From Bigelowiella natans CCMP2755 (lineage: Eukaryota; Protista; Cercozoa): 64,000 nucleotides of DNA. This document shows positions 1-64,000 of the stretch, one piece after another (within the stretch, counting starts at the first letter, position 1; each line of letters starts with the position of its first letter). The notes beneath the pieces are model-generated. The model saw nothing but the letters and a program-made list of their open reading frames with translations, was not told where the DNA came from and ran no database searches. The position numbers were made by a program, and so were the translations under genes. The stretch spans positions 1-64,000 of the forward strand of contig ADNK01003452.1 of the NCBI GenBank assembly GCA_000320545.1, written 5' to 3'.

Positions 1-94
1 CTCTATTTCAGCGCGTTCCAAATGGGCGAGGCAGGTGATTACTGGGTTGGAAAGAGGATGGCTGTGGTAGAAGATGTATAAACTATCTATAACC

Positions 95-133
<39 letters not shown>

Positions 134-889
134 TAATATCGATTATTATTTCGCTAACCCAAACAAGAGCAACCGAGAATAATGCGCCCAGGACCTCCGC
201 TCGATGATATCCATACGAGCTGCAAGGGACAAAATCATCACATTTCGCTGTTACGACTGGCCAGCATCGTTAAGATGCGAATTACATCGAGATGAGGGTG
301 TGCAAACGCCACATGTGCAATATTCGCAGAAGCATTCAAGCGGTATATATCGAGGCAATCTCGTGGGAACGTACAATGATTCGGTGGCCCCTCGCTCCGA
401 AAGATACATTGCCGCCAATCCTGGTGGTGGTGGTGGTGGTGGTTGATGTTGTTGTTGCGTGTCATTCTTTCATTCACAAACGGCGTTCAGCAGAGAGCAG
501 TCGGTCGTTGTGCGGTTCCACTCACCAAAAACCCTCCGCCCCATCAACAGCACCCCTCATGCCAACACGTCTACGTGCCCGCACATAGACGAACATAGCA
601 CATATCCGTGAGTTAAGTTGAGGTGTTGGCGTTACCGATAAGCATTCCCGCTAAGTCAGAGAGGAGATGCGCCTAATTTGCACAACGCTTTAGCCGACAT
701 CGACGCGACGCTATGACTCTCTATTATTCTCAAAATGACATGGTGGCACTGTGGCCTTACCCCGACGAAAACGAGGAAGAGCGGTGGGAATAATAGAGAG
801 AGAGGAGAGAGGGGGGAAGGGCGAGGGAGGGAGTTAACTAGCCAGTTTCACACCGGAAAAATCCATGTGCTATATCAATACAATAAATG

Positions 890-928
<39 letters not shown>

Positions 929-1001
929 CAATAGAGGCAATATCCAACCGCATCAGTGAGAATAGCAAGACTCCCTGAAATGAGACCTACGAGTGTATTT
1001 A

Positions 1002-1034
<33 letters not shown>

Positions 1035-1925
1035 CATTGTTGCTCGGGACCAAAAGTCGTTGCGCTGCTATTTTGGAGAGCCTCCCATAGTTCCGCGCTT
1101 TCTTTTTGACATTTGTCTAATGCAGACGCACCCCCTACTATCTCGGCTATCATAAAGATTATGCACAGCGAGCAAGCCGTCATCAGCACCTGTGGTGGGG
1201 GTGGGGGGAAATTGTAGAAAACATAGGGGCAGTCTTCAATAATCGTGCGTAGCATGAATGGGATGGAAACTGCCATGGATGGATGCGGTGGGGGGATAAG
1301 TCTCGATCTGTCTTGCTGCGTCTATCATTGGAGAGTGCTGCCCTCTCTTACTCTCTCATTCTCGCTCGATGCTCGCGCGCGCTTGTGTGTGCGTGTGTGC
1401 GTGTGTGTGTGTGTGTGCGCGCGCGCGCCCGTGCGTACGAAAGGGGAAACGAACCCTTTTCTCCCTATCTCTTGTCTTTTGCAGGCTGACGTCTACTACA
1501 CCGTGATGATTGCTATGGTGCGAGGTGCTTCCTGAGCAGAATAACAAGCAAGCTGAGAGCCAATCGTTATTTCGCGTTTTGGCGTCGTGGTGTTCGACCC
1601 AGCCGGCGATAATTGTATACCTTCCTTCGTGTCTGGATTTATTTTATCCCCTCCCTCTCCATGGCCATGGCCATGCCCATGCCCATGGGAGTGATGGCCA
1701 TGGGAATGAGCTGTCGTACATGAAGCATTCAATCAAAACCCTCAAACTTAGGTAACCCCCCTTTTCCCCAACGAATTAAAGGTCATTCAGGTAATTAGAG
1801 ACGTGTTTCGGATGTGGAGAAATGGGTTGGCGTCGTCATCGTGGTGGCTACTCACCATCATTGTAGCTATCCAATGAGCTATACTTGGTTTGCTTCGAAG
1901 GGTTGAGAGGCGTATCCATTTCCAT
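1..1925 (-). CDS. Cation diffusion facilitator (ZnT/SLC30/MTP-type zinc transporter), multi-exon, 3' part beyond the window
   Basis: GT-AG exons read MEMDTPLNP..., AHSHGHHSHGHGHGHGHG (His-rich, ~1620-1710), LMTACSLCIIFMIAEIVGG (~1130-1190), AHLLSDLAGMLI (~635-672), GLAAMYLSERGATES (~372-420) and FSYGYHRAEVLGALFSVALVW (159-220). These match the CDF TM1-TM3 signature (HLLSD, SYGYHRAE). The start codon is uncertain. Confidence 0.9.
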
Positions 1926-1954
1926 TCTCCTGCGCTCTTTGGTCTGTATCTGAC

Positions 1955-2000
<46 letters not shown>

Positions 2001-2319
2001 ACCCGAATCCAACACATTGAGCGCCTAGCGGAAGTATATTTTCTGGTGTGCCCCCCCCCCTCTACCTCCAGGCTATTGGCTTGGGATGACAAGCCTCCAA
2101 GAGGAGCGAACAAGGATTTAGGGTTCGGAGAGTCTGCAAACGCCCTTCATTTTGTTGATAAAATCAAAATAATTCATGTCGTAGGTGAAAAACGACTCGA
2201 TCTGCCGATTGTGACGGAACCTGGGGCATTCATTCTTCATCCAGTCTTGGTGATCTCGTTGATGGGGGGAGGATGCGTGTGAATCAGCGCATTTCATGAT
2301 CATTTTGTGCATCCATTAG

Positions 2320-3300
2320 CCGTCCTGATGAAACACTTGTTTTTTTTTCTTTCTTCATGCTAGCATGGCCCAACTAGCCAACTGCTAGATTGACATGCAC
2401 ATGCATCGCTAGATCGATTTTCGATTCCGTGACAAACAATCATCCCTGTTGCAAATTGCTGCAGCTTGCTCGACTCAGTGCAAGACCTTTTCGGCTGAAA
2501 GTCTCAATTGTTCTCGTGTTTTTTCACTTGCGCGTGTCATTGTTTCCAGCTGAAGGACAACTTCACTCAGCAGCAGCCGCCTCATTCTGGCATTGCGTGG
2601 CGTGCAAACTCCAGAACTGCTTGCACGCACGGTGCACCAACTGGTCTAGCGGTCTGTCTAGCTAGCAGCCCAGTGCGCATGCAAAACACTAGCGCAGCAT
2701 TCACTGGATGGCAAGTGAGAGCACTGCGTGTCAACGACCACGTGTGAACGTCACTGCGTCACGCACCACTCGTTTGCTAGTTTGGACAATGTGTGCCCGC
2801 GCGCGCATGCTGTCGCGCAGCCAGCGGAAAACCTGGACCAATCTAGCTAGCTACGTGTAACTCACGTGCGTGTTGCTGCATGCTAGCATGTGTTTGTGCG
2901 CTGGTTGCACTGACTAGCTGAGAATGCAAGACTAGCAAACCCAGAGCACAAGAGACGCACAGACAAGTCGCGCGATTTGGTGACACAACACAGCACATTG
3001 TTGTAGTTGCATGCACTAGATGAAGCGCATGTGTGCGTACATGAACAAGGGCAGGTAAATGCATACATGCATCATAGACATCCATCACGCATGCGCATGG
3101 CGCAACAAATCTAGAAATCACAACCGCTGCCACCTTGATTTTGGAAGGGAAACGTCTATGAGTACCGCACAATGTGATTCTAGCAACTTAGTCGTTTAGC
3201 ATTGCAAATGCAAAATAAATAGCACTCTGGATACATTCTAGCACTTTTTTGCTTATTGTTCTTGATAAATGCAATACATGCTACAATGAGCAGCTTGCAA
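2320..3300. other. TpA-depleted / CTAG-rich island 1 (intergenic)
   Basis: Manual count for 2341-3000: 16 TpA, 14 of them within CTAG. No TpA in 2412-2645. TGCA/CATG are abundant and CpG is retained. Confidence 0.85.
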
Positions 3301-3377
3301 ATAGTAACGTACACACGCGCGTGAGCACGGCAAGATGGATGTGTATATAGGATTTAAAGTCATCCCTTGCGTCCGCA

Positions 3378-4519
3378 TCAACCCTTTCTGTCACTACTGG
3401 CGACAACCCCTTTTTCCTTCTTGCTATCGACGCCATCGTTGCCTTTCGAGTCATGTTTTTCTTCTTCTTTGTCGCTCTTCCTCACAGATGCTAAACCAGC
3501 TTCATTGGCCCTGATAGATAGTGCGATTAATCATGAGCGGAAAGGCGGAGATGGCGCGGTGCGAAATGCTGACCAAAACGAAGGAGAACAGAAATATTGT
3601 GCGTTTCGTGTGTTGTCTCGAGAGGCAAAGATGAGCAGGATAGAATCAAATGCTGTACAGTCAGAAACAATAGCAGAGAGGGATCTTCTTTGTTTGCGCA
3701 ACCGCTGCAAGACTGCCCTGTGGTAATTCAATCGTACAGGAAGGCTATAGGCGTTTGGCAGAGCGCCGCCCCTTAGAAACGTCTGTTTTCATGATATTTA
3801 TTGCTATGAATCCCAATCGTTGGTGGTGGTGCCAAGTACCAATGCAAGCCCTTGATTAAGATTGCGTTGTCGCACTGGCGGAAGTAGAAGTAAACACCCC
3901 CGATTCCACTCAATATCTGTTGTTATTGATCGTGTGCATTATATAAAGACGACGTTACTACAACGACTACGAACAGCAACTCTCTCTTTCTCTCTCGCTC
4001 TCGCTTTCCTTCTCTCTCACGTATTAGATTGCGTGTCGGAGAAGGAAAAGGAAGAAAAGTTATACGCGATTTGTCGATTCACTGGATGCATTACAATGGC
4101 GAGAATGGCGTCAACAACGGCCCTTTGAAACATCGATACTTGAGGCCTGTACGAGTATGCGTATGAGATGCATATATTGGCATGTACTTGCACATTCACC
4201 TTATTTGCATTCGAGATTACCGCATCACGTGCAATATATGACTCGCACGTTCCAAAGTGCACGGCTACTACTACTTACTACTGGCACATGCAAACGTCGA
4301 TTTGATTTGGGTTATGCAGGAGCTTACCATCGTTGCGTCGCATCGGAGAGAAGTGCCAGCACTACTTGCACGCTTAGCAGCACTGGGAAGAGGGACTCAT
4401 AGAATGAGACCGATGTCGCAACTGAAGATACGGGACAAAATGTATCAATAATCATCGCTTTATAACACAATAGGATATGATTAACATCATCATGTAATTT
4501 GATACTTGATTTCCCCTGG

Positions 4520-4565
<46 letters not shown>

Positions 4566-4795
4566 CTACTACCAACCAAAAACGTGCGAAAAGAAAACAC
4601 GGCTAACGATAATATGCACAACGCCTTTAACCCCGAGTACCGTGTTTGAAATCCCCATAGGCCTGAGCAAAATGCAGAGGCAGAAAGGAAAGACGGAGCA
4701 AGAGCGAAATGAATTATAATATAATCTACATAATGACGGGTATACATGAGCATAATCGTGCGCACAGACGCACACACGCACGCACACAAGCACAC

Positions 4796-4847
<52 letters not shown>

Positions 4848-5686
4848 CAAAACAAACGACATATTTTCTACATTCATTCAGATTCTCTCATTCTCGCCAT
4901 CGGAAAGTCTCGCTATCGCTGCTTATCGTCGTCATCGTGGTTATCCGTGTACCTTCATTGCAGCATTGAATTCATGCACGCCTTCGATCTCTGCAGCAAC
5001 AACAGTCAGATGTCACCACAACAACGCAGACGATGCACTGGCAGCAAATACGCATCGAACAACCATCGTAAAACAGAGGAAAAGGTCTCCATCAAAATCG
5101 TCGTCGCGAAGAGATCGATATCGGCATCATAGAGAAGGCAATCTCGTCGCTATAGTTTTCTCCAGTGTGCAGTTACACCGCATCAAACCACCATCCATGC
5201 ATCGAATTCCAAAACAAAGAGCGTCGTCTCACTGTGAGGTTGAGAGTCAAGACCAGTAGCCGCAATTGGGAGGGGGGGGGGGGCGAGCTGATGCTCCCAC
5301 CCAGTGCTTTAAACATCAGAAAACCAATGATGAGGGAAGTCATGGGGACTATAAATTGCACGTCACAATTGCAATACAACCCACATATCAAATAAACAAG
5401 TGTACAGCGCGCGCCCACACAGATCATACACATGCATTCGAATAGCAAAAGCAGCCCGTTCCCATTACCACCTGCACTGTGGGAAATGCAGGGATGATTT
5501 AAAAGAAAAGAAGAAGTAGTAGTATGGGCTTTTTATAAGGAGCTAGACGGTATAATCTGTGCTACATAAGAACAAACTCTTCTCCTCCTCTTCCTCCTAC
5601 CTCGATGCTTTCATGCAAAACGGATATGCCATCCAAACGATTGCAGAGAAGAGCTGAAGCACGCACGTATACACACACACACACAC

Positions 5687-5728
<42 letters not shown>

Positions 5729-5863
5729 GGGGGAGAGAGGGAAGGAGAGGTATTGGAAATGCATAAATGGAGGGGAAAGAAACGATGTCACGGTAGGAGG
5801 ATACCGTCTAAGTACCCAACCCTCCAAGTGAAGAGGGAGGTGGGGGGGATATGAAGAATTACT

Positions 5864-5915
<52 letters not shown>

Positions 5916-7138
5916 TTAGTCGAAGTAAACCAGGCTGATCAGCAAGAGCGTGATGACAGTGTATATCTGAAAACAAGCACGTTTTGCACAAGGATGAGGG
6001 GGAATTATCAGAATTGCAACGAGGAGTCACATTGACAAAGTATTGCACTAAAAATACGTCGGTACAACACCTACTACTTCCATCACTACTCCTACTACTA
6101 CTACTACTACTACTACTACAACCACTACTGCCACTGCTACTACTATTTCCTCTATGAACGTTTTGCCTTGTGACGATAACAGAATGTACAGTTGATAATA
6201 CAACAATTGCATTTAATGTCGCATCAAAACACAATCTACTCTGTGGTATGATGCATGCTCAATGATCTACAAGACCTCCCCTCCCAGCACGCCTCTCGCC
6301 TCAGGAACGATGGCCCCGCACAGGAGCATGATAAGCCAGATGGTGGAGAACAGCTGAGCCATGCAGCAAGGGTTTGATGTGAGAAGGGCATTCCAATATA
6401 TATACCCACTCGCGTATACCCTTGGTCAGGTGCGCGTGCGTGTATTTTTCACACGTCTTTCGATAGATGCATCGATATTATGTGTGTGCGTGTGTGTACG
6501 TGCTTTTGTGTGTGTGCGTTTTATCAGATTTACAGGGTGTTTCTACATTCGCGTGCAAGCGAGGCTATTTAGTCGCTCGATATATCAATCATCGATGAAA
6601 GTAGATATCAAACACGCTAGTCACCGAGATGATAGAGCTCAAAACACAGCATATCCGCAACCAGTTCCCTTGGTGCCTTTGAGGGCGCAAACGGCACACG
6701 CACAATCAAACATGTTTAAAATGGACATCGTGATGAAGCGATACGCTCGCAGTAACGACGAGTGTTTTGTTTGCCAACCTGCCTGTGCGAGTGTGCGTGT
6801 ATGGTGTATGTATGTATTGTGAGGATTTAATGTTCTCATCATGCCTTCATAATGTTCCCAAAATACCACTTTGCCATTGCATATGTAGATTTAATTTGCA
6901 ACACTACTACGAGTCTCCCTTCCTCTCTGTATATCCGTTCCCCCCCCCCCCCCCCCCCCTTTTGTCCTTCATATGCACATATCCATCACTCACTGTAAAA
7001 GAGCTGCCCCCACCGGGAAGATACCTTTGGCAATGACAAAACAACGGTTAAGTACATAAATAAGTGATTATATGAATGTAGAGTAGGGAATTTATACACT
7101 CTTCATATCACAATGTACATTATATATTGAATATATAC

Positions 7139-7170
<32 letters not shown>

Positions 7171-8244
7171 CACATATCATATGGTTATCTCACCCGCTCC
7201 AGCCTCTCTTCGCGTGATGTGGATAACAGCTGCAAAAGGCCGACGAAAACAGCATAATCAGCAACATCGTCATGACGGTATTATTAGTAATCTATATCCC
7301 ACATAAACTACAATAGAAAGATCTTCCCATCTCCCCCAACCCCTACCCCCCCCCTCTCGCAAATGAAAAATTAAGCTATTTGCAGAGAAACTGTGAAAAT
7401 AACACATACATACCCACACGCACACACACACACACACTCACTCACAAAGAGAGAGAGAGAGAGAGAGGGAGAGATAGAGAGAAAGGCTATCATGATATCA
7501 CACAGCTTTAACGTGTAATAAAAAAACACATGTGCATACATACTGCATTAATATACTAAAAGATATAGTCTTAGTCATCATTGTACCCGTTGCGAACAAG
7601 CTCACAGCAAGCGCAAGAAGAACCATGTAAGGTAGGCGAATGCCAGCAACCTAAGTTAATATTCGGTTTTTAAAAACGGCAATTCGTCCTTCAAATTGCT
7701 TGGCTGAGAGCTGCCTTCCTCCACCCTTCAAAGAGCCCCAGAGGTTCATTGGGATGCTAGGAATGCTAATTCTATGCGTGTGTAGTGCTAGTTGTGTGCG
7801 GCAAACAATCATCCTATCACACCCAACCAACGCACTCTTGTACCGCTGCTGAAGCCACAAAGAAAGCTGCAAAAACAGAGAAGAAAGAAGAAATCAGGGT
7901 TTCGGATAAAGGTGGGAGGAGGGGGGGGGGGGGGAAGGGAAGGAATAAACAAGAGGGAAAAGCATAGGTCCAAGAAAAGCCTCACGGCTTTCGATGCATG
8001 CAGTGAATACCTGGCGCTATTCGCAAAAGCTGTTGCGATGGACATCTCTATCAACCGAGAGCAGGACCAAGAGAGAGGGGGGAGGGGGGGGGGGAGATAG
8101 AGCAGAAATAACAAATGATTTTTTATGGGAAGATGAAGAAGGCATGTGTGAGGACAGTTGTGCGATTGTAGCCATGGGGTCAAAGCGGGGAGGGGGTGAA
8201 GGAGAGGGGGGCGGTGGGTTAGCTGCGTGTAGCGACTCAATGTA

Positions 8245-8275
<31 letters not shown>

Positions 8276-9631
8276 CGATGGATATATGCGGCGTTGTGTA
8301 TTTTTGGCCACATCGAGTTGTGATGTACTGCGCGGCTGGTGCGTAGCAGATTATGCCTGACCTTTTTGGCTACAAAGTAGCACTTCTCCCCCTTGTACGA
8401 AGGCCTCTTGGTAGGACGAGAGGTTGGGATGGGCGTGGGGAACGCTGTCGGGGCTGCATGGATGATTATCGGTAGTAGCGTGGAAGAATGATTAGTGCAT
8501 GGATTTCTTATTGCCATATATGCGTGTGTGTGTGTGTGTGTGTGCGTGTGTGCGTTTGTATATATGGTTACGCGTGTGCCGAAGGCATGATGATAAGTAC
8601 CTTTTGTCGGGGCCTTCGTGGGCTTCTCCGTCGGTGCTGCGGGGATGATATCAAGAAGCATCAAGACAAGTGACGTACGATAATAAGGCTATTTGTCTGT
8701 TTGGTACAGTGAGGATACGAGGTATTGAAACTCTCTGTGCGCCGCTACTGTCACTACCACTACTGCTTAACTGCTACTACTACCACGATCGTACCTCTCG
8801 TTGGGTCTTTCGTCGGTGGCTTTGTGGGGGAAGGAGTAGGGTGCTGAAGGCAAAGATAACAAAGCGCAAACCGCGTCCAATTATTAATCGAAGTAGAGTT
8901 ATATCTTATATTTGTGTAACACGAGCATCTTTGCCCTTCCCCCCCCTCCCCCTCCCCCTCCCCCCTCCTTTCCCCATCCTACACAAAACATTTCCCTTTC
9001 GCACCTACCTTGGTGGGAGCGTGCGTTGGCCAGTCTTTACCTGAGATGAGAAATATCATTGTTTTCTTCATTTGTGGCGGCGCAGGGCATCTTTTTGTGC
9101 CGTATATTCCTTCACCCACTGCAGCTATTAACCGAATCAACAACAGGCTGGTAATCGCACTTTGCTAGCTGTACAACGCACACTGGATTTACACTAATCG
9201 ACGTTCGGGGCAGGGTATTAGCAACATCGATGCTCGAGCTGCAGTTCCGAAAGAGAATTTGGTGATAAATATACTGTATTGTGTGTTGATGTGTGTGAGC
9301 AGTAGTTTGTGCTTTTTTCGAGACGCTGGACGCTATGATCAAACTCTTTAGTGTAGATATGAGATGTTTGGGAATTGGAGAGGGTATTACACACTGCAGC
9401 AGCGTGCGTTAAGTCCAAGGATCTTTATATATCACACACATCCATATCACCATCATTGTCCCATTTACCATCGCTTTCGTGTATCGTCATCATCATCATC
9501 ATCATTTATCATCATTTATCAAAGTCAATGGCCCCTTCTGTCGGCGTCTATAGTAAGAGCAGGTAACATCACACGCAAAGAACGCCACTCCATTGCATTT
9601 CTGCTCTACACGCTTGTGAATGGGAGGCAGA

Positions 9632-9678
<47 letters not shown>

Positions 9679-10142
9679 GAGGAAGTTCTCAACAACGATG
9701 AGTTGATGCAGGTGGCAATCGCCACTGCTCATCACGCCTGGACAACGCAATGAATCGTTGTTCGGTATACAACTACACGAAATGCCCAACCACCTTCTCC
9801 AGTTTGCACAGAGGTAGGAAACCTGAATCAGTAACCGCCATAAAGCGAATCGTCACATGGGCATTTATTACATATGATATTTATAATCCAATCGTCATTA
9901 TAGTCATCTCCGCCACTGAACATAAAGCAATTCCGGAACGTACCGGTGGCGCGCAGCAGTATCTGCAGGCAAACCCTGCGATGCAGTCCCGTCCACTCCC
10001 TTGAGCTGAGTGTTCAATGATACGATGATCACCACGGGAAAGGAGGGGGGGCGGGGGGGGGGGAGGGGGGAATGGGGTGCATCCAGCTTTCTCTCCATAT
10101 GATAATGGCTAATTCGCTACGTTGCAGAGATGTGATGATTGT

Positions 10143-10222
<80 letters not shown>

Positions 10223-11195
10223 TATGTATGTATGGATTATGAAATGATCATGTTAGTGGTTCGTTTGGGATTACAATTGACTGCTTGTCCAATGTGCGCA
10301 CACGAAAGGTCATGATAGGAACCTTCAGTAACACAAATATCAACAGAGAATAAGTTTCACATAAAGGCAGCATGACGAATGGTCGAAATATGGTAATGAT
10401 CAATCGTATCTTCAATACTTAGACACTGGGGAATGGTTGTGCGTGCATGTATGAATCGTATATCATCCGTGTCGTCGTTGCCGAATGATGATGTTGTAAG
10501 ATGTGTTGTAAGATGGTCAACTTTGTCGAGCGATAGGATCCCCCGGCCAGTGCCATCCTGTTGTATATATATGAGTACTTTATTATCTTGTGAGTGCATC
10601 GGAAAATGAAGGTTCAATAGGTTCAGACCCTACATCAGATTTTATCGTATTTAAACTACTTCTTCTAAGGTTACAGCTATGAATGTAAGCGTGTGTGAAT
10701 GTGTGTGTGTGTGCGTGTGTGTGTGCGTGCGTGTTTTGCGAACGCACGGCAGCAATCATTGCCCCCTGTGGCGCAATCTGGAGAGAAGTTTGCCGGTGGA
10801 GGGCCAGTGTGTACGGGTAGCCATGTTGGCGGGGCCGTCTGTTTCGTAGTATTTAATAGAAAAGGACATAATAAGCGTGATGATACGCACGCACAGATAT
10901 GAACGTATACGCACCACCCCAATTCGAAACAATACGGCTATGCTGTTTCTCAGAAGAAAACAACAACCTTTTTTTCCTTGGCGAGTACCAGTTCATCGCC
11001 CGTTACGTTTGCGACAGAAGAGAAACCAAGAGGCTCAGACTCATTGGAAAGCAGCTCTCGGGGAGGAGCATTAAGTCGAAACGATATCAATAGAATAATG
11101 AGTCCCCCCACCGTCAAACCAAGAGCAATGCCGTTCCAACTTGCCCCCTCACGCGATCGCCGTGTACGGCAGGGGATGTGAATGCTTCCATACAT
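3378..11195 (-). CDS. Uncharacterized multi-pass membrane protein with Cys-rich and PT-repeat (mucin-like) region, many exons
   Basis: Exons include an N-terminal TM (GIALGLTVGGLIILLISF), Cys-rich segments (DCATGGNDCC; RDCIAGFACRYCCAPP) and PT stalks (APTEKPTKAPTK; APTAFPTPIPTSRPTKRPS). Several hydrophobic exons follow (LPYMVLLALAVSLFAT, LFSTIWLIMLLCGAIV, LFSAIVWMAYPF, VPMTSLIIGFLMF, LKALCILSLAVFSF), then a charged last exon ending at TGA 3378-3380. Boundaries are approximate. Confidence 0.6.
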
Positions 11196-11383
11196 TCTAT
11201 GTGCTCCTCCGTCAGTAGAGAGAAAAGGGGGGACGGGCAGTTCCGGCGAGCGAACGTTTCGAATCTCTTTGTTTTCCACGAGAGTTTAGCTATCGCTACG
11301 GAGAAATCGCCTGGATTCTCGAAAATGATAAAATCCAGCGCAAATCCACGACGATTTTTAAAGCTCCGACAAGTATTTTTCAG

Positions 11384-12190
11384 TTAGAGCTTGTGTAAAA
11401 AAGGCACCCCTTCTACGACTTCTCTATTGAGTTTTCTCTTGGCTTCGTAGTCTGTCGTCGCCGAATAGTTACCAGGTGTTTTCCTGATTTATTTTTGGTA
11501 AAATTGTTGACTTCACTGGGAACTTATCATTGCGACAACGGTTGGTTTACACACATTTTCCCCCGATACTACCGGGTGAAAGGCCGTTGTTTTCTGCGAT
11601 CTGCGATGCTTCACGGCCCGTGTCTGGTGTAGCAACGTGAAGGACAAGACGCTCTCGTCCTTCACGTCTCCAAAACCCGACATGCCTGCTCGGATCACAA
11701 GAGAGTGGTCCGTTTGCGATTGTTAGAAACTGTAGGAAATGAGAAGAAAGGGGAAGAGGAACAGGAGAGAGGAGAGAGGGAGAAGCAGGATAAATAAAAA
11801 GGGGTTGGGTTTGGGTTGAGAGCCCGTGCTATTTCTTAACCTATATTGAATAGTCAACTTCTCGGGATGAAACAGCTTACTACCTGTCGTCTTTTTATAG
11901 ATTGATGAGGACCTGTGGATATTGTGATGAGTAGTCTTCACTAAAGGGGGATGAGAAACAAGAGTAGACATTGAGAAAATCAAATTCGTGAGATGCGCGC
12001 ATTCAAAAGCATTAGTCGCTGCAGTAATAATTTCATCAAGATACATGAGTGGCGTGCCGCTATAGCTCTAACCAGCTTCAACTCGTTGTGGTTGAAGCAC
12101 ATACATGTAAATACAAAGCAATGAATGATGCACTATATAGCCTACAGTGCCTTGCTAGCTTGGCGGACCTCAAAGGATTAAGCTGGATCA
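11384..12190 (-). CDS. Possible small spliced gene, unknown function
   Basis: AG-bounded open segments (FLTIANGPLSCDPSRHVGFWRREG...; KTPGNYSATTDYEAKRKLNREVVEGVPFLHKL* ending 11384). No recognisable motif. Confidence 0.25.
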
Positions 12191-12327
12191 TTAGTTTTTA
12201 CACTTTAGAATCATGCGACACTGATATCATTTGTTCAATCATGTTTAAATGTAGATTAGAGCATAAGCATGTAGCATCGAGACTTCGTTGTTTGCTTGTC
12301 ACGTGCCAACATTCAAGCAGACGCCGA

Positions 12328-13017
12328 TTAAGATTTCTTGGTGTCACTATTAGCTTTTGGCGGCTTGAACTTTCTTGCGAGTATGTAGGTTTCCACACTT
12401 TCTGACCGCGTGCCTTTTGGTTTTATGCAACGAACTACCTGGTATCTATCTCGACAACGTGACAGCACCCCATCAAACGAGCCTCCTTGAAAGATCTTTA
12501 GTAGCACAGAGCCCTTGGGCTTGATCTATCATTGCATGCATACCTCATCACGACAACATAATGAAACGCGAAGGGGATAAATCGAAAAAGTAGTTCTAAT
12601 GCTTCCAGGATAAACTACGAACCATAAAATACAAATCTCTGCAGGAAGAAACACATTCCAATTCTATTGACGGCTAGCCACTGGAGTGGACTACTCGGCG
12701 CATGATTGAGAATCAAGCCATACACGCGTTTTACAGCACCTACCAAGTCCTCCGCTAAGTCTAATGCCCGCATGCATAGATCACAAGATCGATCTGAATC
12801 AAGGCCCTGAGATAGTAGCATGTATGCAAGCAAGAGAGAGATCATAGCTTCGTCTTATTTTGTAGTTTGATTCATCTGGAGAAGGTACTCAAATGGTTCG
12901 AATTATAGAATGATATGCTTCTAAGTACAGAGAATGCATACTCTTGCCGTATTACCTTTATGCCGGACGTTTTGGGTGCCATATCGCTTATAAGCACGTC
13001 AAAGCTCTAAGATATTC

Positions 13018-13062
<45 letters not shown>

Positions 13063-13156
13063 TGATATCATATGTTTGTATATATGTATGGTATTTATTT
13101 TTTGTAAGATAATAATGTACCCCAAATATATACAAATAATGCACATAATATTTGTG

Positions 13157-13212
<56 letters not shown>

Positions 13213-13547
13213 TGTGAGTGTGTGTGTGGTAAAAAGAGAAATTGAGAAACAGAGAGAGAGAGAGAGAGAGAGAGTATACGCATGTTTGTATGCGAGTTTC
13301 TCTCTCTCTCTCCGTATGTACATATGTATGTATATTCTTTTTTTTAATATTTGATTTCCTCGTCTCCGCAGAGCCTTTCCATCCCTTCTTCTCTTCCCCT
13401 CTACCTTTCCAACGCCGTTTTCATTCGGGTCAAAGTCGTAAATATCGCCCTTGAAGACAGAAGCATAAGCAAAGACATAGTTAGAGGTACAATTATAGAG
13501 ATACTTGCACAGTATCCATATATTATATGTATTGTGCATATAATATA

Positions 13548-13585
<38 letters not shown>

Positions 13586-13627
13586 ATATTCCAATTACGA
13601 TAAAGCGGTTGTGCGTTTGTGTCCTTT

Positions 13628-13664
<37 letters not shown>

Positions 13665-15203
13665 TAAAAAAGAAGAAAGAGAGAGAGAAAGAGGGGGGGG
13701 CGGGGAGAGAAACCATTTCCCGCTATACCTGCATTGTAAGAACATGAGGAATGGCCTGTATCTTCGGTCCGCACTCCGTCAAATCGATGCCCATTACAAA
13801 TCCTTTGCGCGAAACCATGGGTCGGAAAATGAATAAGCAGTATCACAGAAAATATTTTGTCAATTCCATCATGGTAAGTTTCAATCCACTAAAAGGTCTT
13901 TCAGTCTACAGCAGCAGCCGGCCACACGTATTGGGAGACACAGAGAGAATGAGTAGAAGCGAGAGATGACAAGGAAACAGTAAAGGGTTATAATGCTGCA
14001 CTAAGAAAACCCACGTGCATATTCACATCATCGTTCTTCAGTTATTAACGTCCTAAGATGCTCTCTTCTTGCTTCTCCATTTGCTCACAGATTGCACCTT
14101 CTGAGCCTACACGTTCAGCTGCCAATTGAGTCCAACTCCTACAAAGTTTGGGAGATATTTAGGCTTTCAATGATAATTAGTTTTTTTTAAGTATGTTTTT
14201 TATTTATTTATTTTTTGTTTGATTTTCCGTGTGACGATGACTGTAATTCGAACACGTGGAATTGATAGGCTGCAGCGGCAATATATTGCCCGCCTTTGTG
14301 TTGTTTGAAGCGAACAAGTTGCTGGTTCGGGAGAAGGGGTTGGTTGTGTAAATTAGATCATCTACCCCGGAGAGCAGCCCATGTCAAAGACTCGTGCACT
14401 GTAAAGGAAACATTGCAAATTAGAAAAAGTGATCATAGGTTGTGCGCACGTATATAGTTATATTTTCATCGATAAATTCGACTGTTATTCCTCCTAACTT
14501 CCTAGTTCTACTGATACTTCCGCGAATACACAACTCACCCCCTGGAGAAGATGTTGAATTTGTCATCTATCTCTTGCAGTTTATACACGGAGCGGGCGAG
14601 ATAGCCTTCAGACTGGATATGTGAAAATGTGAATAAATGAGAAGCCATTCACCCTAAGATACATGCAAATCCGTGTACATCTGCAGCATCCCAAAACCTG
14701 GATAATATAGCTATATTCCCAAATAATATTGCGGGAAAATTGAATCGATTTCATTGAACCTTGGCTTGCCTAGAATAGTGATCCAAATACTTGCGATTTT
14801 TGGGGTCTGCTCCTCGAGGGGGGGCAGACTTCTGTGTTACTCTCTTTCCCTGTCAATAGCCACACATTGAGGCGTTTTTTAAAATGATATGTACGTATGT
14901 TTACCCCATTACTTCCCCTCCTGCGCTTGGCTCCTCCTCCTCCTCCTCCGCTTCGACTTGCTTTCAAAGAGTATCCGAGTGGTGAATAAACGAAGGTTTG
15001 ATCACAAATTGTTGCTACATGAATATACCAAAGCAGCGGAGGGCCCTGCACGACGGTGTCCTAAGCACACCCTTCCGCAAAGGTTTATTCACCCTCGTTA
15101 GTGCTGAAATAGTCGCCGTCCTATTGAATTTAGATAAGAATGCAAACGCGGCAAATAGTAGGGTACAATCTGCTTACCAGCACAGGGCAGCCATCACCCG
15201 CAT
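12328..15203 (-). CDS. MRM2: FtsJ/RlmE-family rRNA 2'-O-ribose methyltransferase, probably mitochondrial
   Basis: Spliced exons give YLDHYSRQAK|SEGYLARSVYKLQEIDDKFNIFSRG|ARVFDMGCSPG|SWTQLAAERVGSEG|FVMGIDL...|GDIYDF...|FDVLISDMAPKTSG...|IKPKGSVLLKIFQGG...KPKGTRSESVETYILAR...*. The K-D-K-E tetrad and SAM-binding DxGxxPG are present. The N-terminus is Arg-rich and resembles a mitochondrial presequence. Confidence 0.92.
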
Positions 15204-15901
15204 CACCGATATTAAGTCTTAACTCTTCTGAAAAATAAAAGCAATCAATAGATCCCATGCTAACATTGAAATGCGACATCAATTTTAAACCAATGTTTTA
15301 TGTCGTTCTTATGTCTATCGGCTATCGAAGAAAATTTTCAAGTTAGATCTACCTTGAAAGCAGTTGAAATATGTGTTCAGCTTCCTTTTCTGGGGAAACT
15401 TACGTCTTTTTAATTTATGTGGAAAAAATAAATATCGGGAACATGACAGCTGGTACAGATTGTTTCTTAGACCTTTTGGATTGAAATCATAATTGTAATA
15501 TTGACGCCTTCTAAATACCGCCTTGTTCCATAAGTAAAGCCAAAATAGTGTGCATCCTCAGAATCTCACAAAGAAAGGTATCACCATTTATTGTTTTCGA
15601 AGAACGAGATCCATATATTTTAATGAAGGGCGAATATACATATTATTGTATAATTGATTATGTCGCTTTATAAAATTACAATACGTTGTTTAATATAAAC
15701 AAAATATGTTACCCAAAGTTGTGTCTGATTATTGCAAAGGAGGCACAAACGAGAGATACCCTTGAGACCCCTCTCCCCATTCCTCTCTTCATTTAAACCC
15801 GAGAGCTAACAGTCACTTGCAGCTGGAAACGACCGGGTTGCGGCAAGCCCCCGATACTCACAACGTCAGACTCACGCCCCCCACCCGCGGACCAAGAGAA
15901 G
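15204..15901. promoter_or_regulatory. AT-rich divergent intergenic region (putative bidirectional promoter)
   Basis: ~700 bp, AT-rich and SSR-free, between head-to-head starts at 15203 (-) and 15902 (+). Position-based inference only. Confidence 0.35.
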
Positions 15902-16651
15902 ATGAGTCGCATAGTTGATTGGCCAGGTCTAGAGGGCTTTGGCGCCGTTATTAAAGGAGGACCCTTTCCAACTAATGCGACCAACTCTGCCGGCAACGGT
16001 GCCCCGGTTTCAAACGCCCTCGTTGTTCCTAAACCCCCGATGGGGGCAAGCGCAGCGACAACGACTAGTGAAGGTATTGGAAAATTCCTTTCAGTGACAT
16101 ACTGTTGATTTCATTCCAACGATTCACGCCACTTACCAGGCACAATGTTTGAGGATTTCGAGAGGAAGATCACAAATGACCCTGCCGCAGCTTTCCGGTC
16201 ATTCAGCCTCAAGAACAGGACAGAAGCGATACGCCTGCTAAAGGAGGCGGACGAAGAAGACACGTAAAAAGAAACATTAATCGGCTCAGATCATTGCATC
16301 AGACTCATCATTTTTCGTTTTAAAACAGGGAAGATAACATCGCTCAAAAGTTGCAGCAACTCTTTAATAATCTCACCGAAGAGCAACAGCGAAAGTACCA
16401 TCCAGTGTCGAATAAGCGAGTTCGCGTCCAACGCCAGGGCATCCCATCCAGCGTTTTCGGCTCGGAAAAGTTTGACGTAAGTGAGTTGAAGACGCAATCT
16501 GGGTAGTACCTTCTAGCCAGATTACTTGATTCATAACCGCGTTTTCAGCATTGTTGCAGTCTCTCCTGATGAAGATCTGCATTAGTTCTCTAAAAGCGAT
16601 GATGATGATGATGATGATGATGATTAGTGACGATGGTGATTACTAACGTGG

Positions 16652-16694
<43 letters not shown>

Positions 16695-17459
16695 CACTTT
16701 TCTCAGAATTATAATGAAGGGAGTGGATAAGCTCTACGGAATGGGCGTTGCTGTCACGATGGCAATGGCAGTCAAGAAGACCGGGAAAACGTACAAATAC
16801 TTCCCCGAAGAACTCGGGGCTGATCGTGATGTGATGAAGAGCCTCGATCAGCACCTCCTCCAACTTCAGTATGCACTATGGGATGAGAAAGACCTCGGAG
16901 GCCTCACGATGAGGGTGCAAGATTCGCATAGAGGAAGGTCGTACCCTTGCATCAAGAGGAGGGGGAAGGGGGGGAGGGGGGGGGGGGGGCTAGCTGGGGG
17001 GTGAAGGAGGAGCATCAACAGACGAAATGCAAATGAATATTTGAATATTATCGTAGAGCATCATCGATGGGTTCTGCAAGCAAGGGCACTTGTAAGAGGA
17101 AGCTCGCGGATCTTATTAGACCTAAACTCGAATCGCTCCTTGGGGGTGCAACGATATCATGGAAGAAACTGCAGAGTAATAATGTCAAGATTTATAGAGA
17201 AATAGTGCTTAAATGAATACATCATGTAAATCTTAAATATACATAAACGACACACACACACACACACACACAAACACATATTCTAATATGGTGCTTGTAT
17301 ACAACGAACACAGCTGGCCAAATGAAGCTGCTGGGTTGGCCTCTCAAGGACGCTAACGGCAAGGACAGATATCCGACGCGCTTCTTCGACCTTAAAATCT
17401 CCGAAATGAAGAGCATTCTCGCAGTGATCGACGGCTTGGCAGTTGTTGACCAAGGTGTA

Positions 17460-17499
<40 letters not shown>

Positions 17500-18562
17500 T
17501 GTGCATCCATCCATCCACGATCAACCAACAAACACCCCACAATGGAAGCTATTTGTTTGCTTTGATGCGGTAAACCCACCAATCCAAGACGCAGTGACAA
17601 ATCATTACTCGTCGGGTTGTGGAGTATATCCCCACCCCCCCCCTTCTCCTAGATGTTGCCACCTATCTTGACGGAAATTGTCATCATCCTCATTATCCAT
17701 TATATGCGTGTACTCGTAGAGCCTGAGGGGCAGCACGTGGTGACGATCGTTCAGAATCACATCGCACGCATCATCGAGACGTACGAGGAGAAGCACAGAG
17801 AGAACAAGGAGCTTGCAGGCTACTTGCTCAGGCTCAAGGCCGGTGTCTCTGTGGCTGCTGCAGCGGATCATTCACTCATGGTTCCCCGGATACCGCCCCC
17901 TCCCCTCATGCCACCATCAGCTACGAATGATACAGGGACGGTACCAAGCGCAAGAGGTACTTCGCAAAGCACAATTAAAGCTTATTCGATAACCACTCAA
18001 TGCTATTACTATATACCCCTGAATGGCAATACACGCTATGTGAGGACGCGAAGGGGTTGGGGGGAAGCCGGGGGGGGGGGGTGGAGGGAATTTAATAGTA
18101 GTGAAATGAATCATGACTACTTTTGAAAACAAGTTGCTCTTGCGAAATGAAAATCTAGCAATGGTACAACTCCAGAGTAATATATACATATAAATGTATA
18201 TAAATATAAATATATACTCTTTATCAGACGGAATAATGGACACCGCGAATGTAGCAGCGGCTGCTGCTGCTGCTGCTGCTGCTGTCTCTGCACAATCCAG
18301 CACCTCCACCAGCGCTGGCGTGGCCGCGGCTGCAGCAGCAGCTGCTACCACGTCAACAGGAGCCGTGGTCCCACCTCCGCCTCTCCCCCCCCCCATGAAT
18401 AACGGAGCTGTTGGAGTCGTACCACCGAACCCAGCGAGAGGAAATGGCTCGAATCCTGTACCAGAAGCATCTTCCACTCACCAGCACCAGCAGCTGAAAA
18501 TGGATGTCGATGAGGAGAAATCTACGCATCTGTCTGTTGACCCGTCATCATCTACGTCATAA
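15902..18562 (+). CDS. Uncharacterized protein with Ala/Pro-rich disordered C-terminus, about 7-8 exons
   Basis: GT-AG exons MSRIVDWPGLEGFGAVIKGG..., GTMFEDFERKITNDP..., EDNIAQKLQQLFNNL..., IMKGVDKLYGMGVAVTMAM..., GQMKLLGWPLKDANG..., EPEGQHVVTIVQNHIAR..., DGIMDTANVAAAA...DPSSSTS* (stop 18562). Confidence 0.75.
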
Positions 18563-18799
18563 AGTACGGAGCTAAGTCCTCCTCTGCAAGAAAAGGCAAT
18601 GACGCTATATGAGAAAGCCTTGTGGCGGTTTGGCGACGGCAATCATTATGGTGGTTCTAAAACAGGGCAAACGTTGCCTAATTAGATTGGCTTGTTGGAA
18701 CGATAATCTAAGAGAATAGATAGCGGCGGGGGGGAGTAACGAGTGGTCCTGCTACTGATTTTGAACTGTAATACAAACTCTTGATTCTTGCAGTGTCAC

Positions 18800-20300
18800 A
18801 CTACTTGATGACGCAAGCTAAGTAGCTAGGTAGCCCGCTGGTATAATGATGGAATTGGCCGCGCATGAATATGTGATGTCTTCATATACATGCTGGTTGT
18901 TGTCACATTGATACGATCAGCTACGATGCGACGCTAACTAACGCAAACCCTAACAATGGCGCAGTGTTCTGTTCGATAAGGTGTTGTTTTGACGGCGCTA
19001 GGAGTAAGCTAGCTAGCTGCGACGTACATTGCATCATGCATTTACACAATAGCTGCTAGCATGCTATTATTTTGTAGCTAAAAGATGTATAGAAGCATCG
19101 ATCTACGTCGTACTAGCTGCGCCTTGCTAGCCTGGTTAAGCTAGCAAGGCTAGCTAGCTAAAAGGACACAATGCACTAGCTACTAACTAGCTAGCTAGCT
19201 AGAGGCAGCACATCTAGACATGCAAGAGCTAGAAGTCAACTGCCAGCAATGATAGCACAGTCAACATGCTAGCATGCAGTGCAATGACCACATGCTAGCA
19301 TGTCAGATCGACACAGCGCATGCATGCATGTCCATCATTGTTCCACTACTAGCTAGCCGCCAGACTGTAGCTGTCTTGCAAAGCATGTGCAATGTGCTAG
19401 AATGAGCCATTCTAGCATTCCTCAGCTTCATTGCGACTGTCACAGTGCACAACTAGACAGCTAACGCCGGACGCACAGCAGTCTAGCAGTGTATTCACAT
19501 GCATGCCTAGCTAGATGCTAGCTAGCATGCCAACGAACATGTTTCGACCACGCAAGCTAGCAAGGTCAGAAGGCTTTGCTAGTTCAGTAAATTGAGGTTT
19601 GCAAAACTGTTGTTCCAGAAGCCTGCGCTAGCTCGCTAGCCACAGCAGATGTCTACTTGCTAGCTAGCTGTGTGCATCGCATGCATGACGACAAGCACGT
19701 CTCATTGCCGTGCATGCGCACGGTGCACGGCAATGACTGTGAACGTCGATTGCATGAACGCCCGCGTCGAACAATGAGAAAAAGTTAGTGAATGTGCACT
19801 TGCAATTTTGCGCTGCATTAGTCATTTGTTTTGTTGCGTGTGCATGATCTAGTTGTTGCTGGCACGGCAGGTTCATCGTGCGTTGCACACAGCGTGCATG
19901 TCTGGATGTGAATCATCAATCACCCATCACTAGATCTGCAGATCATTGCATGCTGCGAGCGAGTGCTTGACAGAGTGCATGCAACGCACGCTAGGACGGC
20001 CTCTATCTGTGCGTGATTAAACACCTTCATGCACCTCATTTATGCAAGCCTGTTTAGCTGTGCAATGACGCACAACACACAAATAACTGTGACACTGTGA
20101 TAAAACGAAGTCGACTAACACGTGATGAGAAGGAACCACGAACTACTGCGCGAAATGCACGACATTCCAGACCGAAACAACATGCATTTGATTGCATGAA
20201 ACACACAACTGCTACATCGATCATAGTGGAAACCAAAAAGATTCAACGTTAGCGTTGCAGCCGCTGCATTGCATAGCTACACAAGGATGACCATTGAACA
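18800..20300. other. TpA-depleted / CTAG-rich island 2 (between convergent genes)
   Basis: About 28 CTAG in 19141-19680, many as GCTAGCTAGC runs. Non-CTAG TpA is rare in 19200-20000. Confidence 0.85.
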
Positions 20301-20559
20301 AATTTAGTTGATCAATTACATCCGTCTTGTCACTACACAAAACAATTGTAACCTTCATTATAAACTAGAAGGCGGCCTCATGATTGCCGTAAAAAGAACA
20401 AACGGAACTTATACGACGCAGCTTGTTGTCCATATCAACATCCTCAAAGTCCACATACATGTAGCGTGCGCGCACGTACTTATAGGATTTCTCAACACAT
20501 TGAGTCTATGAGCATTCAATTCAATGAAACGAAGTCTTCATCTTACAGTTGATTTGTTC

Positions 20560-21709
20560 GAATGAGGCTGGATGAGACTGCCGCTGGGGTTGACCATCAT
20601 GCATGAGCGCAGCTCAACCAGCTGGCGGAGCCGTAAGATCGTACATTGTACACGTATGTGACATAATACCGGAGCACCAAGCGCATTTAGTCCGAAAATC
20701 AGCTCATCGTTTGTCATCTTAAAGCTGCTTTGGCAGAATTCAATCGTTGTTTCTGCTCCTTCAAGAACCGCAACTCTGTTGACTGAAAGATGCCAATAAC
20801 GGGGGTGTTGAGTACATTGAAAATCTAGAAGTGCGCTAGTACTTCAGGGCGATTCTAAGGTGTGGCTATTTTGATGATGTGTTTAGTCGGTAAATAACCA
20901 AGTTCAAAGCTAATTCACGGCGTACATAAGGATAACGACGCAAGAAAAAAGCTGCATGCATTATGAGCAACGCCATCTTAGAGATCGAAGAAGAACCTAC
21001 AACAAACTAATGGCACGAACAACAGAAAGCAGCAACCTGCTGAGTCGCCAGTATCACATACTTCAACTCCAACGCAAGTCGTGAGACTTCCGACTCGCTG
21101 TACTTGGAGAACGTGCTTGATATCTGGAGATAAAGAGCCGTGTATAATGATCAAAGAAATAGTCATCGATGGAAAATAGGATGATGAAACCACCCCCATC
21201 AAAGATAGATAATCAGCATTTTCCATTCCTCTCACTCATTCGATGAAATATGCAGCAGCACCTGCGCTTCCATTCTGGCCGTATTGTTGAGGTCAAATCG
21301 GGAGATGAAATCGTCCAAACTCGTTCTCAGTTGCGACAATCTATTTGCATTTGTTCTGTCATGGAAGGAGAGCAAAGGTAGTGTTATTTGATATCTCAAT
21401 ATCACTTGGATACATCGTTGGAGTGCGTATAGAATAGGTATTTATATTTAGTAATATCGGTTGAGAGATTAGTTGAAACTCTTTAATCTTTAAAGGCCAG
21501 AAATGTTTGATATATTTTCCAATTTCCCTCTCTCTCTCTCCCCTTCCCTCCCCTCCCCCCCCCTCCTCTCTCACTCTCTCTCTCTCTCACTCTCTCTTCT
21601 TCCCCCCCTCCTTGCTTCAGTATGCTTCAATCGCTGTTGACCGAGTGATTGCATATGCGCAGTTTTGAAGATCTTTGGGCAGCGCTGAGAGCCAGTATCT
21701 GCAAGCACG

Positions 21710-21744
<35 letters not shown>

Positions 21745-21818
21745 TCATAAATATATATTGTATACATGTAAGTACTATTGAGACTGCATGCATATATGTA
21801 TATACTGTATACTATAAG

Positions 21819-21852
<34 letters not shown>

Positions 21853-21978
21853 ATGCATGTGTGAGCGTGTGTGTGTGCTATGCAGCTGCGTAAAGACTCT
21901 ACCCAGCATCTGTGACGTCCGCCTTTGATCCTAGTATATCGTCATCGTAAAGTCGAGAAAGAGAGGGGGGGAGGGAGG

Positions 21979-22017
<39 letters not shown>

Positions 22018-22610
22018 GAGAACTGAATCACAGAACAGTAACAAAGCAAGTGTTGCATATCTGCCCCAACAAAGGAAAACAACGGATTCCAAGTACAGAG
22101 TGGTTTATGCTCTCATGCCAAACCTTCCCCATCACATTAGCTTTGTCATCTAATATGAGATTCGTGATTGATGAAGATGTTTCTTTTCAACTGTTGGTTG
22201 CCATATTTGTTTTTTTTTCCCCCCCCCCCCCCCCCCCCCCCCCCCCATGTATCAGCAGCGGGTAAATCGAACGTACGCACCATTGATCTCCGCTTTAGGC
22301 GTCCAAGAAAATATCTGCCCCTCCTCTCTAAGCCTCAATAACATCCTAATCGTACATCGTTGGCCGTTGATATCATTAGAAAAGATCGTGTCACTCCTCC
22401 TCCCCCCTTTCTATTTTTAAAGCAATATTCACTCTCTATTTGGAAATCAAAATGATTTTTGGGAAAGCTCAAAGCTCAATGCTAATGCGAGTGAATTGAG
22501 CTGTGTCAATGACGCCGATGCTGCAACTATCCTCTTCATATTTTGTACCACCTCTCACCTTTTAATAGCGGCCTTACACCACGCATGAGCCTGCATATTT
22601 CGAACATATG

Positions 22611-22651
<41 letters not shown>

Positions 22652-25112
22652 TGGTGCATAATATTGTTTACCAACATTGTTTCACGTTGATTTTAGAGTG
22701 ATGACGTACATTAAAACGGGTACAGTCATTAAGAAGACTCTCACTCAAAATGAAATGAAGAGTGAAAATGGCTAATTTTGCAAGTTTTACTGTGACACAG
22801 CGTGCGTACGAGTGAGATGGATGCGAGAGAAGAAAATGGACACGTGTCGTGTGCATTCACCTTCAATACGCTTTGCATAGCGCCCTCATCTTTCTTGGTG
22901 TTCCGGATATGAATCTTCGCTTCTTCGTTGCCAAACGAGGCTGCAAGCTCATACCTGCGAGAAAAACGGGGGGAAACATGTGATGGTGGCTTGTGATACA
23001 TTGGGGTTAGTCTAGCAGTACCAGCAATACTTCTTATACTGATCTTTTTCCCTGAGATGGCGAGAAAATAAACAAATTTTCTTTCATTGAACGTGATAAT
23101 ATTGGTAGGAATCACGAATTTCTACATGCTGTCAATCATCATAATTTAGCATCATTGTCATCATCAAATTTATCACCCATCAGCACTATTACTTATAGAT
23201 TCAAGCGTCTCTAATCATGAATTTTCAAACAACGGAAAGACCAACGGGATCCTTGTTCAACGCATGAAAACAAAGAAGCACACAATACTAGCTTCTTGCA
23301 CATATTATGCCACAACAGAAGCTACATTCCAGTCTTACCGATTCGCAAGCCAGACCAATGCGGGAAGATATAAATGTTCCTCGCGAGAATACCTGGTGCT
23401 GATGGCCTATCGAATGATGAAATGGGTTAGGAGGATTCAATTATCCGGAAAGAGCTGCAATCTTTAGTATTGCACAGTGAAAAAGTAAAAATGTATCTGA
23501 TTTCGAGTTAATCCACGTGGGGTTTCGATAGTCGACGCGGCTAATTTTCTCCCCTCGTGAAGAAGACCAAGCACGGTACCTTTTGTAGCATATTCAGAGC
23601 TCTTTGCACGCTGTTTCTATCGCCCTTCGCAAGGTGACGCAGCGCCTCGTTAGTTTGGATCTTATTCAACGCTTTCCTGAGGTTAGAAGTAGAAAAAGAA
23701 AGCGTCCTAGATGACGAGAAGAATCACCACCTTCAACGATTCTACCCAAAAGGACACAGTTCATCCTTTGGCAACTAACAACATAGATAGCTTTTGTTTT
23801 TGTTGTTGTTTTTGTTGTTGTTACGGTCGCATGCTCTTTTTCATTTTCAAGAATGACAGGGAGGATTTGGTTACGACTTAGTCGTTGTTGTGCTGCTTTT
23901 ATTCATGCTGCCATTGCCTCCGCGGGCTATTCCTCGCCGATGCACTGGCTGCTCCCTCTTTCCTCTAAATAGTGTTTGTTTGGTGATTTTCATGCAGAAG
24001 TAGAACGTGAGAATAAAATACAACTTTCAAGAACACTAGTGTAAAACGTCCTCGGCCTATCAATTTTCCTCATGGAAAGGTATTATGCGTGTTGATAGAT
24101 AAGAAAATTAAGGGAGAAACCGGAAAGATAACAAATGTACTTCCTACTCGCGCCAGGCATGCGCAATCTGAGAGAAATTTTTCTTTGCTTGTTTTAAAAA
24201 AATAGGAACATTGTTTCAATGAGGTTTATCTCTGCGCATGTGGTGGCTGCTGCTACCTCAGGTTGAGTGGCGATGTTCTTAGGATAATGTAGTGTTGCCC
24301 TCTGGAATTCTGATATATACGTGTGATTGTATTAGAGATGTACGTGCAAAGAGGAGAATGCATCAGGTAAGATTGAGCAAATTCACAAGAGCAAACACGC
24401 ATATATAGACGATGTGCTACGGGTCTTTCGTCTTTACCACGAACGTCTTTGGTCGCTTCTTAGCTGAAGGGAAGTCCGACTCGTGTACAAGGAACCCGGC
24501 CTATCAAGAATGGAACATATAGAGCTAGATCGATGCTTGGAACGTGGCAGTATATGACACCCATACACACACACACACACACACACACTATTCAATATTA
24601 TGCGGGCATAAGCCTTTTTCGAGCCCCTTCGTTATGAACGAAGGAGCATTGACTCTTCTATAGCTAAGAAAACCATGAAACAACACTGCGCGTGGTTATC
24701 AATGCTGCTTTAAAGACCTGCCGCATATGCTCTCCGATAATCTCGCCCTTTAGCAGCCGAACGTACCATATAAGTTGGTGTTGTGGGGAAACAATCAGAA
24801 AAGAAAAGGAAAGGCATAGTACATTGCATCCTAATCCCCTCACTTGCAAATATAGCAGTGGTAGCATCAAGAAGGAGTACCTTACCATTCACAAAGTAGC
24901 TACTTACCTCGTATGCGTCTGGAACGATGTGCTTCTTTATCATCTCCGACACAGCCTGTAAGATATGATAATCATGAGAAAATCATCAAGTTGTCATATC
25001 CGAAGACTGTATGAGAAATAAATCTCGATGTCGCTATCTCTATTGCCTCTCTTTGCTCCGTTTTTCTTCTTCTTCTTCCTCTTCTTCTTCTCCTTATTCC
25101 TTTCGATTCCAA

Positions 25113-25157
<45 letters not shown>

Positions 25158-25971
25158 ACGCACACGCACACACACATACGATGACCCACCGAGCTTCCTG
25201 TGATGCTTTTAACTTTTTCCCTGTTGCAATGAAGTCACATCTCAACCAGATAAAGAGTAAAGTAGTTTCATTGATCCATATGTTTTATTTGCATGCTTTA
25301 TTGTAGAGGTAAAGCATTGCTACTTCATCATCGATTACGCATGTTTGCAAGTATCGGATTCATGCATAGAGTCACACTGGGCATTAGATGGCAAAATTCG
25401 GAATACGCGCAGGTTTGGTAACAACTGATCTTACCTCCATCCTTTTTTTTCAAGGTCTTTAAATAAGCTACAATACAACATAACAGCAAAGGCGATTGAT
25501 TTTTTTTTCGAGAGAGCTTAAGAGAAATTCTCAAAAACAGTTGTTCAAAAACAATTCAAGATAGATGATTATGTACCGGGCATGATTTTGTCTCCATCAT
25601 ACGTTACATTTCGTTGATGTATTCCGGAAAAAAATGCTACCTTGCGATGTGAGCAAATCTGTACGCTTCGTGGTCGGACTACGCATGTCATTTAGCAAAA
25701 AGCAGCTCTTTTAATTGGGTTCTCCGATATAATTAGAATTTTTACAAGTGTGTTGTATGTTCCATTGTCCCAAAAATAAGAGTTTACAATTGACAGTTTT
25801 TGAAATGAGGCAGGGTAGGTCCTGTATTTGCAATGATCGGTGTAGAAAGGTGCGCTAATACGCACGCGAAAGAGCAAAATGTAACCATTGCGTTGATAGT
25901 CGTAACATAATCCACAATGCTATAATCCCTATCAAAGCAGCAATTTTTATCAGTTTTGGAGGGATGATGGT

Positions 25972-26004
<33 letters not shown>

Positions 26005-26120
26005 CGGAACGACTTCATCTACGACATCAGCAAGGAGAAAGTCGTTTCACTACCGTTTTATCTCCTTTCCTTTAATACGTTTCTGAAACAAAATGTATTA
26101 GACTGAGAGAAACACACACG

Positions 26121-26212
<92 letters not shown>

Positions 26213-26264
26213 GAGAGAAATATACGCTATGCTGTGATAGTCTTTAGCTATTTCTGTATCACCC

Positions 26265-26296
<32 letters not shown>

Positions 26297-26417
26297 TTGT
26301 GTTTTCAATGGTTTGTTAGTATTTTGTGGCTGTTTTCTCTCATTATCTCCTTCTGTAACACCTCCTTCTCCACGTCTAGATTGGGAATAAATCCTTCAAA
26401 GCAACCACACAACACAA

Positions 26418-26449
<32 letters not shown>

Positions 26450-26773
26450 ACAAACGCAAAAACGCGCATATAAAGTAGCTCAACAATATGTGAGTTAACC
26501 AGCACTGATGCGTCACCAAACACTTTGGCAAGAGTCGTGTCTAATCTGCTTCCTGTTTGAATGTGGAATTTAGCCCTATTTTACTCCTGCTAATTACTAC
26601 TTTTTAGAATCAACTTCGACTGGTCGTGGTCATCGTCCCTAATGAAAAAAATCAGTGTCACAGCGGTTTCGTAAGGTAACCACTACTAGAATTAAACACG
26701 TATATCTTCCAAGCGCACGTGTGTGTCTTTTAATAGAAAAATACGGTAGAATACTATCATGTGTATCATATGA

Positions 26774-26845
<72 letters not shown>

Positions 26846-27516
26846 CACGCAATACACTGCATCGCATACACAAACGGTGTGTGTTAATCAAATGCTGTTA
26901 CTTTTTCTTCACGTACAATTCTCTTTTCTCAACTACTTTAGTAATGCAGTAGCTATTCGACCTGATTTCGTGTATAGCAGGGCTTTGATTCGCCTCCAGA
27001 ATGTTTTTCTCAGGCAATCCTTTTTCGTCATCTTCATCACTTCCTCCTCCTCCACCACTAGCGTCCTCTGTGAGAGTCTTTGAATCTGCTTTTCTTGATG
27101 GTTCTTGTAGGTTTTGTTGGAACCGGTCTTCCTCATCATGAGGGTGGTCATATTGGCGCTGTGTCCTCCTTTCAAAGCTATCACCACCTCGTTTAAGGAG
27201 ACTTCTGACTCTAACATCAAGTGATGACTCAAGATCATCATGCAGAATGGATATGATGTCATCAAGTCGGGAGGGGTTGGGCGCGTAGTAGCCTCCTCCT
27301 CGCGTTCCATTGCTTTGTGATTCGTTTTCTTTGTCGCGGCGAGTGACCGGCCTACGAGCCTCCCAGATTTCAGCTTCTCCAGCCACAGATCTTTTTTCGG
27401 ATGAGGATTTGTAATGGACAACATGAACGAATGAATAATTGATATATGTAATATAGCTCAAGATGAAGTTGGCCAGGCAAAGATCATCAGCAGTTTGCTA
27501 GGAAGCAGAAACAGGT

Positions 27517-27553
<37 letters not shown>

Positions 27554-29405
27554 AAAGACAACTACCTATAATATTCAATCGAATCGCTCTCCCCTTGTTG
27601 ATCTTGCATCTTCCACCAACTAGATTTTAGGTGGGAGGGGTTGCTGCTATTTGTGTTGGATTGATCGTGATCTTTGTTATCCTCCTCCTTATTCATCTTG
27701 GAGCCTACTACCCACTGCAACCATGATGTGTCACTTCCCTGTTCAAAAAAATACGAATGATGCACATTATGTTGTGTTTATTATAACCATCGTACCAAGT
27801 GCTAGGTTTGAGTGGAAAGACAGAATTGCAGATTATAATCTACACTAATGAAATGACTCGAGGGTCATTAGACTAAACATCTGTTTGCATAGCTTGCAAC
27901 CCTCCGATTCATGTCTTTGGATTAACGCTTAAAATCGATATGTGTGGTTGGTGGTAATATTCTGTTCCTCGTCCTCGATATACCTTTGGATCATCAACGC
28001 AACGAAATGGAAATCCCCTGCAAACGTCGAATACTTCATCCTCTTCATCAGCAATGGCATCGATGTGCTTCAGCCTCATCTCCTCTTCTTTGTCCATTTG
28101 CTCTTTTACTGCCTTTACACCTCGCAACGATTTGTGAGTTACGCTAAATTCGCTTCGAGGGATTCGATCGATTGTATTAGTCGCCTCATCTGTTTTTGTA
28201 TTGGAATAAACGATTTTCTTTATGTGTTTTCCAATTATCAAGTGCTGCTCCTTAATGAATTGCGTGTAGTTGAGAAAAGAATACATAGACATGCTTCACA
28301 TGGTAACATGGCTATGTGTGTGTGTGTGTTTGTGTTTGTGTGTGTGAGTGTGTGTGTTTCCGGAAAGGCTGCAAATGGAAAGATGAAACCAGCGCATATA
28401 TTCACGATTAGGACAATACTGCGATTTTTTTTAATGTTTTGTGCTGATTATTAGCGGCACCGCCATTCTTCTCTTCTGCTTCTTCCTCTGACTCGTCATC
28501 TTCTTCATCCTCCTCATTTTCCACGATTTGATTATTCTTTTCCACCTCTTCTTTCTTTTTCGCTTCATCCTCTTCTGCCTCAGCTTCTATGGGCTGTTTT
28601 CTGAAACTGCGGGGCTTTAGAGTTATTTTATCAGGTCTCTTAGCAATTATTAGTGAGTATGATGCCAGCTCCGTGTCGCAACGGCCAAACGCCGCGCATT
28701 TCTCGAAGTCTAAGAAACGTTTAAGGAGCTTTGATTAAAAATAAATGAACGTTGATTCGACACAAACTGCGGATAATGTGAAATTTATTGATAGAATACG
28801 ATAAGCAAGCTATCTCTATGCTGTATTTTTTATACTTGTGTGTGTGTGGTGCGTGTGTTCATGGTTTCACCGATTTTAGCAGCTTCTTGCAGTATCTCTA
28901 TTCCGACACCGAAGACCTATTTATATACCCAGCACAAAGAGAATGGAAGAAACGAATCAACCAATCGTTAAATGGATGTATAGAGAAATAATAGCGTGGA
29001 ACATTTAAGATCCGAAAAATATATGACATAACAGATGAATCACTGATGCGCTAATGAAACCAACGGATTAAATCAGTAATGATGCACAACAATCTTGTTA
29101 CTAAGCAACAACCATCAAAATTTGTGCACGCAATAATTCAACAAAATCTTCATTTAAATTTAAAGAAAAAATCTCGAATTGACAAGCGGAGAAGGAGATG
29201 TCTCTATTGATGGTGACATATCATCATACCGTGACTTTAGCATCATGGATAAATACTTTACGTCGCAAAAACAAAGTCTTAGATCCAATGCCTCTGTCTG
29301 TCTTAGCATCAGCGAATGATGCATCTTTGAAGTCGCAATCTCCACGAACTAATCCTGCGCCATTTGACACTCTCCGAAGCTTTGCGATATGGCATGGCAA
29401 CACAA

Positions 29406-29444
<39 letters not shown>

Positions 29445-31493
29445 TGACACACGCAAACGTTACATACGTCTTTCTGTCTTATGACAGAAGGGATATTAGT
29501 AGGACGTTTTTGTTCCATTCTTACGCAAACACGAGATATACAAAGCAGAATTGAAGGTCTTTTTCTCGCGCATGGTGCAGTATGCAGTGGCAGTATGCTG
29601 AAAAAGGCCAACGAATCTAGTGCTGCCTGGTTACTAGTACTAAATTCACTAGGATAATAATACCCTGAATCGATTTGAAATTGCATCGTTGAGAGCGAGT
29701 CTGAAGTCAGAAGATCCTACTAAGACAATCTTGATTGCTGCAAAACGCCCTCTCCCACCCATGAGAGAGGCTGTTACACTGACAATACCCCCATCCAAAT
29801 CTTCCCAGAATGCAGGCCATTCCCAATATTCACCAAAATGCTTCTCTTCATGTTTCTCTTCCTCTTTAAAAGATGGGAGCATTTTGGGTGCAACCCCCAT
29901 TGCTAACATAGGCACTGATGCTGCTCTGCTAAGAAGTTCTTCCGCAGCAGCAGCAGCAGCAGGTCTATGGAGTATTAATAACGAGCCCTCTCCAAGGGGA
30001 ATGTCCCCGGTCGCTTTAACGGGGGAAGCTGCACCGATTTTGTACCCTCCAAACGTTATAGCTGAAAGGCATTTGAGGTGATTGTAGCGACGAAGGAAGG
30101 AGGAGGAGGAGGGGGAGGAGGAGGAGGGAGAAGGAGAGACTTTTTTCACTTCTCCTAGTGACACCTCACTAGTGAATATGGGGTGTTGCGAGAGGATTCC
30201 TGATTCAACTCCGACGGTAGGAGGGGGGAACCTAAGATGGGGTGAAGGGGTGTTGGATGGTGGGCAAGGAAACAATCACTGCGTTGCCTAATACTAATTC
30301 GATGTTGGAAAGCTGGAAGTCTATAGTTATCTTCGTAGAAACAACACCATCATAAAGGAACGTGGCACGAATTGGAAAAAAATATAATAGGCAAGTGTGA
30401 TGATTGCTGCTGTGTTGGGCTGGTATTCTTGTATTGCAAGTATTGCCAATAAATCCTCATTTTTCAGTTTTATTGTCTGACTTGATATAATCACGTTTCA
30501 GGTTTTTATCGCACCTAAACGTTGTCGTTGAAGTAAGATTCCCATCCGAATCTACCAGAGCTTGCCATATCTACCAGTGCAGTAGTAGGAGAAGGAGTAG
30601 GAGAAACAAGATTAAAAATGTTTTCAAGATGGAAAAGTGCGGAATAAATGCCAGAAACATGATCGTGTAACGCATAGCATTCTCCAACAGAGAACGGCGA
30701 AGTGGCAAGTAAAAGCGACTCGCCTGGAGGTAGGTATTTGCCACAAGTTGTCTATCGTTGACATTGTGTAACAGAATCTTAATCATAAATCCCAACAAGA
30801 CGAAAAATGAGCTGTCATCGATTTCATTGATTTCGAGATGACTTCACCCCTCCGACTCTTGTTTGATTATGGTACAAATACAGCGAACGAAGTATCATCA
30901 TCATCATCATCCATTTACCCAACCCCTCGTTACTACTACTGCATTACCGGCTTCAAACTTGTTCGATATCCCGCAAACACGACTTTATCACGCTTTACAC
31001 GGACCAGGACCACAGATGGATGAATAACTTCACCATCGGAAGAAGTGGTATGAGTAGCATTTACGTTCTTGTTCCTTCGTCGTCGCATGATCAATCTTTC
31101 TCTGAGTTTGCTGCAAAAAAACATTTAAAAATATCTCATTCAATACTCGAAGATGTTGCAGAATGGTCATTTTGTATGTTGTTGTCCCCTCCTGGTTCTC
31201 TTCCGTGTGTTTATCATCGTCATTATCATCATCATCATCATCATCACATAGAAGTAGTACCAAGGGTTGTCCTCTTTCTTCAATTCAGTCTCCATAACAG
31301 ATGATGATGGGCAAGAAGAAGTAGAGGAAGTAGAGGGTAAGGCAGCTTCGTTGTCGCTTGGAATTATACTCGTAAGACGATATCCTAAGATGATAATGCC
31401 CCATGGTGTTGGGGAATATGCAATATTTTTATATATACGTTATAATCATGTAAGGGTAGGTAATTTATACTGATAATCTGAATAGAATATTTA

Positions 31494-31539
<46 letters not shown>

Positions 31540-32608
31540 ATTTACAAGATAGGATGCCACCTTCCTCGTACATACGCATCATTGCTGACATCTCCACAGC
31601 CTCTTCCCAATGCACGTCCTCTGCCCATTGAGCAGAATCCAAGATACCACAAATGCGACCAAGATGGGGGGGGACACTCATTGAGGACGAAGAAGAGGAA
31701 GAGGCAGATGATATCGCCTTGTTCCTCGTTGGTGATTTTGCAAGCTTGATGCCGACTATTCTACTCGAATCACTACATTTAAATTCTCTTCCTATTATAA
31801 CTTCATTTGCCCGTGCTGACTGCGAAAGGAGGCCACACGGATAACAGCAGTTTGCAGTAGTTGTAGCATTGGTAGTAGTGGTAGTGGTAGTGCGGGTAGT
31901 AGAGGCTGGGTATCTTAGAAGGCCGGGAACACCAAAAAACACAGTGCGGCCTTGATTTGTGGTGAATTCCAACCCAATTTCTGCTCCCTGAAGAAGCATA
32001 CACACACACAGCAAAAGTGTGTTGAAGAGAGGAATAGTATAAGTGCTGTGCGGAATGGTAGTAGCAGGTCGGCAAACAGGGCGTTGTCTTTGTTTTACGT
32101 AAAAAAAAAAAACTATATTTCTATCAACTGTCTACTCGCGAATATTAATGAAATATAAAATGAATATTACAGATGTAAAGGAAACTATGTCTATGTGTGT
32201 GTGTGTGTGTGTGTGTTTTGGAATATGGTAGTACACTGCACATTTGTTTTTCATCATCAACATATAAAATATACACCAATTTCAATTTATATATATTAAA
32301 CCTTCCAAACAAAGGTTTTGAGCGAGATCATCTCCTCTCCCTCCAAAAAGGAAAATGAATCCTGCTGTCCGCTGTAGTAAACGGCATGGAACAACAAAGA
32401 AGTAAGAGGGAATTTGACGTTATTTGGAGTTACTACTGCACTCGTTATTGTATATGCATAATGATGAAATGAAGCCAACATGTTATCATAGCCTTAGCAA
32501 GCAAGTAAAGCGTGTTTACCATGAGAATTATCATATTGGGCTATACGGTTACTAACGTATATGCTGAATAGCAGCAGAGTGTATAAATCTATACATATAT
32601 ATTGATAT

Positions 32609-32660
<52 letters not shown>

Positions 32661-33411
32661 ATATGAAATGTAGAAAGCCTTCATTGTGATAGGCACGGAG
32701 GATATTGTTAATAGAATAGAGGCGACTAATAATATTGCAAAGACTACTACTATTACTACTATACATGACGTGGTGTTCTCTATCTACTTCCTATATGATA
32801 AACTGTACTTTCTTCGTTTGCCATTAATTGTAGGTTCAAAGAGCACTGATGAGAGAGAAACATTGTACACAATATGTATTAATCTATTCTGGCCCGTCAA
32901 TGGACACCAAAGACCACAACAAAACAAATATGAAGAAGAGGAGAGAGTGAGAGATGAACCTCCTTTGAGTAACTTCATCTCTTCCTGTGTATATCGACCT
33001 GATAGGTAACAATCAGCAGCATTTGTTACATCAAATAACAACAACAAACAACAAGGAAGAGGAGGAGGAGGAGGAGGAGGAGGAGGAGGAGGATGATGCT
33101 AGAATGATGATGACTGATCGATTTCTTCTTCCGTAACATACAATCAGCATTAAAAGACTGCTGCATGCATCACAACTTGCAAAGGACTATCTATTCCTCT
33201 GCTGCTGATACAAACTGAGTCTTGTTGCTCTCCTTAGGAGATTGTAGTAGTAGAAGTAGTAGTAGTAGTAGTAGTGGTGGTGGTGGCGGTATTAGTAGAG
33301 TATTACCGTTTGCTTCGGTCCATTTGATTGCTATATTGCTGTATAGCTTATTCAACCTGGGCCCAAAGTATATTGCTGCTGCACTTGTCTTATCCCCCCC
33401 GGACTTAGCTA

Positions 33412-33442
<31 letters not shown>

Positions 33443-33540
33443 CGGGGGTCTTACGTCATTTCTGCTAAATTCTGCGATCAAAAGTGACACTTAATCAGCA
33501 ATATTCATCGGCTTTCACACGTATCATTACTATAATCACT

Positions 33541-33582
<42 letters not shown>

Positions 33583-34035
33583 GTTATCATTATTATATAT
33601 TAAATGGGCATGGTTTTCGGGTGCGTGTGGAAAAAACAGCAATGGTGGAAACAGCTCTCATCGTTGCTGATATTATGATGATGACATTACCACCCCATAC
33701 AACAAGACAAACCGTAGTCATGATGCGATGTTAAGATCAGTAGAAGGAAGAGGTAGATCACTGACCGGTGAGGAAGGAGTGGTAGGTTCTCCCGTTCGAT
33801 ACAGCCTTTTCTATGTCGCGCTTAAGGGTGTTTGTTGCCTCTTCCTTCATCCTCGTGGCCTCTACCAGGTCCTCTGATATCTGTGTTATTGTCTTTATTG
33901 TTGTTGTTGTTTATATTGTTGCTGTTGTTGCATATGTTGTCAACAAATCCATCAGATGATAAAACAACACCTCGGTCAAATGTAATATACGTTACCATTT
34001 TGGTGGATTTGATATCTACAAAAATGCGGGGGCGC

Positions 34036-34074
<39 letters not shown>

Positions 34075-34942
34075 ATGTTTGTAAAGAAGGCGGGTATATA
34101 TGTGCTTGTTCGTAGAAAAGGCCAGCAGCAGACATACATATCGATCGTATCCTTCCGTTGTTGATCTTGTAGCAGTATTCGCTATGAAATCATACTCCTT
34201 ATAAAGAATGAGAAGGAAGGGAAACGGTGAATCAGATCAGATAATAACGAAAAAGACGGATATCTTCGATAAATGAGCAAATTGCAGTACAAAGCCGTGC
34301 TCAGAGGCTACAAGCTGATATATGTGCCTTTCGTGCAAATAAAGCCGCTGGTAGCAAGCAGATTTGGTGGCTATCATTTCAATCATTCCATCAATCAATA
34401 TCATCGGATATATCATCAGACACTTCACAACAAATACGAATTTCATCACTTTCGATGTTCCATCATCAAAGTAGAACTTGACAACAGCAATCTGGTAATA
34501 GTGAGGTAGTGCTTTGCCAGTCTCCATCTTCTTCTTCTTCTTATTCTTGTTCTTGTTCCCCTCCTCCTTTTCCTCTTTCCTTTTGCCACCATCTTTATTT
34601 TTGCCCTTTTTGTCCTTCTTTAAGGGCCTCTTCTTGCCCCACACACGTATCTATAGATGGTGGTGGGGAGAACAAAAGGAATGTGAGTAAGTTCGTCTTA
34701 AAGCAGCAATAACTCTTAAACATATTATTTCTAAGAGATAGATGTTAAGCGTGATACTACTACTTTGACTATTCTTGGTCCTTGAACGATATCAGGAAGA
34801 GGAGGAAGAAGCTTTCGAGAGGAGAAAGGAGAGCCCTTAATGTCCTCCTCCTCATCCCCTTTCTTGTTTCGTGATAACATGATCCTGGAGAGATGCAAAA
34901 TGGTGAATGAATTATCATTGTTCCTTTTATTATTGGCAACAA

Positions 34943-34974
<32 letters not shown>

Positions 34975-35131
34975 CATATCCTCCGACCATACCTAACGGC
35001 AGGAGCGCCCCCATTGATCATCATCTTTCCCTCCTCGGTGCGTGATTTGCCATTGCCGTGTTGGAACGATAATGTCGCAATATCGAGATCACCATTGCTA
35101 CTGCTGCATGATTTGATGTAATGGATGGTTA

Positions 35132-35176
<45 letters not shown>

Positions 35177-36053
35177 CATATTGCAGGCTGTGTGTTTGTG
35201 TGTGGGCTCAAAAACGTGCGTCAATTACAACAACAACAACAACTACTACTACTACTACTACTACTTCTACTACTACTACCTATGGTGCTGAGCAAGGGAA
35301 GAGTGCTCCTTGACTCTCTCAGGATGAAGCTTGCTCGTAGATGTATTATAAAGCATGATGAAGGCACCGTTGTCTCCCAATATGCGAAGATCATTTGGAG
35401 AAGGAGGTGATAGGTTTGTTAATGAGTGTGAGGAAGATTGAAGAGAAGCAGCAGCACCGTGTACAGCATCAACTAGATACTCAAGGAAGATCTGTGGATC
35501 CTGAGTGTTGTTGTTATTGGAACGATGCAGACAATTGAATAGAAAGAACACAAACCAAAGCAAATTAAAGATTAGATAGAATCAATCATCTGTCGATGAT
35601 ATACTATCCAATAGCAATGCTGCTGATGTAAAGCAGCAACACCTGTGGGGTGGAAAGTATGCCTGAAAATGATGAGAACCTTTTAACAGTAGTATAACAA
35701 CAAATACAATGATCATAAGAGTTGCTTCATGAGCTTAGAATCATTTTAAGAAATGATGACCCTAGAGGCGATGTGAGAATCTGACGAGAGGCGCATTGCT
35801 GTCTTCTCTCCTGCACATATTATCAGCTCATTTAATAGGTTGTCAACGAGAGTGCTTCATAGGGAAACGCATGAACAAGAAAGAAGACTATCATCGAAGC
35901 ATAGGAAAGAGACATTTATTCACCCCTTCGTTCAAAAGTAGAAGGCCCTCTGCCTCAAGATAGTCGAGGACATTAGACAGGCAGAAATAGTCCCCAGCCT
36001 TTTTCGTATACAATGTTTTCAAACGATAATTTGTACAAGAAACGTTAAGTAGA

Positions 36054-36089
<36 letters not shown>

Positions 36090-36599
36090 TGTATCCGATA
36101 GATGGAGATAGAGCAATGATCAGAATGCTGAATGTCGAATAAATATGATGCAACAACCAGGTGAAGCGAAGTCTGTTCCAATCCTTCCCGTGTTGTCCGA
36201 GACTCTAATATGTTGATGTGTTTATTTATTTGTTTATTTTCAGGTTTGATGTTCAGTATGTAATAAGAAAATAAAAGGACATCAACACTACAAGTATTGT
36301 TCATAAAAAATATACGCATTAAGACAAATATGTTGGAAAAAATATCATTCTAAGATGCATAAGATGATATCATCGCCGAATAATACCTGCTAGAACACCA
36401 ACGCATGTCAACACTGGCCTCATAACTCTTCCCATGCCACTCGATGCCATCGCAGCAACCTAGTTCAAACTTACTGTCATTTCGTGTACGTGCAAAACTG
36501 GCCATCATCGTCACACCACACAATCAAAAAAGATCGGGATGATTCGTTCGTAGATCGGTATTTACCTATTCTCTTGCCCTCTCGTAAACACGCGTAATA

Positions 36600-36632
<33 letters not shown>

Positions 36633-36950
36633 ATTAGATATTTATATTCCAGTGTGTATCTCGATCTACCCTTGCCCCGAGCAATTGCTTGTGAATCTCG
36701 CCCCCTGTTTCGTTGTGGTCCCCGGTAGGTTTATTAAAGGATGCTGTCTGTCCTCCAGATAATAATAGGCTACACACGGTTGGAGTACTTAGATAGTTGT
36801 CGCATATATTCTTTCCTATTATAAGTTTTTTTGGGACTCAACAGTCTAGGTTGAACGGCCTCAAGATTGGGTCGAAATGATAGTAGTAGCAGACCACGGT
36901 GAATGTTCCGTTGTAGGAAGGTAGGATGTGACCTAACCCACCAATTATTC
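20560..36950 (-). CDS. Large multi-exon locus (one or more genes), unknown function; low-complexity regions, jacalin-like and Sel1/TPR-like motifs
   Basis: Dozens of GT-AG-bounded minus-strand open segments separated by SSR-containing introns. Examples: QDPQIFLEYLVDAVHG (35.5 kb), AVVKFYFDDGTSK (34.5 kb), GAEIGLEFTTNQGRTVFFG (31.95 kb), long exons at 29.65-30.27 and 26.93-27.41 kb, and YELAASFGNEEAK (22.95 kb). Gene number and ends are unresolved. Confidence 0.45.
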
Positions 36951-37535
36951 TCATCAATTTGAATTCGGTTTTCAAACTTCGGATTCCACAGCCGAAAAAT
37001 TAAATCGAGGATGTTCGCATCATTGTGTGGTGATTTTGGTAAAAATGAAGTCGAGAAATTATTTGGAACGGGCTTCCCGTAATGGATCTGTGTTTTAACA
37101 ATTTCAGCTGTTGTAAGTGTTTCTGCTACATCTTTTGTTAGTCAGATATTCAAGCACGGGAACTCAGAACCGGACTTCAGTTTCATTTTTGGTGTTACAG
37201 GCACGTTGTCGTAGATTATGATTACATGTGATTTTGCTACTTTTTGGCATGTATATTGATGTCGTTCATGATTATTGGGTAGGGAACGTTGCCAAGAAAT
37301 CTATCTCCAGAATGAAGAATTGTTGATCATCTATTATCCGAAGAACAAATACTCCTCGCCCCCATCTTCAAACAGAACAAACAGAACAAACGCTCAGGGC
37401 TCCATGTATGTATTCCGATTAGAATTGACAATTTCTCCCAGCAATCTTATCAGTTTGGTATGGGTTGTACTCCTCCTGTGTTGTCTTAAAATGTAGTAGC
37501 AGTAGTAGCAGTACTTGCTGGTGGAGGTGGGAACA

Positions 37536-38583
37536 ATGGCAGCCGAACGAAAACGGGGTCTCACCCAACAAGAAATCGATAAAATGAGAGCTGAGAAAAC
37601 AGCTGAACTGATGAAGCAGGTTATTTTGATTAATCCTACCGAGAAAATGCTTCAATTGGTGGTTGGGAGGAAGCTTGGGAACATTGTAGTAGCAGTAGTA
37701 GTTGCTACTCTGATGTCGCCTGATAGCCAACTGCCGTGATCATCAGGCTGATTTAAGATCTCGAAAGGCTGAAGTTACTGTGAAAGTAATTATTACGATT
37801 TGTGCTACTGCCCACGATGTGAATGGAGCAGTAACAATAGAGCTGACTATTGATAATAATACACATGTTAGATATCGCTCGCACATGTAGGTATCTGTAT
37901 TTGTATTGCTTCTTATCTTGTCCATTCTCAACACACGCCAGAAGGCAAAACAATAGCATTGAAAGATAGAAACATATATGCTGCTCTCACTGATGGATTA
38001 CTAATTCAGAGTCGATACGCATCTTATGTGATCGGAGAACTTGATGATAACGCCATAGTACTCTTTGGTTTCTAATTCCTCTTAACTGATTCAAATACCT
38101 ATTCAAATATTTGTAACGTACCAACAAGAATAAGGGAGAGAAATGGGGCAATCCATTGGACAAAATTTTTACCTACAAATGTTTATCTATTCGAGTATAT
38201 TCATTTCAATATGGTTTTGCACGTTTTGTAGTAGCCTACATTGTTGTCTTTTACATCATCAGCTGCTGAATCACAACCTCAGTCGTAATTGTCTTTTACA
38301 TGATCAGCTGCTGAATCACAACCTCAGTCGTAGTTTTGTCCATTATTCAGTGTGTAGTACAAGTGCCGTTGAGCATCAAACCAGGAATGAGCTTCTTAGT
38401 GAGGTGACTTGCTTCGATCATTGTCAAATAAACTTACGAACACACACTACGTTAAAGCACAACACGATGCTGCTGCTGACTATGGAAGCATGTTAACAAT
38501 GACATTCATACGCTCTCATCTACTACCTCTATCATCGTCGTCGTCATTGTCACCACCCAACAATACTTTCCCTACAATTATTG

Positions 38584-38622
<39 letters not shown>

Positions 38623-39134
38623 AGAGTTGGTGACGAAGAAGATCTGGTGTCTATTACCCCCCCCCCCGGAACAGGTAGTAAGTTGTACCTGTTTTCAACC
38701 AATCAGTGCTACTACTTTAAAAGTAAAAGCCACGCAGCGAGGAGGGAGGGAACGACCTCATACATGAGCATGATTGATGAAGACACAACTGAATACCGGT
38801 TGAGTGCTGCCAAAGTGTGTTGTATCATTTCCCTGATCATCCTCTGCTGAGCTATCATGATAACGACGACGATGATGATGTTGATGATGATGATGCTGGT
38901 GTGTTCTTTCTACCTGCTCTTCCTCCTTCCTCCTCCTCCCCATATTTGTTGATAAGGACCAGGAACCTTCCTCAAGTTCAATCTTCATGAAACAGAGGTA
39001 GTAGAAGTATAATCACTGCTTTACAGTAAATCAGTTAATAGTGGTGAGGAAAGGGGTGTATTATATCGTAACAATTAAACGATAACACCTGGTTATAGTA
39101 CGTGTTTCGAGCGTTGAGATCTCTTCCATCTTAC

Positions 39135-39175
<41 letters not shown>

Positions 39176-40124
39176 TTTCCCTCTCTCCCTCTCCCTCTCC
39201 CTCTCTCTCAATTTCTTTACTATTCTTCCTCTCTCTCATTTACTCCTCTTGTTTGGATGTTATGTTCATGAACGACGATGATGATGATACTACAAGTATT
39301 AAGATTATTACCTAAATTAGTTGTCTGTTTAGCTACATAATGTGGCTCTTCTGCGTCTGTGTAAAATATTGATGATAATAATTGCTGATGTCGTTTTCGT
39401 GTATGCTTATGTTTGCTTATGTTTAGTCCCTCTCTCGATCATTGTTTCATTCATAATCACAGCTACGAGCGTTTGCTTGTGTAGATCACTTTTTGTATGA
39501 TAAATAACTCAATTCAGTCGGCAAAAGACTTGGACGAGATCAGGATTGAGAAGTAAGTACTATGATGGATTTGATAGTGTACCTAGAGACTATATAACCA
39601 TTGTTTTCGTGATTTACCAGTAGCATGGGGAAAATGATGCAAAAAGACTTATTATTGAAGTTAGGAACCAACTATACTTTTTACTATTACTCTGTATCTA
39701 TTAGAACATCGATAGCAAGTAGTTCCACTTCGTTAGTATGTAGTATTAGCATACACTGCTGTAAAGTCATTTCAGTGTAGGCCCCTGAGAATACAGAAGT
39801 CATCACTACTAGTTGTAGTTGAGTGTTGTCGGTTGCACATATGTTAATACCTTGCTGCCTTGTCATGTGGTCAAGGAGCGTACAATTAAGTACATTATTC
39901 CTGTGCGCACTACTACCTCCTAGGAAAATGATTGAGAAAGAGGACAGAGAAGGCGGGGGGGCAGATGAAGGAGGTTATCTCTTAATTCGTAGATAGTTTA
40001 AAAGAAGAAGAAGAAGAAGAAGAAGAAGAAGAAGAAGAAGAAGAGGAAGAGGAAAAACCAAGAGAGTAACAGGGGCACACACACCCACACAAACACACAA
40101 ACACACACACACACACATATATAA

Positions 40125-40164
<40 letters not shown>

Positions 40165-40251
40165 TATGTGAATATATATCTTAAGGAGTGAAAGTCGAAG
40201 GATATTTGCTTAAAAGAGGGTTTGTTACACAATCATCAAAATTATATAAAT

Positions 40252-40290
<39 letters not shown>

Positions 40291-41038
40291 TTATATATAA
40301 ATATACACAATCATCAAAATAAGAAGGAAGGTTCTCGGCATACAGAAGCATAATTAATGATGACAACAGTGGTAGTAGTAACACACATAGTATATGATGA
40401 TGCGTGATGATGATGCTTTAGGTTGATAAACAAGGCGTACAAGCGTCGTTATTTCCGCTTAATTAACGGACAACTTCGATATTTTGCCTTGAAGTCTTCA
40501 CCGATGAACAAGATAAAGGGGTAAGTAAGTAAGTAAGTAAGTAAGTATGTGGTAGGTAATGCAACATAGCTTACCTTCATAACGGGCTTCTATTACGAGT
40601 GGATCTTCAACAAATGCTGCATGCAGATGTGCGTTCTTGTTAGGGTCAACATGACAGCATTATAGATGGGGTTGGACTTATTACCACCTCATGGGATGGT
40701 GATTTTCCTTCAGTATCATCAGGCTGGCATTGCATACATTTGAAAAGAACGTTGGGGAAGAGTACGGGTAAATATATAAATTGATAGCAAGACTCTACAA
40801 ACCTTAGCATGTGTACCTACAACATAGAAGCAGCACGCTCTAATGCGAATGAAGCATGATCTCACGATATGCGTGATGTATTTTTCTACCTGCGGTTGCG
40901 TTATTAATGGTGATTTGACCTTGTTTCAGATTTCGTATAGTTCATTCTGAGAGGTCATTCACATTGAAGGCGGAGTCTAAGGAAGATTTTGAGATGTGGC
41001 AAAATGCGTTAAAAAATATGTTACCAACCTCATGTTGA
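37536..41038 (+). CDS. PH-domain protein (C-terminal pleckstrin homology domain)
   Basis: Terminal exons GVKVEGYLLKRG|LINKAYKRRYFRLINGQLRYFALKSSPMNKIKG|IIRL...|FRIVHSERSFTLKAESKEDFEMWQNALKNMLPTSC* carry the canonical PH beta1/beta2 motifs and the C-terminal helix Trp. Likely start MAAERKRGLTQQEIDKMRAEK at 37536. Confidence 0.85.
38244..38333. repeat. Intronic tandem duplication, 2 x 45 bp
   Basis: TTGTCTTTTACAT(C/G)ATCAGCTGCTGAATCACAACCTCAGTCGTA(A/G) at 38244 and 38289. Confidence 0.9.
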
Positions 41039-42100
41039 CTGAAATATAGCCTATGAGAGAAGAGCCCATTCTAACCTACCATTCTGTGATCAATATTGGG
41101 ATATAAGATTTTCTAGCTTTCACTGCTGCTGCAGCAAAAAGGCTACACACATAGAGTAGCAGCATTTATATGTGCAGTTTCTTTCTTAGCGGCATAAGGC
41201 TGTATAACTGTATTAGACAGCAGATTTTATTCCGACCGATGTTAATAATGATGTTTGCATGCCGCAGTGTTCAGATTCTTTTAGTTGAAGCATTATTAGC
41301 TTGTACTACCTACAGCTATTCTGTGGATGTAACTAATTGCATGTCGATCGCAATCTCGTCGTATCTTGTCATAATAATAGACACAGTAATAACATATATA
41401 TCATATATGCTGTGACCATTCGTACGCGTACGTCGTCTAAGTCTTTGCGCGACTTATTACATGAGGAACAGCAGCTTGCAGAACGAGTGATGACGTGTGT
41501 TGCCTGTACGTTGCCACAAATATGTGCGACACGCGCTGCAAGCATTCTCTAGCAGATCATGTCTGGTAGATATGAACATAGGAATGTAGCCTAGCACAGC
41601 TGGAAGATGGTGTCACATGCTAGCTAGCTTGCGGTAGTGCGGTCCAAGTAAGCGCGCGTATGTTGCATATCATACCAGTAGACCAGTCAAAAGCTTCGTG
41701 TTCTTTAGTGCGCAGTAGTGCATATCATCAAAGTTAGACATAGAATGTGAAATGGAAAAATCAAGTAGGGCAAGTGAAGCTAAGAAATACAATTAGCGCC
41801 GGGATGTATGCTAATGTACACGAGCGCTGTACGCCAGGGCGCAATTGCATAGGGATATGCTATATGCACCAGTCATTGCGCATCGTGATACTTCAAGTCA
41901 TATTTTTATTTGTGTAGATTATTTTTTCCTATGCTATGAGCTATATGCATCGCATTTATTTGTCTTTTGTTGATAAAGGTTATTCGGCAGCGCACTGCCT
42001 TGAAACAATGTGACCGTATAATGCTCACCACATATCCGCTTTTGTTCTTCTTAGGCCGTTTCACTTGCAGTATCATTGCCATCTTATAATAGTTGTTGCT

Positions 42101-42191
42101 TCATTTCCACCATTTTTCGAACGCCTCTTCCCATCTCTCAATGGTCGGTAAACCGACACCTAGTAGCACAAATAACCCGATATTAATATTA

Positions 42192-42235
<44 letters not shown>

Positions 42236-44154
42236 TTGATTATATAATGTCACCTCAGTCTTCATTCATCGTCGTTCATCATCACTATTCTATCACTATT
42301 CTATGCATCAGGTCAACAATAGTCACTGCGTAATAAGTTGCTAATCAACTAACCTCTTTGCACAACTCTTCCTAGCTCATCAGTAGCAAGAACGATGCCT
42401 TCGTTGAAGATATTCTTATTTCCCTGGTCAAAGCCATATTTAAACTCCTGGGCCATCAATGAGCGCCTGTGTGTTGTTGTTGTTGTTGCCGTTATCATCC
42501 ATCGTTTTTTAGCATCATGCAGCACAAAATCACCAAGTCAGCATCATCATTCACTAGAAATCAAGTTGTAGTAGTAGTAATAGTAGTAGTATTAATAGTG
42601 TACACTCGCAGAAGAAACAGTGACGAACCAACATCGTATCACTATGTAGCATCAACCACATATAACCAACCGAATGAATGGAAATATGTTCAATGCAAGC
42701 TTGTTATGGCCGTGTTGCTTGCTCGTAAAATAATTAGAAGCAACAACAAGAACAACAATAACAATAACAGTGTAAGTATGTAAGTACGTACCATCGCTCC
42801 ATTTCTTGAGGAACAGCGACAAACCTTGGAGTTTTGTTGTTATAATAACACCAAGAAGATAATGATGATGATGATGATGATGTCGATGATGATGAGAATT
42901 TGGAACAAGAACAAGAAGAAGAAGAAGGAGAAAAACAATATGTTATTGTCGTATGAGCACAATAAACCATCATCATTATTCTCTTCCCATCATCATCATC
43001 ATCATCATCATCATCATTATCATCATCATAATCCTTAATATAAAAACAGTAGTTGATGGTGAAAGGACGAGGGCATAAACAGCACAGCACTTATCATATG
43101 CGGTAGGTAAGGGAATTAGAGATGTGATACAATCGAAACAAACACCATGGCATCACAGTAATAATTATTACTCTAATTGATTTTTCCCCCCAATCTTTGG
43201 CATTTGAATGACGTTACTGTTGGGGTCTGCCATAACCACCTAGTATGCATCGATCATCATCATCATCATCATCATATAGTTGACAATAATAAGTGGAAGT
43301 AAGGAAAAGAGGAAGATAAAACGATCAGAAAGAAATAAACACACACACACACAAACACACACACACAAACATAGAACATCATTGCTTCATAGTCTCTATT
43401 TCTCTCTATCTCTCCCAGTTTCCCTCGCCACAACAACAACAAATACTACTACTAATACTACTACTAATACTACCGGAACAATAGAAACCCTCTCTTTGCT
43501 AAACTTTGAGACTCCTATTGAAACCCCTTTTGCATCTGCCTTTTTTGCATTCCTAAAGATGATGATGATGATGGGTTGTTGAGGATACCACAATGGTGTG
43601 TCATATCATCATCATCATCATCATCATCAATCATCATCACACATGCTAAAATGGATCATCATTCAATTCGCTGCTACTGGCTGCTGCTAAGTCGTCAGGC
43701 ACACTGTTTCTTGCTGCAGCATCATCATCTTTAAGTATTGATTGAGCATGTACTTTGAGATAATAAACAACATTCCTATTACTACAACTATAGTACCTGA
43801 GACTATCAACAATAAATTTGGCATTTCCAGCCAAGATAACAACACGTCGAGAACCAGAACTCGCATCACCTACATACGTACGTACAGGTATATGAGAGGA
43901 AGAAGAAGAAGAGGAGGGAAAATATCATTTTCACTATTAAGAAGAGGCCACGTACAAGGAGAGGAGGAGGAGTAGCATCGTTCTCACCATTCAAAGTAAA
44001 AGGACAAAGCTTACAAGATTGTCATCATCATCCTCTCCTTCTTCTTCTTCTTCATCATCATCATCATCTACCAGCTCTGAAGTCTTTGAGAGTCGTTGTG
44101 CGTGTATCCAAACCAACATCACTGTCTGTAAACCCCCTTGCATTGTTCCCCCTT

Positions 44155-44198
<44 letters not shown>

Positions 44199-44407
44199 AG
44201 AGAGAAGAAAGCCACGATGTTATTATTCATATATAAGTGTTCCAATCAATGCCATATCATGGATAATTAACGATTGGTGATCCAACAAACAACTTATGAA
44301 CAGGAAAGACTGTTTACACAAAGACAAAATGTGCCCAACCGACAACTTCTACTATTTCTGGTGAAAAGGTTTGAGAACAACAACAACAACCACAACATCA
44401 TGTACTA

Positions 44408-44439
<32 letters not shown>

Positions 44440-45204
44440 GTTTGAAAACGTGTTTACAGAAGTGTTGTCAATGTTGAAGGTGCACAGTATAGTCAGTAGT
44501 GAGGAGCTATACTAATAGTAGCTGTAGCAGCAGCAGCAGCAGTAGTAGTAGCACGCACGTTGATGATGCCTTTGATTTTATGCTAACTTTCATATTTGAC
44601 ATCTGAAACAGAAGGAGGAAGATTATAAGAGAAGAGAAGAGGCAGATAAGAACACACAGCGATAAAATAGCAGCATGTGAGAGCATGTTCTCTTTTTCAT
44701 AATCATCATCATTATCATCATCATCATTATCATGATTCATCATGCACTGATTCGCATACTCATCAACGTTCTTGCTGTCGTTGGATCAGTACACACATCG
44801 ATCATGTACTTTCACTTCCTAGTTAGTACATCAACTGGTATTGCTGCTGCTGCTGCTGCTACTGATTGTGGGTGGTGGTACTACCTTCTTAACCCTCTCA
44901 GTTGCGTTTTTAAGCAGATCTCTGAATTCTGATATTTGCCTGCAATGTTCGTAGCCAAAAGTAAGTAAGTTTCGATAATAAATTAGAGGAACATCAATCA
45001 TTCATAATCCCTCCATTACCTACTTACATGCGACGTTATACTAACTGCTGCTACTACTGCACTGCTACTACTACTACTACTACTACTACTCGTGTTTTCA
45101 TCTAAAGATTCAAACTAAATAATAGTGATAGTGATAGATGTAGCAAATCAGGGAGGAGCTCCTACTGCTTCTGCTACTGCTGCTCAATGAACGACGTATA
45201 TTCA

Positions 45205-45242
<38 letters not shown>

Positions 45243-45585
45243 GGGGTAGCACATAAAACACACGACGACGACGACGCACACGTACTCTTTATCTTTATCA
45301 TTCCCCTTGAGCTCTTGCTTTAAAAGAAACACCATTCCCAGCGCAATTCCAGTGTTAATGGCCAAGTTCTGAAAGAATACCATAACATCAATAACATCAA
45401 TCGTCGTAGGAAAAAACATTTATAGTCATATGCAGTTGTCTTCTCTTTTGATCATTCTTCTTCTTCCTCTTTCCCCCTTTCCTCCTTATCTTCCAGCGTT
45501 GGAACATAATAGGGAAGCTTCTTATATCAGTGCAATTCGTGCTGTTGCTCATGTCTGCGGTTGCTAAGTTGTCGTCGTAGTCGTT

Positions 45586-45622
<37 letters not shown>

Positions 45623-45675
45623 TTGTCGTTGTCGTTGTTGTTGTCGTTGTTGTTGTCGTTGTTGTTGTCGTTGTT

Positions 45676-45713
<38 letters not shown>

Positions 45714-45903
45714 ATATGATCTCCAATTGCTGTTGCCATTTTTAATGAGTAGTACCTGTGACGCTTGCTCAAGAGGAATCGTTTCCTTCCCAGTTAATGC
45801 ACCTTTTTTACAATAAAACACATATGCAACCAAACATTCATATATTTATACAAATATTATAGATTATTTGTGCGTGTGTGTCTGTGTGCCTACGTGTGTG
45901 TGT

Positions 45904-45944
<41 letters not shown>

Positions 45945-46818
45945 ATCGCAATCTCGAAAGATATATATCATCACAGCTACTCATCAACAAAACCAAGCAG
46001 TATGTTCTCCAAAAGGCTAGTCTAGAGTGAGTTGAATACTAATCTGGTACTGGTGGTGGCATCTGCCTCTCTATAGTTTGTATTGCTCAAGACACTAAAG
46101 ACCCAATTCCTACCTATAGTCTGCGTTGCTGACACTAAAGATCCAAGACCGGAAGCGACTCCAGCACCTAGACATCATCATCATCAGCATAGATCATATA
46201 AGCCTTCTTTTTTATGACCACTGCTATACTTCCATCCTCCCATCTCCGAAGCAGTTTTCAGAAAAGGAGGGGAGGGGGGAGAGGAAGATAGGTACATCTC
46301 TGCTTCTGATGTTACCACTATATCCGGTAAATAGTGTAGTATTCTATATTCCATCATTCTCCTTCGTTTATGCTATGCATGACCATATTTTATGCTATAT
46401 AAAAAAGAATAATATGCTTACTTAAATAACTTAGTACTACTACTACCTCCCCAAATGAATTGTCTAAATCGACGGAATGGGTTGCGCACCTGATGATAAA
46501 AACAAAAATCAAAAGAAGAAATCAAAATTTATCCAAGTGAGGTAGGAGAGAGGGAGAGAGATATGAAGAAAACAGTAGCGATGGTGTTGTTAATTCTCTC
46601 TCCCATCATCACCATCATCACCATCACCACCATCGTCCTTTCTTCCTTCTAATCATCATCATGCCTTCTCTATGACTGTACTACTACGTCTACTACTACT
46701 ACTACTACAACTACTATGTTTCCTTTTCAGTGATCCTCCTCCTCCTCCTATAGCTGCACTACAACTATGTTTCCTTTTCAATTCTCCTCCTCCTATCTTC
46801 CTCCCTCCTCCCTCCTAC

Positions 46819-46854
<36 letters not shown>

Positions 46855-47490
46855 TGCTATATGCTATTTTCCTACTCCTAGAAACAAACGGGAATATGGA
46901 GGGGGGGGGAGGAGGAGGACAAATATACGTATGATGCAACAATAAAAACATCCAAATGCTGCGTGTAATGAACATTTAGGGGTAGTTATCTCTTCTTGTG
47001 AGTTATTTTTTGGTCTCCCTTTCATTTCATTTCCTTTCTTCGTCCTTCTTTACTCTAGTACATACTTCTGCTTCTAGTTCCAGAGAGGTAGTTGAAGATG
47101 AAACGTCGGTCCCTCCTTTTATTTTAATTGGTATGGTAGAGACTGTCATCATCATCATCACCACCATCATCATCATCGTTGATCATATCAGCATCATTAA
47201 TCATCATCACCATCACCATCATCATCACCATCACTTTATGATACATAAACAGGATATGATCAATGATCATAGTCGTATACGATATATCTCTGGTGTTGAC
47301 TGTGTCTACTGTTTGATTAATTACGAATCCGTACTACTACTACTATTTGTACACTACTACTACTACTACTATTTGTACACTACTACTAGTAGTAGTCGTA
47401 TATCTTAGATGTTCTTCTAACAACAAACCACTTATTGAAGCGATAAGCTCTTGAAACCCCTCTGCCTTACCTATTTGTTAAAATGGGGAG

Positions 47491-47534
<44 letters not shown>

Positions 47535-47796
47535 GGGGGGGGGGACATCATCATCATCATCATTGTCATATTAATTCATTATTACATACATCAATTGTCA
47601 TCAGCATTAAAGAATCTGCATTATTCGTTGCAGTTTAAGCTTCCCCATCAGCATCAACATCAGCAGCACAAAGCAGCACTGGATGATAGTATCTTTACAG
47701 TACCAATGATAATCTACTAATAGCCATTTATCCATAACTATCTTCACTACTACTGTTATGTAACTACTACTATTACTACTACTATTACTACTACTA

Positions 47797-47828
<32 letters not shown>

Positions 47829-48921
47829 ACGATATAATAACTAATACAACTACTACTATTACAAATACGTACGTAGAGGCGCCAAGTCAGCATCTTTTAG
47901 AATCTATATAGCACGCAAAAATAAGTATTGTAACAATTAGTATAGAGCAGTAAATTAGTGACATATATAAGGAAGAAAACATAGCATCACTTATTGTCGT
48001 ATGTTGTGAATTCTCCTCTCATTGTGCATAACATAACATCATTTGTCCTCTTTTTCTTCTTCTTCTCCTTCTTCTTCTTCTTCTTCTTCTTCTTCTTCTT
48101 CTTCTACTCATCACAATCCTCATAATCATGATCGTAGTACTTGCTTAGCTTCATCGTATCCCATCTCCACGGCCTACCCACACAAAGAACTAGATAAGCA
48201 ATTAAGTACTACATACAATGTACGATTATTCTAGCAAATGCAGCAGTAACAGCAGCTCATGTAGCCTCTTCTTTCAATGCTGGTTACCTCTCGCATCATC
48301 ATCATCATCATCATCATAATCATCATCATCATGGTTAAAGAGTATTATTAGGGTATTATGGTCATTAGGAAGGGGGGTGGGTTAGACAGGAGGATTGATC
48401 AACACAAATAGCACCTGTCTTAGTGCATTTAGTCCTTCATCAGCCCTCTTCAACTTTGCGTAGCTTTGGGTCAGCAGGTTGAGGAAGAGGAGGAGGAGGA
48501 GGAGGAGGAGGAGGAGGAGGAGGGGGCATCAGTATTAGGAAAGAAGCAGCATCAGCAGCCTCAGCATACATATTGTGATGTCAGTATTATTATAGGGTAG
48601 AGGATGATGTGCCCATGTTTGCATAATACGAAGTTTTTGTGTATCTTCTTCTTATTTCTGTGATGATAAGTCATTATCGTTGACCATTCTTCCATGGCTC
48701 CATATTACAACAGCAACAACAACAACAACATACCAGCAGGCCATATCGTAGTATGCAGCTTGTTTTTCGGCCTTTTCATTCTAAATAATTCAACAGTTGT
48801 TATAAAACAACAGACCCTCCCCTCTCCGTCTCTCCACACACAGCTTCAAATGGATAATACTTCTTTCTTACAAGTTACTCATACATTCCCCTCTCCACCA
48901 CACTACTACAATTACTACTAC

Positions 48922-48975
<54 letters not shown>

Positions 48976-50027
48976 CACACTAAAAACACAATAACCACCT
49001 GCTTTGGAGGTAGTGATAAAGCAGCCTCAAACATAGAAAGGGCAGCTACGTACTCGCCTGGTGAGGAATAGGTTAATACTGTTAATAATGCTGATTCTAC
49101 TGTTACAATGACGACATCATCAGTGATCTCTACAACACCAATAACAACAATAACAAGAAATACTACTACTACTACCTTTTTCATATTGTTTTAGGCCTTC
49201 TTCCACAGCAGCACGAATCGTCGTCTATTTATCAAGGGAGTCAGTGCTTCTTCTTCTCCCTCCATAGGTGATGTGTTAGAGTAGGCTTGTTATTTTACTC
49301 ACAGCCTTGGGTGATAAAAACGCGGAGGTGGAGGATGAGGAGGATGACCCAGCTGAGACTCTTAGTATTCTTCGTCTCTGGCTAAGATGCAGCTGTTCTA
49401 AGCCTACTGCGGATGCCTTCATTTTATCTTGATCAGAGTATTCATCTGCTGGATGATAAGAGTAGTGGCGAGAAAACCAATTTTGTTAGGTTCATTGTGG
49501 AGAATGTAGTTTACCAAAGAGGATGAAACATCAAGTGAACGTAGTATCCCTCTCATTTTTGTGTTTTTAAGACTATTGTGTCTCCACCACAACCTTTTAT
49601 TAGCATATTATCAAATACCGTTCAAGTTGAGAAAGATTGATCGTCGCGTTGGTCGGTTGCTATAGCGGTATAGTGGTGATATTGAGGAATATTTCCCTGA
49701 TAATGATTTACAAGATTGAAGATCATTTGTTCAGTATTTATGATAACCGAATAACGTGTACAACGAAGCCTTGTTTCAGATATCAATTCGCTGCGACTGT
49801 GGGTAGTTCGTTACATAATAATCCTTCTTACAGAGGTTAGATTTTGTACAGTTTGTATACAATAGTCCTTATATAGAGGTTAGAATGTGAGTAGTTCGTC
49901 GCTCAATATTGTAATTATTACCGAGCAGCTTAGATGATGAAGAAGTAGAATAAGGCAATGTTTTTACCACCCGTCCATGGATAGTGTACGAAACGCTCAA
50001 GAAAAACCAGAATATAGAGTTAAGCAT
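42101..50027 (-). CDS. LPA1: LOW PSII ACCUMULATION 1-like thylakoid PSII assembly factor (TPR + DUF3493), with bipartite plastid-targeting N-terminus
   Basis: Exons give VEEGLKQYEKG|EYVAALSMFEAALSL, EKQAAYYDMACC, ILKDADLAPLR, VRNPFRRFRQFIWG, NLAINTGIALGMVFLLKQE, RRVVILAGNAKFIVDSLR, FVAVPQEMERW and GIVLATDELGRVVQRG|VGLP...WWK*, colinear with plant LPA1 motifs. The N-terminus is hydrophobic (MLNSIFWFFLSVSY), followed by a Ser/Arg-rich transit-like segment. The true start may lie at ~50365. Confidence 0.88.
45567..45712. repeat. Compound (GTCGTT)n/(GTT)n microsatellite in an LPA1 intron
   Basis: ~145 bp of GTC/GTT units; it produces the spurious poly-T, poly-QR and poly-DN ORFs. Confidence 0.9.
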
Positions 50028-50856
50028 CGCGGGTGGTCTCTGAAAGATACTATAAGCGTCCCGTGCACCTCTGCCAACTAACAAACAAAGCACGACCGTA
50101 AATTCTTACGCTTCGCTTTATTGCTGTATGAAATGATATACTTGCTGCTTCTGTGCTATTACAATCTTCATTGTAACAGATACGGATGATAGTATGAGTA
50201 TCCTTCGCCTTAGGTCTAGTATCTTATGTTAGTCTTACCTCCGTTGCGTTCCTGCCGAGAGAAAGAGAGGAGGAGTGGGGGAGAAGTAGTATGAGATGAA
50301 GGAAAGCTACTGCTGTTAAAGGAAATAAATTAGACCTATTTTCCATCTGCGACATCATCATCATCTCGTCGTTCGAAACTAATCAACACTCGATGCAAAA
50401 TATACCGCGTAGTGTGCTCTTCGTCTGAGGAAATAAAATGTCTCGATCGTGAAATTGTGCGGAAAAGTTATAATTTTTAAAATATCTCAAATTATATAAG
50501 TTCTGAAGAAAGCGACTGAATAAATAGTAAATTTTTTTAGTAAAACGGTATCTTTAGTCAATCTTAACTCTCACCAAATGTCAACTACTACAAGCTATAG
50601 AGCATGATTGGCATTCTAAAAGTGCGTCTTACATAATATGTTGTCGCAGATTTAAGAAGCATAGAGCGAAAAGGCGCTTTCATCTCTGCCCCCATACCAC
50701 TTCTCATAGTACTTCTTTTCCTTCTTCGGTTCGCCGCCTCGTGTACACCTCCCCCTTCCTGAAAATTAAAAAAAACGATCAGATTTCTGTATAAATGTGT
50801 ATAAAATGCATAACTATTTACATGTTTGTGTGTGTTTGTGTTTGTGCGTGCGTGCA

Positions 50857-50887
<31 letters not shown>

Positions 50888-50983
50888 ATATTTTTATCCC
50901 AAAACATCATATATGCATTCTCTTACATCATCTTCAAAGTATAATGAAATATTATTATTGTAATGGGACATATCCAGGTGAAA

Positions 50984-52178
50984 ATGTCGTATTCATTCCG
51001 CCTTGCAGTTGGCATGATGGCTTTTGTTGCCTCAACGATACTCTTCGTCAATATTTCAAGTCGAAGCGCTGTTCTTGCAGCCCCAGTGAAGCCACCTTAC
51101 CGTGGAACCCCAAGTGATACATTCTTTCCACGTTGTATTTCTCTCGTCTGCTCGTGACATTTATTTTTGTCTTTCCTTCTTACCTTGTGGGTGGGTTATT
51201 TATTATTCTTGGGCGGGTTGGGACATCAGTGGGTCAAGGCGCGAAGATGCATTCTTACTCTGCACCGCAATCAATGGCACCACAAGCACCTGCACAAATG
51301 CCGGTTCAACAGCAGGCACCAGCTACTGCCTATTCTCCGCCAGCACAATCTCAAGGTATAGTTGATTGCCTGAACAGCCATGGTATGCAAATAATGATTA
51401 AAATACTACTGTGCTCAACGAAAGGTGATATCAACATCCACTCAAGCGGCATATCTTCATCGTCGGGACTGCCATATAGAGCAGAACAAATCGGCATCGA
51501 AGCAGCGCTTGAGCTTGCAAACAGAAAACGGGATGTTAGGGCTGTTAGATTACTTGAGAGGTGGTGTAACAATTTATTATTTGGTTCTCAGTGCCTGGAG
51601 CTGTTCGTTGTGTGAGTCATCATCATCATTCGTATTTTCTTTCAGAGCCAAAACTGGTGCAGGAATGCCAAGTAGCAGTGCTGCCTCCGCACAGCTTCGT
51701 TCTTCACCTCCGAACTTCGAAAGCACTCCTCAAGCGCAACCTCCGGCATACTCTTCATCTCCCCCCCCTGTCTTTGCAACAAACTCAGGCCCGCTTCCAT
51801 ACAATGCAGAGCAGGTCGGAATTGGAGCTGCCATCGAGATGGCTCTGAGAAAGAAAGACACAAGGGCAGTACGCATTCTTCAATGGTAGGTCAGGTTGGG
51901 TTATTTAGTTACCCTACACACGATGAAGAGGAGGGGTCAAAGAATAGTGTTCCAAATATCACACACGTTGTTCATTACGTTCTACCAACAAGCAATAACT
52001 TAATTTGACACAATACCAAGACATATGCTGAGTCTTATGGCAGGGTAATAGTGAATAGACAGCATGGTGGGAATCTAAACACAGACCTTTGTCCAAAGCA
52101 AATGCGAACAAATATCGTATGAAACTCAGGGCTAGGGAGGAGATGCAAAGTCAAATGGCAGCATCACCACATTATTGA
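50984..52178 (+). CDS. Predicted plastid-targeted protein with two ~32-aa helical repeats separated by P/S/A/Q-rich disordered linkers (5 exons)
   Basis: Signal-like MSYSFRLAVGMMAFVASTILFVNISS plus transit-like RSAVLAAPVKPPYRG. Repeats are GLPYRAEQIGIEAALELANRKRDVRAVRLLER and PLPYNAEQVGIGAAIEMALRKKDTRAVRILQW. The last exon AREEMQSQMAASPHY* ends at 52178. All introns are GT-AG and phase-compatible. Confidence 0.8.
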
Positions 52179-52419
52179 TCATTTCTCGAAATGATGGGGG
52201 ATATTTGCCATAAGGTCTGTAGTACTTGTGTGTGGAGGAGAGGCCAAGTTTTGATATTCGAAATTTTAGATTCTTCATCATCAACACCAAATGGAGAATC
52301 AGCAAACGCTGCACACAGGTAATCTTCATGGTGTATACGGGTTTGGGGAAAAGCGACTATGATCTAACTGGACGAAACAGTAAGAAGGCTGAATATTTTT
52401 TACAGCAAAGCAATGTACG

Positions 52420-53572
52420 TGCCATGCATGCCACTGTCGTGCACACTATGTGCATCGTGTCATGTTGAAAACCTAAACGTGCGGTCATTGTCTAGCAGAT
52501 GAGGGTAGACAAAATGCTTCATCTTTTATCACACTCCCATGTCTACTTCGAACATCCATCTTCCTCATGTCTCCGTGGTGGAAAAAGTGACAACAGTTTG
52601 AGCCCCCATGTGAGAATGCACAACTCGGTCAAACCCGGTGACACTTGTCTGCAGCGCAAAACTAGAAAAGGCGAGTTGTGCGCGTGCGCGCAGCGTTACT
52701 AATTGATGAATGTGATCACTTATTAACACATCTGCAGTTTGGCCGAGCGTCAAAATGCAATTTTTGACCGAGAAACAACCATCTGCAACAACGTGTCATT
52801 TTCGAAGGCCAAACCGCTGTTTTTGCGACAACGTGAGAACTTTGGCAAGAATTGCAAGCAATGTGCAGCGCTGCAGCAAGCAGTGTTTTGAACACGCAAG
52901 CGTGTGCGCACACGCCAACTGCGTGCACACGAAAATTCCCAGCTGCGTGCGAACACACCTTGCTTTCTCACTGCTGCGCGCTGAAGCTTCAAATCGCTTT
53001 CAAAAGCTCTCGCTTGCTCAAACACAAAGTTCACACTGGCTTACAGGTTTGACCGAGCTGTGTGCATGTGTCAGGTTGAGTGCGCTGCTATGTGCCACGA
53101 CCGTGCACGCGCGCAAGGTGGTGCTGTGTGCAATTGGTGTGGATTTTGCTTGTTGTTGGGATTCGACACATCGATTGCGTTGTGCGCCACAAAACCAGCA
53201 AAGCAGGATGATGGACAAGCAACGTGTTGCATCACATTGCTGCGTCCGTTGCTAGGTTGTCAGGCAGCACGATGCCATCAACACAGGTGCCGCGTGCGCT
53301 GCGTGCAAGAACCTGAGAGTGTGTGCGCTCACTCACCACGTGCCAGCACGCTGCATGCATGCCTCGATCAGAGTGTGCACCAATCTAGCTAGCTAGCAAT
53401 CTCAGTGTTGCACGTGACACAGCATGCCAGCATGCTGGCATGCTTGCACAGCTTTGATCACACGATGCATCACGTGGGCTTGCTTGGTGAGCTTGTCCCT
53501 CCGCTGCCTGCATTGTCCACACCTGCAACCAGCTAGCTGAACCCACCACCACACCAGCATGCGATGCCAGCA
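52420..53572. other. TpA-depleted island 4, left part
   Basis: 52741-53572 (832 bp): 7 TpA, 5 of them in CTAG. CpG is abundant. Confidence 0.85.
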
Positions 53573-53898
53573 TGTAGCGCGTACCACTACGCGGGCACAA
53601 GTCACGTGCGACAACAAAGGGGTTGTCGCGGATATAGAATATAGATAACGTAGATATTAATACAGCATAGGCACGTGGGTTCCGGCGGGACTCATGGCAG
53701 CACACCGGAAGTGTGCTGCCCCACGTGCGGCGGCATTCGCGAAAGCTTCGCGAATGATTACGCAGTGCACGATTTAATAAAAATATAATCTTTAATAAAA
53801 ATAAACACAACTCTTCAAAAGGAAGCAAACGTGCCTTTCCCCCCCCCTGCCTACTTGTGCACGTAGCGCCTCGGCCTGTGAACACCTTACGCGCAACA
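53573..53898 (+). repeat. 5' LTR (326 bp)
   Basis: TGTAGCGCGTA...TACGCGCAACA (10/11 terminal inverted repeat), AATAAA signals at ~53775-53805, identical to the 3' LTR by eye. Confidence 0.97.
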
Positions 53899-53903
53899 AC
53901 CTT

Positions 53904-53920
53904 TGGCTTCCACACACGGG
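53904..53920 (+). promoter_or_regulatory. Primer-binding site (tRNA 3'-end complement)
   Basis: TGGCTTCCACACACGGG begins with TGG (complement of CCA), 5 nt after the 5' LTR. The tRNA identity is not established; it would end ...GUGGAAG-CCA, resembling Glu/Asp-type acceptor ends. Confidence 0.7.
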
Positions 53921-53937
53921 AAACGATTTGACTAACA

Positions 53938-54543
53938 ATGTCACAGCAGCTAGAAGAACAGCAGGACTTTGGCTCGCAGGCCGTGCAAGGGCACGAGCAG
54001 AAACAGGAAAGGAAGGGCGATACGGACGCTAAGGAAGGAGGAGGAACACCTCCACAGGCACCGCCGGGACCAGCACCCGGGATTAAGAAAGCAGATGCAG
54101 CAGCAGAGGCACTGGAGAACTTCTACGAGGCGGACGACGAGGACGTGGCCGCCGAAAGCAAGAAGGTCGTAATGGCATTACGAGCCTTGCGACCCAGGGC
54201 GAGCAACTACGCCAAACTGAAAGTATCGATAGAATACAAGTATCAGACACATGATGTTTGGGCAGCTATCATGCAGGACATCATGGATTACGAAGCAGAC
54301 TTACCTCCAGAGTGGGCAGCTTTGTTTAGGAACGACGGGGGTCTGGGCGCCTCGCGGGGGACGACCCAGAGCACCGTCAAGCAGCAGCAGCCGGTACAGC
54401 GGAACACCCAGTTCATGTCTGTTAAAACAGCACCGGTTATGATAACGAAATACAACGGGAAAAGAGGTGAGGCAAGGAGGTGGTGGAAGAACGCTAGGAG
54501 TATACTCTGCGACTTTACCACGTTGCGGATACTGCTCACGTAA
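53938..54543 (+). CDS. gag: Gag N-terminal ORF (201 aa), capsid apparently truncated
   Basis: ATG lies 18 nt after the PBS. The ORF ends shortly after the capsid-start-like motif ITKYNGKRGEARRWW. Confidence 0.75.
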   Translation: MSQQLEEQQDFGSQAVQGHEQKQERKGDTDAKEGGGTPPQAPPGPAPGIKKADAAAEALENFYEADDEDVAAESKKVVMALRALRPRASNYAKLKVSIEYKYQTHDVWAAIMQDIMDYEADLPPEWAALFRNDGGLGASRGTTQSTVKQQQPVQRNTQFMSVKTAPVMITKYNGKRGEARRWWKNARSILCDFTTLRILLT

Positions 54544-56422
54544 AGGGAAACACACCGCTAAAGACTGCAGAGACAGGAAAGAAGGACGACCCAGGATGAC
54601 GATCAGGCAGCTCAACGAACACTACGAGAAGTTAAAGAGAAAGAAAGGCAGAGGACAAGGATATAACAACAGCAAATGGCAAGGCAGCAACAACGGGAAG
54701 AACAATAAATATAAGAACAAAAAGCAGAACAGTATCAATGCTATACAGCAGCAGATAAACGGAATATTAGATCACCTTAAGCAGGCGCCGACGAAGACAG
54801 CAGTACCAGCAACGCAGGACCAAGACAAGCCCATGACCCTAGACGACATAAAGAACTTAGGAGTATGCAACATTAATGACGAAGACGCTAACAGGACTAT
54901 CAAAGTTGCTATGACCAAGGTTAAAGTTAAAGACAGCTACGGAGACTACAAGAAACTACCTGCCCTTTGGGATAGTGGCAGCATGCCGAAGTCCTTCATA
55001 AGCCTAAGCACAGTAAGAAGGTTAGGACTATTGGATCAAGTGACTAAGAAAGAACGTAAATATGCTCAAGCAGACGGAAGCTCTTCCATGAAGACCGTCG
55101 GTGAGCTAATGCTAAAGCTACAGATACCTGGCAGCGACGCGGAGACCCAAATCAAGACCCGAGTAGCCATGACTTTATCCATGGAACTACTCCTCGGACA
55201 GGATGCCCTAGAAAAATTAGGGGGGATCATATCATTCTACAATCACAAGATATACTTTGCTAAGTTGCCAAAGAAGTCAGGCAGGACCATCAGCCAGAAC
55301 ATGATACGGCTTGACGAGTGGACCTCTGAGTCAAGCGTTAATGCGTTAGAGTTTATGGACCTAGCGGACAACAAGCTACCTACACCTACCGAGCTACGGA
55401 AGAAGAACCCCGGCAAGACCATCCGACAGATAACGGAGCTACTGGACAAGACCCCCCCAGCTGATGATTGGGATATCGACAAAGGCAAAAAGTACATTAA
55501 TAAAATATTAAACGAGAAGTACTCTGACATCACCAAGCCGACGACGAAGCCCTCCAGCAAGCTTACCCCAGTAAAGATCGAGCTAAAGAAGGGATACGAA
55601 GAGTGCATCATCAATGACCCAAAACATAGGCGACCGGAAGCGGACTGGGAAAAGATAGAGTGGCAGATCAATGAATGGGCAAAGGAAGGGAAGATAGAGC
55701 CAAGCAACTCACCATGGAACGTGAGACATGTGCTAGCTAAGAAACCTACTTACCCTTTCTTCCGCCTGGCGCACAACTTCATCCGCCACAACCGAGTAAT
55801 AAAGAGGATCCAGACACCTACACCAAGGATAGATGACGTTATTGAACACGTCATAGGATACAAATACTACTCTTCCCTAGATAAAAATGAATCATACATG
55901 CAGACACCCATCCACAAAACCTCCCGCCCCATTACCGCGTTCTCCAGCAGGCACAGGAAGTGGCACTTCGTCGTATTCCCTTACGGCCTAAGCATATCAG
56001 GGGATGCGTTCAGTAGTCAGAACTACAGGGCATACACACATGATGGGATGGCGTCTGTGTTGTGGGTGTTTGTGTTTGTGTATGTGGATGATGACATAAT
56101 ATGTACCAACACAGTCGTCGCTCAGATCTTCCTCCTGGAAAATATATTTATTAGGTTTGCACACTTCGGTTTTACTATTAGACTGCAGAAGTGTACATTC
56201 CTAGCTACAAGAATCAAGTGGTGTGGATATTACCTGGAGCAAGGCCGCATCACCCCAAACCCCGAGAAAGTAGCAGCACTACAGCAAGCCCCTAAACCTA
56301 AGAATGCAAAGGAGTTAAAGCATTCTTGCAGACTGCAGCTTGGATACTACGTAGGTTCTCCCCTACCTACGCTAGGACTGCAGCTGCTTTTACTACTGCT
56401 TACCGGAAGGAGAACTCTGTAG
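54467..56422 (+). CDS. pol: Gag zinc knuckle + aspartic protease + reverse transcriptase
   Basis: CGYCSRKGKHTAKDC (CX2CX5HX4C), ALWDSGS...LLLGQDAL (protease), IEPSNSPWN, SLDKNESYMQ, FPYGL, YVDD, LQKCTF (RT). The frame is lost at ~56317-56320. Confidence 0.93.
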   Translation: MRQGGGGRTLGVYSATLPRCGYCSRKGKHTAKDCRDRKEGRPRMTIRQLNEHYEKLKRKKGRGQGYNNSKWQGSNNGKNNKYKNKKQNSINAIQQQINGILDHLKQAPTKTAVPATQDQDKPMTLDDIKNLGVCNINDEDANRTIKVAMTKVKVKDSYGDYKKLPALWDSGSMPKSFISLSTVRRLGLLDQVTKKERKYAQADGSSSMKTVGELMLKLQIPGSDAETQIKTRVAMTLSMELLLGQDALEKLGGIISFYNHKIYFAKLPKKSGRTISQNMIRLDEWTSESSVNALEFMDLADNKLPTPTELRKKNPGKTIRQITELLDKTPPADDWDIDKGKKYINKILNEKYSDITKPTTKPSSKLTPVKIELKKGYEECIINDPKHRRPEADWEKIEWQINEWAKEGKIEPSNSPWNVRHVLAKKPTYPFFRLAHNFIRHNRVIKRIQTPTPRIDDVIEHVIGYKYYSSLDKNESYMQTPIHKTSRPITAFSSRHRKWHFVVFPYGLSISGDAFSSQNYRAYTHDGMASVLWVFVFVYVDDDIICTNTVVAQIFLLENIFIRFAHFGFTIRLQKCTFLATRIKWCGYYLEQGRITPNPEKVAALQQAPKPKNAKELKHSCRLQLGYYVGSPLPTLGLQLLLLLLTGRRTL

Positions 56423-58389
56423 GCCTCAGCTTCGCTAAGGTGTGGGCCAAGGCTGGCCTTGATGCCCACTTCGATAACCTAATAAAGTTATGCAGCAACA
56501 CCCTATTGAATGCTAAGCTAGACACTACTAGACCAGCTACCCTATGGACAGACTGGTCTAAGCTAGGTATGGCTGCTGTACTTACCCAAGACCAGCAGAT
56601 CATACGGGTGTGGGGCAGGGCCTGCACAGCAGCTGAGGCCAAGTACAGCCCTACAAAAGGAGAGTATAAAGCCATGACTGAGGCGCAGAGGAAACTAAGA
56701 CACTACCTGCTGTCGGTGCCCAGCTTCACCTTAATGACTGACCACAAGCCCCTCCTAGGCATCGACCGCAAGCTCGAAGCGCCTAACGATGAGTATGCAG
56801 CTATGAGGGCGGACACGGAAGAGTTTAGGGACAAGAGGACAGTGGTCTACGCACCAGGAGACAAGCAGCTTGCTGACTATTTCAGCAGGCTGTTCGAAAA
56901 GAAAGTCCCTACCCAGGTCACCCCTATGGTTAACGCGATTACCTTCGAGGACGGCGACTTCCTGCCTGAGCCAGAGGAGCTCCAGCACCTTCAAGAACAC
57001 CTGGATAAATACAAACACAAGCATGAGGTACTTAGTGATAGGATATATGTATACACTAATAATGTTAGGCGTACCTACGTGCCACGGCGGACCAGGGGAG
57101 CCCTTCTCTTTACCGCCCATGGACCTGCACACGTAGGAGAAAACCATATCACTGCTCTACTCTACCATTACTACTGGCCCTACAAGCTAAAAGAGATAAG
57201 GACATACCTGCGTGGCTGCAGGTGCTCCAGCTTGAAGGCGGCAGGTGTCGCCACCAAGGAGTCCAGCAAGAGCCGTGCATCTAAGAAAATCAAAGCAAGG
57301 AACTTCTTAGATATCGTGCAAATTGATGTTTATAAGTACGATGGCTATCACTACCTTACCTTCGTTGATGTGGCCACTGGAAAGTGCTGGGTTAAAAAGA
57401 TTATCAAGGTCAACGTTGCTAAGAAGAACAAAGGCTTATATAAGCAGAGGCTTACTAACTGCTACCGTACCTGGGAGTCTGAGCTCCAGGCTATCCCTGA
57501 TGAAGTTAGCATAAACAAGATACCAAAGAAGTTACATGTGGATAATGAGACCTCTCTTCTACAGCTACCACACCCTAATATTGATGCCTCACCTGTATAC
57601 TATGCCCAGTCCAACTCCAAGGTAGAGCGACTCCACCGCACCTTGGCCAACCTAAGCAGGATAAATAGCACCACACCAGACAAGATACAAGGGTTAGTAA
57701 ACGACACCTTCACGTCTGGGGGAGGTATCAAGGATAAGGAGAGGGAAGAAGGCGACGACAACGACGACGATACCGAGAGCGAAGACGAGAAGGTCCCGTA
57801 CGATGGCCGAGTTCTAAAGGAAGGACAGTATGTTAGGGCCAAGGTAAATCTGAGATCGAGAAATAAACAAGACCCCTTCTGGGGTGGCGTTGCAAAGGTT
57901 ACCGAGAGGAAGGGGAGGAAGCAGTACTACATCTATGATGGGAACAGGGTCACCTTGCGCCACATCAGTCACCTAAAGAATTATGATATCGGTGAGAAGC
58001 TCCTAGAGGATGTTAAAGTAAACCCTACTGTGTGGGAGCGAGCCATGCCTTGTTTAGGACCCCGACCTAAGTTCGATGTGGAATATGGAAACAATAAGGT
58101 CAGGGTGAACGACGATTGGCGCATGAAGATTGTCTATCTAGGCTACCCTGGATTACGAAATATGGAGAGGGTAGCTATGAAAATAAAGGACGGAAAATAT
58201 CAGCTACTCTACCTAGCTGTTCCCGACTTACCCTTTGAGCACTGGTATAAGGTCCTGGGGGACCTTGATGCAGAGGGCTGGTATGGACACGAACCTAAGG
58301 ACGAAGGTGAGTTCTGGGTAAGCGACAAAGGAGATAAGGTTAGAGAGGAATCTATTACCTGGTGGTTGGTGAAGTTCCGAAAGCGATGA
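56326..58389 (+). CDS. pol: RT thumb/RNase H + integrase + GPY/F-like module + C-terminal MTase-like extension
   Basis: LWTDWS...YSPTKGEY...MTDHKPL...LADYFSR (RNase H); HGPAH...CRC zinc-binding motif; IDV / VDNE / KVER (DDE); KQDPFWGG...RHISHLK (GPY/F-SH3-like); about 135 additional aa before the stop. Confidence 0.93.
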   Translation: MQTAAWILRRFSPTYARTAAAFTTAYRKENSVGLSFAKVWAKAGLDAHFDNLIKLCSNTLLNAKLDTTRPATLWTDWSKLGMAAVLTQDQQIIRVWGRACTAAEAKYSPTKGEYKAMTEAQRKLRHYLLSVPSFTLMTDHKPLLGIDRKLEAPNDEYAAMRADTEEFRDKRTVVYAPGDKQLADYFSRLFEKKVPTQVTPMVNAITFEDGDFLPEPEELQHLQEHLDKYKHKHEVLSDRIYVYTNNVRRTYVPRRTRGALLFTAHGPAHVGENHITALLYHYYWPYKLKEIRTYLRGCRCSSLKAAGVATKESSKSRASKKIKARNFLDIVQIDVYKYDGYHYLTFVDVATGKCWVKKIIKVNVAKKNKGLYKQRLTNCYRTWESELQAIPDEVSINKIPKKLHVDNETSLLQLPHPNIDASPVYYAQSNSKVERLHRTLANLSRINSTTPDKIQGLVNDTFTSGGGIKDKEREEGDDNDDDTESEDEKVPYDGRVLKEGQYVRAKVNLRSRNKQDPFWGGVAKVTERKGRKQYYIYDGNRVTLRHISHLKNYDIGEKLLEDVKVNPTVWERAMPCLGPRPKFDVEYGNNKVRVNDDWRMKIVYLGYPGLRNMERVAMKIKDGKYQLLYLAVPDLPFEHWYKVLGDLDAEGWYGHEPKDEGEFWVSDKGDKVREESITWWLVKFRKR

Positions 58390-58396
58390 AGGTCTA

Positions 58397-58440
58397 AGGG
58401 AATAAGGAAGGAAGGAAGGAGCAACGTGACTTGGGGGAGG
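58397..58440 (+). promoter_or_regulatory. Polypurine tract
   Basis: GGGGGAGG (58433-58440) abuts the 3' LTR and is preceded by purine-rich AAGGGAATAAGGAAGGAAGGAAGGAG. Confidence 0.85.
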
Positions 58441-58766
58441 TGTAGCGCGTACCACTACGCGGGCACAAGTCACGTGCGACAACAAAGGGGTTGTCGCGGA
58501 TATAGAATATAGATAACGTAGATATTAATACAGCATAGGCACGTGGGTTCCGGCGGGACTCATGGCAGCACACCGGAAGTGTGCTGCCCCACGTGCGGCG
58601 GCATTCGCGAAAGCTTCGCGAATGATTACGCAGTGCACGATTTAATAAAAATATAATCTTTAATAAAAATAAACACAACTCTTCAAAAGGAAGCAAACGT
58701 GCCTTTCCCCCCCCCTGCCTACTTGTGCACGTAGCGCCTCGGCCTGTGAACACCTTACGCGCAACA
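58441..58766 (+). repeat. 3' LTR (326 bp)
   Basis: Identical to 53573-53898, including the 9-C run. Confidence 0.97.
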
Positions 58767-59270
58767 AGCACGCACACGCACGCACTGTCTAGCTGTGTCT
58801 GTGAACGACTTTGAGTGCGTGCGCATGCCAGCATGGAACGTGCCAACTCATCTGTTGTTGAAAGAACAAGTGAATGAATGAACGAACCAATTCCAATGCT
58901 TGAGTTGACAGGATCATCATCAGACGCACCAAGTCGTCGTCCATGTCCCCTGACAAAAACAACCAAAGATCGAGGGTTTGGCGTTCAAAAAATGCATCCC
59001 AATTGTTGTGTGCGTCAACGAATCGAACGAAAAAGTCGTTCACATTCATCAAACGACAGCAGTTCGCATGTGTCGTCACAGCAAATCACGTGCCTTTTCC
59101 TTCATTTTTTCAAACGTATTTTTAGCACTCTGCTGCTCTCCTCATCGCTACTCGCATGCAGGAACCCACCTCCACGTGTCATCGATCATAGCCACCTTCC
59201 ACATTTGCAATTGAAGACGACGTTGCAGCCCCTCGAAAGACACACAGAGAGCCCAGCACACTTGGATACG
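58767..59270. other. TpA-depleted island 4, right part
   Basis: 58767-59110: a single TpA, within CTAG. Confidence 0.85.
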
Positions 59271-60134
59271 TAGGACATTCCTTTCATTTTAGTGAGGAAA
59301 CGAGCAAGTCTGCAGAGCAGAAATCTGGAAAGCAGAAAGGCGTACTCGTCTTTCTTCACGGTATGGATGGTGCATTAATATTTGAATGTTGTTATCATCA
59401 TGACCGGAATGTTTTTTTACAAAACATGGCTACATAGGCAGTGGAGACAATGGTCCAAACTTTCAGAAATGGGTCTACATGGCCTCCAAAGGGAAGTAAT
59501 GTAGCCTCTAAAAACCACATCATTGTGAATCATTTCGCTTGCGTACACTTTAGTGATTTCCCTTTGGAAAGGCTGTCAAATATTCTATCCCATAAGTTTG
59601 TCACCCATAATCTTGTTGGATTAGATTTGAAAGCACGCTCGCTAACAATGGCATAGCTGTTGTGTATCCTTCTGCAAAATGTATTCCTTATACTCTCGCA
59701 GGTCAAGTTCAATGTTATACAACATTGCTCCTTATCTGTCCTGTCTTCCTCCTTTATAGCAATCAATGACATATCTGTAGATCCTTTTGCAGAATATTTT
59801 GTGTTGTGGGTTATTCCAAAATATTTTATCGTTCCTCTAATTGCAGCCGGGATGAAGATGTCAGTATGGCATGATAGGTAGTAGTAGAGTTTGCAAATAG
59901 CACGCACTAGTCTTGATAAATTGTGATGGTGGTGAACAAATGATTTCAATCATGATATCTATAGCGGTTGATTGTGTTCATCCTCATCATCGCCATCATC
60001 ACTTAGAACGGGTTTGGGACCGAAGTTTCCAGAAGATACAGAAGGCATACGCAATTCTCTAGAAAGTCTCGACAAGAACATTCTGAATCCCCTAGCAACC
60101 AAAGGTACTACTCCCCAATATACCACACGCACAC

Positions 60135-60185
<51 letters not shown>

Positions 60186-60845
60186 ATCCATATGTGTGTG
60201 TGTGTGTGTGTGTGTGTTGTCTGTTTTCTTTATCGGTACCTTACATGCTGCTAATAGAAGTAGTATTTGCTACCAACACATTCTTGGATTGCTCATTCAC
60301 CTTGTCTTTATAAGTAATTAATAACTCATATTTGAAGAATTACCGGTTGTGGTCGGTGGATTCTCACAAGGTTAGTATTATGCATATTTCAATTTTTTTT
60401 GCATCTTTCAGTAAAAGAAATCTAAGCTAAAATTGAATTCCCTACTTTGGCAATACATTCTTCTTATACCCATTTTACTATAAGGTGGTCATATGGCAAT
60501 GCACGTTGCTCTCAACGATTGTTCCAACAGCAACTATAATAGCACCGGTAGTTGTAGTAAAAAGGACAACAACAGTAGCACCAGCAGCAGCAAGTTGGAA
60601 AGCGGCAACCCTAGAAAGAATATCCAATCCTGGTATGTCTGGGGTTCTAAATAATCTACGCCACAGTGCACACATGTGATACTTAAATGGTGAGATGATG
60701 ATGATGATCAGAAGCTGCAAATGTTTTCCTACTACTTCCTAGCATTAAAGGTTGTTTCGTCATGTCATCGTACCTCCACGACGACTCAAACATCTACAAA
60801 ATCTTCTCAAACGAAAACATATTGCCAGGTCTCTCTCTCTTTATT

Positions 60846-60884
<39 letters not shown>

Positions 60885-61440
60885 TAATGGTGACTTGATG
60901 AGGCCTGCTGTAAAGGGATGGGTATCTTCTGTGGTCGATCCTTTACTACTACTACTAAATAATGTGGATAGATAATAATGTCTTTTGTGCTCGATCCTTT
61001 ACTACTACTACTAAATAATGTGGATAGATAATGTCTTCTGTGGTCGATCCTTTACTACTAAATGATGTGTATACGATACCCCCTTTGCACATTAAGACGC
61101 TACTGCTGCTACTACTGCAGCTCAAGTTGTATTGACATCATCATTGTCATCATCATCATCGTCATCATCATTATCGTCGTCTTATTACATCTCTACTGGT
61201 CTACCATACTTACACAGAAGTCAAGCTTCCACTTCTAATGACACATGGAACGGTATAACATAGAAGTGTTCGTATAATATCGATGAAGGCAAGAACGGAT
61301 TTATAGAATAAAGGAAGAGGGAGGATAATATATTTAGATCTGTGAAGCTCGTTATTTTCACGAGCACAGAAATTCTACGGAATGAAATTGAGGATTTGGT
61401 TTCTCCGCATTGTTCATTTTTGGAAATATCTAACAATTCA
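58789..61440 (-). CDS. Possible multi-exon gene of unknown function whose 3' exons enter island 4
   Basis: AG/GT-bounded segments LFRTPDIPGLDILSR, YAIVSERAFKSNPTRLWVTNLWDRIFDSLSKG, and NDFFVRFVDAHNNWDAFFERQTLDLWLFLSGDMDDDL|GT. The model is incomplete. Confidence 0.35.
60925..61072. repeat. Imperfect tandem repeat, ~53-56 bp unit x ~2.7
   Basis: TCTT(C/T)TGTG(G/C)TCGATCCTTT(ACT)nAAAT(A/G)ATGTG occurs three times head-to-tail. Confidence 0.85.
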
Positions 61441-61746
61441 GCGTGATAGGATGATTTCGAGCAAATGGGGTGAAAAAACGGCGAAGAAACTCAAGGATGT
61501 TGGGTAGTAGTAATTGCACCTCCTCTGTTTTTTATTTTGTTTATAAAAACATCGATATCGACTTTCATTGATACCTCATATAATAAAGACCCCTATGTTA
61601 TTTTTAGGTTGGACGTGCGATTTAAATTAATTGATGGTATAACCTCCATCCAACTCGTAGAATAACGAGAACAATCTTTGAAATGGGATAGCCATTTATG
61701 TAACAGTCGAAATTGTTTACCTACAAGGGAATAAAACGTTTTCTGT

Positions 61747-61790
<44 letters not shown>

Positions 61791-61919
61791 GTGTGTGTGT
61801 GTGTTCTGAACAACATCACGACATGTCATCGACGATTGTCCGATGACCGTATCTTTTCTACTCAACGTAAGAGGGCGAGGGAGAAGGAGGGAAGTGTCCA
61901 CTTTTCACATTTCTCTCGT

Positions 61920-63360
61920 GCTTCATTGTTTGGTGTTGCAGGCACGGAGCATGCTTTGTGCCCGAGTTCCCTTGATGAAGTGCTCAATTTCGTATTAGAT
62001 TCGTTCAGTATGTGATTGCTCAGCTTGTCACTCTAGCACTGCTAGACTGCAACGTGCGGACAACCAAATGCCCATCATCTTCTGCTAGTTCAGCTGGTTC
62101 AGCACGCCTAGCATCATGACTGACCGCATGTTCGCAATGGGTTCATCTGCACCTAGCATCACCAGATCATGATGGACTGCATTGCCAACACCATGATCAT
62201 GCTGGCAACCAGCATCACACATTGATTGCACGTTTTCAACTCTTTCAAGACATTGCCTTTCCCACAACGTGCTGGCATGGAAAATCAAAGCAGCGCGCAT
62301 AGCCTTCGGCACGTGTCAAACAATGATGATCTCGTGCCTGCTGGCCTGGCTAGCCAGCTAGCTGGCCACAGCAGCCACACCGCACGTTGCGTTGAATTGC
62401 GAAAGGTCGAACGTGCTGAACAAAGCTGTGAGTGCGATGTTTTTGCAATGACAATCACCAAATCAGCGCGCACACTCTGGCACTGCTGGACTGGTGCACG
62501 TCTGGCACGCACCATCAAGCTGGACCACACGACAACTTTGAGCACAAGGAAGTTTTGCCAGTTTGTGCAGACTCTCAATTGGCAAGAACTGGAGAAGGAT
62601 CGAAAACTGGAAAAGGTTGCACGCTGCGACTCCAAGTGAAGCCCCTTCTCGCGCACCACAAGCCGTTCCAGCGTTGTGTCCACCACACACCACCAGACCG
62701 CCACACTCCGTGGCACTTGGGTGTCGCAGTTTGGAGAGCACCTGCAGAGGTGTGGAGGTGCTGGCATGGCTCCAAGGCTCCTCGTTCGCGTCAGAGTGAC
62801 ACGTGGCACTCTGAAGGGGACAAATCACTGTCAACAAGACCGTTCGAAACCTTGCAATGCAGCACGTGCACCAGCGCAGCACCAGTTGCTCTTGGCTTGC
62901 ACTTTGTTCGTTCGTTCTTTTGGTCAATTGCTCACTCGCTTGGCTTTTTCCCAACTCCCAAAAAGCTCCAGGTTCAAGAAAGGTTCAACAAGGTTCGTGT
63001 CCACATTGAAGTTCCAACGGGCACTAGCATCACAACCAACTCGATGCACCTCCACTGGATTGGAAAGCGTGCTAGCGGTGCAGCATGCAGGTGAGTGAAA
63101 ACAGGTCGAGGGTCCTCCATCGCTGTGTCTGAAATCCTGTTCAAGTTGATTCAGTTGCTGCCACTTGAACGACGAAATTGAGATGATGAGGTTGGTTGTG
63201 GCAGCAGACATTTGATGCACACCACTGGGCAACCGACAACTCTAAGACATTTCAGACTCAAAGACAATCTTTGTGTGCTATGCAAGGCAACTTCGTCACT
63301 GTCAAGTCGCATGTCTGAAATGCAATGTCAAAATTCATGGAATCTCATGCACATCACATC
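61920..63360. other. TpA-depleted island 5 (overlaps exons)
   Basis: 62041-63240: 9 TpA, 8 of them in CTAG. Zero TpA in 62361-63024 (664 bp). Confidence 0.9.
62513..63163 (-). pseudogene. Two in-phase exons of a host gene or pseudogene with no Tyr and excess Cys/His
   Basis: Exon ~63163-62936 (…FGSWEKAKR|GTGAG), intron 62935-62811 (…TTCAG), exon 62810-62513 (SATCHSDANEEPW…VVQLD|GTGCGT). The gene probably extends past the right edge of the window. Confidence 0.55.
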
Positions 63361-63510
63361 CCAAAATATTTTTCGGCATATTACCAAAGCTGAAGAAGAG
63401 AGCAACGAGAGAGAATGAGAAAAAAGAGAGAGAAAGAGGAAAAAGAGGGACATATATAAGTACATGTACATGTATATACACACATACACACAAATACATG
63501 TACGTACACA

Positions 63511-63554
<44 letters not shown>

Positions 63555-64000
63555 AAGAGAAAGAGAAAGAGAAAGAGAAAGAGAAAGAGAGAGAGAGAGG
63601 TCGAGCAAACATGGGTGAGAGAGAAAATAAAAAATCGTAAGGGACAACATGGAATAAGTCCGAAATGTTGTCAGTCTCTTTATGTGTCTATTCTTTCAGA
63701 ATTGTGTCAAAAGTGGTTGAAAATGAACACAAATTGCCTACGTTTGTAAGATTCTTGGTACTTGATTATGTCACTTATTGGCAGCTGCCACCATTCTTCA
63801 TCGTTCACTTATTTCATTTACCTGCTGCCCCTTCCTTGCCTGCTGCCACAAAACCCAATAAAAAGTGGTAATAATTTCAGGGGTAGACACAGTCCCTTTT
63901 AATGCAATAAATCATTACTTGCTGAAAACCGAGCGACAACTTTCTTCGCATCCATCAATCAGAAAGTAGCACATGAACGAGGAGGTAAGCAACGTGGAGG

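Follow-up and report, generated by a model that had tools for sequence, protein, structure and literature searches.

TpA-depleted islands, CTAG scars and a young Ty3/gypsy element in a 64-kb stretch of Bigelowiella natans DNA

TpA-depleted islands and CTAG scars

The stretch analyzed here (the window, 64,000 nucleotides) was assigned to Bigelowiella natans, as supported by 100% identical Bigna1 proteins. It contains four TpA-depleted islands, copies of two repeat families and an LTR retrotransposon, located as follows.

2320–3150, no strand: island 1, TpA-erased; unique sequence with seven CTAG scars inside 4-bp duplications
19200–20000, no strand: island 2, partly erased and rich in CTAG scars; these continue leftwards as far as ~18826, in sequence that has kept its TA
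20120–20330, + strand: copy of repeat family B (~210 bp) at the edge of island 2; 992 first-look candidates; used for polarizing TpA->TpG/CpA
52560–53572, no strand: left half of island 3, TpA-erased; the island resumes at 58767 beyond the LTR element
52617–53070, + strand: repeat family A, a ~450-bp non-autonomous TIR element with ends CAC...GTG; ~40 matches
53573–58766, + strand: young Ty3/gypsy LTR retrotransposon with identical 326-bp LTRs (53573–53898 and 58441–58766) and a 4-bp target duplication, AGCA
57967–58386, + strand: predicted Dam-fold pseudo-methyltransferase domain at the integrase C-terminus, with GYPG instead of NPP(Y/F)
58767–59260, no strand: right half of island 3, TpA-erased by its TA count
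62020–63360, no strand: island 4, saturated; unique sequence with 943 bp without non-CTAG TA

An earlier note on this DNA had counted five islands of 1–1.7 kb, four sharp and one weak. There are in fact four, of 0.5–1.5 kb, the stretches at 52.6–53.6 and 58.8–59.3 kb being a single island split by the retrotransposon. The depletion itself is real: at 62041–63240, 9 TA were observed (eight within CTAG, one outside) where composition predicts 67, close to the 9 versus ~70 first reported. The corresponding counts were 23 versus 50 expected at 2320–3150 (7 outside CTAG), 33 versus 50 in the weak island at 19200–20000 (10 outside CTAG), 12 versus 56 at 52560–53572 and 5 versus 33 at 58768–59260. 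Across the whole window, the longest stretch free of non-CTAG TA spans 943 bp (62300–63243), and the five longest such runs (943, 535, 486, 361 and 318 bp) all belong to islands, the best run outside reaching 167 bp.

Compared to the microsatellite-masked background, non-CTAG TA tetramers are 4- to >50-fold down in the islands, TGCA, CATG and GCAC are ~3-fold up, in agreement with the abundance of TpG/CpA words already described, and CTAG is ~6-fold up, TA survival within CTAG being an exception that the earlier note had overlooked. Its other compositional claims hold: CpG is retained (452 observed versus 334 expected), the islands contain no (TA)n microsatellites, and none of them lies at the three supposed divergent promoter regions, where TA is near normal. 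AA and ApT are only mildly depleted (0.6x for ApT), and the GC content of the islands is 48–57%. Island calls make up 8% of the window, most of whose non-coding DNA is non-island. By eye, the flanking genes seem to be convergent, a crude splice-motif count giving no clear polarity.

Searches detected no repeat or foreign homology in islands 1 and 4, and a protein family search of island 4 found none. Transposable elements are present in island 3 and scars in all islands. Two further corrections to the earlier note are that part of one island is a repeat family, and that the apparently decayed gene placed under an island was found in none of them by Pfam and own-genome searches.

An exact 4-bp duplication accompanies 112 of the 256 island CTAGs (44%), forming 8-bp scars, compared to 1.5% of other tetramers and 13% of CTGG and CCAG. 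Some scars have mutated since insertion, from CTAG to CTGG or CCAG, and a view of CTAG as nothing but a protected motif is therefore incomplete. The scars are visible as insertions in repeat copies, and we infer that they are DNA-transposon excision footprints; a search of 229 kb for a scar-producing element whose ends match was negative, and we found no paper on such a footprint. Scars and several transposable-element families also gather in the island spacers.

Direction and context of the substitutions

The copies of family B were used to polarize the change. A>G occurred at 28 of 350 T[A] sites (8.0%) and at 50 of 2313 sites in other contexts (2.1, 2.2 and 2.3% after A, C and G, respectively), with no transversions at T[A]. 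The alignment of homologues that the earlier note had called for thus gives a directional excess at TpA, 8% versus about 2%. When a G followed, only 4 of 103 T[A] sites were mutated versus 24 of 247 otherwise. C>T (5.8%, versus 2.9% for A>G) was not suppressed.

All ten examined copies of family A lie within islands or at an island edge, and all copies are TA-poor. Five of their columns are split between TG and CA with residual TA as a third state, and CpG persists, with 4.6% C>T at CpG sites; this excludes a CpG ancestor for these columns, so that TG/CA did not arise by CpG deamination. The target duplication is apparently 2-bp; a TA duplication was considered and dropped, as the ends are constant (CA../..TG), and we infer a CACTA/CMC-like element.

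Two older B. natans relatives of the gypsy element, Bigna1/70820 and Bigna1/67480, contain no Tyr in 670 and 1243 aa (1,913 residues). In the alignment, the Tyr of the window element stand opposite mostly His, Cys or Arg, and related elements from elsewhere keep Tyr at 2–5%. Read from the aligned sequences, this shows replacement of Tyr by His/Cys, in the TpA->TpG/CpA direction. Bigna1/70820 lies within a TpA-depleted cluster named in Fig. S11 of Mettrop et al. (bioRxiv 10.64898/2026.01.13.699255), a 2026 preprint on TpA hypermutation in B. natans. In the mutation-accumulation lines of that study, two viral regions yielded 231 de novo mutations, of which 230 were A:T->G:C changes, located with few exceptions at TpA; by our hand count of its Table S2, the TAG/CTA class accounts for 20 of 206 TpA hits. 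The localized, strand-symmetric A:T->G:C mutator turning TA into TG/CA that the earlier note proposed is thus confirmed, polarized in the window and measured in these lines, but the process was not undescribed, having been published there. An assembly or basecalling artefact was rejected on the polarized copies, the Tyr-free proteins and these de novo mutations.

Targeted adenine editing fits best, with adenine deamination by a putative enzyme as our leading idea among the three mechanisms suggested beforehand. Strong gBGC at hotspots, or intrinsically TA-poor repeats, would suit the island GC content and the uniform TA poverty of family A. We find this hardly credible, as gBGC does not discriminate between dinucleotides, C>T is not suppressed relative to A>G in family B, the change appears as mutation in clonal lines, and the split TG/CA columns and Tyr-free proteins mean that the loss of TA is derived. 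Pol eta prefers TA over AA, and the islands are crowded with small insertions, implying frequent past repair; error-prone Pol eta-like patch repair at WA motifs is nevertheless very improbable, since A after A mutates like A after C or G, T[A] transversions are absent, AA is only mildly depleted and the published events hit hardly any site other than TpA. The full signature of this polymerase (WA motif including AA>AG, other errors) was not seen in the family B copies. A lesion on thymine (oxidised T, e.g. 5hmU at TpA) or on methylated adenine at TpA, later deaminated or mis-repaired, would leave the same footprint. Strand-symmetric data cannot assign the base, so that A-deamination and a T-centred lesion are inseparable by sequence, and the preference of an integrase with an adenine-MTase fold for erased domains (see below) hints at a modified adenine. 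However, AMT1-type eukaryotic 6mA is found at ApT (10.64898/2026.05.21.726589), which is only mildly depleted in the islands, and PF05869 (Dam) finds nothing in the B. natans genome, making such lesions an unlikely source.

The Ty3/gypsy element and its surroundings

The element at 53573–58766 has the TG...CA LTRs, short target duplication and PR-RT-RH-IN order of Ty3/gypsy; ~520 bp are missing near 54519 and pol is split over two frames. Its TA content is normal (16.4 non-CTAG TA per 250 bp), and young inserted copies, nearly identical among ~150, showed 0 TpA changes at 1,847 TA sites. Conversely, the flanks were erased (≤3 non-CTAG TA in 250 bp) in 23 of 30 copies, where 5–13% would be expected (P about 6e-16 at 12%); these copies were the best-scoring BLAST matches rather than an unbiased genome-wide sample, and their bias towards flanks with a terminal GCA was controlled for. 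TA rises from 2.6 per 250 bp beside the LTR up to 16 at 1.25–1.5 kb. In this sample of 30, the element arrived after erasure and sits preferentially in islands; hypermutation spreading outward from the young LTR is unlikely, as saturated flanks surround intact elements. An 'indel' in the supplement of 10.64898/2026.01.13.699255 consists of the last 11 bases of the gypsy LTR, a match that suggests live transposition.

The predicted structure of the domain at the integrase C-terminus (pLDDT 94.5) had phage N6-adenine MTases as its best Foldseek matches (E 4e-6 to 5e-4) and aligned with a Dam cluster in a structure atlas (TM 0.64). GYPG is present in most of 35 aligned members, and on this model the domain appears to be a disabled adenine methyltransferase. 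Dam homology tests at the sequence level were negative or marginal (PF05869 matched one member only, E 0.03), the fold alone revealing the likeness.

The enrichment could also stem from survival, selection having removed copies at other sites, or from a broad preference for silent or convergent spacers; in either case the pseudo-Dam domain would have no role. The genome is compact, and scars and several transposable-element families pile into the same spacers. However, the depletion peaks sharply at the site of insertion, near-identical copies leave a short time for selection, and most non-coding DNA lies outside the island calls; we therefore lean against this reading while holding it quite possible. 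Lying where chromoviruses carry their chromodomain, the pseudo-Dam domain may by analogy act as a tether. That a particular modified base or structure marks TpA in the hypermutated domains, and that an active Ty3/gypsy element reads it through a catalytically dead Dam domain repurposed on its integrase, is a doubtful proposal; if true, the element would be choosing refuges from which TpA has already been erased, and its domain could be used as it stands to detect the mark underlying an adenine-directed genome defence.

Proposed explanation and known systems

We consider it likely that the islands are relics of TpA-directed hypermutation in B. natans, targets in which it once ran almost to saturation. 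The responsible host activity, for which an adenine deaminase (candidates being ADAT2/ADAT3-like) or an equivalent modified-adenine route is the best proposal, would be recruited episodically to chromatin bearing foreign or transposable DNA and would turn the A of TpA into G on either strand, yielding TG or CA, with the direction and specificity seen in the polarized copies. Its targets in the window would be intergenic spacers acting as transposon landing sites. Survival of CTAG has two causes, the slower mutation of TA flanked by C/G (about 2–3-fold for a 3' G) and supply by the 8-bp insertion scars, presumably of excision origin. Against this explanation, islands 1 and 4 lend no support to foreign DNA as the target, and the most obvious invader, the young gypsy element, is untouched.

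Like the islands, fungal RIP is a localized, dinucleotide-specific, repeat-associated transition hypermutation. Its direction is opposite, C->T making TpA, whereas the islands lose TpA and gain CpA; it is also premeiotic and depends on duplicated sequence, but islands 1 and 4 are saturated despite being single-copy, and ~150 identical elements are untouched. Neither its C->T direction nor its duplication trigger fits the window. The scars resemble Tc1/mariner-type excision footprints (two terminal bases from each end, enclosed by the target duplication) in having a fixed 4-base core in an exact duplication, but here the duplication is 4-bp and the core is CTAG.

DAM-LTR elements (Fernandez-Moreno et al., bioRxiv 10.64898/2026.05.21.726589), which mentions neither Bigelowiella nor Rhizaria, and the Dam domains of DIRS are close to the window element, whose Ty3/gypsy pol carries a phage/DIRS Dam-fold domain according to the predicted structure. 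In contrast, NPP(Y/F) is replaced by the conserved GYPG, leaving no intact catalytic motif, and PF05869 is blind to the domain; DAM-LTR copies are methylated and transcribed, whereas the surroundings of the window element are TpA-erased. Chromoviruses, whose integration is chromodomain-guided, likewise combine an accessory domain at the integrase C-terminus with biased insertion; here the fold is that of a methyltransferase, and its tethering role is conjectural.

The closest system is that of Mettrop et al. (10.64898/2026.01.13.699255), identical in species and change (TpA->TpG/CpA on both strands), whose genome scan likewise found 1-kb windows that are TpA-depleted and rich in CpA+TpG, the same localized loss and gain as in the window. 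It was measured on a giant-virus and a virophage insertion, and windows of at least 3 kb were clustered, whereas the islands are saturated intergenic spacers of 0.5–1.5 kb. The main text mentions no CTAG, footprints or LTR, and the 5.7-kb LTR element figures only as a mapping nuisance in a supplementary legend; the CTAG scars, the element in erased flanks, the pseudo-Dam domain and the LTR-matching 'indel' are new relative to that main text. The core process is months old in the literature, its enzyme and targeting rule being unproven. The window apparently adds a still-active element with a seemingly disabled adenine-MTase domain, mostly inside erased stretches. Hypermutation is not confined to integrated viruses but extends to retrotransposons and to small intergenic spacers that act as transposon sinks; the CTAG exception is accounted for, and the context preferences are a requirement for any candidate enzyme. 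The erased domains are tied to a retrotransposon that seems to be active; its fresh insertions probably feature in the published reads already, making the targeting question directly testable.

TpA loss and the direction of change

In sliding windows along the window, the TpA observed/expected ratio falls from ~0.9 to 0–0.3 at discrete places, listed here with the LTR retrotransposon lying among them.

2320-3150: island (TpA-erased stretch), 23 TA against 50 expected
19200-20000: island, partly erased, 33 TA against 50 expected
52560-53572: island, 12 TA against 56 expected
53573-58766 (+): Ty3/gypsy LTR retrotransposon (the young element), identical 326-bp LTRs, 4-bp target duplication
58768-59260: island, 5 TA against 33 expected
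62041-63240: island, 9 TA against 67 expected, 8 of the 9 within CTAG

The counts of the earlier note were thus borne out, and the separate islands it described are real, except that those at 52.6 and 58.8 kb are a single island divided by the young element. The five longest TA-free runs of the window (CTAG ignored) all lie in islands and reach 943 bp, compared with 167 bp outside. As also noted earlier, TGCA and CATG are abundant in islands (~3-fold enriched, like GCAC) and CpG is retained; CTAG is ~6-fold enriched. The apparently decayed gene said to carry an island was found in none of the window's islands. Words containing CC or GG (CCC, AGG, GGA) were 1.5–2.5-fold rarer in islands, possibly through the absence of simple repeats, and short tandem duplications of 45-bp and 56-bp units occur at 38244-38332 and 60925-61060.

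Homologue alignments revealed the directional TA->TG/CA excess expected of the localized A:T->G:C mutator that had been proposed. Of the outcomes named in the note as refuting, neither an intrinsically TpA-poor repeat family as the source of the islands nor a lack of directional change was seen. In 30 copies of family B, a ~210-bp repeat (20120-20330), A->G occurred at 28 of 350 sites after T, compared with 2.1–2.3% after A, C or G; T[A] sites showed zero transversions, and T[A]->G was found at 4/103 sites with a 3' G against 24/247 otherwise. All 10 examined copies of family A, a ~450-bp TIR element repeat (52617-53070), lie in islands or at an island edge, and their majority sequence has zero TA left. 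Five columns are divided between TG and CA with residual TA, and since CpG decay is only 4.6%, the ancestral state was TA, not CG. Copies of both families also carry many 3–8 bp insertions and micro-duplications beyond the CTAG scars described below, pointing to frequent break repair in the spacers that hold them.

Tyr is entirely absent from Bigna1/70820 (670 residues) and Bigna1/67480 (1243 residues), older relatives of the young element within B. natans, while relatives from other samples retain 2–5%. The young element's Tyr positions are mostly His, Cys or Arg in these two proteins, the pattern expected of TAY->CAY/TGY; 70820 had already been placed in a TpA-depleted cluster (10.64898/2026.01.13.699255). 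TpA is therefore converted to TpG/CpA locally, on both strands and with flank preferences.

CTAG in the islands

The CTAG excess has two sources, context and supply. Residual density inside relative to outside islands was 0.06–0.08 for ATAT, ATAC and ATAA, 0.25–0.30 for CTAA and CTAC, and 1.2 for CTAG outside scars; because islands were called on the same words, the non-CTAG ratios are partly circular, though the ranking among words is not. The TAG/CTA class makes up 20 of 206 TpA mutations in Table S2 of 10.64898/2026.01.13.699255 (raw hand count, uncorrected for opportunity).

Of 256 island CTAGs in 229 kb, 112 had the same 4-mer immediately on both sides, an arrangement found for 1.5% of other tetramers; the length of the duplication is sharply defined at 4 bp. 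Seen in repeat copies, these scars are 8-bp insertions. The commonest duplicated 4-mer is CATG (31 of ~180), a palindromic target preference as is typical for DDE transposases. Of the CTGG and CCAG tetramers in islands, 13% are flanked by such a duplication too, which puts the share of scars hit after they formed at roughly one in four: CTAG is slowed in mutation, not immune. Triple CTAG fits a scar formed at a CTAG target. Just left of the island at 19200-20000, 18800-19200 holds dense scars and (CTAG)n runs with TA still normal; scars and erasure overlap, yet are separable.

By analogy with Tc1, the footprints may come from a DNA transposon of the cut-and-paste type whose ends are CT...AG and whose target duplication is 4 bp long. 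No such transposon was found in the 229 kb, and none of the preprint's 21 de novo indels is a CTAG scar. A ~950-bp inverted-repeat element with TTAA flanks at L056:1526-2475 is constructed on family B ends, possibly the full-length form of that family.

The young Ty3/gypsy element

JGI Bigna1 models match the young element's proteins at 100% identity. Compared with other copies, the one in the window is missing ~520 bp near 54519. Its pol is divided between two frames, where many others have a single 1659-aa frame. In 30 copies (the best BLAST matches among ~150), mean non-CTAG TA rose from 2.6 in the 250 bp adjoining the LTR to 16 at 1.25–1.5 kb. Flanks with ≤3 non-CTAG TA were found in 23 of the 30, against 5–13% of matched background sites (P ~6e-16, background at 12%). 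The young element is thus preferentially located in islands, a bias that selection could have produced. A de novo insertion at scaffold_8:334281 (Table S2 of 10.64898/2026.01.13.699255) equals the last 11 bases of the window LTR (53888-53898), and several more of the 21 indels have ACA as their last bases or TG as their first. These look like partial calls of new LTR insertions; if so, the element still transposes, and existing data would reveal where it lands before selection acts.

The copies differ by 7 substitutions in 33 kb, with 0 at 1,847 TA sites. As they are nearly identical and their TA sites unmutated, erasure preceded insertion; either the islands are at present quiet or insertion took place only very recently.

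57967-58386: 140-residue integrase C-terminal domain, Dam fold, GYPG

This domain has 54 relatives, some in marine metagenomes and assembly GCA_013332835.1, and, in those long enough to check, is the last part of a gypsy pol protein. Its model (35 sequences, pLDDT 94.5) best matched phage N6-adenine methyltransferases in Foldseek (E 4e-6 to 5e-4); atlas matches were a Dam cluster and RT-linked clusters (TM 0.62–0.71), and weak PDB matches were PCIF1 and KsgA/Erm (Z 7.0 and below). PF05869 had no match in the B. natans genome. Dam-carrying LTR elements have been described, Bigelowiella being absent there (10.64898/2026.05.21.726589); the B. natans element likewise has the Dam fold, but in most members GYPG replaces the catalytic NPP(Y/F). 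A dead Dam fold at the chromodomain position could plausibly act as a tether.

Mechanism and the published process

The earlier note knew of no described mechanism, but TpA hypermutation has been reported in B. natans: clonal mutation-accumulation lines showed a mutation rate ~1000-fold higher in two integrated viral regions than in the remainder, A:T->G:C changes, always or almost always at TpA, made up 230 of the 231 events, and windows poor in TpA and rich in CpA+TpG occur genome-wide (10.64898/2026.01.13.699255). The window islands are new instances of this process, and the note's intuition was correct.

The authors proposed an ADAT2-like DNA deaminase (10.64898/2026.01.13.699255). We consider it likely that an adenine-editing activity is recruited episodically to silenced, transposon-rich spacers; a modified-base route, the main rival, seems improbable. 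Two candidates of the note fared worse: Pol eta is argued against by the lack of an AA excess in family B, and gBGC by dinucleotide specificity, unsuppressed C>T and occurrence in clonal lines. Identity between repeats does not by itself trigger the process, because the high-copy young element has escaped it and two islands consist of single-copy sequence.

CTAG, footprints and LTR elements go unmentioned in the main text of 10.64898/2026.01.13.699255; to the known process, the present analysis adds a quantified insertion bias and, from published data, a sign that the element is still transposing.

Follow-up and report, generated by a model that had tools for sequence, protein, structure and literature searches.

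An LTR retrotransposon of Bigelowiella natans (positions 53573–58766 of the window, the whole stretch of 64 000 nt analysed here) lies, with its TpA dinucleotides in place, inside host DNA from which nearly all TpA has been erased. Which came first at this locus, the erasure or the insertion, and is the element family drawn to such places? In this very species, integrated viral DNA is known to undergo TpA→TpG/CpA hypermutation (Mettrop et al., bioRxiv 10.64898/2026.01.13.699255); the process was measured there in a mutation-accumulation study and proposed as a defence against invading DNA, in a preprint that mentions neither LTR retrotransposons, nor CTAG, nor integration sites.

Anatomy of the element and of its island

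The 5′ LTR (53573–53898) and the 3′ LTR (58441–58766, with a polyadenylation site at ∼58688) lie on the plus strand, have TG…CA termini and are 100% identical to each other; each measures 326 bp and includes 24 TpA but zero CTAG, as the preliminary description had it, to the base. The target-site duplication (TSD) AGCA is found at 53569–53572 and again 3′ of the 3′ LTR at 58767–58770, and 4-bp TSDs are present as well in five of seven other full copies of the family. The internal region, also read on the plus strand, begins with a truncated gag frame of 201 aa from the ORF list (53938–54543). The first part of pol (54467–56422) encodes an aspartic protease and a reverse transcriptase (Pfam gag-asp_proteas, E 1e-3; RVT_1, E 7e-9), and the second part (56326–58389) encodes RNase H, an integrase with an H2C2 zinc finger and an SH3-like C-terminal domain, and, at the very end, a methyltransferase-like domain (Pfam RT_RNaseH and Integrase_H2C2; AF2 model). 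A purine-rich tract, GGGGGAGG (58429–58440, plus strand), adjoins the 3′ LTR and is, from this position, the probable polypurine tract. The LTRs, the 4-bp TSD and the domain order PR-RT-RH-INT, detected by Pfam in the broken frames of the window copy and in the intact Gag-Pol ORF of copy L031 (1657 aa), identify a Ty3/gypsy-order (Metaviridae-like) LTR retrotransposon. A tRNA scan found zero tRNA genes in the window, and an Rfam scan of it gave no matches.

As a reference for changes in the window copy we used six copies from elsewhere in the genome, each 5716 bp long and 100% identical to one another. The window copy is 5194 bp long. It lacks 521 bp at 54519/54520, whereby Gag residues ∼195–368 are lost and the frame is shifted; compared with the intact ORF of L031, the gag frame stops shortly past the deletion point. 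Pairwise alignment with the canonical copy also shows 1 bp missing at 56320, which shifts the frame between RT and RNase H and divides pol into its two frames. Four substitutions complete the list: 55622 G>A, 56701 T>C (TA→CA), 57246 C>T (CpG→TpG) and 58044 A>C. The element had been described as unmutated, which is correct for the LTRs and incorrect for the internal region. Over its whole length it has 356 TpA (TpA o/e 1.12).

The host DNA on both sides is of a different kind. The left half of the island (52545–53572) has 12 TpA in 1028 bp, six of them in CTAG, versus ∼50 expected (P = 1e-10), along with an excess of TG+CA; the right half (58771–59266) has five TpA in 500 bp versus ∼29 expected (P = 5e-8; Poisson, against the TpA level of the whole window in both cases). 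The reported depletion right up to the TSD was reproduced to the base, with seven TpA in the 832 bp to the left of the element (five in CTAG) and one, in CTAG, in the 345 bp to the right. When the flanks are joined without the element, they form one island of 1524 bp (TpA o/e 0.19, TG+CA o/e 1.73), which puts it within both published thresholds for hypermutated regions (Rho_TpA ≤0.43, Rho_CpA+TpG ≥1.52). The value 0.43 is the genome-wide 5% cut-off (bioRxiv 10.64898/2026.01.13.699255), and the window's own 5% quantile of TpA is the same.

The window contains four islands, and three of them have neither an element nor a solo LTR. A neighbouring island at 61860–63381, element-free in the reference, has a TpA o/e of 0.19, with 9 of its 18 TpA in CTAG; it takes in the 3′ end of a spliced host gene, gene A, together with the first exon of the gene that follows (transcript contigs 61941–62264 and 62525–63071). 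The first known exon of gene A, defined by transcript contigs (58771–59359, plus strand), adjoins the 3′ LTR. Contigs from two runs start 20 nt within the LTR end, reach 59359 and are spliced GT..AG to 59437, and at least 10 more GT..AG introns follow, out to ∼62264; the LTR appears to supply transcripts running into a host gene.

Several readings of the islands themselves were considered. Coding exons and TE or viral remnants were rejected: of 19 long ORFs taken from the islands and the flanks, none had a viral or TE Pfam domain, and two were host-like (Na/Ca exchanger, KA1). Two islands consist in part of exons belonging to spliced host transcripts. Transcription-strand-biased deamination was discarded as TG is about equal to CA both in the islands and in flanks placed in the element's orientation. 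A reading of the islands as compositional or regulatory segments, rather than as products of mutational decay, was dropped in view of the mutation-accumulation data (bioRxiv 10.64898/2026.01.13.699255), which measured the TpA→TpG/CpA process in this species and so bear out the earlier proposal that depletion accumulates over time and is no sequencing artefact. Reads aligned over 58441–64000 showed no TpA-type differences. The islands may be foreign DNA decayed past recognition.

A young family without TpA decay

There are 656 exact LTR 3′ ends in the genome, of which 319 lead into internal sequence, and these ∼319 internal-bearing copies make up ∼2% of the genome; solo LTRs of the family number at most ∼18. 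The 5′ LTR of the window copy is a 100% match to 40 out of 40 LTRs scored elsewhere in the genome. In RNA data, 13 527 reads with poly(A) tails terminate at 58688 in the 3′ LTR, and depth is ∼13 500 over the LTR versus no more than 16 over the gene next to it. The family is very young, very active and heavily transcribed, and its copies are essentially identical. Such near-identity, together with so few solo LTRs, suggests that very little time has elapsed.

Older family members had been expected to show progressive TA→TG/CA decay, which would provide an internal clock. Two 35-nt patterns were compared across the LTRs of the genome, one allowing TA→CA/TG at eight LTR TpA and, as a control, one in which 16 non-TpA positions were free to undergo transitions. 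Both gave 625 matches, and relaxing the search to ≤3 mismatches added only 35 further copies. With solo LTRs as rare as stated above, the expected decay is absent; the family has no old members, and therefore no clock can be read from it.

The preprint numbers give a rate of 1.1e-5 per TpA per generation (bioRxiv 10.64898/2026.01.13.699255), at which the sites of the family would gain about one hit every 18 generations. The 95% bound on exposure at this hypermutation rate is ∼55–115 generations, and at the baseline rate up to ∼2.5e5 generations since insertion are allowed. The family's flanks bear the same footprint that Mettrop et al. described in the same species (Rho_TpA ≤0.43, Rho_CpA+TpG ≥1.52); yet the most active retrotransposon family here is itself untouched by the process while sitting inside its old products. 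The proposed defence has left no mark on what is today the genome's most successful invader, which limits the effect that can be claimed for this defence on active retrotransposons.

Insertion sites and their possible causes

We scored 45 flanks (25 of the 5′ and 20 of the 3′ side, all from contigs C88–C429) against a background of 117 bins (59 kb) from the window and the published quantile. In the nearest 500 bp, TpA o/e was ≤0.43 in 20 of the 25 5′ flanks and 12 of the 20 3′ flanks versus 6 of the 117 background bins (binomial P 4e-22 and 2e-11, respectively), and Rho_TpA ≤0.43 combined with Rho_CpA+TpG ≥1.52 was seen in 15/25 and 8/20 flanks versus 5/117 bins. The bias is thus 12–16-fold, 60–80% of family flanks versus 5% of background, with ∼20–40% of flanks outside islands. 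The suspected preference of the element for these domains is borne out, and it appears to be new. All-against-all blastn of 47 flanks and the window islands gave short low-complexity matches only, by which nesting in one repeat family was rejected.

In the meta-profile, TpA o/e is 0.27–0.30 at 0–100 bp from the junction and climbs to ∼0.8 at 1.3–1.5 kb, and TG+CA mirrors it, declining from 1.6 to 1.25. A trough centred on insertions is what one would expect if the insertion itself triggered hypermutation of the flanks while the element DNA was protected, e.g. by its methyltransferase-like domain or by transcription. The ∼2.5e5 generations allowed above could erase flanks at 1.1e-5 per TpA per generation, and TE activity has been suggested as a possible switch for the process (bioRxiv 10.64898/2026.01.13.699255). 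We nevertheless regard this order of events as very improbable. Three of the four window islands exist without an element or solo LTR; ∼319 elements are too few for the ∼5% of the 91-Mb genome that is at island TpA level, so that insertions cannot account for the islands; and in the methyltransferase-like domain GYPG has taken the place of the catalytic motif NPPY. Moreover, contigs of run X7, which is from another sample, carry 22 nt of LTR and join an LTR end of the family to position 62029, at a 26-mer unique in the reference, a junction that is absent from the reference and could alternatively be a deletion adjoining the window element. In the reference, which lacks the X7 junction, erasure of the island holding position 62029 is already complete. 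Both this junction and the element-free islands support the earlier view that the island is older than the insertion.

The integrase might instead favour TGCA-like or TpA-free DNA made by hypermutation, with no chromatin cue involved. TGCA is indeed the commonest TSD, in 16 of 337 flanks (4.7%) versus 1.46% of tetramers in islands and 0.56% outside, and WGCA is a frequent form of TSD among the sampled copies. Its use is about three times the island frequency, a weak preference, for which reason we rejected the motif as the source of the regional bias: TGCA is just 2.6 times richer in islands than outside and 95% of TSDs are other tetramers, which cannot yield a 12–16-fold bias. Nor do insertions cluster locally at CTAG scars, which were rejected as targets, the density of CTAG and of NNNN-CTAG-NNNN being flat over 0–640 bp from the junction. 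A purely sequence-based preference is accordingly improbable. TGCA was also dismissed as an excision footprint, since 4-bp repeats flank only 1.5% of its occurrences, the same as for other palindromes.

The insertions we see are survivors in a culture lineage, and their distribution could have been shaped after random integration, selection having removed those outside islands and spared those in safe havens of junk DNA. The islands have no recognisable coding domains, and at the baseline rate ∼2.5e5 generations would be available for such sorting. Islands, however, make up ∼5–8% of the DNA, and a 12–16-fold bias would need >90% of the other DNA to be intolerant of insertion in a region that is mostly introns and spacers. 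The window copy abuts the first exon of an expressed gene, no obvious safe site, and the scarcity of solo LTRs and the near-identity of copies point to a very short elapsed time. Selection of this kind is, in our judgement, unlikely.

We consider it likely that the window copy is a recent, dead-on-arrival insertion of a young, active 5.7-kb Ty3/gypsy-order family, targeted to a pre-existing hypermutated 1.5-kb island at a gene boundary. Host TpA→TpG/CpA hypermutation would first have stripped nearly all TpA from the island, and the family would then have integrated preferentially into islands of this type. Integration, we infer, is the step that produces the enrichment, with a part of the integrase doing the guiding; most likely the integrase would follow some feature of island chromatin or DNA, in targeted integration resembling that of other LTR elements. 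The element would have escaped hypermutation either by being too young or because active, transcribed copies may not be a substrate.

Related systems and the integrase C-terminal region

Targeted integration is well known among LTR retrotransposons, e.g. in chromoviruses (Ty3/gypsy elements whose integrase chromodomain directs them to heterochromatin), Ty5, Tf1 (Pol II promoters) and Ty3 (Pol III genes). The present family resembles chromoviruses and other targeted elements in its Ty3/gypsy order, in an extra module beyond the SH3-like domain of the integrase and in its strong regional bias. It differs from chromoviruses in that Pfam finds no chromodomain in the intact ORF, the fold there being SH3-like plus methyltransferase-like. 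To our knowledge, TpA-erased gene-boundary islands are a kind of target compartment not described before. The bias suggests either a cue shared by integration and hypermutation, or that the islands have long served as landing pads, with older cargo there mutated past recognition. The family is a directly testable system, as existing mutation-accumulation reads can reveal where new copies land.

A parallel is offered by the Ngaro retrotransposons of Cafeteria burkhardae, whose favoured sites are endogenous virophages (Hackl et al. 2021, PMC8547959). There too a retrotransposon family in a marine protist has a clear preference for a foreign or parasitic DNA compartment; but Ngaro elements use a tyrosine recombinase and their virophage targets are recognisable, whereas the family studied here has a DDE integrase and lands in short anonymous islands without recognisable viral or TE genes.

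The C-terminal 218 aa of the element protein were modelled with AF2 from an alignment of 31 sequences (the query and 30 relatives; pLDDT 93.9). Residues 19–85 of the model resemble the PFV integrase CTD (SH3-like, Z 8.0), and residues 85–218 resemble PCIF1 (Z 6.9) and KsgA (Z 6.5), both of them adenine-N6 methyltransferases. In the latter part GYPG occupies the position where NPPY is expected, and its P and G are retained in ≥90% of the 31 aligned sequences. Pfam gave no match for the methyltransferase-like domain of the element, and one of the 31 relatives matched Dam (PF05869) at E 0.03; PDB sequence searches with the C-terminus returned nothing useful.

A similar arrangement is known from the DAM-LTR retrotransposons, which are reported to be highly transcribed and in which a catalytic Asn-Pro-Pro triplet after beta-strand 4 is almost universal (Fernandez-Moreno et al., bioRxiv 10.64898/2026.05.21.726589); that work makes no mention of Bigelowiella or Rhizaria. 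As in DAM-LTR elements, the polyprotein of our LTR element appears, in the model, to end in an adenine-methyltransferase-like fold, but with the conserved GYPG in place of Asn-Pro-Pro and with the Dam match limited to the single relative noted above.

A catalytically dead methyltransferase-like domain could conceivably link the element to the adenine-directed hypermutation of its host, either by steering integration into the islands through reading of a mark or lesion peculiar to chromatin prone to hypermutation, or by shielding the element's own TpA adenines, an idea that we advance as an unlikely one. If true, it would mean that a retrotransposon has evolved a dedicated module to live within, and to resist, a DNA-editing defence of its host. 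JGI Bigna1 gene models match these C-terminal 218 aa with 100% identity.

Islands in the window and the family's insertions

The LTR retrotransposon at 53573-58766 of the Bigelowiella natans window has two mutually identical LTRs of 326 bp in direct orientation (53573-53898 and 58441-58766; TG...CA), and AGCA flanks it on either side as a target-site duplication (TSD). Its Pfam domains come in the order protease, RT, RNase H, integrase zinc finger, which is the Ty3/gypsy order. Each LTR contains 24 TpA and no CTAG by sequence count, the left flank (832 bp) seven TpA, five of them within CTAG, and the right flank (345 bp) a single TpA, also within CTAG; all of these counts agree exactly with the preliminary description. 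The TpA deficit relative to the window-wide level has P = 1e-10 on the left and P = 5e-8 on the right. Rejoined without the element, the flanks form a single 1524-bp island with TpA o/e of 0.19 and TG+CA o/e of 1.73. Islands of the same kind lie at 2120-3055, 19185-20040 and 61860-63381, and islands make up ~8% of the window DNA. The share of window bins with TpA o/e ≤0.43 is exactly 5% (6/117); thus the islands bear the published TpA-hypermutation footprint. The composition of 43000-49000 sets it apart from the islands and from the remaining window alike, with a strong CpG deficit (o/e 0.26-0.5) without loss of TpA.

The islands and the mutational process were previously known from the preprint of Mettrop et al. 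(10.64898/2026.01.13.699255). Its mutation-accumulation experiment gave ~6e-7 mutations/site/generation in an integrated giant-virus region and a virophage region; nearly all mutations were A/T→G/C and every one was at TpA. From its figures (211 mutations, 6169 TpA, 3132 generations) we calculate a rate of ~1.1e-5 per TpA per generation. The earlier proposal that depletion accumulates with time is right in general. The preprint makes no mention of LTR elements, CTAG or integration sites.

To assess island preference, we used the family flanks at loci returned by the searches (25 distinct 5′ and 22 distinct 3′), 45 of which (25 and 20, respectively) were scored. In the nearest 500 bp, TpA o/e was ≤0.43 in 20/25 of the 5′ flanks and 12/20 of the 3′ flanks, against 6/117 window bins (binomial P versus 5%: 4e-22 and 2e-11); both published criteria (Rho_TpA of ≤0.43 with a Rho_CpA+TpG of ≥1.52) were satisfied in 15/25, 8/20 and 5/117, respectively. 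Pooled flank TpA o/e rises from 0.27-0.30 in the first 100 bp to ~0.8 at 1.3-1.5 kb; over the same span, TG+CA drops from 1.6 to 1.25. We found no homology among the family flanks and no TE or viral domains in their long ORFs. The 45 flanks, a sample whose size is the chief limitation, bear out the suggestion that the element prefers depleted domains, and point to an active Ty3/gypsy family that homes to islands. This homing and the family's own freedom from TpA damage are both new with respect to the preprint.

The TSDs have a weak bias: TGCA accounts for 16/337, ~3 times its frequency in islands, and the first base is T in 118, G in 74, C in 47 and A in ~98. This bias is insufficient as a cause of the 12-16-fold regional enrichment, and proximity to CTAG does not explain it either. 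Among the window's CTAGs are those starting at 2360, 2374, 2409, 2777, 2883, 2914, 3111, 19214-19557, 52662, 53252, 58789, 62033 and 62042. In the window plus flanks, 92/413 CTAGs (22%) stand between identical 4-mers, compared with only 0.5-2% for TGCA, CATG, GATC and GCGC; by this pattern, many island CTAGs are insertion scars of 8 bp, made up of CTAG and a duplicated 4-mer, rather than surviving TpA.

Order of islands and insertions

Most islands, including three of the window's four, are without an element, and ~319 elements are too few to explain 5% of the genome. Two contigs from DNA run X7 fuse the family's LTR end directly to 62029, a position within the neighbouring island at which a further four contigs diverge; the target is CACT, beside a CACT-CTAG-CACT scar. 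The junction reflects one of two events, an insertion specific to the sample or the deletion of 58767-62028 beside the element. The reference lacks this junction, contains the 26-mer at 62029 just once and shows the island already erased and empty, so what struck the island was an integration event or else a rearrangement requiring one. Taken together, these three observations indicate that islands preceded insertions, as the preliminary description had it.

Absence of decay in the family

All 40 scored genome-wide LTR matches are 100% identical. A whole-genome search found 656 exact copies of the terminal 29 nt of the LTR, 319 of them followed by internal sequence; collection of copies and solo LTRs thus gave an estimate of ~319 elements and at most ~18 solo LTRs, ~2% of the 91.4-Mb assembly. 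Of seven full copies retrieved, six are 5716 bp long, identical at all bases and carry a single 1657-aa Gag-Pol frame. Copy L036 exceeds the others in length by 1 nt. In two full copies, L035 (contig C265) and L037 (C249), the flanking tetramers mismatch (GTCA/CACA and TGTT/CGTT), which suggests inter-copy recombination or a point mutation within one TSD.

Older members had been expected to show progressive TA→TG/CA decay. We searched with a 35-nt U3 pattern permitting TA, CA, TG or CG at each of eight TpA, and with a control permitting transitions at 16 non-TpA positions. Both matched 625 places, and among the matches listed for both, all were the unmutated sequence; permitting three mismatches added just 35 places. 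At ~1.1e-5, one hit per ~18 generations is expected across the 5000 TpA sampled, and the six identical copies bound the family's exposure to ~115 generations. Therefore, the family either is no substrate of hypermutation or has yet to become one, which leaves the proposed internal clock without a signal.

The window copy had been described as unmutated, which holds for its LTRs only. Relative to the six identical copies, this 5194-bp copy is missing 521 bp of gag (54519/54520) and, at 56320, a single base; of its four substitutions, only one is TA→CA. It is thus defective although its LTRs are unmutated; its defects most likely date from the replication cycle by which the copy was made.

Integrase tail and transcription

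The last ~220 residues of the element have no Pfam annotation; the C-terminal 218 match several JGI ‘Bigna1’ gene models at 100% identity, and an exhaustive search found 53 relatives. In an AF2 model built from a 31-sequence alignment (pLDDT 93.9), tail residues 19-85 fold as the SH3-like C-terminal domain of an integrase, matching PFV integrase with Z 8.0. For the alpha/beta domain at residues 85-218, the top-scoring structures are two adenine-N6 methyltransferases, PCIF1 (Z 6.9) and KsgA (Z 6.5), with scores under the level of a secure structural match; GYPG is conserved after beta-strand 4, where these methyltransferases carry NPPY. With this weak likeness and a faint Pfam Dam match in one relative, the family is loosely related to the DAM-LTR elements described in a preprint from May 2026 (bioRxiv 10.64898/2026.05.21.726589). 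Arguably, the tail may have a role in targeting.

RNA reads cover the LTR ~13,500x, with poly(A) ends at ~58688. Transcript contigs of gene A, a spliced plus-strand host gene, begin in two older runs 20 nt inside the 3′ LTR end, cover 58771-59359 and reach ~62264 with GT..AG splicing and at least 11 introns. Thus, the island around the element takes in the first known exon of this gene, and, as the spliced contigs (58747-59495) start in the last 20 nt of the LTR, LTR-initiated or read-through chimeric mRNAs of gene A exist. An additional transcript lies at 62525-63071, and the next island (61860-63381) extends across the junction of two genes arranged tail to head. Repeats in the neighbouring genes' introns and spacer comprise runs of (TA)n, a tandem duplication of 52 nt and long arrays of (GA)n/(GAAA)n (60126-60202, 60826-60902, 60925-61032, 63400-63600). 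Finally, 27 RNA reads with 10 start sites link LTR position 299 back to position 1 (58739→58441), which could reflect template switching, or an LTR-LTR junction as carried by circular or tandem forms.
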